Shown one piece after another: positions 1 through 64,000 of a stretch of DNA of 64,000 bases. The DNA lies in the NCBI GenBank assembly GCA_002633005.1, contig NMRA01000272.1, forward strand, positions 507,581-571,580. Direction: 5' to 3'. Made by a program: the position numbers and the translations under genes. The notes beneath the pieces were generated by a model, which was not told the origin of the DNA, searched no databases, and saw nothing but the letters and a program-made list of their open reading frames with translations. Position 1 is the first letter of the stretch. Each line of letters starts with the position of its first letter. The stretch is from Phoronis australis (taxonomy: Eukaryota > Animalia > Phoronida).

Positions 1-136
1 GTATATAATCCAGATCAGAACGCGAACTAGTTGACGTTGACGCTTCAATTAAAGTGGCATCAACGCATTGTCTTTTGAAATGATTTGATATTTTCCAATG
101 CTTGAAATTAACATTTATTCCTCTATTAATATCTAG

Positions 137-263
137 TTTTGACCGGAAAACAAAAACAAGAAGAAACGAAGGCGTCGAGTGGCACAGTTGTCGGGCTGTC
201 TGTTGCAATTCCTCTGGTCGGCGTTGTAATCATGGTTTTGCTTGGTGTCTGCATATACACTCG
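137..263 (+). CDS. Transmembrane-segment exon of a single-pass (type I) membrane protein; the gene starts upstream of the window
   Basis: Acceptor atctag|137 and donor 263|gtactt. Reads (x)LTGKQKQEETKASSGTVVGLSVAIPLVGVVIMVLLGVCIYT-R, a hydrophobic stretch of about 23 aa. Phase 1 in, phase 2 out, compatible with the exon at 2333. Not in the ORF track in this frame. Confidence 0.8.
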
Positions 264-684
264 GTACTTATGTTTTACGAATTATTGAAAGTACCTTAAC
301 AGGTTAAAGCGAACTCTCCTTCACCTTTGATTTAGATCCCCTACCATTATGAAATTAGTCTCAAACATTTTCTTTAGTAAAAAAGGGGTGTGTGACAGTT
401 CGTTATTGCTTGAGACACGACCCTACAAGCTGACTTGCCTCGGCGTGCCATTTTATTCGACCAGTAGTCGCGAACAGTAACGAATCGAATTGTCAATTCC
501 TTGCAGTGCCAAAATCACTTCTTATCTCGGTAAGAAACAAATCGAGGCCAGTTTTATAGCGGTGAGAAGTCTGAATAAAAGTTAGTTTCATCAGCGAATT
601 ACGCAGGTTTATTGACGGTGTAAATGATTACCTTTTTTGCATGTAACTAGGCTCATGCACAAGCCGCACTTAGATCCGGAATCA

Positions 685-1130
685 CATGGGCGACGCACCA
701 TAGGGGGCTGGGGGGAGGGGCTGAAGGCCCCACCTATTTCAGTTCTGGCTGCCCACGAATCAGGCGCCTGCTCCTATATCTGATCCGAACTGATTCTTCG
801 AATGAAAGCGCTCCCCATTTGTTATTCCTTTATATAATCTCAGCTGTTTGGTTCATGGAATGCAGTGAATAATCTTTTCGAACAAGAATACACGCCTAGT
901 TTGCAACTTAATTTTAAACACATTATTTGTTTTTTCAGTTGAAACCTCCTCATTTTCATTGATTTTACTGGGAAGGTTGATTAAATGATTTAAGTACAGT
1001 GGCAGATCTACGTTTTCAGAAAGGGGGGGGGTTAGGATTCGAGCGAATCCGAGGCGCGTAGCGCCGAGCTGAAGCAAGGCCGGAAGGTTCCCCCTCCCGT
1101 GGAAGATTTTTTGTGGTTTTTAGAAGCTGA
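685..1130. repeat. GC-rich MITE-like dispersed repeat in the receptor intron
   Basis: Begins catgggcgacgcaccataggggg, nearly identical to the element start at 26388. Contains G-runs typical of this repeat class. Confidence 0.45.
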
Positions 1131-2332
1131 TTTCATTTTTCTGGCGAAATTTTTATCAATTTTTATTTTTGATCCTGTCCCGTTTGTGAAACTAAAATTT
1201 CACTTGATGTACATNCGCCTCTGAAGTAAATTAAGAATTCCTTTAAGATGTATTTGCAAGCTCCTAACTATGCTAATGTATAGCAAGAAGTAAACGGCAA
1301 CTGTATTTGATTACTAACTACGCTAAATGAAGTGCAGTTGTATTCATTGACAACTTATGGATGAGAAAACTAGAAATTCTTCAAATAGGTGACCTTTGCA
1401 CTAATGACGTACATGTATCTTGGGGCTCACATAGCCCGCACCATGCAGTATTATTCCCCAACACCATGCCCCGGTTGAGTGATTTACGGCGGATCATTTT
1501 CTACACAAAACTCGTTCTTAAAAACATTTGGCAATTTTCAACGTACTTCATATCACATCGTCGCTTTATGTTATGTTTCTAACAAATTTGATCAAGCAAT
1601 GACAGAGGTTCGGAATTTGCGTGAAAGTTCCACTTTAACATCCTTCCAAACTCATGTCTAACCCATTTTGTAACAGAACTGGATTGCTGCCTGAGATCTT
1701 ATCTGAGTTATAACCTAGGCAATGAACGGTACTGTATATCACAGTCTCAAAAATGTTTCGCTTGGGCACGATTGTGCGCTTTGTCTAGGACAATACATGT
1801 GCTTGTATCCCCAATAAGGTATGCGCCTGTGCAAAGGACACCCACCTGCGCCTATATATGCGAAACTTAGGCACACGAGCCTTTTTGCGAGACATTTGAG
1901 TGAGCAACTTTCTTAGACGCATTGAGTCTAAATACGCGCATATACCGTAATGCCCTCATTTCTTTCCAGTCGTACAGTATACTAAAGTATTATATTCCGA
2001 CCGAATTAATTTCAGGACAAACTTTTGTATTAAATTGTTTCTTACTAGTTGTTTTGCAGTAGTTTAACACTTAATCTTAAACTGTGACTGAGTGCGACCT
2101 TGCATGGACACCTGTTAGTTGCATCTATTTTTTAAGTTACGCAATACCTATTATAGTCGAAATCTAACCATGTGGTGTCGCAATAACACAAACATGTAAA
2201 TAAATTTGAACGGCATTGAACGCAATTCCCTTCACTCAACAATCTCAAATCTCGAATGTATTAATGTGAATTAAAATCAGCTATCATGTCTTTGCCGGAT
2301 ATTCAAACTGGTATTTGTGCTCTGCGTTGCAG

Positions 2333-2585
2333 GAAACGACAAAAAACGAGAACAGCGGCGTCACCTGTTGTGGTTTTGCCGGATTTGCCGGTTGCCGCCG
2401 GCGCAACTTATGTTAATGAGGTTTACCAGCACTTCGCAAACGGCAATACGGCAACAAACGAAGATAAGCCCTTCAAAGGAGACGCCAATGAGCTGACAAA
2501 TGAACAAAACGAATATGCTGAAGTGATAAGCCAGAAGAGTGATACCAATGACAAAGATGGAGATTATGAGAGAGTAAAGGATTAG
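2333..2585 (+). CDS. Terminal coding exon: cytoplasmic tail with tyrosine motifs of the same membrane protein
   Basis: Acceptor gttgcag|2333; cg+g gives Arg. Then the basic stop-transfer KRQKTR, followed by TYVNEVYQHF, NEYAEV and GDYERV, with stop TAG at 2583-2585. Confidence 0.8.
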
Positions 2586-3389
2586 AGAGACTTAATCACG
2601 GTAACCGGATGAATATATAAATTTTGATGAGCAAACTTTAAAAATCCGGGAAGAAACGTTTAAAATCCCATGCAAAGCCATTTTGGAAACCACTGTTTTG
2701 TTTCATGTTTTGAAATATATGTTTGTTGAGGGAAACTTTCCGCATCTATTGCAAATGGCAGATTTTCATTTCAATCTAACTTTAAATGACATGTATTGAG
2801 GTTGGAAAACACGCAGAAATACACGTAGTTTTTAGCCTAAGACATACACTGTTAGACAAGGGATAGATGTCTGAACTTATTAGTGAATCTTTGTCGCATG
2901 TGCCTATAAGGAGAACACTTGAACCACAGTTTTTGGAAAAACACTTTATTTTGGACTTAGGCGCACGGGCCTAAAAGCGTGCATATACCATGTGAAATTT
3001 ATAATGGATACAAAGCATAGTGCTCAGTTTTTTTAATAACACCATGTTCATGGTTTTACCTCGGAGAAAGTTTTTACAAAACTTTTTATGTTTTGAGATC
3101 ATGATAAGAACCTTTTCACCTTCACTGATGAGAGCGCCGATCGTACTGTGCTTCATACATGTACAAGAAAGCTAACTCACATGAGCTGGGACATTTGCAA
3201 CCTGGTAACTCAAACACTGTACTGGTCCTTTATAGAATGAACTGTCTGGGCCGCCAGTAGTCAGAATTCCGTTAGGCCAACTGGACGACCCAAATTACAA
3301 TGTTCCGATTTGGCCCGGATTCGCTATACGCCGGGCCGGAACACGAACACAAAACGTCGAAGTGTGCACTGCAGATCTTTTGTAGCCAG

Positions 3390-5600
3390 CCAGCTAGTTG
3401 TTTGAAGACTATCGCCAAAATACAGCTAGGTACAACTTAGGCAGCCAGCAAGTTTAGTGAAAACTATATTTAGTATAGGCTACAGCTTTGCGCCAAGGCT
3501 AGGTACCACTGTGAGCTGAGCTCCGTTAGACTACGAAATTTCATACAGGCCGGGTATGAGTTCTATTAGTCACCTCGTCGTTGAAAAGTATATGACAGAG
3601 CCAACGACCTGAACGACCAACGGGGTACATGCAAAATCTGGGAGATAATTCCGACACTCACCTTGCCCGTTGCCAGCCGTTTAAATGAAAAACAATCTAA
3701 TAAACGTCATTTCTAGCATAATTCTCCACCTTTTGAGTTTTGTAACAAAGAAAGTCTGTCGTCGTTTTCATAACATTAGGCTCGTGACGCGCGCACGCGC
3801 CGTCCTAAAATTTTGCGACCTCTCTTAGGAGATGATGACAGCTTCACAGCAGCAAAGTTTGTTCTAAAATTCGGTTTCCTGGCCTTAAAATTACTAAAAA
3901 CTTGTAACGAAACATAACGAAGCCTGCGCGCACCCAGCCTTTAATATGGGGGGAATCGAATTTCTAACGGTGTGTACCTTTTGCTAACAAAAAAGCGGGA
4001 GGACTGAAAAAACAATAAAAACGGGAAAACGGGTGCACCACCTTCAGAACTGTGAGCTGTGCGTCTGCGCCTTTTTAGTGGACTTTTGCCTCGTTTTCTC
4101 GGACCTTTTGTTTCTCCGAGGCGGACCTTTTTGCCCACTTCGCCAAGGGGCGGGGGGTTGGGGGCTCGTTCGAGCTCATCGGGCTCCCCTGTGTGCTCGA
4201 ATGCAAAATGAAACCAGTTCCGACAATTTGTTATAACAGGTACACAACCTCGTGGCAGAGAAGAACAGTTGATAGAAGAATGAACGGGAGAAGGTCAGGT
4301 CAGGTGACGTAATCGCCGAAAGCCGACTCACAAGAGAGCACAATTTTTTTCATATTTTTATTTTGCTTTAGCATGAAAATTACATGTCACCGAAAACAAT
4401 ACAGTATACATCATTTACAACGAATAACATTAAACCACTAGTCAACAAGTACCGTAAATTTATGAACATTTGGAAATGTAGATTTTTTTAACGAACTTTT
4501 TGCTAGCATGATCAACAGATTAATGTTACAATTTTCCGACTAAATGTTTCCCAAAAACTAAAAAACATTGTTATTTTGTCCAAATAAAAATTTACATGAT
4601 ATGTTTGTTTTAACCACTCAGCAAAAAAGAACCAGAAACCGGAGACAAGACGACACTCTCAAAACAGATCGACGGAAGTTTAATTGTGTTCACCACAGAA
4701 AGAGCATAAGTCACTTGTTTTTATTTTAATTTTATGTAAATAATTATTGCTTGGCAATATTCTGTGAATTAAACGGTATTGGAACCAATGCAAGTTTGTA
4801 CAATTGAAGGGGAGTTTATTTACTTTTCTCCACCATGTATCAGAATTACTAAAATTTACATTATTTGGAACACCATTTACATGTATATCTATCTCAGATC
4901 ACCACTTGCTTTTATATTTACAAACTGTCTGAAGAGACTGTTCTAAGGTGTCATAAATATTTACCGCTTGCTATTTATTATGCAAAATTTTATAGATATA
5001 ACGGGTAAAATTTGGTAAAAAGATATTGTTTTGTCTATTCTTAAGACCCGTGTACCCTGCATAGGTTGCACTTCTTAATCGATAGAATTCTAGTATTGGA
5101 GGTTGAAAGTTGTAACTATTACAAAGTTCTTCATGTGACATAAAAGAACCTTCAGCATTAAACAAATCACACACACGACAGACTCCCCTTTCATTCCAGG
5201 TCTTGTAGAAAATAGAATTTCTACTGAGTTTAATCTTTGAATTATACCACACAGCAGAGTAAATATTTTCATTTTTGTCACACATTTGAAACAGGAGCAC
5301 AACATCGCTTAAAACTTCCTTCCAGAACAGATTATCGGTTCCTTCAGCTAATTTTTTAAGGAAAGCGTCTCCCATTTTAAAAAAGTTATCAACCCAAAAC
5401 TGCCTCGACCTCTTCAATTTTAGCAGTAGGCCAGATGAGCGGTAGAACGACGCCAACACCGGTAAATAATTTAGTTTACTCAAAGAAGAGCGGTGTAGCT
5501 TTTAATGACACTACTTTTGTGTAAGATTTTATTTAGTCATTTTTACCCACATCGGCGCAAAGCTGTAGATGTTGTATACAGCTTTGCTAGAACTGATCTT
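3390..5600. mobile_element. Old dispersed repeat (paralogue of 32515-33320) interrupted by a ~300 bp insert and by a LINE
   Basis: Colinear similarity blocks: 3500-3905 with 32538-32955, 4205-4340 with 32957-33105, and 5422-5590 with 33113-33315. The stretch ggtcaggtgacgtaatcgc..aaagccgactca occurs in both copies. Confidence 0.7.
4348..5414 (-). mobile_element. 5'-truncated L1/Tx1-type LINE (ORF2 C-terminal half with zf-RVT-like region), decayed
   Basis: FWKEVL...VWYNSKI...FYKTWNERGVCRVCDLFNAEGSFMSHEEL. After stops and frameshifts, LHWFQYRLIHRILPSNNYL...LCSFCGEH...EC. T-rich tail at 4343-4365 and CAATTTT direct repeats at 4341-4347 and 5415-5421. Confidence 0.8.
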
Positions 5601-7879
5601 ACTGATCGGGAATTTTGCCGCTAGTCCTTGTATGTATTCGATGCAGGGCATATGACGGGATCGGCGGGGAAGTTGCACAGATGACAAGGCCGCTTCATTG
5701 CTGCATCCGTACGCATCGTAGCATTTTAGCTGAGAAACCCGATAGAGAATCCTGCACGAGTCTCAGGTTGATATGACTTGGGCAAAACCTCAGTCTTGGA
5801 AATTTCGTCAAAATTCCTCGGCAAGCCTTGGGATTTTGACAAAATTTCCGAGAGATTTTGCCCATGTCATTAACCTGACACAAGTGTCGGATTTGTTCTC
5901 ACATGAACCGTACAAACAATATTTTTTGCCGAAAAACTCGACGTGTCTAAAACTTTCAAAACTACATGACGATACTTCTGTAAAAACACGCTTGCGCAAC
6001 GTAAAGTAAACTCAATTACTTTTTGTTAATAGTTTTATTTTAAACTTAATTGTAAATTGCATTCATATTTCGTAACAAATATTCAAGTTAGAATGTAAAA
6101 AAAAATGGTTTTTGAAGTTGTAATATTAATTAAACTTAACAAATGTTTATAAAAAAAACAGTCAGCAGGGCTTACCCGCGCGTGACTAATGAATTGACCT
6201 TGAGACAGCACAGCTAGACAGTCTCACCGCGTTTCTTGAGTTGGGCTTCGTCTCCGTTTGAATGAACAAGGATATAGAATTCGCCGCCAAAGATGGGTTC
6301 GTTTAAGAAGTTGTTTGCATGTCCTAACGACTGGGAGTACGTACATTTGCAACAACCGATATGTCAATCAGAACTTTGTCACCTTCTCGGAATTCCGGGA
6401 TTGTTTGGTTCGAGCGCGTTTGGTTGTTTTATTGTTTTGCAGACAATAAAATGTAAGGCGTATGTATTTCTACTTTGCACTACTTTGTGATTCGCCCAAT
6501 GTAATGTCGAAACAATTACGTACTCGGTGTTATTAACATGTCGTGTCCTAACACATTTCAGGTCATGTGAGAAATAGCTAGCCTACGTCAAAGAAATGTC
6601 ACTCGGCTGTAACGCAGTGAGGCTAGGAGAAATTTCGTGGGCACGATGATGTCATATGTACCACTTTACTCTTATTGGTTGAGAATTTCTCTGGGGGCGC
6701 ACGAAGGGGTAACGAATTATGGGTGGTGTAATTTACGTCGCAATAAATTACTTTCTGTGGTATGAAAGTAACAGAAGCAATATTTTATAAAATAATTGTA
6801 TTTCTGGTGTCAAGAAGGTGTTTTGGACGCTGGAGGCTATCTTTAAGATCAAATGCAATTGTAAAAAATCTTCATGAAGTAAAGGACGGTGTGACTTTGC
6901 TCAGTAATGGCTTATGGTTTCACGGGCCCCTAAGGTAGAAAATTATGAGTGCTCTAGTCATTACACTGAATCCCTCTTTCACAATTGTTAACTGCCCCTC
7001 GGTCGTCACAACTTTCGAGGGTTCCCAGTTGCGACGAGACGAGACACCATCCCCGTCATCACTCCTCCTTGTTCATACATTTTTTCAGCTTCCCCCGCAG
7101 CTTACACGGATTGACGGGCAACTCTGACGGGCTATCTTGCGATTCGGCATATTAGCATCGGTTGAAGGCTTTCATTCGCATATTAGCAGCTACTCAGGGA
7201 TTCTTCACACTTAGAACACTATAGGGGCGCCACTTACACGGAATGGCGGACTTCTCTGAGTCGGGCTGGTAGTATGCGATTGGCGAAAAGGCCACGCTTC
7301 TTTTCCCTACTACACCCGGAAGAGCTGGGTTCTGTGCGCGCGCAGGGAGGTCAAGTAGGTGACCTCTGCTCGTGTCAGTCAGAGTAGGTGACCTCTAACC
7401 GCGTAATCTTTGTTTACTTCCGCAAGTTGAGCAGTTCGTTTCACATTATTAGATCGTTTTGCAACCTAACTCAGGTGCGTTATCTGATGTATTTTCTGAA
7501 AATGTCAACATCACACAATATTTTATTATGTACATTAGACCTAATATTTGATTACACTTTCATTCTTTTATTTATTTATTTGTACCGATATAATTTTAGG
7601 CCTATATACGTAAAATGGGGGTAGTCTGGCCCGTCATGTTGTTTTCCATGGACATACAGACAACACTTAAACGATCAATGATGAATATGAAACTGACATG
7701 GGAAGACTGATGAAACAAAATGAATAATAAACAAATTATAAATAGATGATACTAAAATTATGAGAGAATTAACATGAATAAATAATGTCTTCATAAATGA
7801 TTAAAAGTAGTTAATAAAAGTACATGAAATCATGTATATCATCATGTATATAGATAAAAAATAGGTTGGTCTGAGGATA

Positions 7880-8200
7880 TTTAAGGCACATTTGGTACAC
7901 AGAACACTTCTGATTAAATGATTTTTTACCAGTTTCATTTCGGGTTTTTGAGCAAATTGAAATTGGATGGCTGTTAGACCCTATGTCATCGTGTATTATC
8001 ATTATTCCCATCTCCATATTGAGGTTTTCAATATTAATATATCTCACACCAACTCCCAGAATAATGCGTGCAGCCATATTTTTAATAGCCTGACAGTTTT
8101 CATATCCATGTAAGATGCAGCGCCCCACACCGGGAGGCAGTAATCCAGGTGAGCTTGAATGACGATTGTGTTGAAAAGGGTTTTCAGTGTCAAAATAATA
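7880..8200 (-). mobile_element. L2/CR1-group LINE remnant (region C-terminal to RT)
   Basis: Frameshifted LKTLFNTIVIQAHLDYCLPVWG then IKNMAARIILG...LNMEMG. This matches the LDYC..VW / QN.AARII.G motifs of L2/CR1 ORF2. Confidence 0.6.
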
Positions 8201-8383
8201 CACCCACATAATTTGAACATTGAGGGTTGTGCATGTCCGCAGAGGCAGATCTATACAGNGCGCCACTTACTTGGAATGACTGGCTATATTCTGCGCTACT
8301 CGGCTTGCGATAGAGCTATAGCACACGATCTGCCATAATTCTCAAGACGATGCAACACATACATACACAACCCTCTCTCCAAG

Positions 8384-8683
8384 ATGGCGGCTGAGTCCAG
8401 TGATCTTGGCGCTAAGCAGCGTAAACAAAGTACTCACCACGAACACTGTTGCGTGCCGAAGTGTGTGAATGATAAGCGAAAGCAACCAGAATTGTATTTT
8501 CTCTTCTTCCCAACTTACGGGACGCTAAAGAAGGTATACATTCACGAAATACGACGGGATCCTGGACCTCGTTACAAGATTTTTCGCCGACTTGATTGTT
8601 TGCAATCGAGCGATTTTGAGATTCGGGTCGAGATATTACCATCGTCGATTTACCGGGATTCATTTGCGTGTTCCATTCGTTAG
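8384..8683 (+). pseudogene. Degenerate THAP zinc-finger ORF, probably from a DNA transposon
   Basis: HCCVPKCVN...LYFLFFP...HEIRRDPG fits the THAP CxVxxCxN / FxxFP / IRR pattern. The conserved W and the final CSxHF motif are eroded. Confidence 0.55.
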
Positions 8684-11600
8684 ATTACTTTTGTTATGTC
8701 GGGAAAACACTCGCTTGGGCGCTTGTTCTGTTCTGTGCTTGAGCATTTAGTCCTGGTCAGTTAAGCCGCGGTTTCTCTTCTGAACACTGCTACTAGTACT
8801 GACTCAGTTATGGAAGCACCGGGTGCGGTATTCTTAGTAACGATTTTCTATGAATGCTTGAGTACAAATCATTTCAGCTATCAATTAAATTAATCAATCA
8901 ATCAATTAATGTGTATTAATAATCTCTATGTCCTCATAAAATACACGTATTTTTAGATTTCATTATCAACCTTTGTCTGCAGTTCACATTTCACTTCTGG
9001 TGACTTCAAGTTCTCACTTGCTGGTAGAAAACTGCTAAAAGAGTGCTTTCCCTGTCTATGTTTAGAAACAGTTGATGTAAAATCTCGAAATATGTTAAAT
9101 TAATAACGCAACCAATTTCCCAAACACGGTTTTGCAACGTTTAGACTGGTCGCAGTACTCGTGTTTTTCAAATTTTACTATCAAGTCTCGCAACGTGCGA
9201 ACTTTCTTCCGCTTTTATTCAAGTGATGAAAAGAACTTGTAACCTCGTCTAAACGCAGTTTGCGAAACATTCTTTGTCTTCGTCCAATATTTCTCTACCT
9301 GCTTAAACGTCATTTTTGGTCGTGTCTTTCAACGACTTTGACCAAACTTTTACCATTGTTTACTTGAACAGATTAAGCAGACGTGTATGTAACCTCGTTT
9401 TGAAATCTGGTAGTCGGAAGTGTGCATGTTAATGATATATATATACAGATTATTACATGGCGAAGTCGTTATCCCCCGTTATCTAGAGCCCGAGTGGATT
9501 TTGGAGAATTATCGCCCGAGGGGCGTACTGAACGAGAAACATTGCAATGAATCGATCTACCTTTCTCGACTTGCCTCGGCTTTGTAACTACTTTCTATGT
9601 CAGAGGCCCGGGGTCGGAGGTCGTGACCTTTTAAGAAAAGCCGAGCTATTTTTGTCAAATAATGCTTATACTCAAAACCAATTGTGAGATAACTTTATGG
9701 GTTATTACACGGTTGTATCTGCCATTCGAGGCTAATATTGTGGTATAAATATAGATCATTACATGGCGAAGTCGTTATCTAGAGCCCGAAACCCCTCGGG
9801 TGTTATTGTCTAAGGGCAACTGGCTCCCTGCTGGCGTGACCCCCCAAAGATTAGCGACGCCGACCTGCCGTTTGTAGGGCTGTCGCGAACGTTTGCAAGT
9901 GCTGATAATTGTGATCGCCTCTCCTTGCTGACTTCCTAGATCCTCCAGCATCGACTACACCTTTAGCTATTTCTCTAAAATAACATTTTATGTAAAACCA
10001 ATCGTCATGCTTACATCCAGCTGGTGCAGAGCCGATGAAGATGAGAATGGCAATAGTCTTGATGTTGCGTGTGTTGCGTAAGTAATTAATTAACCTATCG
10101 CAAGCACCGCCCCCTTGCGAAAAGTCACGCGACACCCGACAAACAAACAAGATGTCGGAGGCAAATACATGTACTACACAGTCGCCAAACGACGTTCCTA
10201 GTTGAAATCGATAAGTGATTTTTGCACTGTCCGAAAACGCTTCGACAAAGACAGTCAAAATCCTGGCGACAGGTCAATTGGCGACCTTCCACGAGACTTA
10301 ATGGAAAAACATCTCCGTGACGCGCAAGCATTCTCGTGTAATTCATTGCTCTGGTTTAGTTTCTAGGAACTTTTTGTTCACCTTGTCAATAGTCCGGCTT
10401 TCGTATTGAGCGGTCCAAGTATTATTGGGAGAATGTTGTAGCAACACGCTACTTTAGTATTGAACCATACTTTTGTTATAAGACGACGAAGTACGGACTT
10501 CGCGATAGGCAAACACGATATCAAGAATGCATTCGACAATAATGTGAAAAAATTCTAAAACACTGAATTCCGTTGTACAGTAAGTCGTTCTGAACCTAAT
10601 ATTTAGCGCTGTTACCTCGATACGACTATTTAAAGTTGCCCTTACATGGATAATGTATGATTTAATTTATTTGTATGTGACTTGATAAAATAATTTTGAA
10701 GCACCCAACTTAATCTATTCGTTGATTTTTAGAGAACACTATACGAACTTTCCTTTGACAGTCTTCGTATTTATACATTTACAGTAAAAATATTTGGTTA
10801 CTTGTGCATTTATAAACTGACCGAGAAAAGTAACCTGACTTCATCGAAAAAGTAATGCACCGATAATGTAATGGAACTCCATTCGTGGTACAGGAATTGC
10901 AAGTGAAATTCTGTGAGATATTACTGGACGCCATACAACTAAAACATTGATAAAAAAAATTAAACGCACAAAACGAAAATGGTGTATTGATGAGCCAGAT
11001 GAGTTAGCTCAGTCCAATAACAAGAACGGAGAAGATTTCCACGTCAAAGTAAAATATTTATTGAAGTCATGATAACTTTAGTCATTAACTTTGTAAATAC
11101 AATGTACAAGGTGCAAAAATTTTGAGAAGCGGTGCCAGGCGAAGCAGATCTGCAAAATATCCACGAAATATACTAGCAAACAAACAAGTGTTTAAATAAA
11201 AAACTTTGCAAATGGGATTGATGCAAAACAGAATGAAAACAAGAAAGGAGAACGTCTTCACGTCAAAGAATAGTGCAAGTGGTCTGATACACGTTGCATC
11301 AGACATGTGCAGGCCGCTCATTCGGGCACATTGCACCAAACACATATGGACATGCGCACAAATTAAGACTGAGATGAGGAGCTAGAGACCTGACGCAAGG
11401 GTCTAGAAGTGTGGTACACTGGGATTTGAGCCTAGCCTTTGTTCAGGAGGCAAACACAAAGCCAACTATTTCACACTGCATCCTTACCAAATAATGGAGT
11501 AGCTAATAAAATATTCTTTGCAAGTGACACAGCAGAATATTGTCAACAAATTATTGTCTTTAAAATAAAACCATAAATTACTGCGATATCATGTTGTAAT

Positions 11601-11873
11601 GCTCGTTTCAAGTTTGATTTCGTAAATGTTGATATCGCAAAGTTAATTGCAACTATCCATGAGAAAAATAAAGATTTTACATAGTTGCTTTATGGATCAA
11701 GAAATTGGATATTTCTAGTTTCAATTTCAATGTTTTAGTATTTGGCATTTCTTTCATCGGCGCTTTTAAAGAAAGATTTAAAACACGGCATTAAAATACA
11801 AGTACTTTCATGCTACAGGTTAAGAAAACTGTAGTTTCACAACTTCATTGAAGATTCTTCTGAGTCGTTGTGT

Positions 11874-12010
11874 TTAGTCTGTACTTAGATGAACTTCTGA
11901 TATTTCAAAATTACTGGAACTTAACCAGCCCGTGTAGCAGTCGCCAGGGCCCTCCACTTTGAATGCCACCGTCGTGCTTCCTCGATGCGGCAGCTCACAC
12001 ATCCCTTCAA
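11874..12010 (-). CDS. Exon 11 (terminal): CTHRC1-like repeat 3, part C
   Basis: Acceptor tattttgcag. Reads (V)EGMCELPHRGSTTVAFKVEGPGDCYTGWLSSSNFEISEVHLSTD*, resembling VEGLCEG...GDASTGWNSVSRIIIEEL of vertebrate CTHRC1. Not in the ORF track. Confidence 0.88.
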
Positions 12011-15000
12011 CTGCAAAATATGGTCTTACATAATACCAATTGAGAGTATCTTGAACTCATAAAGATAACATTAAAATCAGGACCCTATTTTTGAAGAACA
12101 AAACTTACGTGTAGGAACTAGGCCCCCGAACAGCCAACATAGCCACACAATTTGCACAATATTCCATCTTTTTCTGAGAAATAGAATGCGCGCAAGGTGC
12201 AAGTAAGTACCCCAGTGTGGTCATCCTGAGTTCGAGTATCTTCATTTTATCAGAATCTTCGCTCTTCAAAAAGTATTTTTCTTTTCCAGAAGACAATCAA
12301 GCATTACATCAAATCAGGGGACTGTGTCTCGAACAGCCTATTGTCTTAGGGCTAAAAATCAATGTATGGATGGCTCAGTCTGATTCAAGTCAAAAAGTCA
12401 GAAAATCTGCCAAAACTTCAAAAGACAGAAACCCATAACCTGCTCGGGAGCAGCTAAACAAGTCAACTTTGGGGTACAGAATCTTCGAGAAACACTCCCC
12501 AGTTTTGCCCCTACTTACCTACGGCCGGTTGATGGAGATCGTGATCATGTGACTGGTAAATAATTGCGCGTATTGGTCCAGGAGTCGAGCACTCAGTATT
12601 GTTGAACGTGAAATACCAGAAGCAGTGGGTGCCAGTGGCGTCGGGTCGACGGTATACACGTAGAGTACTCATCCAGCGTACCTTGAGGGCGCTGCGGCTT
12701 GACAGCTTGTTGTAGGTTACTTCCTGTAAACATACAGCAGTGTAATAGACTATAGGTTCCCATGCTGAGACTGTCGAAAAGAATATCCCGTGACACGTGA
12801 TCTGTCGTAAAAAGTAGGGTTTCGTAAGTAAGAAACGAAGGCTAGACCTCTTAACATGGGTGCAGAGTTGTTAACTTTAAGTGTCGCACGGTAAGAGCAG
12901 AACATACATGTATGCACGGTCACATTCCGCATATACTGAGCTGATGTTAGTTTACAGGAAACTGCGTAGACGCAAAACTTGATGTGACTATTCCAGTAAT
13001 ACCCTGTCTTCGTATTTTACAAGTAACATAGGAGAATTGGGAAGAACGACTATGAAGGCAATTAGATTATTGAAAACGATAAAGTATTAATTAATGCTTT
13101 TGACATGCTCGGAAAATAGGTATGTTAAAGTGTGCTATTATTATCAATACGAGATGTCTGAATTAAGAAATAATATAAGGACTGTTGGGCATTTCAGATT
13201 ATAAATATTTTACTTTCGTGTGATTTTGGAATTGTCAGCAGTTGGAGATGAGACTGTATTTTTAACATTCTTAAATGACATTAAACATCAGATGTGGCAC
13301 GAAAGTGTATCATTATTAAGCAATACATTTATATAGATTATTCGAAGCTACGATGATATTATAGCATTATGTTTTAAACCCAAAATGTGCTATGATACGG
13401 TTAAAATGTAACAACTGTTACATTTTATGTCATTGTTACATTTTACGTTGCTAGGCCTCTCCTGAAATGTTACAAGTTGTTACATTTTATGTAATTGCTA
13501 TGTCGAATGCACATGCGAGAAATGTACCATTGTTACATTTTACGAAAGGAACGTCATATTTCATGTTTTTGCATGATATTGGTCACACGGAAGAAAACCG
13601 TTGACACACTTAACGCCTTCTTTCTTGGATTGTGCGAATGAAATTCTATCAAATGTGCCAGGTCGAATTTATAGATGTGTCCCTATGTGCTTTACATGGT
13701 TTTTAACATGATTAGTTTCATGCTATAGTCAAAATGCACAATGTAGTTTCAACTGCACACGAAAGGAGTTTCCAGGATCAGGTAACAAGTTTTTTTATTG
13801 TTGAAGCGTTCTTGCAAACTTTTGTTGACGCTCAAAGGTCATAAATCAGTTGTGTATCCGGCATTACAGTAAAAACACTTCCCTTAGTAAGCACAAAAAT
13901 GAGATCGTACTTGGCTAATATTTATCGTATTTGTTTGGGAACTAACGACCATAACAAAGTTTTTCATGGAGAGTTCAATTTCGGAAGTCAGTTTGATAGA
14001 AAAAACACCAGTTTTAGTCCATGATAGTTTGGTTTATTTCGGTCAGTGTTTTATTGCCTTGGAGTCATCGCTAATGTAGTAATTGTCTGAGTTATATAAA
14101 GCTTCAAAAGTTATCTGCTGGATAAATTTGATTGTTGCATGACGTCTGGTGCATTGTTCAACAATAACAACGTGACGCGTGATAATGCGACGTCATTGTT
14201 GCTATTCAGCGTATAATTTTATGCATTTGGGTCCTGCTCCACACAAAAGGAGTAAAACCAATGTTTCTGTTGCGGACAGGTTCTGTCTATAACCTTAGTT
14301 ACGAATGACAATTTCTTAAAGACATTTTGGTGGAAGGAAGTAAAAGCACGCATTTATTTGCCGGCAGGTTGACAAATTTTGCCAAAACAACAGCAAAATA
14401 TCGCCTTTGAGAAGGGCGAGCCAATAGTGGCGGCACAGTAACGTGTTTTATACATCTTAAAAGCTGAAAGAAATATAATTGTCCCTATGATGTCAAACCT
14501 GTCTGAAATAGTAGTGGTAACGACAGGTCAAACCGTGACGTGTATACATAAAAATGGGATGCCTATCTGGGTAAATAGAAAATATTTTGCACTTTGAAAG
14601 GACATAATTATTTTGCTCAAACCTGGACAGGTCTAGGTCGATACAGGTACTTTAAAGGGGCAATAGTCCAAAAAGCTGTTGTCGGCCTTTCGGGCTATAA
14701 AAACATGCACTTTCTCTTTCTATTGTCTTTTAAGGTAAAATATGAATTAAAATTACTATTTGATCAATGTTCATTAGTTCGAAGTACATGTAAATAAAGA
14801 CAAAGTTTGGACATTCTAGTATTAATGGACGTGAAGTCACGTGTCTCACGAGGAGCCATTTTTGTGTTGTAGCTCGCACATAAACGAATTTGGCATATTT
14901 ACCCTTTTGATACATTGCATAAAATGCTCATATTAAACTTCGACGTTGGCGGTTTTTGTTCCATACAATACACTTTCAATGAAACCTTGTTCAAATCACT

Positions 15001-18000
15001 CTATTAAATCACTGTGTTTTTTAAGAATATTAAACCCGTTCCACATAAAATTACTGCGCGTTTTGCATGTCCATTACCAGATATTCTAATGACCCAGTGA
15101 CCGCAGCCGACTAATCGTTAGTTCTCGAAAAATGTCTGCCTCCAGAGTTCATCGTGGAACAATCCATGGTTCTTTGACAAGGAATGTTTTAGACCAGAGA
15201 CAAAAATGATTACACAGCGGGTATCCTCACGTTTAGATGAAAGTCGCGAGTAAAATAGTGCGGTATGATGGATACCTTTATATTTACAAACAATACAGTG
15301 CATGCCGATAGGTCAGAAATAATCAATTTTTGAAGTAAATGAATGTCTAAACAAGATTTTAAATCTCAACCTCCTCGTTTCCAAGAAGTAGGCCTACACT
15401 GCATCCATAGCTGTCAAGACGTTCCTCATAATATCGTTAAGGCAGAACCCCTTTACAATCCTTTGGAACAGCACTGGCTGTCCACTATAGAAAGACCGAT
15501 GAAAACAATGAATCATAAATGAGATGATTTTAAAATTTTTGAGGGCCATGATGTATTAGCACTTTGCTAAACATGTATTGTGTCCTCATTAAATAAATTT
15601 TAAAATATTCATAATATTCATAATAACGATAACGAAAACGATAACGAGTAACAGTAGTGATAGTAGTAATAGCAGTAATAGTAGTAATAGTTATAAGAGT
15701 AGTATTAGTAATGTAGTACTAATAAAAAATTATGATAGGTAGCCAAATTCATGTCGTGTCAGCAAGGAAAGCATTCTATAGAATAGGTATACGAAAAGTT
15801 CCGCTCAAAAGGGTGTTCTTTTACAGAAAAAATACTCTCCAAAATGGTGCCATTTTCGACAAAATGATATCTAAAAGGTGCCGTTCTTGAATTTCTGGAA
15901 CAAAAGTGTGCGAAAATGTGAATTTTTACGCAAATTAGTCTCTAAATGGGTCACTTTTTTGTCCGATCCCACTCTCTAAACGGGTACGTATTCAAATTTT
16001 GCAGGCGGCACCACTCGTACAAAAATACTTCAGTACCCCTGGTAATGTCAGATACCACTTGTTCGTGATTTTGGTAATTTTCCTTGCAATATGACGTGGG
16101 TTTCGTAAAATGTAACAATAGTACATTTCTCTCATGTGTGTTCGACGTGAATTGTAACAACTACGTAAAATGTAACAATGACGTAAAATGTATCTGTTGT
16201 TACATTTTACGAAAATTTTACATTTGACGGCGTATCAGTGCTTTTCGCAAAAAACGTTTGGGCGATGTCGATGTATCAATGACTTGTTGATGGTTGAGAT
16301 GGGACGGTACCTTAGGATTTCCAGAGAGGCGCCCTTTATGTTACGAGATGAGATTTTGAGAGTGATTGCCATTTCTTGTTACTATGCCCTTTGTATGTGC
16401 ACCTTCGACCAAAATTTGTCATTCCAATTGCTGCAATGGATGTACCACGTGTTTCCGGTCGAAAGGTATTAATGCCATAACGGATGTAGCCAAGTTCCTA
16501 GTCCATACAGGGAAACAGAGACGTACTGTATTAGATGATGAATTGTATCTTTTTTCTCGTCTTTGCATTTTGCGTGAAACAACTTACGCGTATGCGTGTT
16601 TATAAGAGTTCTACAGTGCTGTGTTGAATAATAGAATTTTGGGTTTCTGTGAACAGAACAATATTTTAGTTGACGAGCAAAATGGTTTTCGAAGCCTGTA
16701 TTGATCACTTATATGTCTTGTCATCAATTATTCAAACAGGAAAGTCGTCTAACCTTTCTACATTTGTGACATTTGTGGACATAGAAAAAGCTTTTACTAG
16801 ACAAACCATGAACTTCTGTTTTATAGATTACGCAAAATAATATTAATCGTAGAATGTATGATGCAATTCGTAGGATTTACAGAAGTCCGTTGAACTGTAT
16901 ACGATTAAATGGCACTCTGTATAGTGGTTGGTTCACTCTTGAAAATGGTGTCCGTCAGGGGGACATTTTATCACCGACACTCTAACTTTGCATTACATGT
17001 ATATGTAAATGACTTAGCTCTGGATATTAAAAAAAAATGGGTAAACGTGTCCAATGTGGCTCGAACAATATCTCAGTGCTTCTTCATGCCGACGATATGC
17101 ACTTTTGTCTGAGAATGAAAATGACATGCAAGATATGTTGAAGGTTTTAAACAACTGGTGTAAAAAGTGGAGAATGGTTGTAAACATGGCAAAAACTAAT
17201 GTTGTCCATTTTCGAGCTAAGTCTATGCCTAGAAGCAATTTTGAATTTGTTTTGAACAGTGTCGCCAGTTATAAATCCTCATACAAATATTTAGGCTGTA
17301 TTCTGAATCAGCACCTTGACTTCAAAGAAAATTTGAATTCGTTATCTGAAGCTTCTGGTAGAGCGTTAGGGAAGATATGCTCAACATTCCGTGATAACAA
17401 GAATCTAGGATTCGAAACTTTTAAAACATTATTTAATTGGTGTGTGGCACCAATATTAGATTACGGGTCATCTGTCTGGGGTTACAAACATTTTGGTAAT
17501 GATGAAAATATTCCAATCAGAGCTATGCGTTTTTATTTAGGGGTCAAAAAATTTACAGCCACTCATGCTGTTAGTTGCGATATGGGGTGGGACTCCACCG
17601 GAAATAGATTTAAATTGAATATTCTGCGTTTTTGGAACAAGCTAGTAACCGCAGGTGGTGATAGGATACTGAAGAAGGTATTTCTATGGGACTGCTCTGT
17701 TGGTAGAAAGGGTTGGATACACGGAATCAAAAATTTGTTTGACATAACTGGCATGCAATCCTGTTTTCAAAATTTGACTACTTGTAACATAGTAGACGCT
17801 AGAAACTAACTACCGGTATTTGAATACGCGAAACATCTTTGGGCTGAGTCTGATGTAACGAAACCCAAGTTAAGAACCTACTTTTTATTTAAACAGGAAT
17901 TTTTAACTGAACCTTATGTAAAGATTAATTTATCTCGTTCCGAGCGATCTGTTCTGGCTCAGCTTAGAGCAGGAAATCTCCCATTGCACTTGGAAACTGG

Positions 18001-21000
18001 TCGTTATGTAAACACTCCTGTAAGTGAAAGACTTTGCTTTTGTTGTGATTCTGGTTCTGTGGAGGATGAGCTACATTTTGCGTTTGATTGTTCTCTTTAT
18101 AACTCACTTCAGTATTTCCTTAGGCAATTTGCCAAATATATCAAGTCTGCTTTTGAACTCAGAAATCGACGCATTTATGGTAGGCTTACATCTCAGTTGT
18201 GTGGTTAAAGTCCTTCTCTCACGCGTTGTTAACCCTTATTACATGATTAGAGGATGTTATAAGGATCCAAGAAGTACTTACCCCACAACTAATACACAAT
18301 CCGTACTCGAAAAAAGTTTAAATGAACGCGCCACTCACGATTCGCACCCGACGAACCACCGCCATTTTGAACTTGCCGCGAACGCGGAAGTACAATTCAT
18401 TCAGGAACCCAGGCCGAGAAAACGCCGTCAGTGCGACTGGAGCAGTGCCTGTACTGTTACCAGCCAGGAAACGAGGATAAAATAACCGACAGCGCGCCTT
18501 AATTTTAATAAAATCAAACTACGGACAATTATATCGAATTTGCTGAAGAAATGTCGCGAATAAATTTTGGCAGAAATTATTTTGCCAGACTCGGGACTGC
18601 AGCCTATCGGACCCGGTGCGGATCGAGACCAGACACTGGCGAACGGTAAATGCATGCGGTTGCAAGCTGTTTTGTCGAAGTAAAATGGTCAAATCGTTAT
18701 TGCCGGGTTCCGCTTCCTCGGATGGGCGAAGTCACCATTCCCGTGCTGCCATTATGGCGTTTTAACAATGCCCATCTTGCAGAGTCTTAGTTAGTTTTAT
18801 CTATTGACGTCATAATAAATGACAATATTCGCAATCCTCCTCTTGTTTTACTCTGCAACATAGCTCGTGGCGTACCCCGGGCAAAATAGATTACGATAAA
18901 TTAAATTTAACTTGTTAAATGCATTTATCGTCATTATTTTGACACTTGTCTCTTTATTTTGATACCAGTCCTTAGGGTTTATTTTGCATTACTCATCTCT
19001 ATTTATAGCCTCAAGGGCCTACTTTTGTATTCATACGTTTCTCTACACGACTCCTGATTGGTCGCCCATATTTCCTTTGTTCTGTTCAACGTGGTCTCTC
19101 ATTCAGCCACCTACCTCGTCGTCTACAAGACCTACGTTTGTTCTCTTCATTTTTTCCCCACCCCCTATCCCGGGTGTCGGTTCCACTTTCTCTTTGCTCA
19201 TATACATTTCCTGTTAGGTTTTTTCAAGTTTTGTGTTCATTTTCAGTACTTCTCCTTTAAGCCCTTCAGGCAGTTCTTTTGTTTTGTTCCCTCTTTCAGG
19301 GCTAATCATTGTAAACGCCGGTGGGCGTTTTGTCCATGTCCATCTTGCAGAGTCTTAGTTAGTTTTATCTATTGACGTCATAATAAATGACAATATTCGT
19401 AATCCTCCTCTTGTTTTACTCTGCAACATAGCTCGTGGCGTACCGCGGGCAAAATAGATTACGATAAATGCTGCATATATTCAAGCGTAGTTTCAGAAAC
19501 TTGCATGAAATTACGAACACAAAAACACGAAAATTGAACAAAGTTTCTTTTTTGTAGCAACGTTTGACAAATTACAAAGTAGCCGATTGAACATGCCTTT
19601 CAGTTCAGCAAAAATCGCCATGTTGTCGGTGCCGCCAGAAATGAGACGAAGTCCAACGGGAATTGTGAGCACATATATCACTTAATGAGTAACAACTACG
19701 AGGCTGAAATTTGGTGAACACTGTTAAATCGTGTAGAATAGTAAGTAAAGATATGTCTAACTAAATTTCACCGTGATTTGTTGGCGAAAACAAATTACAC
19801 AAAGTTTTAAACTCGTAACTTATCCCGCTGTCCTCCAATATGGCCGACGCGATCCAAACAAAGTGACCCCAAAATTTCGCAACAAAACTTGCAATAACTT
19901 TACACTGCTTGCCCCGATTTTGATACTTTTTCAATTTTTACTGAGTAGAATGTACTACCTTTCCGATGATAGCAAAGTACTTTTTCAAAACGAGAAAAAA
20001 ACAAAACCGAAAAAAATTGGTTCGACCCATATTGGTTCCTAGGTTCGACCGGCCTACGTAAGGAACTAAACACCAATGCTATTTTAACATACTAAGTACG
20101 CGTAACTCTCCAAAAAAGTCAACGACCACTAACTATAAACAATAAATACACTACATATGCAAACGAACCACGAGGTATTACTAATAAAACAAAATAATGA
20201 AGACTATTCGAGCAAGCAATAGCACATTCAGTTACAAGGAAAAAATGGCGGCATTCAGGACAAGTTCCTGAACTGATGAGCCGGAAATGTGGGTACGGAA
20301 ATAACCGATGACAGCCGGTAATTATACGCTCACAGAGAAGGGTCAAATACAGTTAAAAAATCGCTTTTGGCAAGAAAGGCGAAACGAATATAAAGAAAGG
20401 GTGCCGAAAATAAGAATTTATGTAGTAAGTATTTTCGGATACTGGAACCACATGGGCAGTTTGAGAGAAGAACTTTAAAGTGACTAATAAGCTCAACTGG
20501 GCTGAGTACTTATCTTTCTTTCGAATTTTGAACCTATAATTGTTTGACTTAATTTTAGTTGTCACCATAATAAATAAGCACTACTACTGCTGGTGGTGCT
20601 GCTGCTGGTGGTGCTGCTGGTGGTGCTGCTGGTGTTGCTGCTGCTGCTACTACTGCTACTGCTGCCACTTCTCCTACTGCTTCTACTGATGCTGCTGCTA
20701 CTACTACTGTATAGTGTGATTGTTTCTTTAAAAGGGTGGTTGGCTTAATTACACAAAAAATCACTTGCTTATTGAGAAGAAGTTCCTAATCTACGATTAA
20801 GTGACTTAAAGTAAATAACTGTGACAAAATAACAAACAAATGAAAGCGCTCTCAGGGCAGAAATTTTGAGAAATCTTCTGGAAAACAAAGACAGTCAGAC
20901 CGCTGACGATAACTGCAATGACACCAACGACGATGCAGAAGACATTCCTGACAACAATTGTAACAACACCGAAATAGGCGCCAGAACTTGAACATCGAGA

Positions 21001-24000
21001 GCGACATCGACGAATACGACAAAACTGACAGCAAAGCTGATGCACTGGCAACGATCAAGATGCTGCAAGTATTTACGGGGCAAGTGAGGAAGTATTGAGC
21101 ATCACTATTAGTTACACCACAGATACTCTTACTAAAAAGTTGGAAAATTGTGAGGGAGCTTTTGCGTGTTGAAGTACAACACCGCTCTCGTGGTTATCAC
21201 GAATCCATTTTCAGGTGACCAACGTACTTTAGTGGTAGGAAAAAGAAATAAGTTATCTTATGTTCCAGCGGTAAATTATTCCACAAATGCAATCCTGCAA
21301 ATAATTGATTTTTAAACGATCGAGGGTAATTACGGAGAATTATACATTCTAATAATGGCTACGTTCGAAAAACTATTGATCCCATGAATAACTTTATGTA
21401 AATAAAAATCAGTGCTGTTTTCTCAACAGTTAAATCAAGAATTTCCAAGACTGTAATTCTACTAAAACCCGTGATTCAAGAACAGCTTGGTACTGAAGTC
21501 TTTCAAGTTTACAAAGTGAAGTCAAATTTGCGGTACAATAGATAGTCCATGTACATTCACATAAAAATGAGATAACTTAAAATAGTTGTAGATCATTTTG
21601 AAATGGCAAATGGAAATACGATTAGAAAGTGTTCTGAATGATTTGAACTGTTTTTGAATTTGTATAATTACATGTATCAGCACAAAATGATGATATTCAC
21701 AATGATTTGGGGATCAAGTAGAACACCCAGGTGCTTAACTGACACAGTTTAATTAAGGAACGATAGCATCATTCAAGTACAGTCTAGAAAGTGTGTCGAT
21801 ATTGTGTGAAGCTTTTAACGAGACCCTTTTGTCTTTTGGATAAGGAAAGAAAATAGACGTATCGTCAGTATACAAAAATGTTTCAGAATACAGACTGTCG
21901 GGTAGGTCATTATTAAATATTAGAAAAAGCAACGACCCCAGTGCACTGCCTTTTGGAACACCAGCTTTAACATACGCAATTGGCGATTCATCAGAAACAA
22001 CACCATCACACTCAATGAATAGGTTCTATTTAAAAGATATGACTGAATTAAACCGTGCATAGTTACAAAGAAGATCACGAGGAACCGACTCAAACGCAGA
22101 ATCCAAATCCAGTAAAAACACTACGAACCTTGTTATTCTCACGAAATTAAGTGATCATCGTGGTAGTTTTGCATGCAGCACAAATAAGTTAATAAAACGG
22201 GAGTATAGCACGGTAATGGGACGATAATAGGTTACTACAGTCGTAAAGTCCTTTTCATGCACATGAATCAATAATCCACATTTCGATCTCGTTGGAAGGA
22301 CACCAGAATGAATTGGTTACTGGAATATTTAACATTGGTCGTACCTATCGTACCCAAAATTCATTACCTTGGCCTAAAATGACAGAAGCTGTTGCTGACA
22401 ACAAAAGAAATGTCAAATGTGTCGTCAGTTATCCTTCTTATTGTGAACGTTCGCAAAGAAGTTTTATGCCATTGAGATTTTAATCTCAAAGGTTGGTTTG
22501 GATAACACTGGTCAAAACAAACGTATTTGTGATCATAGTGCTCGAAGACGCCTTCATCTGTCCAAAATGAATTTTGATACCACTCAATTTTATTAAAACG
22601 TGTCCCCAGACAACCCCTTTCAATATTAGTATTGAATATATTCAAAAAGCAAATATACTACACTTCATTTGTTTAAACCTCAACATTATTTTTCCGAACA
22701 CATGTAAACAAACTGATAAATACTGTCACGCATGTTTTGCATGGTGCATGCCCTTTCTTTACCAAGTTTAAGGTCAACAACTTTTAAACTTGGGATAAAC
22801 CGTTTTAGGTGTACTAAAAGTAGACTAGTCACGAATTTTTTTTACTCTGGTTCCTGCAATAGATGTATAATCCACATTTTCCTAGGCACCTGAAATTGGA
22901 TTCCAAATCTGTGATTGGGTAATGTATTGTTTACAGGGGCCTCGAGATGGCGGCAATCGCAATGATGTTGGATTATAAACATCCTCTTTGAGCTAGCAAG
23001 CTAATTTTGTTCTCCATACCATGTAAATTTCCATCGAAATGAGGCGGTTAACTATGGGAAGAGTTGAACACCAATTTGACCAAGTTGTCAGTTATAGCAC
23101 AAGGTACAGCAGCGCTGAACGCTTACCTTGATGACTCCGTCGTTTTTGTCGTCGTTTAGGGCGTACCAATAATGATGAGCCAGGTTGAATTGCGGAACAC
23201 GGATGCTTGTACCATCTGGTCGTACATCTAAAAGCAAAACAACTTCATAAAATTGGAACGCTCGTGGTTCTCACATCCTTTTAAACGAGCGTTCTCACTT
23301 ATGCTTCATTAATTCCTGGTGCCGAAGAAGCAATGACAAGTGTGGAAGGCAGTATTTGACTTACATGCACTGATCTTTGAATTCAGCCTAACTTCCTCGA
23401 CTATAATACGACTGTAACCGTTCCAGCCTTGGTAAGGTCTATAGCTGCTGTATCCACTGCACGTTTGGTGCCACAGCTGGATTTTCACGTTTCCAGCGGG
23501 TATGCCGTAACAGATTCCACCAACTGAAATACGATTTAACCGGTCAGAATTGCTGGTTCGTGATAACGCCATGTAGTTATAGTACCCTGGGGTGACTTAC
23601 ATATAACCGAAGTTCCCAAAGTTTAATGACGTCTTTAAGTCATAAGGACGTCCATGAACATTAACGGCCGTGACATGAAACATTCCAGTTTTTACTTCAA
23701 AAGAGAACTCAGATGATGAACACACAAGGAAAGTCCTTGAATTGTCTCTCTAAAAATAAATCATGTAGTGAGGCGAAGTCCAATAGAATGTTACTGTTGA
23801 CATTACTAAAGACTTCACAACCAATAACCAATTGTTTGACGACATTGAAATACTCGTTGTGTAACGCTCATTGACAATAAAACCATCAGAAGTACAAATA
23901 CTACAGCTGGTTAAGAACCTCGTTAGGTACCAAAACTTTCTTCGGTCATTGGGAACCTTTTCAAGAAATTTGTCTAGTGATTTTTTGAATTAAAGGGGTT

Positions 24001-27000
24001 GTAAATCCCTCTTCTCTCTCTCCACCAAGTTTTTGATTTACACCACTTAGCTCAAATAATTGATCTTATAGAGGCATAGAACGCGAAAGCTCGTCAAAAA
24101 TATCTTTTAAACAATTCCTGACGAAAGTATTCTAGTACAAACGAATTCACTTTTCCCTATGAGGAAATTTCCAGAAAAAATCACACACGTATTTGAAAAC
24201 GCGCTAAGGAAAAACTCTGTGGTTACCACACAGTTTTTAATCCCCCTCCCACTTACGACTGACAAATGTGCACATGAGCTCACGGCCAGTTGCTTGAAGT
24301 CGCTTACGGCCAAAGGTCACATTTTTCATATAAGTGAAATGTTCTACGTCTATGTCTTGCAATACCAAATACGGAAACGTGTTTTGCTTTGTGGGAAGAA
24401 AATCGACGAAGTGACGAGCAGTTGACAGTTCGTTTCTTGAAATTTGAAACTAAAAGAAAATACTTTGATTTCAACAGAAATTAAAAATATTTAGGAGCAA
24501 ACTCTTAAAATACCCGGTGAACATGTTGAATTCTGTTTCAGTAGCAGCAGACAACCACTTTAAATATTGTAATTTAGACTGTTTATCGAGTTCCAAGCCT
24601 CTTTAAAATTTCCTTAGTTATATTGGAGATGTTATTTAGGGCTTCGAAAGGACTAAGAGATTCTTATGACTTGAGATTGGGTTACGTAAGTTCGCTTGTA
24701 ACGGCGTGTCATTTTATGGGCGTGGTCTCGGCGAAAAACTTACTGGCAATTCTTTGCAAACCCAAAAACAATTCTCACCTGAGCAAGAAACGAGCCGATT
24801 CAAGTTACCGGTCTAAATAAAAATTTCGATTCCTTGGGGTAACGCGGGAGCTCATAACCACTTTAACGACTGGGTTGTTTCAAAAATATAACTTTAAATA
24901 TTGGCAACATCCATAGGCGGATTTATGGGGGGGGGGCCCAGGGGGCCCGCCCCCNNNNNNNNNNNNNNNNNNNNNNNNNNNNNNNNNNNNNNNNNNNNNN
25001 NNNNNNNNNNNNNNNNNNNNNNNNNNNNNNNNNNNNNNNNNNNNNNNNNNGGGGGCTCAAATCCAATTTCAAGTGTCAAATTCGGAACACGGCGCATTCG
25101 TAACGGAACTATGGCTAAGTATAGGCTCTCCCGCGATATCCCAGGCGACCGGCAGTGGCGCTGCGCACTACGACTCAGTTTCCGTCGTCTGCTCCACTGT
25201 GCAATGAAGAAAATTTACTTCATTTTTTAAAGAAAATGGAACCTGAGTGACGATGAAAAATCAGAAGCTGGTGGTAAGATGGGAATTTTAATCGAAGCCT
25301 TAGAAACTCGCAAACCATATGTTAAGACGATTTCCAAAGCAATCCCGTCATTATTGCCAACACGAAAAACGGATTTGGTCTTTTGGGCATTTTAAGACTA
25401 TTTCAAATACGACAAATTTGTTAAGAATCGATGGCACTAAACGTGTAATAAGCATTACAAAAAGAAGTAGGTTTCGCGCGCAAACGCTGTGGACCATAAA
25501 CAAGTAGGTCTCTTAGTATGCCATTAGTAGTTAAATCGTGGTAGTGTAGTGGTAACGCACGCGCGCTCTATGTGCAAGGTCGTGAGTTCGAGTCTTTGTT
25601 GCTTGCAGTTTTTCCTGTTTGACACGTTCTCCGTGTTTTTTTTGTCTTTTTTTTGGATAATCAAGAAAAATACTTGATTTTTAGAGGTAAAAACAGAAAA
25701 ATTTCCTGGGCGGGAGGGGGGTTTGCCCCCTCCCGACCTCCCCCCATTCGGTGCTATGCGCATCTATCGTGGTTCAGTTTGTGCAAATGTTTACAGCCGG
25801 ACAAAATGTTGGGCCCCCCCTTGCGATATCCTAGATCCGCCACTGACATCAGCAAAAGTAAACTGGCGCGTGAAGTGGCGATGATATTGTTATTATCAAT
25901 AATAAAAAAATCAGGCTGAGTTCACAGGTACACTGAACAGTTCATGTAGTTTGAATCAGACATACACGAAACCTTAGACAATGTAAAGACCTGGAAGCAG
26001 TAGTGAAACAAAACAAAGTAACTAGACCGACTCACTCATGGTTGTGAGTTACTTTACCGACAAGCCTGTGCGTTTAGCCAAATAAAGTGTATACACAAAA
26101 CTAATCAACTGTTACTTCTAATGACTTCAAACTCGAGCAAATACAATGCAGATTTACCATTGTATACAAATAAAAATGACGACGTCAATTGCTTAAAGTA
26201 TGATCAGTTTCTTTCCGTAGTACACCACCGCTGCCGCTAGTAGTCGCCTTAAACGTGGCAACAGCAAGAACAACGTCACAGTATAACTCAACACTGTGTA
26301 AGTAAATGAAGAACATCAAGAGCAACCCGTAATACTGTAATAAAGGAAAACGTTACTTTCGCGTTTTTCGTCAATTGTTAAAGGTAACATGGGCGGCGCA
26401 CCATAGGGGCTGGGGTGGGGGGTATTGCCCACACTTTTTTTCAGTGCTGCGCCGCCTGAGGGTAAAAGGAAAGTTGTGACGTAGACTGAACAGAAATTGT
26501 TAAGGCATGTTAGCCCGGCCATTTCATGATTAGGCAGGTAAAAGGAGAAACACCTCGTGTTATATTTTACAATGAAATTCTTACTAGGAGCGTCTCTTAG
26601 TTGGTTTCCTTTATCGTCTGAGTAGTCAAGTTGTCCTAAGACAGCGTCTACTTTCCCGGGATTTGAACACTCCACGTCGTTAAATTTGAAATAGTATCTC
26701 CCACATCTATGTGTTCCTGAAGTAGGATGCTCTTGTAGCTGACCGCGCCAAACCACACGGAGTCCAGTTGATGAAATTCGTTTTGGAAATGTTATTACCT
26801 AAATATATGTATAAAACATGTATAAGAAAACACTTGACCATTCCCGCGTTGCTTATCATTCTGTTGGTAATAAACTTCCATTCGCTAGTAAAAGCCTACT
26901 TGCAATTAGATGACGCTAATTAGTTACAAGAGCAAATGTGGGCGTTGACTTGCGCCGTGTGCATTTCACACAGCACATAATCAGGGTGTTCGTTGCAAGT

Positions 27001-30000
27001 AAACTTAGAGTAGCTTCCAAAGTATGTACAGCGGGAATCTACTCATTAATCAAAACATATCATTCCACGAATGTTAACCTAAAAATTTTGTAGATAGCAA
27101 AATAAACGTCAAAGACTTGGAATTGTCACTGTGACGAGACACGCGCAGCACTAGTAATATTTTTTGAAAATTATGGGATGTCAAAGAAACCACCGTGTTC
27201 AATATCATGAATATTACTCAAATGAGAAAGCTAAGTTCTGTATAACTAAAATTGCATATGCATAATTGACAAAAATGCTGGTACAGAAGTTTTCAAAATG
27301 AACTAGACAGACTTCGTTAAAACCCTGCCAGGCTCTTCTTACCAGAAATATTTGGCAGCTCAGCCGAACTTTTGTCGACATAAAATAGTGTTTCGCCAGA
27401 ATTTAATGTTACGCTATTGTGCCTACTGGCTAACTGTTTATTAATCACGAATGTATTCGCGCAGTAGGTTGTCGCGGCGACAACGTGCGTGGAGCAACAT
27501 CTGTCGAGATTAGTCGAAACTTAGTCCAGTCGATATTTAGTCGTCGTTTAGTGCGCGGAAACTTTGCTTCGGAACCAATTGTACATTACCTTTTTATGGC
27601 AATATTAAAATCAAAATTTTAAAAATTGAACACATGTAGTTTTCAACATTTTCAACAAATAAACGCATTTAAAATTGTCACAAATAGAAACAATATAAGG
27701 TATGCAAACAATTGGTAGATTCTTTCCGACATTATACTCCTGGAGGTGTCACGTTTTATCTCTGTCTTCTCATTCTTTCTCTATTTATCATCCAGAGAGT
27801 CGCTCAACAAAAATTTGCGCATAACTAAAACGATCATTAAGAGGTGTTAGGGTAATAGAATTTCTCCAAAAATCCACTGGTGCCGCACGCTCGTTATATG
27901 CATCTGTTAAGTATTAACCAAAACCATCAACCATGTCTCTACATACATGTATCATTCGGAAACACGTTTGGCAAATGAACACTGGAAGAAGCTAACATAT
28001 TCAAATATGTTTGGAAATCGTCATATACCGGAGTTCAGCTTTATTAAATCTGTTACCATAATCAACGGATATTTTGAAAAACTTGTCAATGGTGGTCAAT
28101 AGGGTGTGCTGTAGTCAAATCTATCGGAATTTGACTGTTCCAGGTACATCCACTTTAACTGACTACTCCAAATACATCCCAAGTGTAAAGTTTCACGATG
28201 ATCTGGTAATCAGTTTTCTAGATATCACACAGAATCGCTGATGGTAAAGAATAAATTCTCGATCACACCAGAAAAATAACTAGTGCTTGTGCAATTTTCA
28301 CGCATGCTCATCAATAGCTCATCTAGAAACCATCCAGAAACACTTTTGACATAAGTATCCAATGGGAATTTAAAATGAACTACATGGATAGTCAACTCAT
28401 GCCGAAAATAGTGACAGTACACTTCTTCCTCATACACCTGTCGTAAAGAGGTCGTCACTCTGTCTGTCAGGGGCTAAATGTCGCAAATGTTGTTCCAATA
28501 ACATTATGAAAACGTACAACATGATAAAACAACACTTTACATGACAAAACGAAAATATAGTTTACTGGAACATATTTGCACGATACTTCAGCCACCGTCT
28601 GAAACTCCTTTAAATTGAGTTAACGTCACGCTTCATTTGAGAGCCACCTAACTCCGTAATACTTACTGCAAATCCAACTCCTGCGTTACTAACGGCTGCT
28701 TCTGTTCGCCAGAAGGCCTGTTTGACGTTAAAGGATGTCAAGGCGGAACACGTGGTCTTTTCTATTAAAAAAAAGATTAATGGCAGATTGAGGGGTCCCG
28801 GCACCTCTATACCAACAACAAGAATGTTGAAAACGTCATTTATTACGTTGCGACAAATAGTTAGCGGATACTTTTGAGTGCGTGTATTAGGGTGGGGAAG
28901 GGGTGGGGGTTTGCATAACTTAGAAGGGACAACTGTTTTCGCATATATTCAAATGAGATTTTAAAACGAATTGTTCAAGATTTGAAACATAAAGTTGAAG
29001 TTTTAACATGAAAAATGACACCTGTCCAGCTCGATCCCCGAACACTGAAATGTGACATGTTTTAAATATATAAAGACATCTCTTCCCAAGCAAAATTCTG
29101 GGCATACATGTAAATTTTTTGAATTGAGACCCAAAACTGATGTTCTTCGAAGTTGGTCATTCAACACGCCCATTCCGGTCTTATCGGAAAGTGGCATTTT
29201 AATAATAAATTGCAACTTCTGAATACATTTCGGGCATACCAGAGTAGTGTCCTAATAATATTACCTTTCAAAATATACAAGATGACGCTGATTTTGGAAA
29301 CTCTAGGTAACTTACTTTTCGATTTGCAAATGGAACTACATTTGGTTACAGCGACATCTACATCTCAGCGACAAACCCAGGTTAAATTCAATAGCACTTC
29401 TGCAATTACTTTCGGAAAGACAACAAAAATCGTTTAGCTAGTTGACGCTTCATGGAATACATTGTATACTACGTTCATACATGTATTAATGCCGAAAACA
29501 GCAGTTTTACTGGCTGAAACGCTAGCGAAAATGCCAGACAGACGAGCTCTCTCCGCAATGGGGCGATTTCCCCACCACCCGAGTTGCTTCTAAGTGACAA
29601 TTGATGTTAATACACGTTTATTATCTGCCATAAATTGGTTGGTGTGACGTTATCACAAAAGCCTCTTATCCTTACACTTGTGTGTCCTTTGAAGTGGCGG
29701 TCTGACAACTGCCAGCGAAAACACCAGCCCTTTTGGGGAACTCAAACCTGCAGTAAAGCGTCGGCAAAAGTGACCCTCGCAACCATTCACATTATTGGCG
29801 TTATTGCTGGTAGCGAACATGCTAACAAAAACCGTGCCGTTTTAGCCAGACTGTGAAAGAGGTATTGAAAACTTGGCCCTCCGTTGCAAAGTGTTTATAT
29901 GGATAACTGTGTGATTGATGTGGTTAAAACCACCAATTCCATATCAAAACAACAAAAGTATATACAAATAAAAATAAACAGAAACAAGCCCACCAGTCCA

Positions 30001-33000
30001 AGAGCTGTCAAATTAAAACACCCACAAACACTTTTTGACGAGGAGTTACGAGTATTTATTGGTCGATAAATACTACGTAGAATCGGGACAACCAATCACA
30101 ACTTTTGTCATCCGTCACAACGTTTAGTGTGAAAAGCCGACAGCGTCAGATTTCGCTGCTCGTTTTCCCGTGGTTAATGATAAAATAAAGAATAGCGAGG
30201 AGTTGCGTTTGCGCTGGCTGTGACAAATCAGTATTTGAGCGCACTGTGACTCTTTGCACTTTCCTGCAGGAATGAGAGAAGTGCGGATATGGCAAAAGTT
30301 TGTACAAAAGCCTCGAGCTGACGGTGGGTGAGTTCAAACGTCACACTCATGCCCGTGCAGCTAAGAAACTTTCAATTAAAACCGACTTTCTTCTATTTTT
30401 TCGTTTTTGGATTAGTTCCAAGTTGTGGTTGCAGTAAAATGGTACTTAATACACTCTGCGACCTCCTTTGACCAACCTTCAGCAATTTTGGGCCATATTT
30501 CGCAGCATTTCACTGCCAGAGCGCAACTCACTTAACAAAAACTTTAGATTTGTTTTTCCCAATCTGGACATGCGTTAAAGGCAGGTCTCACAAATATTCG
30601 TACATTGCACATTCCAACAAAAATGAACTTCACCCTCTTAAGCATTTCCTTCACAAAAATATACTTTTTGATCTTTACAGGTTCCCAACTCTTTCTCCTT
30701 CTCGATCACAAACATGTGATTTGAACAGCGAAATTTGGTCAACTGTCTTATAAAAACATGCTCGCGTATTGCTGTAACATTCATCTCCATGTCATGTGCG
30801 TGCATCACTTATTTCACTAGTTGATAATACTTTTGAAAGCCAGCTTTGATCACCAGTGTCAACAAAACGCTGCTTAAAAACTCAAGACATGCAATCTTAT
30901 TTTCAGCCTTTGTTGTACCACACATCCCCAAAGCCGTATCCAAATAGTATTTTCTTTACTTCTGAAGCCCAACTATTTTCGTTGTTCTTCGCCATCTCGT
31001 GCTGAACTTTTTAACTCTGTGTAATAAAGCAGGGTTCGTTTTCGGTTACCATAGTCATTGTGCGTCTACCAAACTCCTCCCTTGCTGCTGCATTTGACGT
31101 ATTCTTACCTAGTTAGTATATGCAGTGCTATAAAGGAATGGTTAATTATGCTAGTAGTGTCAAAACAAGGTAAATGGTGGTTTCAAGCACTTTAGACCTG
31201 TACTTTCAAGGTTTAACTCGAAAATTTGAGATTTTGTTCGAACGCGTAACATGACTTGGTCTAGACACGTATTTGTGTAAACTGTAAATGTGTGATACAA
31301 AATAATGGACATTTATCTTGATTTCGCACAAAATAGAACGGAAAATGTCAAAAAGAGTTTGACTTTGAACTTGGAAATTAGATCCCGGACCACAACACGA
31401 ACAGCGAAGCATAGTTCGGTTAAATTGTGAAATTAGACTAGATTAGAAAAATGCCAAATCATAAAGTACATTATGCTAGAATTAGTATTGGTGCATGACG
31501 CATAGTGTCGCCTGCAGCACAGATTGTCGCCGGCAATGCAAACTACCGCAGTGACAAATTGGGCGGCAACATTCTGAAACATAGATTTATCTCGGTTATC
31601 TGTTTTCCCCTTCTCATGAGCCTAAAACAACAACTATAAGGAAATACATAATGGGGTACTTAAAAACAAGGACAAGGATAAACTTGTGTTTGCATAATTT
31701 ACTATCAAACAAATGAATTATTGTCCTGCAAAAAAGAATTCTTTTTTGAGCTTGAACTCGGAGACATTCCTCACCTAATCTCGTAGACATATCCACTTCT
31801 CGAACCATAAGCCTCGCGTAGGTGTTTGACGCGAACACAGTCTGTGAATTATAAGCACTTTTTCCCGTATAACCATCACAGTTACGTACGTAGACATCAA
31901 TAGTGACGTCACCGGCCGCCAGTCCTTTGCATATACCGTCAACTAAAATAGAAAAAAGGTAGTTCGTTCAATCATTTCCCGTTCATGAGCATGCCATTGA
32001 TCTCTGAAAAATTGCTTAAACTTAATGCAAATTGAAAAGTGAACGCAGTCACCCACGGTCTAGGACTTAAAAGGGAACTGTATTTTATTCTGAATAAATT
32101 CTAGATAGTTTTCTATGAATTGTTGATCAATTTCACAAATAATTCAACACCAAAAATTAAACTTATATTCTCTAACGAAGCTCAAAAAATTACGGGCTTG
32201 GAGCGCTGCTTAGTCTCGTAACGTATTTGGCGGGGGCAAAGTCACTGTCCTGTGTTAGCGTGCAATCAAGTAGCGTTTTTTATATTGTCGGAATAAGAAA
32301 TTTTAGTGTGAAATTTCGGGTCACAAGGGATACCTGTTTGAGCCGAGGCAACACAAAGTGATACCCAGCCATCGTCATCGTCAAACGAAAATTTGCCGGT
32401 GCAACTGGTGTCAGTGACTGTGCCGAGGGCAATGTGGACTCTAGCCATCCAGTCAGCCAGCTGTCAGCCAATACTCCGGCAGCTGTGTAAACTTGAAGGG
32501 TTGGTAAGTTACCGACTGTAGCTGTATGAAGACTATCGTACCACTGTGTGTTGAGCTCCGTTAACCCCGAAATTTCAGACAGCCGTTGACTACCCGGGTA
32601 TAGTTGACTCAGTTATGCTCGTCACCTCGTCGTAAAACTTAGGCTACATCAACATATAAAGCTAACGGACCGGCGGGGGCGCATGCAAAATCTGATATAG
32701 TCACCCGACACTTCCATTGTTCGTTGCAGCCGTTTAAGTGGAAAACAATCAAATAAACGTCCTTTGGTAGCATAATTTGCCGCCTTTTTAACAAAGAAGT
32801 GTGTTGTCCGTTTCAAGAACAGCACGCTCGTGACACGGCGCACGCGCCATTTCATAAAAATTTGAGACGTCTTTCGGGACATCATAACAGCTTCGCAGCA
32901 CCAAGGTTGTTCTAAAATTCGGTTTGCTGGTGTAAAAATACTAAAAACTTGAAACAAAATGAAACAAGCTCCGATAATTTGTTATAACATGTACGCAACC

Positions 33001-36000
33001 TAGGTACCGTCAGCGACGAACACATGATAAAAGAATCAGGGGGAAAAGAAACTGGTAAAGGTCAGGTGACGTAATCGCAAAAAGCCGACTCAAGAAAACA
33101 CATCACAATTTTACTAGCACCAGCCGATGAACGATCGCTAACATTTCCAACACCGGTAAATACAGAAGTTAGTTTACTCTAGGAACCTGTTTCCTAGGTT
33201 TACTCAAGGATGACTTAGTTTTAATGACATTTATTTGAGTCAGATTTTATTTGTACATTTTTTACCCATATCGGCTTAAACCTGTAGGCCTATATCTAGT
33301 ATACACTGAGCTTTGGGCCAAGGCTTGGGTAACCCGGCGATGGTATGCGATGACCATCCCTTTAGAAGACGCCTTTTTCGAAGAGTTTGAGCAACCAGGT
33401 GCCATACAAAAAGGCATAGCGAACCTTTTACAGCACTGTGGCAAACAATAAAAAAAAAAGGACGATTGATACAATGATAAATTACGATGTAAACTCTTCA
33501 AATATGACATAAGCAATGAATGTGCAAAGCAGCCGATACCCCGCCGTTCACGTCACTGACACATCAGCCAATCAGCGATCGCTTTCAGAATTCAGTGTTT
33601 TGACCATGAATACGAATTGGCTTTTGTTTGGCACGCAAGTCAGGCAAATGTGAGTTTTATTTGTATGTTAGAACCGATTAACTGCAACATTATTTTGACT
33701 ATAGTCCCCTTTTAAGAGTAAGGCCAAAGCTAATAATACGATAGACGTACATTTCCGTATGCCGTAATCATGTATACGTTATACTTCGAGTCAATTATAA
33801 TGGCAATTTTTAACTGCTAGGCTAGCTGGAAATGTTGAGGTTTGTACTGTGTGTAAAGGTCACGAATGACATTTACTGAAGTTTTACCCTTTTCTGAACG
33901 AACGAAAGAAAGTTGTTTATGGTATTACACATTTTTACTCTGTCTAGGTCTCTCACAAACGTATAATTGCACGCTCAGTCATAACAAAACGATGTAAAAT
34001 GGTTAAAGTCAGTGCTTATCATAGACTACAATATAATAATTATTTAACTCTTATTAAGGTATAATTATCGAATTTTTTGTGGTACATGATTTGCAACAGA
34101 AAGCGGATGATTATAGCACTGCCTTTGTCCATATGATAGCGGAGCGAGCGAAAAACATTCCTCTAACCGCTATCGCTGGGGTATGAATTCTTCATCCCAG
34201 TTTTCATAATTTTCTGATAACGAAATCGTTATAGTACATCTACACACCTGTATTCATTTATATTGTTTTAACGTGCACGATCTGATTCGCCCGAGACGAA
34301 AGTCAGCCAGTAACGTACAATCGGCCGAGTCAGTCAGAGACTCGTAATTACAATCGCCTGGGTATTATTTCGTGGATCAATAAGTTTTTGTTGTTTAAAA
34401 TCTGCATCTTTCACGATTCTTATTTACATAGTTTTACCGTAAGGAAATCTAAGCATTTGGTACATCTGTAACAATTATAATTTTGCATCCTCTTTTTGGT
34501 CTAAAGTGGAATTAATGTATCAAAGGATTACAGTATGCCGTATATCGTTAAATGACGGAATGTTGAAAAGTTCATTTTCCACTAGAATTGACTATTGACT
34601 ATTAGATGAAAGGTATGCCCTCTTAGCCCATTATTTACATGGCCTTTTTTGTATGGGTCCCCAGGGGTATGTTTCATGAAAGTGACATTTAAGTCTTAAA
34701 AGGCTTTAGACAGAAAAATTGTCTTACGTTCCACATAACAATTTCGAAAAAATAATCGAAACTCAATTTAGAAAAGAACACAGTATCTGAGAATATACCC
34801 ATAATTGTTTCTTACTGAGAAAATTTGTATTAGTTATTTCCAGGCAGTGTTATGCTCATAATCACACGACTAAACCTTTATTTGGCAGCTGTGATGCGGG
34901 AACGCAAGACCAATTTTCTGTCTTAAGTCTTAAGTCATTTTTCAAGAAACAGACCCCAGGGTCAATTGTATGCGTACATGTATAAGGAGGTTACAATATT
35001 AAAGTCATAGTTATTTTTCCAGTTGACAATTAGTAATTTTGGTAACTTAAACAAGTTTCTGCAATGGACTAGGATGTTTAAATTCAATTTATATAGGTTT
35101 ACTAGTTTATACATAAATTCATAGTAGTAAAACCTCGGGGTTACCAGTTACGTGAATCGAATACAAGAGTGTCATCATTTCCTTGACAACAGGGAGAGGG
35201 AGAAAGTTCTAGCGTTCGGGTCAAATTTGAGGACTTCATTATCTCATTGTTCCTTACTGGAAGGGCCGCCAACGTCGAACAAGTTTTAAACCTCCCAATA
35301 ATGTAGTGTCGCCGTTGGTCACGTGTTGTATTCAATCTATCCGTTCTTGTTACGAAAAATCGGGATTAATTTGCATCTCCCATCCAATCGACACCTGTTT
35401 ATGAACTGCTGTATACGCCATCGACATGTATTTTGGGAACCCTCCCAACACTGTCGTAAGATTTCCGATGCAGAAACGGAAGTCGAGGTTTGGACTGCAC
35501 ACGGTGACTTATTTTTACTAGTGTGAAAGTTGAGGAAAGAACTTAGGACCCTTTACCTTCTTCAACTTTGATATAGTTGAGGGCCACGTTATCCTCGTAA
35601 TGTACGATGTCTATTACATCAGATGCGGGGCACTTTGTTCCGTTGAACTTAAAGTAAAGAGTTCCACAACACGCTGAAGAACATCCTTTGGCTCCACGAA
35701 AATCGGTTAGTAATGTCACATGCAGACCAGATGTAGATGATTTTTTCGGATAAACCCTTGTCTGGAAGATATAGTTATATATATTTATATGCGCTAACTG
35801 CGAAGCGATACCGAAGTTTACAGTGAAACAACACGTGTAGTTGAGATAAAAGGTCATATATATTATGACAAACTAAACTACTACAGATATCAGTAATTAC
35901 AAAAGTTACATAACATGTTGAACTGTAAAGGTGGGTGACAATCTGCCTCCAATGAAGGTATACACAAGTGGTGAATAGTAAGCTAAGAAACAATATGCGG

Positions 36001-39000
36001 AAGCATAACAGCAACACCGGGACAGCGACAGGTGAAATTTGAAGATAACAGAGAAAGAAAGAAAATTGGTTTACCAGTATACTCGTTTGCTTGGTGTACA
36101 CTATTTTTTTTAACCACTGTCTTGGAAACAAGTTTGTGCCAGATCCAATGCATTCTGAAATTGACACCGTTCTGGAGATTTCCCAAGACTGAGAACCGAC
36201 CCCAAAACGTTGTTACACCTGAAATATTTAACATTCGTTGGAGAACTATTTAGCCTGTTCAACACGTACCTGCAGTTTATGTTCTGTTGCGCGGTCGGTC
36301 GTCCAGACTTGATTTGTCTTTCCAATATAAAACTGCCGAATATTGCCCATCAGCTCCTCTGAACAATCGTCCTCTTCGGCTGAAAATAATGAAAAACGCG
36401 ATAATGGCCGTTGTGAACAAATTTCACAATTGTGCTTTTAGTCTCGTGTATGGCTTGTGGTTGCTTCTGCTCGTCCCGTAGACGCAAAAATCGCCCAAAG
36501 TAAGCTAACGTGATCACGTGCTTCATCACTAACAGTTAGGTAAGCGTATTACACCGTATCTTGAGTAACATTCAGACAAAAAAGCATGAAACATCTTGTA
36601 TTTCGGGGATCAAAAACAATGCCAAACGTCCATTTCTGGTTTTGGTAACTTCATCTGTTACCCTTTGTAGTAAACTGCCCCTTTGCCGAACCCTATTCGA
36701 GCAGACGTGCGAAGTGTCGTCCATTTACACAACCTGTTGTTTAGCAGATCTACTGTTCGTGTAAGTGAACTGACTTGAAGACGAGACGGTCTTGCCACCT
36801 TTTTTGCTGGATGCTTTGGTTGTGATTCATGTTTTTGCCTTTTCACGAGTTTAATGCGTCCACGGAACGCTCAATGCACGCACATTCCAGGTTTTGTTCT
36901 ACATCCTTTCTCCTCGTCCCCTAATATATACTGTACATGTACATGTATGTGTTTTTAAGTATCAGTCCACGGATCCACCGACCACTGTACAGCCAACAAG
37001 CGGCAAGGTGGGGGGTCAGCCATTCAGATCCATGTTTAGTCTGATAAATCACATTAGGGATGAGAGAAATTGGGTGAAGTATGACACCACAAAGTTTGGT
37101 GGTTTAGGAAATACAAGGGAAGTGTTCTCGAGGGCAAAATGAGGCAATTTCTTGGTGTGGAATGAGTCATTTTTGACCAAATTTTCTACTCCAGTTTCTG
37201 CTTCAAACAGAATCGTTTCTGAACAATTTTGATATCACATGATAGGTTCATGACCAATGTCAGTAAAAACGGCACCGACACTGCAATATCTGTTACTATG
37301 GTAACACTGGAACTGTTTCCGTGGAGGTACATTTCCTTCTTGTGAAAAACCAGCAGTAAGTTGTACCCTTATAGCGAAGCTGCCCCCGCGAGAAAACTAA
37401 AAATAATAACATGGACATGTAGAAGACTCCATGCCCTTGAAATTAATACAATAAAAACTTTGTCAGCCCTTCAGGCAGGCTTGGTAATAGGTGTCTGAAT
37501 TTCACTATTTTCAGACCGCGTATGTGTATTTGTCATGTTAAACCAGTCACTAGTTGTGCGCCGTTTCTACGCATTAATATGCCGTGGTATAATACAACAA
37601 TTAAAAGAATTGGTTTGCTTAAATGTTTTTAATTAATTTTAAAGACACTAGCATTTCCCACTAAAATATGAAATTATACTAAATTTGTTCATCCAACTCG
37701 TCTGAATACCAAACTAAAGCTTACAATGCGTTAGTTGAATGATGGCTGACCTAAAGTGCGGGTTTGCGAATTTATCTATTTATCTGGCACTGCCAGTCGC
37801 ATCGAATGTGGTATTTCTACAAATTGCGGAGAGAAACAACTTTGGAAACTCTTGGGAAATGCACAAGGTATAGAGCGAGACATTTGAGCACCTTATAAGA
37901 GTACGTGGAGCTGATGTGGAGGTGGAACGTGTCCTCCTCAGAAGTAGTCTGTCTCGTCTCAGTCTCAGTGTCTGCCTCGGAGGCAGGTGTGGAGCAGGAG
38001 CTACATAATCTACCTTATTAGATTCACTTGCCCGAATCATCGTTACAACACTCGAGATATATTGCTGTCGCCAAAGACACTGAGAACATCCACTGCACAC
38101 TAGAGGAGAAATCTGATAGAGCCTGATAGAGGTCTGAAAAATGACCAAAGACGTTAAGTCAAGGTTCAACGTCCTGCTTCGTGTGAGCTCAGGTAGGAAT
38201 CACTAAACTCCAGGGTCTGACCCTGAGGAATATTTTTAGAAGCACGTCATTCATGCAAAAATACTTTTATTGTCACACCGTGATTGCTTATAACTTGGGC
38301 CTTATTGCTTAATCATATCTTATTCAAATGTGTTGATGTTTATGCAACTACATGTATACATTGGCATAGAAAATAGGTAGTCATCATAACTTTTCATAAC
38401 AACCACCAAATGTGTAACATGACTTCTGCCCATGAACTACTTTTAGAGACTAGGGAGTATGTTATGTCTGCCAATGAATTTCTGCGATTATGAAGTTAAT
38501 TAAACATGCTAAAGCCGTCAAAAATATTGGTGCCTTCACTTTAGCTTGGTATTCATATTTTCTGAGCCGAAATGGCCACATTAAATTTAATATGTTTAAT
38601 TTTTTCATTAATACAATTTTAGGAATCAGGAAAGGCTTATGCTGAAGAAGTGGCTTCTGCTGAAGTTGGAGACTTGCCGATTATTAGTAAAGGTTGGGTA
38701 TGGAAAAGTTCACAACCAGCAAGAAGGTACCCTTCTGGACAACTAAGTGAGGGGGCTAGAGAGAGGCCGTAAAGTCTACTCCCAGAAGATATGTCAAAGA
38801 GAATTTGTAGCTTGAGGAACGAGTCGGGGGAAAAAGTATTTGCCAAAGATTACTGGCTTATACCACAACAGGTCCAAAGTAATTTGTTGAGATAGGCCAC
38901 TCTCAGCAAATGTGGGGAAACTGGGACAGAGGAAGTGGAGTATGCATTGAAAGAGGCAATCTGCGATTGTCAAGGATGTAGCATTGTAAAAATTCAAAGG

Positions 39001-42000
39001 GAGGAAACAGTACAGTGGCTGGACCTGTAAATACTCTGGCTGATCTGCTAAATCCAGTGGGGGCATTATTGTATCAGCACAGCTGTGTAGGGAAGTAGGC
39101 TTGTGTGTTGTCGCAGGCTTTGTTTGCACCAGAACTGCTTGTGTGAACAGCACAAATCTAAAATTTACCTAGTCTAAGACTGAATTTTTCTCCAGGCACG
39201 GATCATGATCTTGGGCCACATGGTAATGGTACATTGTTCATTTTGTTTAGCCACTGGATTTTTTGGTCTGACAGGATTTCTCAGTGTGGCCATCACATTT
39301 AGATGATTTCTGACCACTGTACTGTTCCTTTTCCTTGAAGATGCATAATTGATCTGAATTTATGTTTCCGCATTTTATTTACCATTATAGATTTTTGTTT
39401 GTAAATGGGTATATATTACTGAAATTTGAGACCCTGTTGCAGTTAGGCTGGTTTTGTTAACTTATCTTTCTACCTGGGTTGTAAACCCATATTCTGTCCA
39501 GGAGGTAATAAGTTTTGATTTAGACCATTTACCTCTATAAAATTTGCTCAGTTTGTTCCTTATCCAGATGGGAAGTGATTTCTGGAATTATAGCGAATTG
39601 ACAGTTTGCTATTCCTTGAGACCATGCTGTGTGTATAAAATCACACACTATTAGTCTGGTCTCTAGCAATTGCATATTGCCAGATCTTTCAAAGTTCTGA
39701 AATTGCTCAAAAGTGACCTGGAAGTAATACCTATTTCGTGATGGTAAAATGTCTAAATCAAAAGTTGTTTTATGTGATTCTAGGCGAGTTTATGTCCACT
39801 TCAAATGATTTTTGTTGCAGTACTGAAAAGTATTGGCACATTAGCTCTGGTGGCTCCTTGTTTTTTTGGCGAATTGACCATTTTATGGTTCCCATGGGTA
39901 ATTTTGTTAGTGGTCTAGTATGTATGTACAACTGTAATCGTAGGGCAATTGTAATGCAAACCATGTTGCAAAAGTATTTTTTCATGACCATTTCATTGTA
40001 AAATGCTGCCTAATTGGAACCGACATGCCAATTTTTCATTTTGTGGTGGTTAGTTTTGATAAGAACATTGATGTGGTAAATACAGCTACCTCAAGTTTGT
40101 GAAGAAGAGATTTCCAGTGTTGTCAGCGATATTGCGAAATCACTTTTTCGCAGTGAGACTACATCACCTTAAATGTAATTCCCTGACTTTATGGGCTTTG
40201 TGTGGTTGACTCTGTCCTGTAGCAATTAGAGTGTTGAAAAGATCTAGAAGGCAATTTTTTATTAGAGTCATAATATTTGCACTTTTGACTGTACAATTAT
40301 CTTTGCATTGTATTATCAAAACATATTCTGTAGTACACAAGTCTCTGGTTGGTATTTTATATTTTTTCACAAGGAATATTTTCAGCTTAGATGAGTTGTC
40401 TGTGAGGTAGGCAATTTTCAAATAAGATAATGAATAAAATTGTCAAACATTGTTTTATTTTTTAGATGTGTGATCTTCCAATAAGTGATTACTTTTAAAA
40501 AACCTGTGCAGAATTTGATTTTTACTCTTCATTTTAAGGAGAATAAATCCATAAACCTGCATTGTCTTGAAATTTTACTCAAACTACAGATTGGGTTGGG
40601 GATTGGAATCTTAATACAACAGAGTCTCTGAACCCGTACCATGAGCAATACAACACAATACACGGATATAAAAATTTGGTGTTTAGGTTCCACGGAAAGG
40701 ATTCGTGTGCGCGGTAATAGTTACTAAGGTGCGTGGTCATTGTTTGTGGATACTTTGGGATTCCTCTTCTGTGGTCATCCACGGGAAACCTGGTCGCATA
40801 GAGAACAATAGATTAGCATCTTCATTGTTATAATAAAGATATAATGACGAGCACTTATCGGCAACGGTCTGATGTACGCAAGGTTCTATATCCATGCGAC
40901 CTGTGTTGTTATATCCAACAGTGACACAACAATGGAAAACAATGATAGGACCGATGGGCGAAAAACATGCGACGAGTTGCCACAGACAGTGGTGGAGTTT
41001 GTCTTGTCATTCGAATGTTTTTAGAGAACTGCAAACCCGGTATTTCGTCAGGAAAATTTCTGCGGTCTTTTGTTTTAAGTCGTGGGAAAAACTGCGGTCA
41101 TGCCACCAAACTTATCATTCATTTGATATTACAATGCATTGCATGAACATTTGATCAACAGAAAATCTGACTTGAATATGTGTGAAGAAATACCCATGAG
41201 GAAATTGCAAAGTAAAACAACTGTAAATCAAAATAACCTACATTTGTCGAGTTCATGTCTAACCCTGTTCACTGTGGAGGACATAATCGGCTTTTTACAA
41301 AATGGAGCCATGTATGGTATTTAGGGGTACTATAGCCCAAAGTGATCAGTAGTAAAACGTTCAAAACATTCAGGAGGAACTAACTTGTTGCAAAATATCG
41401 AAAAATATGAAGGACAATCGGATTTTACGGTGCTCACGCATCGATCTCAGATATATGACAATTTCTCATTTTAGTACATTTGAGGTGCCAAAATGTATAA
41501 CTAATAAACTGGCTGACAAAGTTTTTATTTTATGCAATGAAAGTAACATGTTTTGTCAACATTTTGGCTAAGTTTCATTCTCATAGCAGTGGGGGCAGAT
41601 TTGGTACAGCAGTGTACTGAACACAACCTCAAAATGGCATAACGGGGGGCAGTGTAGTAAAACTACTAAATGAGGGCGGTAAATCGGAATCGTGTTTCAA
41701 GACATCTGTGTAACAATCTATAGGCACCACTAAACAATGCCAAGTGAATAATAAATCAATAGCTTTCATTCAAGGAAAAATATGAACAGTTAAAACTGGA
41801 CAGTTTTTATACCGTGAAAACATGGCTGCGAAACCGTAAAATGTGTTTGAACCTATAACTTTAGAAAAACACAATATTTTGAGGAAATATTTTACCGCTG
41901 TTTATAGATCCCATAGGACTACATATGTGCCAAATTTGGTGAAAATCGGCTGACCCCCACCTTGCCGCTCATGGTTGGTGCTCTCGTGGACTAGTACTTA

Positions 42001-45000
42001 AAACTTGATGTGAACGAACCATTTCCCACAACCCAATGATCTTGTGTTGTCGCCATCTGGGGGGGCTCCAGCCCCCCAGCCCTCTATTAGTCGGTGAGCC
42101 AGAATTTGTAGGGCCTCTAGAAAATGGTTTTTGTGAGTACTTTAGGGGGGCAATTTTATTTTGGTGTTTTTAATTCATATATTAGAGTGTTTTCAAAATC
42201 AAAAAATTCCCACGTATAAAGTTGCACATTTTTGAGAAATTTGAGTTTGAAGTTACCTAATAATCACCAAAGATCTTAGTAAACTTATATTTGTAAAAAC
42301 AACGACTTTGGTGACTTTTTTGTAAAACAAGTGATATGGTCCCATCAGTGCAATTGTATTGAACAATATTACACTCACATTACATGTTTTACTATTGTAG
42401 ATTAATTGTAAACAGTGAAGTTTAAAAAATGTAAAGACACCTAGTGGCAAAAATGCAAACTAAGTCTGAATGTTACTAGGAAGTTTTTCTGGCATTGTCT
42501 GGCAACAAAAATAACACAAAACACTTGAGGCTGGGCAGAATTTGTGCCCCAATGACTAAAACATTGACTAATGGTGTAAAATATAGCTTGTTTGCATAAT
42601 ACACCAGAAATACGTTATAGTACAAAAACAATATAGTTGAATGATCTCTGTGAATGTGCACACAGACTGTATGAAAATAATAGATTGTTCTGACAGCGTT
42701 TATCAAGCAGTATGAGACAAATACATAGCAATGATCAAAGCATGTACTTTCTATGACTTAATCAACAAATAAAATTAACTTTTTAACAACAAAAAAAAAA
42801 CGAAATAACGGGGTTGGAGGTCTATTTAGGGTTGACTTGGCAAAGGACTATCCAATGTTATGCAGTCAGTGTTGCTGATGTTACTGCAGTTGTCACAGCT
42901 GCACACTTCTGTACAGTTTGACCCAGCATTGCTGCACAAACTCAGTTTCCCAGCACACATGTTCTTTTTGCACTTGTAGCGTTCATCGTTTAGTACTGTC
43001 AATGGAGATGCGGACATTTTAACTGCAAAGCTCCACCGCCAAGGAGCCAACTATGGTCGATTAGAGAGGGTACAGCACCGTAAAATCTTGCTTTAGTTTT
43101 GAAAGGCAAATGACATCTCTATGTGTTAGAAACTTTGATTCAATGAACTCCAAACAAAACTGTAGAAAAACATCTCTGAAAACTGTGGATTCGTCACGCT
43201 TCACAATCGTTGTCTTTCTATTTTTTATAGCATGATGATCTGTGGTACTTGGCTTCTAAGGCACAAGGTCTTTATCTTTGAATTTCATTTGCATATTCAG
43301 GGCTCTGGACTGAGCTGTTGCTTGCGATACAAGTCCAACTGAAAAAAAACCCGAACTGTTAACACTAATTTAACATTTACTACTATGAGTGAGTTGGCAT
43401 GTAACTTTTTCAGACGGACTTATCAGGAACTGATCCACCACCATCCTAACAAATTTACATGCCGTCTGATCTGTCGCCTAAAAATGTTGATCGTCTAATA
43501 ATTAGATTGGTTAATGCAACTGAAAATAAATCAGCTGATATACCAGTGCAGTGATTGAAATTTATTTTTTTTAAATCAGATGCTCACACCGTAGTCAATC
43601 GATTTACACTTAAGGTAATCGACATTTGACGAAATGGACAGTGGCTTCCATCGTCCTCAAATTACGACGGCGACGATGGCCACTTAGGCATTCTAATTTA
43701 ATTATCATTGCAGCTACCTAAGTAATTAATGTTTACAAAGAATTGAGAAGAGGTTCCCCCTATCCCAGGACTACGGCCACTTGGGCATGTTGTTTGCAAC
43801 CATCTACTCCACTTAACCTTCTCAAAAATTTTTGACTTAAAGTGCAAAATCCATTTTTAAATTTGTACGTTTTGAATTTGTGAGGAAAAAACGGCTATTT
43901 TTCAGGTTTTCACTGAAGCCATTTTCGGCCACATTTGGCACTCTTTAGCAGCCATAACACACTTTTCCTGGAATTGACTTTATAATAATTTGTTCAGTCA
44001 TTCCTAACCTGCTCATAATCTAAAATAAAAAATCTTGCCTCTAATGTAGGTTTTGCGTACGAAGCATTATACGAACTGCACTTCGTCATTTTGCATGTTC
44101 TCAGTTGCCTCTGCTGCCAATAGGGTGCTCTTGGAACATATAATTAGCTTGCGAAACACGACATAAAAACTTTGTATTTTGGAGAAAAGGCAGACAGCAT
44201 TATTAATTACCATTCTATGAAAACGGCATTGATGATTATTACTTATTACAAAAATGTGTACGTAAATCAACTGGCATGCGTGCTTCTAAATGATAGATGG
44301 CGCTGCTTTTGTTTACGTGGAGACTGAAGACGCATCTAGAATAAGAGCAGTAACACGAGGACCTTGCTACAATTCAAGACTTCGCGAGATATTGCCCTGT
44401 ATTTTAAATGAGAACACGTGGTTTTGGATAAATTTTAGAGAGGTTCTAGTGTTACTGAACTCACCCCTGCCTTGTTTTATATCTGCCTTGTTCGTGCCAC
44501 AGGCAAAGGAAGGCACCCAAGGTGGATATGGCCCCCTAGTGTTCAGTGCAAAAATCCTTCAACTTGTCAATAGTCATTGTAACTTTGGGTTCATATTGTA
44601 ATTTCCCTGCCGGTTGCTACAAATTTTAGTCGCCACAAGTCGCCAGAAATCTGGTGTTCCACCCACACACACACCGGGCACCCTAACGCTGAATATTTCT
44701 GCCAGTGTGATCATCAGTGGTATAAAAATGTACACATTCACAGTCAATAGAAAATAATTCACGAAAGACAATTTTATTAATGAGTACTTCATGACAGACG
44801 TGAAGTAAACAGAAGTAACGGTCTCGACTTCATATATCACACATCGTTGACTGGTATGCTACAAAACTAGGCTAAACGTTGAGCTCATTTACCACTTCAT
44901 TCAGTAAATCTGACGACATAACAGCATCTTCAGCAGAAATAGCATCGTTATAAACATTGCTGCAGACAACCTCGAAAAAATCCACCAATCTGCGATTCAC

Positions 45001-48000
45001 TTAACATCACAGGTAAACACTTTCACAGTGGGTTCTCGTAATGTTTTCTCCATTTTGGCACTTCCGAGGGTGAAAGTTTTTACCTGACATCTCCTTCATC
45101 GAATGTGTTCGTAAGAAAGTTCTTATTAATAACCTTTTATAAAAATCTTGTTGACCTTTTACCTTTTTTCAATGCCGAACCTATTGCTTCAGCATTCGTC
45201 TCATCCACATTGTACTCTGAGGCTGCCTCAAATGACGCTCCGGTTCTTGCATCTGAAAGCATTTCTGACGACTGTCGTGCGATGTGGTCATACGTGTTCA
45301 GTGTGGTTACCCACATCCAAATGCCGACCTAGTTCTGCGTCTGTAGCAAAAAAATTCGAGTAACCTTGCTGGGTACAAGGGAACTTTTGTTGAGGCTCTT
45401 CACTAGATACAATGCCAACCTTAAGTCTTGGTGTTGAAAATCCGCCATGTCTAGAGATGTCAGTGTATTTTAGAGAAATAGGTTTCCCATTTTCTCAGTA
45501 TTTGTAAGAACTTACCGTCAGCTACATGGAATGATTTCCACACGCGAATTCCTTGGGTGGAATAGTGGGAATTTGGGAATGTCCTTATACCAAGAACTGA
45601 GTATTTTGGAAAAGACTTTGTTGCATTGACTGAACATGCATACACATAACATCCCTTCACACGGCCACTGGAAAGTGGTGGTTTTTTCAAATCCAGAAAG
45701 TTTATGATATTATTACTTTCGGCTACAAAGTACTTTGCATGTTGTTTGAGTGGAGCGATCTTGCGATCACAGAGATCCTTTCCATTCTGACTTTCACTAA
45801 AGTCATATCTCGAAACAGAAATGTCGGTAGAATTTGACAAGGCTGCTACGTTCAGGAGGAGAGAAGCAGAGTGGTAACATCCAGCATTACCTGACTCTTC
45901 CATGACTGGTCCTGTTCAGTCAGAAATTCACCGACTCTGAGTAGTACGAGTCCGTACACTGGCACAGGCCTTGATTTGTGACGTAGTTTCTTGTATCTCA
46001 AATGTTCAGTGGTGTCTTTGACATAACTCACTAAAGCACAAAGCTTTTGTGATTTTTTACAGAATAAACTCTAAAGGAACATGAAGGCCCATCGACATCG
46101 TCCGCCATTTTGTCTTTTTAAAATGCACTTGCTTCTCTCAAAACCAGTCATTACAATTAATTCAATTCTTACTCGTTTAATCTTAAAGGCATTAATTTCC
46201 ATTCAAAAGTTCTACAGAGTGTTTAAATTAACCTGATTATGTAAAAGAAATGAAAGAATACAAGAGGGTTACACGTACATTTTTTATAAATCCTCAAGCT
46301 TAAGCTCAACTGACTCCCTCAGTGGGCAAAGGTCATCGGGTTCAGTTTTGATACTAGCCGCGTAATATACCCGGAAAACATCTTGTTTTCATTTGAAAGA
46401 GTTTAGACTTGGTTTCTATAACTATTTAAGGCAGACTTCTTGCCCAAAAGTTTGTTCAAATGGTCTGTAAACTCTGCTCGTCATTTCCAAACTATTAAAA
46501 TAGACAGTTTTGCAAGACAATTTTCACTAAAGTGCAAAGTTGAGGCAAGAATTTTTATTGCTCAGTCACCAAGACTAACTCTTTAACTGTATGTTCAAAA
46601 CGTCACATAAGGCTACAAGCAAGGTGTTTTATGGCAGTAAGAAGGTCACAAAAATGGCCACTAAAATTAGCCTCAAAAAGTGGTCTGTGGATTATCTCCC
46701 CTGTCAAGCACAAAACTGTTAGCTTTTAATAAATGGCACAGAATTATGCACAGTATACGTTAGTTATTTCAGCCACTAAAATATAGCTTTTGATATATTT
46801 TGTATGTTACTCATTTTTGTTGCTGAAAACATGCGATTTTTGAGACGGCTAATATGCCCAATTGTGCCAATTTGTGTTATCATGCTCCAAGAGCGAAATT
46901 AGGGGTCATTGAGTGCACAAAATTTGGCATTTGGGTTTTTGTTAGGATACCTATCCATGTACAAAAAATGAAGTTGTTTTAAATTTTGACGTATAGACTG
47001 ATTTTTGAAAATCTACTGGTTTTTATATGGACTGCCTCTTAATTAGTTTTCATCCTGCCACTACTCTTCAACGAACTTCCAAGCAAAACACCTTTGCAAC
47101 TCTTAGTGTACTATTTGGGTGTTGCTGATGTGTTTGCATTTTGTGTTAAGTAACAACAGCTTAGAGATAACAGTACGTTTATAGTCTATAAAACTCTTCG
47201 GGATTACCGCAGTGAAATAACCAATAGGTTTTTAATAAATGGAACGAGTATGAATCGTTATACAATGGTTCAACTGTAAACAATTTTGGCCAAGAATCTT
47301 ATACTGATATGCTTCTCAAAAACAGATCTTGAGGCTTTACATAATCTTGACTTTAAACAGATTGAACAGAAACAGAATGCGATTAAGATACAGTACTTTG
47401 CATTCAGTTAAACATGTGCCTTCTTAAGAACGTTTTATAACTTGCATTAGTTCAATGTAACATTTATGATACCCTAGTCTGGACATCGTTTGCCATTTCA
47501 CAGTTGTTGCATGGGTGATTAAAAGAGAGGTAGTCGGGGGGGGGGGGTTAGTCGTTCACTCTGAGAATGCTTTTGGAAGAGGAATCTTCTGCACCCATCT
47601 TGTGACGTGAATCTAAAGTTCACAGGGAATTTTACAGATCGACGCGGATCGATCGTGCATTTTTTACCCAGAGAATAAATTACCGTTATGCGTCTGGCAT
47701 TAAAACATATTTCGTGATGTTCACAATTTGTCAGCTTGAGAGCACGTGATCGGAAGATAGCGGTAAAATGAGATTTCGGGTCGCTGAGGGCATGGCTAAC
47801 TTCACGGTCCACTGTCTGTCATAATCTAGTTTTTACATCAAACGAAGCATGGTCTTAATGGAGTGTCATTTTAAACACACCCAGTAAACATGACAGTATT
47901 GGCCCAGTACTGGATGTATGTTGCTTGATAACGCTTGTACCGTATGCCGGTTTACGTTTCTGGGCCACTAATGGCCCAGTACCGTCCAACGACACTAACC

Positions 48001-51000
48001 CAGTGAACCCTTCCCTTACCGAATCGCCGATATTGGCCCAATATCGTTTAAGCCGGTAAACACGGACTTGATCACAAGAGGGCAGTTAGAGGCTTGCCCA
48101 CAGGAGGGCCAGGCTTACTATTTTAACGCTAAAAACGTTTTTCTTTAAAAAATTACCATCAAATGTTTGACAATAAAATTTTCAATTTTCATAAAAATAC
48201 TTAATTGCCAGCAGATGTATTAGAGTGTAATTTTATTTTTTAAATGAAAATTTCCACCAGATGACCCTCATGAAAAAACCGCCAATTTGAGAAAAGCGAA
48301 GGTTGTTTTTGAGGTCCAAATTGGTGAAAAGGGTATCACTTTAGACAATTTCGTGGAAAATGGTCAAATGGTCACAATTATAAACCACATTATGTCAGGA
48401 AAACTTCAGTGTGAATCTCGGCGCGGGCGAACACCATTCAGAATCGATGATGCTGTTTCATTCATTAACAACAGGTGACGTTGTAATCTTGAGTTGAGCT
48501 AACATGGCGGTGTCAACCGGGAAACAGTGCGAATCGAAATTTGAGGATAAAATACGGTGCACAAGCGGTAGGGGAAACATTCATACATTTTTGGTAAGAT
48601 ACTGTAACGTTGCGAGGAATCGAATGATACCAAAATCATGTGTGTTGGTCAATGTCGTCATATTGTAAACAATTACCTATAATATGTAGGAAACCATAGC
48701 TTACTGTGTTCCTAAAGCAAAAAAGTCTTTCACAAGTGGGTTAAGAAGATGGGATCGACACCAAACTACAAACTATTCTATTTTGCACGAGCAAGAAAAC
48801 AAAAATTGAAAAAATTACCATCGAAGTAGTTTTTTTCAACTTGTGACAGGACATTTTTGCCCCTTAAGCTAAGCTGAAAAAGTGGCGTTTTAAAAAGGGA
48901 GCAACTTAGTACCTTGAAAATGACAAAACACTTCAAGAATTACTATGTCTTAGTGAAAATGTTTCTTTTGCTCCAAAAGATTTTGAAATAATTCTGAAAA
49001 AGGAAAATTGCATAACAAATAAATTCATAATTAACAAAAACCACAAACATAGTCCTTTTCAGAGTATTTCGTTATTTTTAAAAAAACCTGTGAGGTTATG
49101 TGAATTATTATTCTTTTTCCCAATGTTTTCACAATCTTATGTTGCACAGCATTTGATAAAAATGATAATATATATTTTTCATTAAACAATATTTGATTGG
49201 ATCCTTAAAGTTTAAAGAATTTTAAATCAATTTCATTCCTATCAAATAATATAGAAACTGAGGGGTGTCTAGTTGTGTTGGTGACTTTCCGAAAAGAGTA
49301 TATTCGTATTTTAAGATGTTTTAATGTTCTGCAGCGTTTAGTGAACATTTCTTGTAATGAAAAATGTAATTTTCTAAAAATAAAACTAATCCCAACACCA
49401 CCAAGAGGTAGGAAAGTAACAAAAATAGTTTTGAAGAAAATAGAAAAAAGACTCTATCTTCAAAACTGAAGTTAATTTGAATTTTAAAAATATTCTACTC
49501 TATTTTAATGAAAATATTCACCAGTTTTGACTGGTTCTGTAAAGAACATTTGCCCACCAATTAGGATCGAATTTAGTTTGAAACCTGGAAAGATCAACAT
49601 GGTTCTTGAAAAATAACTGAAATTATCTTTTTAGAAGTGTTCCTAAATGGAAATGGTGATATAAAGTGAAAAAAGTACATTTTCTCATATTTTTGTCAAA
49701 AAATAAAAAGTGTACACTCACGGTTGAAAGCAGAGTTTTTAGCAGTTCAATATGAATGTCATTAAAATCGGTTCAGTAACGGTCATTTATCAGCTGAAAA
49801 TTTGACTCCTACGGTAAGTCACAAGAATTTACCGGTGAGTGAAAAATATGTGAGTGTTGGCTTTACTTCAATTTTTAAAAATACTCATTAATGCCCAAAT
49901 ATTTGTAATGGATACCAATAGAAAGAAGAAAAAATAAATATTTCACTGGCATACTTTTCATTTTCCACCACTTTGAGTAATAATTGATATGAGCTTGTGA
50001 ATATCATGAAAAATGGTAAAATGTCACTCTTGTTGAATTTCCGCCATATTGGATTGCTCACCCTAACTTAAAAATATACGCATCGGCTTTCTCGGAACAT
50101 TTTTGTGTGCTTAATTTGACCGCAGATTTTTTGCAAACTCGCTGGAGCAGGACACCTTGAATGGTGTTAAAAGAAAGAACAATTGCAAATGGTTTGTTGA
50201 AACCCTATTTTGTGTAAATTTATTGAGTTTTGTGTTTAATGAGGTCGACTGAAGTGAAGCACCCGTGGAATTCCTTGTCCCGTGTGTCATACCTTGTAGT
50301 ATTATATACTGAAGCTGAGGACACCTTTGAATTGGTCATGGTTTGCTGAACCCTTGTTTTGTGTACATTTATTGAGTTTTGAGTTTGATATGGACGGCTG
50401 TAGTGACCAAGTGAAGCACACATGACATTTTTAGTCCTGAGTGTCATACTGTGTGGTATATATTTATAGTGTATTGGGTAGGATCAGAAGCTGAGGGCGT
50501 GTGCTAGTTATACCACAGGCGTCCTCAGCCTCTGAGTCTGACCGTACCAAATATAATACAAAAAGGTCGGACACTCGATTTTTGTGTGAAGTGAAGCACT
50601 CATGGAATTCCTAGTTCCGAGTGTCAAGCCTTGTGGTATTATATACAGTGTATTGAGGATGATCAGAAGCTGAGGATGCCTGTGATTTACAACACGGTCC
50701 TAGGAATTTCACAATTACCCATAAGTTAACCATATAATAAACATAAAAGGTTGGACACTAAGAATTTGCCAAGCCTAGGCTGCCATCTTCAACTGTTCTA
50801 AATCCAAGTAAAATCTGTGTGCACCTCTCTCAGACTGGTATTTAATAAACAGGGATATTCCTGACCAAATTTGAACCTGTGCCCTTTTAGTGCCCCTGAT
50901 GATAAAAAGTGTCTTTTTTCAAAAAGTTGTGTCCGGCAGACTTGATGTAATTAAGTGGTAACATATGAAACAAACCTCAAGGGCATTGAAAATTAGAACA

Positions 51001-54000
51001 CAGTCATGCTCACTTAAAAGCTGTAAACAGGAAATGGTGAGTGACGTCATTGGTTATCGAGGAACAGATAAACTCAAGTGTCTGGATTATATTTGCCAGT
51101 TTCGCGCCAGCATGACTCTATTTGACTTTTTTGAAGTAGGATAACAAAGAATATTTCTAGCTAAGCAATTGAAAATAGCTCCTGTGCATCAGTTTTCATG
51201 AAACACCTGCTAGTATAGAAAAATTTAGAACATTGCGAGGCTGAGACACCGCCTGTAAGGGTGTGTGTCTTGGGGGGGGGGTTCCTCTTTGATTGAATTT
51301 TTTGTTTATTTTCGTAACTCTTTTTAAGGCTTTCTCCGTAAAATTAGTTAACTACAGAGTTTACATACATGTGGCTGATCTAGGGATGAAGTGAACTTAA
51401 AAAATTGCTTCTGTAAGCTGTTTCTCCCATGCAAAGTTGCTTAACTTAAGTTTGAATTCGACCTCCGGAACTGTGCTGTAGGGCTTTAAAGATGGTTATG
51501 AACTTCCATCAATTTTTTATATGCCCATTTTACATCATAATCCAAAACAATGCGGGCTATTGGTTATTTTATGAAACGTAAACAATCCCCGTTTTGTTGC
51601 TGTGTTTACCTCTTTGACAACATTGCTGAACTCAGCCTCGTCTCCAGCCACAACATGGTGCTGATCAGTTAAGGTACTTGAGGCTTGGTAATGAGAAATG
51701 AAACGTGTCAGAATTTTTACAGAAATCATGGACAAGCTTCAGTTGATATAAAGGTTCAAGATAAGATCTCTGCCAGTTTGCTAAAATATTTATTCCGCGC
51801 TTTTGTTTCTGGGAACCTGAGAGTTTTTCATGAAAATCACGAATCAAAGCACTATATTTTAGATTGTATAAACTAGGCCCCTACCACAACCTGGTGTACA
51901 TCGTCAACATATTTGTACACAAATCGCGGTATGTAGAATCCTTCGAAATCAAGAACACTGGTCCAGCTTCTTTTGTGTGGATCGAGCAAGGCAATTACCG
52001 CATAAGCTATCACTTCAGAATAAGAAGCTGGTTGGATTATTATGAAATATTGTGGACTAAAATTGGTAATTTTTCGATCTGCTTGACTTCTGAAATTGAG
52101 TTTCCGCGATACCAGTTGATGAAAGTAGGTACACTAGGTACCTGGAAAAACTAATTTGGTTTATAACTTGTGCCGGAGCCTTAACATTGTTCAGTCGTGA
52201 GACCGCTTCACAGTAGATTGCGTTGTAATCCAATCTTGAAAACCACTTCCGGCGGGAGTTAACACTGTATGAGAACTATGTGCAATGTAAACTCTCATTC
52301 AAATTCTACTATCAGCCATTTGTGAGACATGATGCTCCGAAGATAGACAAAGTTGGACATTTGTCTAGAGTCAAGTGAGAGATAGTTGAGAAAATAGCGG
52401 ATGCCAAATCGATGTCCATTGAACGTGACCATCAACTTGTTGATTCAGTTCGTGTCTCTTTTCCACGCCTTGACGTGAACTGTTAGCTCTACAATCATTC
52501 ACTCGAGGCAGATATGAGAGCTCGTAGCTCTTCGTTTACGGTTGCCATAACCTCTGTTTACACACTGCTGCAGCGTACAAGTTGTAGAGTAGGTGTTTTT
52601 ACACCACAGTTCGAGATGATAAGTCGAAAACGATTTCTCGGTCAAAAGTATAATTTTTTTTTTCTAAAAGTAGAAGTGTTCTGGAATTTGAAATAGGCAC
52701 ATTCATAGCAAAGCAACGATATGAGTAACATGACCCAGTTCCGCTTGGTATCAATGTTCACGATGTTACAGTTTCCTAAGTTATCCCTTCCTTTTGGTGA
52801 TATGGAACTCGTGTAGTTATAATTAGCTCGCTAGAACTGTGGAACGAGACTGTAACACTGCCACGGAAATGGACGAAAACTAGTGTGTCGTAACTTCTTG
52901 GAAGGAAGCTGTTTTTATGCCTCTTTTTACTACTACAATGAACACGACGTGAGAAAACTGCCGTTGTGTGGAAATGCCAACATACCAAATAATAAAGTTT
53001 GACTGCAACCCCACAACTAGGGCAGGTTAATTTATCACGAACGGACAAAAAGTGCACATGGAACCATATTGGCAAAACTCGAGCATTCAGAAAATTCAAA
53101 TTTGAAAATTTGAAGGGACAGCTTCCGTTGATTAACTTTTTCTTTATTTATCCAATTAAATCGACAATTAGAGTGTTTGAGACACCCCGACACACGCGTT
53201 ACCCTCCTGATGGCACTGAAATGCTAACACGTAATAAGATTGGCTGTGCTTTACGGATTCTTCCTAAATTAGTAAATATGTTGATCATCCTATGTTGTAA
53301 AACTGGTAAAAAAATAGGTAATGTTATTGTTAAGACTCAAGGTCATGTCATAATAATTGTAATGCAATATAATTAAGCACCTCTGTGAAAATTTCGGTGC
53401 ATATCAACACACGAATATTAGAGCCCACTCGTCTAATCTTTGAAATCGAAATCAAAAACTCAAAGTTATAATATCTCACATTTTCGCAATACTTATGTGC
53501 GAACACAAGCCAAGTGTTCATTACCTTGTATTCACTATGTTATGGTCTTGACGCGGATGAGTATCTAGTCTTAGTGCACAACAGCTGACCCCTAGAACTG
53601 AGGTACAGTACAATCTTGAGTAAAAGCTTGCAAATTCCAATTAGAGGCCGATATTTAAAGTTCAGACTGGAAAGCATGGCTTTAGTGCTTGGATTATAAT
53701 ATGCACACCAGAATCAAACAGTCATCCACTTAAAGTGCAAAATATACATTTATCTGACGTCGCACGAATGAAGGCAGAACGTAAATTGCCAATAATAGTT
53801 TAGAGTTCGATTTCGAGTACAACTGAATGACACCCCGGGCCCAGGTATCACCTGTCTCGGTCTTTGTTTCATTTTGTACATACTTTGTAATTGCCAGTCA
53901 TGACTCAGAGATTTTCATTTATTAACCATGTTTAAAGAACATTATTTTAGAAGTCTTCGTTATGTTGGTTTGATCTAAAATCCCTTTCAGCCGAAGTTTT

Positions 54001-57000
54001 TCTTTAAATGAAGCGGGCAGAGTGTCTTAAAAACGTGACAGTGATAACCGGCTGATTTCAACTGAGGTAAGGAACCGAAGAGTTTGACTTGTCTTCGCTG
54101 TAAGTGTTGATACGTGAAGGAGGTGGTATAGTGACAACAGCGAATATGCCACAGGACACTATAAACGTTTTTAAAAAGTCGCACTCCTGTTTACCGCAGC
54201 TTATGCACTCACCCCAGCACATAGGATCGGGTGGTATAGAACACTGGTAACCAACCCTAGAATTACAGTCAGTGCAGTCTCGTCCGCACACTCCTGCCTG
54301 GGAACATGTAATTTCGCAAGGAGAATCCGGCTTTACCTGTAAGAAAGTGTGATAATACTAAATTAAAATCATCAAAAGACCATCAATACTACTAGGTGCA
54401 ATGTTTTCTTTTGAAAATGATCGCTTCCATGCAAGCATGCTTCTGAAATTTCCTTCTCATGCTTGTCGTAGACTTTTCAAACGTTGCAAAATTAAGATAT
54501 GAGCTAACTTCCTTTCCAAAGCCAAATCTTCCAAAATGCTAGAACACACAAGAACTACCCAATCGGCGAAAGTATAAATTTTACGCAGTGAGAAAGTTTC
54601 GCTGGTCATGTTAATTAAACTACTGATTTTTAAAAACTGTCTTGTCACTTTTTAATTGGTACTAATCACGTGTTTCCCAGAAATTGCCTGAAGACATTAC
54701 ATCTAGACCTAATCGTATACATGCACAGATATGTGAGTCGGCACATGCATACCTACATGTATCTACTTACGTACATACACAAAACATACCAAGATTTCGT
54801 CTTTCATTTTGGGCAGCGTCTGAGAAAAGTGTCCGCTCGACTTCCATTGTTTCGAGCGGACGCTCATATGCGCATAAATTGCATGCCCACTGACCGCAAT
54901 AGGCATGTTTAGCCTAAGGCAATGATCTTTATCTAATTATGGTCTTGCGTACGGATTGCCTGCCATCGCGTATCTTGGATTTCATAGAATTTTCAGTCTG
55001 GGCATGAACGTGATTGAACTCTTCATAAAAAATAAAAATTTGCCCGTTTTTTAAGGGAAAATTTGACCCAGAATTAAAGGAAATATCCTCGTTTAAAGCA
55101 AACTTGAACAACATTTAACTGGGGATTCCTTTGTGTTGTGAATGGTTTATTACCTGATTCATGCAAATGAAATTTAGTAGTGTTCATAACATCTTTACCC
55201 ATCTAATATAACAGAATTTAGTTTTAACTAAGCGTTCTTAAACTCTGTTTCATTGTTATTGTGAGCTGCACCGAACAATGTTATTGCGCGGGCACAAATA
55301 GCGGTGTCCTAGGGCTCAGTCACATGGCATAACAATGTTCAGTCAAGGCGAGAAGGGTTTTTGTTTTGCTGCCGTCAAAATGTCGGAGAGCTAAAGCGTG
55401 GACTAAAACGAATAATAGGCTCCTACTTGAATCAGGGAGCTCGGGAGGGTTGTACACAAGTGTCTTTTGTTGGTTGGTCTGCTGAGTTTGATCGATTGGT
55501 GAGCAAAGACGAAGTTCTGTCACCGGCAGTTCCATTCAATAACAGCAACGAGTAGAACTTCAACCGAGGTGAGTCTCATTTTTATGAAAAGCTACAACAT
55601 CGTAGGTTCTTGTCTTGACTTCTACCCCTCTTCTCGAGTGCCGATCCAGACGCAGAGTGCCCGGGTGGCAGGTCCGTTAGTCCCTGGGTTTTCCATTTTG
55701 GAAGTCGTGGGTGGCGTTGCCTACATGTACGGCTGCGCGCAATTAACTGCTTAACTCGGGCTTACACAATTTATCTTTCATACCTTCAACCCTTCGTAGA
55801 ACCGTATAATATTGATAACGAGTACCTATGGTAGGATTCACGAAAGTAGGAAAATCGAGTATGTGGATGTGGTATATCAGGGAAGAATTCCGCTGTTGGT
55901 TCCCTCAGTTCTCTTTCATGCAAAATAGCTATCAAAGTTTTAAGGAAACTGTGATGCCTAAGGTTGTTGACAGAACTGCGTTATTGGAGATAACTTTCGG
56001 GTGGAATATTTCCCTGGAAAATTTCAGACAATTTTAACCTTGTTAGGAATGATTTCAACATTGGATTGATGGGGTGTTATTTCTTATTGTTGTAATTGAT
56101 TGAAATTCTTTCGCATCCAAGAGTTTTCGTGGTTGGGTATTTGTCATAGGTATAATTTTAAGGTCGCACCCGGCGTCATTGGCACATAAAAATTTTAATT
56201 GATGCTCTGGAGTTGCTTTTCTTGGGCCAACTGACACATTACATTTGTGTCGACTTTGCATGGTGTTCCCGTAGCTTCTCTTAGTTGATTTGAGGCCATG
56301 TAGGTCAATTGATCCAAGTGCATGTTTACTTAAAATGATCCATGTTATCATCTGCTTTCCGTGGACGATATCACTGGTCATCTACACTGAAATATAGAAT
56401 ATTTGGCCCTGCTCACGTCTTAGGCCCTCAGAATTGTTGTGCTTTCAAATTCTTTGCTGAACCCTACTATATACAAATCCATTTTAAAATTAATTTTCAT
56501 TCGTTTCAGCTGTTGTTTGTCTGAGTTTCAAGGCTTATAAGACACTGGATTTCCTTTGTCAGTGAACTAAAGGTTGAATGAAGATTGTCTGCAAACAACA
56601 TAATTATACAACACCTTACAATGCAATGCTCACAGGAGTGCCTATGCTTGAAAGGACCGGGTGTGTCTATGATAGCAATCTGAGGTTTAATCAGAAAGGA
56701 GAATGAAACTTGAACCAAGAGTGTTTTAGAGATAACAGACTGGTTGGAAACCAAGATTAGTGACTTGTTGGACACAGTGGGTCACTGAACTATTCAAAGC
56801 TTGATGGTCTGTCTATTCCAAATTAAATACGCACAGTAAATGTGAATATTGTTTAGTATAATTTATTACTTTTGACGCCTTTTCATTCTGACTTAACTCG
56901 GATCTGAGTGGAGCGTCGAAGTAAACTGCAAGTAACTAAACCGTTCATACCGCCTTAGGTAGTAAGCGGACTTCGAAATACACTGTAGGTAACATTGTTG

Positions 57001-60000
57001 CAAGTGATGCAGTATGATTAATGCACACACAATTATCCATGAAGAATTTAAATTGCCATGGATTTTTCACAAGTTATGGAGTTTTTTCATTTGTTTTAGC
57101 CTGATGAATGGGAAATTTGGGGTTATGATACAGTGAAAAGCACATTCGATGTAGAAGTTGCCAATTAGTGTTTGCTTAGAGTTTGTTTTCAAAAATTATT
57201 GCTTGTTATATTTTATGAAATTCATGAACTAGTGTTAAAGTTTAAAAAGATTTTTATGCCATACATCCTTTACACCTTGTTTTACATATGCTATGGAAAT
57301 TAGCCTTTATAACAAGTCTTTGCCCTTAGCTTGATATATCTTCTAAAACAAGTGCTTGCATGCTCACTGCTTTCATTTTCATGTTACAATATGTTAAAAG
57401 GTCATTATTTAATTCAATTAATATCTGTGTTACGGTCCTGGGAGTAATATGAACTATAGTCTTAGTACCGTCTTAATGTTTGTGTTCTGTATGTAATGTC
57501 CAATCCAGCATGTTCTGTTTTAGCCAGTCAAGAGCTTTGGCTTTGTAGCAACTGGTGGTATAAAAATGTTTTAAAACATACAAATGATTAATCTGTTGGT
57601 TATTTATTGGCACCATTTTTAGGGTGTTCCAATTTTTCAATGAACTTTTTAAGTCCTGAATTTTGTAATTTTTCTTTGCCAACTATAAATCTGCAAAAAA
57701 GTGGGGGTCACCCAAATAGTATTTCCATGTGTGTGTGAACAGAGGACAGAAATGCGAAAATAACATAGGTTACTGAAAAGCCAACTGTGGTCAAACCAAT
57801 GCTTGCAATCCTGAAAACAGTGTCATTTTGCGAAGTAATTTTTATTTTTTAATGGCTTTCAGTTCTAGTTCCTGGTATATTTCATGTAAGTCCATGTACC
57901 GTGAGATAATAAAACGGCTACAAATGTGTACCGCACAAATTAGCCGGCATTGTCATCGCATTGATTGATACGATGCATGGCTAAACAACTGAACACCTAA
58001 TACCGGTGGTTAGGTTTTAAGCCATTTATGTGTGGCAGTTGTGATGAGTGTCTGACCTTCTGATAATTGATTACTAAATGGTTGAAGTATTGGTGTGTAT
58101 GTTAGGTAAATAATGCAATATCATGTTTGTTAAATGGTGACAATTATTACTTTGTTTGGTGTGTTTGGCCAGTCTTTAATTATATGTTACAAAATGGGTA
58201 GTGGGGTTGTCTTCATCTGAAAGGATGGGATGTTCCTTACTCTTAATATACTATAGGGGTTCGGTTTTTATTTTTTATTTCCTGTGATATTTAGTCTTTT
58301 AATTAACATTATTGCACTGGATGTTGTTAGATTGAGAATCATGGGAAAACTTGCAGCGGTTGTCATGCGATTGGTTTGTAAAATATACTTCGTTTTTAGA
58401 GGATGACTGATGAGCACACGTTGCTGTTGATGAACAATAGTTTGCAGATTACACTGTACTGTGTTTATTTAGAGTTATCTGTGCATCTGGATTGACGGTC
58501 CGGTAAAAAGGGATTAGTGGCTATGAATAAATGTGGTTTTGCTGTTAGACATCATAAACTAATGTTTTTACTTGTGTCGGAGATGAACTGGTTGGTTTTT
58601 TTACTACACTTAAAGAAGTTTCCATGTTTCTCATTTCCTTTTGAATACTGGTGAACATGGGTTTAGAAGTTTATGCCTATGCGATGTGTCACGTGATGAA
58701 TCCTCAGAACTTTTTTATTGACGCTCATTTATGATGATGACAGGTAGCTAGCCTAAGCCATTTCCTAAACTTTGTCACTTGAACATTTGCTGTATGCACG
58801 ATCAGTAAGTTTTTCGCATGTACGAAAGACCATATAAGACAGAGGGTTGAACAACCCTGAAATTCAGCTTGTTGCTCATAAATACTGCTATGCTTATAAT
58901 GGAAGCCAGGGTTAAAGTAGAAACCAGCAGTTCATATATCATAAACAAACTATCTTTGTGGTTTAATTATGGTTGTACTCTATTGCTCGTGGTTTTTATT
59001 TCTCGATATTCCTTTCCTATTATATCCATGTTTTTCTCACTCTGTATCTTTTATACTGCAGCAGTATTGTTGCTAGATAGTGCATAGTATTTATTTAACA
59101 TATTTTTGTAGTAAGTTATGGACATAATCTTTTTTGAAATCTGGGGAAGACTGTCGGCGCAAGAACTGACTATGGGCTCCACCTGTGCCTATGTGCCTCC
59201 CAACAGTCAATGACCAAACTACAGAGGATTCAAAAACAGGCCATGAGGATAGTAACCACTGCATCTAGACCCACTCCGGTAGACAGTCTCCAATGCTGGT
59301 TAGGTATCAATAGCATCCGTACTTAACAGAAGACACTAGCAGCCCAAGCATTTCTAAAGGCAGCTACAACCAACTCTCATCCTCTGTACCAGGACTTGAG
59401 AGAGCATAGTGATGCGCACACTGCACAGAGGCAGAAAACTGTTCAATCACGGGTTATCGAAGCTAGGGAGCTTGTCGAAGAGGTATGTCCAGTGGAGAAC
59501 ATCAACAGCATAGAGTGCTCCAAAGCAACAAACTTTGTCATCAACACCATGGAGATTGGAGGCCGTCATTGGCGGGAAAGAGCTGAATGTATCAACCAAG
59601 AAACTGTATCGGAATGGCTTGAAGAACAATCTCCCACAATCATTGTTGCAACGGACGGCTCACTAAGAGGTGACACTACGGCTTGGGCAGCAGTTGCTTG
59701 GACTCGCGAGGGTCAACGCCTCTTCAAATGGTCAACATCACGGGTTGGAAAATCCTCGTCTTTTAGAGCTGAATGTGGAGCATATGAAGACGCCCTTGTC
59801 TGGCTCTCACAGAACACAACACCTGCAGACAGATCATTTCTACTTACAGACTCCCTCAGCCTCATTAGCAGGCTAAAAACTGGTCGTGTGAAAGATCCCT
59901 GGATCCCTCTGTTCAGCTCTATTAATGGTCTCTTCACCAGTGCTTATATACCAGGACACTGTGGCATCTCATTCAACGTCAAGGCGGATGAGCTTGCAGG

Positions 60001-62717
60001 CATCGCAGAACCGATTGCTAACCTGCTCCACACACCAGCAGATGTAATCTCCAGAGTGCGTGAATCGCTAATTACAGATGCCGAGATTGTGCAACAGCAG
60101 GAGAGATGGGCAACAAAGCGCCTCATAGAGCGAGGATGGCAATACGGAGATTCAGCAAAAACTCGTATCAGGGGAAAACATCGAAGAGTGTGTAACCAGC
60201 ACAAACTTGGTTGCATCTCCAAATTTGAGGAAGGAGGAGGGCCAGAGACTATCCCGGTGCTTACCCTCTGACGTCACCACAGAAACCAGAAACCAGAAAC
60301 AGTATAATAGCCTGCACGGTAGGCACATAAGCAACGCCTCTAAGCCTCTCATTTGCGGTATTCATTTGCTTAATTTTCGAGCATCGGTTTCTCTTGCATT
60401 GCAAAATTTAAAGCTCACGGATTTTGCTAGGGGTAAGAGATATGTTAATGTATTGAACATTTTGAAGCAGTAAGCATGGTCCATTTGTGTTAGGAGTAAA
60501 ATTACCAATGACAAGAATTATCACGTCTCTTATAAAGCGGCATGCGGAACGGGTATTTTTAAATAATATTACAGCGAAATCTAAAGGTTTTTATGACGGA
60601 GGTGTTGAAAGTATTTTTAAATAACATCCTACTTTCTCAGGACTAAATTGCTAAAATGTTGTAACTAATCATACCACTAGACTTTGAAGGAAACAATGAT
60701 ATTTTCCAAACTGGCAATGCTTGGGTTGAATCGTGCTTGTTGTTACAACTGTCACAACAGTATGAATGAGCCTTTATTGAGGGCTCTATATCAATCGTAA
60801 ATTGTTGTGTTTACATCAAAGCTTCAAAAGACTTAAGTGAAAATGATAGATTGTCAAAATACTGATGTAATTTGATTTGCTGGCTTTGGTTTGAAAGTAG
60901 TTCCCTGCTTGGAGCAATGGTCATCATCCTGCATAGCAGGCCTCACTGGCTAATGCACCATGAACAATCAATTAGATTGGTTCAGCTGATAAAGACTTAA
61001 TGAGTCCCCAAGAGTCTTCTCACACCAGGCCCGAAATGTATAGTAATTTTCATTTATTGATTTATGATGACATATAGACAGCCAAAAATGGCCTTTCAAT
61101 TTGTTGTTTGAAATCGTGGTTTTGTTTGTTTCATTTTCGTCTGATACCAGTTACCAAAAATATTGGAAAGCTGCAGATTTTACAGTTCTGTGGTGACCTT
61201 GGACGCATAATTTCCTCACTGAAAATTTAATTTATACACTGGCAGTCACAAAAATGTAAAACGAATTATGATTCAAAGTTTAAAGCAATGTTTAGGTGAA
61301 AGGAAATGGTTGGATTATACAGACACTATGGGTGTAAGAAATCTTAACACCTTTCAATTCGTGCCTATAACGGAGAAAATGTAAACGTCAAAGCAGTGTA
61401 AGGTATTTTATACTACATTAGAGGTGAATGTATTGCTGTATTGTGACTCCTCTCCACAGGTCATTCATTTGATACTCCATATGCCAACTACTTACAATTT
61501 TACTCGTACATGTACTTCCTAAATGCGATGGAAAGTATATGTGGAAATATCAAGGCTAAGTTCCGTAGACGCAGGAATCTCTCAAAGGAAGCTAATGAGA
61601 TCACATGCTTTGTTTGTAATCCATGGCGATATCCCGAGATATCTTGCGTGATGTTGTATTTTCACCAGGTTCTCTTGTCTACGGAACGCACTCTGAAAAG
61701 CATTCCATGGACCCAGCTTCTTGTAAGACCTTACAACATCATGCAAGTGAACGGTGGGTGTTTTTATGCTGAGAAGAGCTTGTATCTGACAACGCACACA
61801 ACACTACATTTGCCGCATTCGTTCAACTTTGAAAAATTCTGTGGACAGAACAAAACGTTGCTTGCCATTTCATACAAAGAACGCTACACATGACCACAGA
61901 AACTTTATTCTCTTTCATATTTTAACCCTTTCACCAATATAGAAACCAGGCCCAAAAGGGACAAAATGTGTTTTCAAAAACGCAAAAGTTTCACCTCAAA
62001 GGCAATGCTCAATACAGCCATTACTAGATTCTGAAAGCAGATTTACTACAGAATTTACAAGTGTAGCCCTAAAATACTGACAGCCAATCATTTTTTTACT
62101 AATCTGGACTATTTGAGGAACACCTGATTGCACAGTATCTTCATTGCAATATTACACTGCTAGATAGAAACGCTTTCCTGAAGAATAGGCACTCAACAGT
62201 CTCTAGGTTCTCAACTCAAACATCTAAATATAGTTTCGGGTCTTTGATGCAAAACAATTTTAAAACCTAAGGAAAAGTATAAATGTTAGAAACAATGTAT
62301 GTTACATGTATCTTTGTGCCAACGTAGGAATGACCACATTTCTTTAAAGTATTTGAAAGAAATACCTACATCCCACGTCGGTTTTGAGAGGACGATGCCA
62401 CGCTGTCCGTTCCAATGTCCCTCCTGCTTAGATAAATCCACTAGGGTGCTGTAGTTTACTTTGTCGAAGAGAAAACAAGTTTCTGTCGCGTCATTCTGAA
62501 ATGCAGAGATACAACGCCTGTTTTTGTTGCATATAATAGCACATTCTATTTCACTTCTTGCATTACTCAGTTTGAGCGGGTCTCTTGGCGGCATTAATGA
62601 ACTGACGCGCGTTGCATCGCGCGTACTTGAAAAATTACTGCAAACTAATACTTCGATAGGAAACGCGATTTTGACGAAGTAAAGCGCAAGAATCAACAAA
62701 ACTTCCGGACTCATCAT
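11874..62717 (-). CDS. Assembled 11-exon gene, 627 aa: signal peptide + PAN/apple + Cys-rich module + three tandem CTHRC1-like C-terminal domains, no collagen segment
   Basis: join complement(62370-62717, 54195-54336, 36270-36379, 35557-35761, 31775-31942, 28667-28761, 26585-26798, 23365-23523, 23127-23227, 12519-12723, 11874-12010). All introns GT-AG, phases 0,1,0,1,1,0,1,1,0,1. Total 1884 nt with no internal stop. Exons 3-11 are strongly supported; the links from exon 1 to 2 and 2 to 3 rest on phase and strand only. Confidence 0.7.
12519..12723 (-). CDS. Exon 10: CTHRC1-like repeat 3, part B
   Basis: tttacag|...|gtaagt. Reads EVTYNKLSSRSALKVRWMSTLRVYRRPDATGTHCFWYFTFNNTECSTPGPIRAIIYQSHDHDLHQPAV, close to ECTFTKMRSNSALRV...[21 protein letters not shown]. 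Confidence 0.92.
13393..16237. mobile_element. Non-autonomous DNA transposon with ~170 bp internally repetitive TIRs, TG...CA ends and a near-perfect 6 bp TSD
   Basis: 13393-13562 is an imperfect inverted copy of about 16088-16237. Both ends start TGATACG and contain repeated TGTTACATTTTAYG. Flanks are gtgcta and gtgctt. Confidence 0.75.
15615..15725. repeat. Degenerate (ATA/ACG/GTA)n trinucleotide repeat
   Basis: taataacgataacg...agtagtaatagcagtaatagtagtaatag, read directly. Confidence 0.7.
16580..18130 (+). mobile_element. Decayed CR1/L2-group LINE ORF2 (RT and C-terminal zinc finger), antisense in intron 9
   Basis: Across frameshifts: LNNRILGFCEQNNILVDEQNGFR, FVDIEKAF, GVRQGDILSP, LLHADD, WCKKWRMVVNMAKT, YKYLGC, PILDYGSSVWG and HLETGRY...RLCFCC...EDELHFAFDC. 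Confidence 0.9.
18772..19469. repeat. Pair of 130 bp near-identical direct repeats (18772-18901 and 19340-19469) flanking a 438 bp spacer
   Basis: ccatcttgcagagtcttag...gattacgataaat occurs twice; I see two substitutions between the copies. Confidence 0.85.
20579..20709. repeat. Mixed (TGC/TGG/TAC)n trinucleotide microsatellite
   Basis: ctactactgctggtggtgctgctgctggtggtgctgct..., read directly. Confidence 0.9.
20855..21215 (+). pseudogene. Possible pogo/Tigger transposase acidic C-terminal remnant
   Basis: AEILRNLL, then a D/N-rich tract, a frameshift, and ESDIDEYDKTDSKADALATIKMLQVF. This resembles the EAL..L..L..F tail of Tigger-type transposases. Weak. Confidence 0.3.
21300..22400 (-). mobile_element. 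Decayed CR1-type LINE reverse transcriptase
   Basis: YYRPITVL, FLLDLDSAFESVPRDLL, SYLLNR, and AGVPKGSALGSLLFLIFNNDLPDSL...FLYTDDTSI (the YADD equivalent). Boundaries are approximate. Confidence 0.8.
23127..23227 (-). CDS. Exon 9: linker and CTHRC1-like repeat 3, part A
   Basis: ttttgcttttag|...|gtaagc. Reads (Y)VRPDGTSIRVPQFNLAHHYWYALNDDKNDGVIK, aligning with [21 protein letters not shown]. Phase 1 in, phase 0 out. Confidence 0.88.
23365..23523 (-). CDS. Exon 8: CTHRC1-like repeat 2, part C
   Basis: tatttcag|...|gtaagt. Reads (I)GGICYGIPAGNVKIQLWHQTCSGYSSYRPYQGWNGYSRIIVEEVRLNSKISA; GWNxxSRIIxEE is the CTHRC1 C-terminal signature. Confidence 0.93.
24912..25845. mobile_element. GC-rich MITE-like composite with an assembly gap (N run 24955-25050)
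   Basis: Left end cataggcggattta and right end tagatccgccactg are imperfect inverted termini; G/C runs inside. Confidence 0.5.
25535..25605 (+). repeat. tRNA-derived (SINE-head-like) fragment
   Basis: A-box-like tagtgtagtgg and B-box-like gagttcgagtc at tRNA spacing. The acceptor and anticodon stems do not pair well. Confidence 0.45.
26388..26458. mobile_element. 71 bp MITE
   Basis: Inverted ends catgggcggcgca and tgcgccgcctg. Flanks aaggtaa and agggtaa resemble a decayed TSD. Confidence 0.55.
26585..26798 (-). CDS. Exon 7: CTHRC1-like repeat 2, part B
   Basis: tatatttag|...|gtaaga. Reads VITFPKRISSTGLRVVWRGQLQEHPTSGTHRCGRYYFKFNDVECSNPGKVDAVLGQLDYSDDKGNQLRDAP. Confidence 0.92.
28667..28761 (-). 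CDS. Exon 6: linker and CTHRC1-like repeat 2, part A
   Basis: cttttttttaatag|...|gtaagt. Reads (E)KTTCSALTSFNVKQAFWRTEAAVSNAGVGFA, with an NxKQxxW motif. Phase 1 in, phase 0 out. Confidence 0.85.
30450..31030 (-). mobile_element. 3' remnant of a CR1/L2-group LINE
   Basis: NSWASE, VKKILFGYGFGDVWY, KQRFVD...W, RQLTKFRCSNHMFVIE and EGEVHFLLECAMY across frameshifts. Same C-terminal motif set as the 16.6-18.1 kb element. Confidence 0.7.
31775..31942 (-). CDS. Exon 5: CTHRC1-like repeat 1, part C
   Basis: ttttttctattttag|...|gtgagg. Reads (V)DGICKGLAAGDVTIDVYVRNCDGYTGKSAYNSQTVFASNTYARLMVREVDMSTRL. Confidence 0.92.
   Translation of the reverse strand: MTVYAKDWRPVTSLLMSTYVTVMVIREKVLIIHRLCSRQTPTRGLWFEKWICLRD
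32071..33711 (-). mobile_element. Kolobok-like non-autonomous DNA transposon with a THAP remnant
   Basis: TTAA on both sides (32067-70 and 33712-15). Purine-starting short TIRs AAGGGAACTGTATT and AAGGGGACTATAGT (11/14 match). Minus-strand MPFCMAPGCSNSSKK...IAYHR from about 33417 is a THAP N-terminus. Confidence 0.65.
34665..34956. mobile_element. PIF/Harbinger-type MITE
   Basis: TIRs gggtatgtttcatgaaa and gggtctgtttcttgaaa, with a 3 bp CAG duplication at 34662-64 and 34957-59. Confidence 0.75.
35557..35761 (-). CDS. Exon 4: CTHRC1-like repeat 1, part B
   Basis: atcttccag|...|gtaaag. Reads TRVYPKKSSTSGLHVTLLTDFRGAKGCSSACCGTLYFKFNGTKCPASDVIDIVHYEDNVALNYIKVEE, retaining CxxACC...YFxFNG..C. Confidence 0.92.
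36270..36379 (-). CDS. Exon 3: linker and CTHRC1-like repeat 1, part A
   Basis: attattttcag|...|gtacgt. Reads (A)EEDDCSEELMGNIRQFYIGKTNQVWTTDRATEHKLQ, with C-x6-N-x-R/K-Q spacing identical to exon 6. Phase 1 in, phase 0 out. Confidence 0.82.
36959..41997 (+). mobile_element. Internally deleted Sola3-like DNA transposon (~5 kb) with TTAA TSD
   Basis: TTAA at 36955-58 and 41998-42001. Inverted ends GTA..AGTCCACG...AGCGGCAAGGTGGGGG(G)TCAGCC. Coding relics TCPNHRY...EHPLH (about 38025-38100) and ISKGWVWKS...PEDMSKRICSLRNESGEKVFAKDYWLIPQQVQS (about 38680-38890). The superfamily call is from remembered motifs. Confidence 0.65.
42183..43090 (-). mobile_element. Academ-like transposon 3' remnant with Cys8/CXC zinc finger
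   Basis: PSLIDHSWLLGGGAL, a frameshift, then YKCKKNMCAGKLSLCSNAGSNCTEVCSCDNCSN. Candidate TAG-starting terminus tagagtgttttcaaaa at 42183. Confidence 0.5.
43900..47038 (-). mobile_element. Decayed Sola3-like DNA transposon with DDE-core and C2H2 relics
   Basis: SGNAGCYHS...RYDFSESQNGKDLCDRKIAPLKQH (45460-45903) and FPCTQQGYSNFF...LGRHLDVGNH. The terminus reads ttaa|GAGGCAGTCC on the minus strand (47038). 43920-44050 is a diverged inverted copy of about 46530-46680, consistent with a long TIR. Confidence 0.7.
50150..50778. repeat. Degenerate tandem array (about three units of 150-180 bp) with an internal hairpin
   Basis: aagtgaagcac...gtgtca...gaagctgagg recurs at about 50252, 50409 and 50589. 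Inverted pair tcagaagctgagggcgtgtg and cacaggcgtcctcagcctctga at 50484-50534. Confidence 0.65.
54195..54336 (-). CDS. Exon 2: Cys-rich module (9 Cys in 47 aa)
   Basis: actttcttacag|...|gtaaac. Reads VKPDSPCEITCSQAGVCGRDCTDCNSRVGYQCSIPPDPMCWGECISC. GC-richer than its flanks. Phase 0 in, phase 1 out, matching exon 1 and exon 3. Confidence 0.75.
59145..60300 (+). mobile_element. 5'-truncated I-group (I/Ingi/Nimb-like) LINE with RNase H domain and (CAGAAAC)3 tail
   Basis: DYGLHL...KLQRIQKQAMRIVT, one stop, then RNase H motifs ATDGS, SSFRAEC, LTDSLS and YIPGHCGISFNVKADELA. Stop at 60271, then cagaaac three times at 60280-60300. Confidence 0.85.
62370..62717 (-). CDS. Exon 1: signal peptide and PAN/apple domain
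   Basis: Hydrophobic leader MMSPEVLLILALYFVKIAFP. SEIECAIICNKNRRCISAFQNDATETCFLFD is the PAN core C-x3-C-x5-C-x11-C-x-L. Donor gat|gtaggt (phase 0); an alternative phase-1 donor g|gtattt lies 4 nt further on. Confidence 0.85.
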
Positions 62718-64000
62718 GGTTTTGAGCGAATTCCAGTAAACACACGTTTCGTGCTTTGGCAACGTGAATGTCTGACGGACTTAGCGACTCATCGGTCTAC
62801 AGACCAATAACAAACACAGTATATTGTCTACACTGCGTAATTGATTGACGTATTTGACTTTCGGCTCAAATGAATGCTTAAACAATAAAATGTGTGTGGA
62901 GATTAATTTTTCGATGATAAAAAGGTAACACAAAACCTTCTATTTGACTTGTATTGGCTAAGGCTATCGGAAAACAGACCACTGGTGAAATATTAGACGA
63001 AAAATTGTTACACATGATCGGCTTAAGCCCGTGCTTCTGTCAAAACAAGATTTGATGTAGTCTACTTACAGATGTGAAATTGGTCTTACCTTGCTCCTTA
63101 CTCACTTTAAAAGTGACCTCCAGGCTCGAGAAGAGCTGACAATCGAGAATTTCTTCGAAACAAGCTCGTAACATTTCAAATCATATTCTTAATCAATGAC
63201 AAANATCGAGAATTTCTTCGAAACAAGCTCGTAACATTTCAAATCATATTCTTAATCAATGACAAAAATGTTCCATAAAGTTATGTGTATCTGAAGAACA
63301 TGTGAATAGGTTTTATTTTACATTTATGTTTACTTAGACATAAGACATTGTAAACGACATCTTTGTTTGCGTAATCGGTAAGGTTCCTTTTTCACTTTGA
63401 TTTTAAGGAAGGAAAAATAACATAATTGTTGCAGAGGAGAACAGGTTATTGTAACCAAAAAAAAACATAACAAAACTACGAACAGGTCGAGCAACAGAAT
63501 CCTGCTGCCCGAAATGGTGGATGGAAGAAGAAACACCAGAACATCATGTCGGTCGGTGTTTCACTTACCAAAGCATTTGAACAGAACGCTCTTGAAGTAA
63601 ATCAATTTCACTGAAAACTGTCATAACTGAAAAAATATTAAAACACTTGCTGGATATAACCATTGAAATTAAAGCCCAGTGTTTGTTGCAATGGGCCCAT
63701 ATAACGGCTAAGTAACGTGTCGGCTTTTCTTTTTTCGTACTTCATTTCGCAAAATTTTTATTATTATTGTAATAGTAAAAATTATAACTGTTGTCGCATT
63801 TTACGTTGCCTAACAGCCAGCACAAGTGTCGACTCACTCCACCTTGTCAAAAAACTGGAGCTGCGCACCGCGCTAATACTAAGCCAGTCCCAACGTGTTT
63901 AGTGCTTTGATCACGGAGTAACACTTGGGTATATGAAGAACAGCCAGTTTGTCATGGCCGATGGCCAGGATAAAAACATTGGCTGTGTGACGAGTCTGAC

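What the first reader, a model, noticed from the sequence alone, without database searches (positions are those of the whole stretch)
11874..62717. Collagen-less triple-CTHRC1-domain secreted protein with a PAN head: candidate single-chain pseudo-trimer
Seen: 11 canonical exons join in frame to 627 aa, giving signal peptide, PAN, a Cys-rich module and three diverged CTHRC1 C-terminal domains. I found no Gly-X-Y coding stretch between exons 1 and 3. Established: CTHRC1 is a secreted protein with a short collagen helix and one C-terminal domain per chain; it acts as a trimer and is linked to Wnt/PCP signalling and tissue repair. Inference: exactly three heads on one chain could rebuild the trimer without collagen, as proposed for multi-gC1q proteins. 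That would let the three faces diverge, with PAN adding protein or glycan binding. I do not know a described protein with this architecture, but could not search for one.
Basis: partly seen in the sequence, partly recalled or inferred. Interest (0 to 1): 0.92.

Follow-up and report, generated by a model that had tools for sequence, protein, structure and literature searches.

The report
Collagen-free triple CTHRC1-head animal protein
This spliced animal gene carries three diverged copies of the head domain of the repair and cancer protein CTHRC1 and no collagen; the three heads are predicted to fold into a complete trimer within one likely secreted chain, probably with a PAN domain in front, a design shared with unannotated brachiopod proteins.

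Summary
Eleven GT-AG exons join without a stop. RNA reads show 5 of the 10 junctions, including both links between domains. Exons 4, 7, 8 and 10 reach the Pfam CTHRC1_C cut-off, and no frame holds a collagen run. One correction: exon 2 probably ends at 54213, giving 621 aa, not 627. The link from the PAN and Cys-rich exons to domain 1 is not read-proven, but the same order is found at about 30% identity in several 'uncharacterized' Lingula proteins and in an unnamed protein on a 2.6-kb contig. I could not fold the window's own protein. AlphaFold2 models of two relatives match engineered single-chain C1q and adiponectin trimers over about 336 residues (Z about 26; next fold Z 9 or less). So the best reading is a natural one-chain, asymmetric C1q/TNF-type trimer. 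It is not a CTHRC1 proper, and its ligand is unknown. Nine literature searches found no description. The scan noted the same three-head design before in bacteria (e1-1519963, e1-965805), and three-C1q chains are known in bivalves. Verdict: new variant of a known kind.

The parts
62370..62717 (-). Exon 1: start codon, predicted signal peptide (about residues 1-20) and PAN/apple-like domain
54213..54336 (-). Exon 2: Cys-rich module.
   Evidence: Cys spacing to domain 1 equals that of five relatives with the 54213 donor; donor scores 6.6 vs 5.6; thin read cover, no junction listed
36270..36379 (-). Exon 3: last Cys of the module and first strand of CTHRC1_C domain 1
   Evidence: Junction to exon 4 in 8 reads; alignment
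35557..35761 (-). Exon 4: middle of domain 1
   Evidence: PF25815 27.1 bits; junction reads
31775..31942 (-). Exon 5: end of domain 1
   Evidence: PF25815 21.7 bits, below cut-off; junction to exon 6 in 5 reads
28667..28761 (-). Exon 6: domain 1-2 linker with an invariant Cys, first strand of domain 2
   Evidence: Both junctions read (5 and 9 reads); Cys present in 8 of 8 aligned proteins
26585..26798 (-). Exon 7: middle of domain 2
   Evidence: PF25815 38.6 bits; junction reads 9 and 6
23365..23523 (-). Exon 8: end of domain 2
   Evidence: PF25815 41 bits; junction reads 6 and 7
23127..23227 (-). Exon 9: domain 2-3 linker and first strand of domain 3
   Evidence: Junction from exon 8 in 7 reads; linker length 24, as in 5 of 7 relatives
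12519..12723 (-). Exon 10: middle of domain 3
11874..12010 (-). Exon 11: end of domain 3 and stop codon
36500..52100 (.). Repeat-derived bulk of intron 2 (not part of the protein)
   Evidence: Reads 90-99% alike on both strands at depths up to about 200, far above the exons; no family or collagen exon

Best explanation
The gene encodes three diverged CTHRC1 head domains and no collagen in what is likely one secreted chain of about 621 residues, probably led by a PAN domain and a Cys-rich module; the three heads are predicted to pack round a pseudo-three-fold axis like a C1q/TNF trimer, so the short linkers would replace the collagen helix, and the asymmetric knob likely serves as an extracellular binding site. 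Shown: the exons, the domains, the absence of collagen, splicing across both domain links, and the same order in relatives. Predicted on two relatives: the trimer-like packing. Inferred: secretion, the join of PAN to domain 1, and a recognition or bridging role in which the knob binds one partner (receptor, matrix or microbial surface) and PAN a second. Odds: one gene with this architecture about 0.9; pseudo-trimer about 0.8; recognition or bridging rather than another role about 0.5.
For: Junction reads on the expected strand: exons 3-4 (8 reads), 5-6 (5), 6-7 (9), 7-8 (6), 8-9 (7), summed over three runs. Colinear relatives at 28-32% identity over up to about 640 columns, with PAN_1 above cut-off plus three CTHRC1_C hits in P0003, P0004 and P0007; P0007 (611 aa) sits on a 2632-nt contig, which suggests a spliced mRNA. 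Linkers of 19 and 24 residues against 17 and 20-25 in relatives. AlphaFold2 on P0004 and P0007: pLDDT 83 and 80, pTM 0.78 each. Against 48,161 chains the top four rows for both are single-chain trimers: 5hzf Z 26.2, rmsd 3.4, 336 aligned; 4dou 26.1; 5kca 24.4; 4zch 22.1; next row Z 9.0, a PAN/apple domain; for P0007 Z 25.8, 25.6, 24.1, 21.9, next 7.0. Foldseek ranks 5hzf, 5hkj and 4dou first. Domain 3 docked on domains 1-2 of P0004 as a separate chain: weak support, score 0.43 vs best control 0.04, runs agreeing in at least 92% of contacts, partner pLDDT at least 82; the mark was reached by 51 of 78 solved complexes and 2 of 108 mismatches, but at 0.60 or under by only 5 of the 78 and by all 4 passing mismatches. 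Among fetched collagen-less tandem proteins not cut at the N-terminus, 15 of 17 have 3 or 9 domains. Leclere et al. modelled the domain as C1q-like and able to form a trimer.
Against: The window's own protein was never folded. The models may lean on solved C1q trimers, and no coordinates were returned to inspect the interface. Exon 1 is below the Pfam PAN cut-off. Domain 1 is the most diverged (26-33% to relatives). The census of three counts isoforms and near-copies, sees only the best 150 of 897 hits, and two collagen-bearing proteins have four domains. An AU test does not reject a clade of the window's three domains (p 0.117). Nothing tested here bears on the ligand.
Confidence: 0.72

Rival explanations
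1. The three domains are independent beads on a string, or each pairs with heads of other chains to form trimers and networks.
For: Chains with four heads behind a collagen exist (P0005, P0046), so the domain can be repeated outside the rule of three. The split-chain test gave only weak support. In a bivalve three-C1q protein each domain binds ligand on its own (PMC10672478, passage).
Against: Two models at pTM 0.78 superpose on single-chain trimers over all three domains. Linker lengths are conserved. The nine-domain protein P0156 has its longer gaps after domains 3 and 6.
Confidence: 0.14
2. The model is a chimera: exons 1-2 (PAN, Cys-rich) belong to another transcript and exons 3-11 have a different front end.
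For: No read junction for 1-2 or 2-3; introns of 8.0 and 17.8 kb; exon 2 less covered than exon 3.
Against: Phases fit. The head aligns to the heads of the same relatives that match the three domains. No second PAN exon or other family exon lies in the window. Intron 2 is mostly repeat.
Confidence: 0.07
3. The protein is a one-chain trimer but acts as a CTHRC1-like signalling modulator (Wnt/PCP or TGF-beta/BMP) or a structural matrix or shell protein, not as a recognition molecule.
For: Vertebrate CTHRC1 is linked to these pathways (PMC7058181). Expression in the three runs is low, as for a regulator.
Against: Many diverged paralogues in one genome (28-67% identity) resemble recognition families such as bivalve C1qDC more than a conserved signal (inference). 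Eight family identifiers were not found in a Lingula shell proteome supplement and its two PAN proteins are others, though identifier matching may fail.
Confidence: 0.3

Closest known systems
CTHRC1 family (Leclere et al. 2020, PMC7058181; Pfam PF25815)
   Same: Same C-terminal domain family; predicted signal peptide; C1q-like sandwich expected to work in threes.
   Different: No collagen repeat; three domains per chain instead of one; PAN and Cys-rich front. The paper defines Cthrc1 as collagen plus head and, in the parts read, reports collagen-less heads only outside animals.
Uncharacterized Lingula anatina proteins (XP_013395411, XP_013412409, XP_013419728, XP_013417801, XP_013399537 and others) and unnamed P0007
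   Same: Same order of PAN-type head and three CTHRC1_C domains, same linker lengths, about 30% identity.
   Different: Database predictions only. P0003/P0153 and P0159 lack the Cys-rich module; the window's module has an insertion with two extra Cys.
Secreted multi-C1q proteins of bivalves (smultiC1q; CfC1qDC-2, HcC1qDC5)
   Same: Secreted, collagen-less, mostly three jelly-roll heads per chain (PMC6835236, PMC10672478; passages).
   Different: Built from C1q domains (PF00386), which no exon here hits; no PAN head is mentioned in the passages read.
Engineered single-chain trimers: C1q head (PDB 5hzf, 5hkj), adiponectin (4dou), Cbln1 (5kca), APRIL-BAFF-BAFF (4zch)
   Same: Predicted three-domain packing, Z 22-26 over 331-350 residues.
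   Different: Made by protein engineers (titles say single chain for four of them; for 5kca this is recalled); 6-9% identity; a shared fold shows no function.
Non-animal tandem CTHRC1_C proteins (P0008, P0011, P0141, P0162, P0156)
   Same: Collagen-less, three or nine heads in tandem.
   Different: Other N-terminal parts, shorter linkers; their domains group within each protein or group and apart from the animal family (99/95), which points to separate triplications.

Membership tests
CTHRC1 (collagen plus head) | N-terminal signal peptide | tested here: inconclusive
   Hydropathy peak at residues 6-25 only and a matching position of the first Cys in relatives; no signal-peptide predictor was available
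CTHRC1 (collagen plus head) | Collagen Gly-X-Y repeat before the head | tested here: not met
   No run of 4 or more in six frames; none of 3 or more on the minus strand between exons 1 and 3; full-length relatives have at most 3
CTHRC1 (collagen plus head) | CTHRC1 C-terminal domain (PF25815) | tested here: met
   4 of 11 exons at or above cut-off, one more below; three full domains at 103-134 bits with a local profile
CTHRC1 (collagen plus head) | One head per chain, trimer formed by three chains | tested here: not met
   Three heads per chain, linked by junction reads; oligomer state itself not testable
C1q/TNF structural superfamily | Jelly-roll domains packed as a trimer | tested here: met
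   Met in predicted models of two relatives only; the window's own chain was not folded
C1qDC / smultiC1q proteins | C1q domain by sequence (PF00386) | tested here: not met
   No hit at E up to 1 on 11 exons or at E up to 0.01 on 24 relatives
PAN/apple domain | Pfam PAN match and Cys pattern | tested here: inconclusive
   Below cut-off in exon 1; above cut-off in P0003, P0004, P0007, P0018; four core Cys align
PAN/apple domain | PAN fold | tested here: met
   On the relative P0004: residues 39-123 match factor XI/kallikrein apple 7qox Z 9.0, rmsd 3.0, 78 aligned; Z 7.0 for P0007
PAN/apple domain | Protein or glycan binding | not testable with these tools
   Needs a binding assay

The most novel reading that the evidence does not exclude
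An undescribed animal family, expanded in brachiopods, of natural single-chain CTHRC1-head heterotrimers. With separate triplications in bacteria and protists, it would show that the CTHRC1 head is a self-assembling C1q/TNF-type trimer for which collagen is optional, and that lophotrochozoans built a PAN-tagged, diversified recognition system from it in parallel to the bivalve three-C1q lectins.
Probability: 0.4. Interest if true: 0.72.

Novelty: new variant of a known kind. Interest (0 to 1): 0.56.

Why it matters
A sequence search of the PDB with a collagen-bearing CTHRC1 found matches only to its collagen part (35 sequences), so the head appears to have no solved structure. A natural collagen-free chain that holds a whole trimer would be a simple way to solve it and to test the 2020 proposal that the head is C1q-like. 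It also extends the family definition: animals can use the head without collagen. Three different faces on one axis allow asymmetric binding sites that a homotrimer cannot make.

Tried and rejected
No genome is held for the window, so paralogues and synteny could not be checked. Word-index searches were weak: the three-exon profile found 2 proteins among 2041 candidates and exon 1 none among 70. The window's own protein was not among the 150 listed representatives. No indexed RNA holder was listed; X4 contigs do not cover the exons. Exon rows added to protein alignments were misplaced and were left out of the folding alignments. The ESM Atlas did not answer. A hidden collagen exon and a second family gene in the introns were sought and not found. 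Dating the triplication by tree: all domain-2 copies form one side in 96% of 200 bootstrap trees, but domains 1 and 3 are unresolved and the AU test is not significant; 11 three-domain proteins went into the careful tree, and fragments, isoforms and the collagen-bearing set were left out of it. No fold was assigned to the Cys-rich module. Three short motifs and three accession stems of the family gave no hit in the Leclere supplement; wrapped, gapped alignments could hide them. The organism was not identified.

Full report
1. The observation. I rebuilt the gene from the sequence. Eleven exons on the minus strand, 62717-62370, 54336-54195, 36379-36270, 35761-35557, 31942-31775, 28761-28667, 26798-26585, 23523-23365, 23227-23127, 12723-12519 and 12010-11874, all have AG acceptors and GT donors and join to 1884 nt, 627 aa plus stop, with no internal stop. 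The three repeats align to each other at 26-30% identity and each is split into three exons of the same phases. Pfam on the 11 single exons gave CTHRC1_C (PF25815) on five, four of them at or above the cut-off, and PAN just below cut-off on exon 1. No Gly-X-Y run of four or more exists in any frame of the window, none of three or more on the minus strand between exons 1 and 3, and a family profile over all 2193 open segments found no further family exon.

2. Transcripts. Three raw RNA runs under the same species label, of which 18-19% was read, and one contig set were laid on two stretches. Of the six junctions within 23050-36450, five were listed, all on the expected strand and at the predicted bases: exons 3-4 (8 reads), 5-6 (5), 6-7 (9), 7-8 (6) and 8-9 (7); 4-5 was not among the 15 of 16 joints shown. 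Junctions 5-6 and 8-9 link domain 1 to 2 and 2 to 3, so the repeats are not separate genes. On 35450-54700 the 2-3 junction was not among the 15 of 49 joints shown; exon cover was low and intron 2 was swamped by repeat-derived reads. Short reads show junctions, not a full-length molecule.

3. Relatives. A profile search of 1.84 billion representatives gave 897 hits, of which the best 150 were listed. Several have a PAN head and three CTHRC1_C domains. They are 'uncharacterized' Lingula anatina proteins from about seven or eight loci, some partial, and the unnamed P0007, 611 aa on a 2632-nt contig. They align to the window's model end to end at 28-32%, including the head (E down to 9e-9 for residues 1-165 in a small database). 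This is the main support for the PAN link. It also corrects the model: with the in-phase donor at 54213 the protein is 621 aa, loses a 6-residue insertion and scores higher. At 30% identity the window's organism cannot be placed.

4. The number three. Of 176 proteins fetched, 29 have two or more domains. Four bear collagen (2, 2, 4, 4 domains), one has two distant domains, and seven begin inside a domain. Of the remaining 17, fourteen have three domains, one has nine in three triplets, and two have two. The set holds isoforms and near-copies and is biased by the ranking. In the careful tree the animal family is apart from the non-animal triples (99/95) and domain-2 copies group by position in 96% of bootstrap trees, but an AU test does not reject a clade of the window's own three domains (p 0.117). 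An old triplication is likely from the conserved linkers, not proven by the tree.

5. Structure. The spliced protein could not be folded, so I folded two relatives with 66-row alignments: P0004 (pLDDT 83, pTM 0.78) and P0007 (80, 0.78). Against 48,161 solved chains both match single-chain trimers first: for P0004 5hzf Z 26.2 (rmsd 3.4, 336 aligned, model residues 168-601), 4dou 26.1, 5kca 24.4, 4zch 22.1, then a PAN/apple domain at Z 9.0; for P0007 25.8, 25.6, 24.1, 21.9, then 7.0. Single C1q/TNF-type domains score 5-7. Foldseek agrees. Domain 3 of P0004 folded as a separate chain with domains 1-2 scored 0.43 against a best control of 0.04, which the tool rates weak: at 0.60 or under the mark was reached by only 5 of 78 solved complexes and by all 4 passing mismatches. 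These are predictions and may draw on solved C1q trimers, though identity to them is 6-9%.

6. How it likely works. Shown: three heads, no collagen, splicing across the domain links. Predicted on relatives: trimer-like packing in one chain. Inferred: secretion; linkers of 17-25 residues replacing the collagen helix that trimerises vertebrate CTHRC1 (as stated in PMC7058181); three unlike faces forming an asymmetric binding knob, with PAN as a second site. I favour recognition or bridging, by analogy with diversified bivalve C1q proteins, at about even odds against signalling or matrix roles. Nothing here tests the ligand.

7. What is known. PMC7058181 (abstract, sections 5, 9, 11, first part of 12, passages and three supplement searches) defines Cthrc1 as collagen plus head, reports collagen-less heads in choanoflagellates, dinoflagellates and bacteria, and in the parts read mentions no tandem or PAN-bearing form; the eight Lingula entries seen (places 1-26 of 32) are single-head sequences. 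PMC6835236 and PMC10672478 (passages) describe secreted bivalve proteins with mostly three C1q domains. PMC13425148 (passages and two supplement searches) does not list the family identifiers I searched. Nine searches listed no paper on this architecture; other papers were seen as listings only, and most subscription journals are not covered. Earlier notes of this scan describe bacterial triple CTHRC1 heads (e1-1519963, e1-965805) and a vertebrate triple TNF/C1q chain (e1-8165689); they are unchecked leads, not support.

8. Verdict. A real, lowly expressed gene of a small, apparently undescribed animal family. It fails the CTHRC1 membership test on collagen and head number but likely works like a CTHRC1 or C1q trimer head built in one chain. 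The parts and the trick have precedents; this combination was not found in print. New variant of a known kind; interest 0.56.

Noticed in passing
window 36502-40791: RNA reads (9 and 10 in two runs) join 40791 back to 36502 with 31 other letters between, as if a 4.3-kb repeat unit were tandem or circular elsewhere in the genome.
   Followed up: no
window 53790-53830: A pile of read starts at 53790 on one strand, depth 16-45, far above the gene's exons but only a few dozen bases wide; probably a short repeat, not explained.
   Followed up: partly
window 17045-18205 (+), 21756-22025 (-), 4683-5501 (-): Reverse-transcriptase and zf-RVT fragments below Pfam cut-off, i.e. LINE-like remnants, two of them inside intron 9.
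   Followed up: partly
window 8339-8680 (+), 42829-43050 (-): Weak THAP and CXC (TCR) matches below cut-off, likely DNA-transposon remnants.
   Followed up: partly
window 50181-50695: Diverged tandem repeats of about 150-180 bases in intron 2.
   Followed up: no
window 63142-63269: Two near-identical 65-base direct repeats about 430 bases upstream of the start codon.
   Followed up: no
window 28667-28761 and 36270-36379: A single Cys just before the first strand of domain 1 and of domain 2 is present in 8 of 8 aligned proteins, none before domain 3. The two could form a disulfide that staples domains 1 and 2; untested.
   Followed up: partly
proteins P0156, P0006: An unnamed 1395-aa protein carries nine CTHRC1_C domains with longer gaps after the third and sixth, i.e. 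three triplets.
   Followed up: partly
proteins P0005, P0046: A sponge (Oscarella) protein and an unnamed one have a short collagen followed by four heads, P0005 with a fibronectin type II domain in the middle.
   Followed up: no
protein P0030: A Bugula neritina (bryozoan) model named CTHRC1 has two tandem heads and no collagen and groups with the animal triple family in the quick tree; it may be a partial member.
   Followed up: partly
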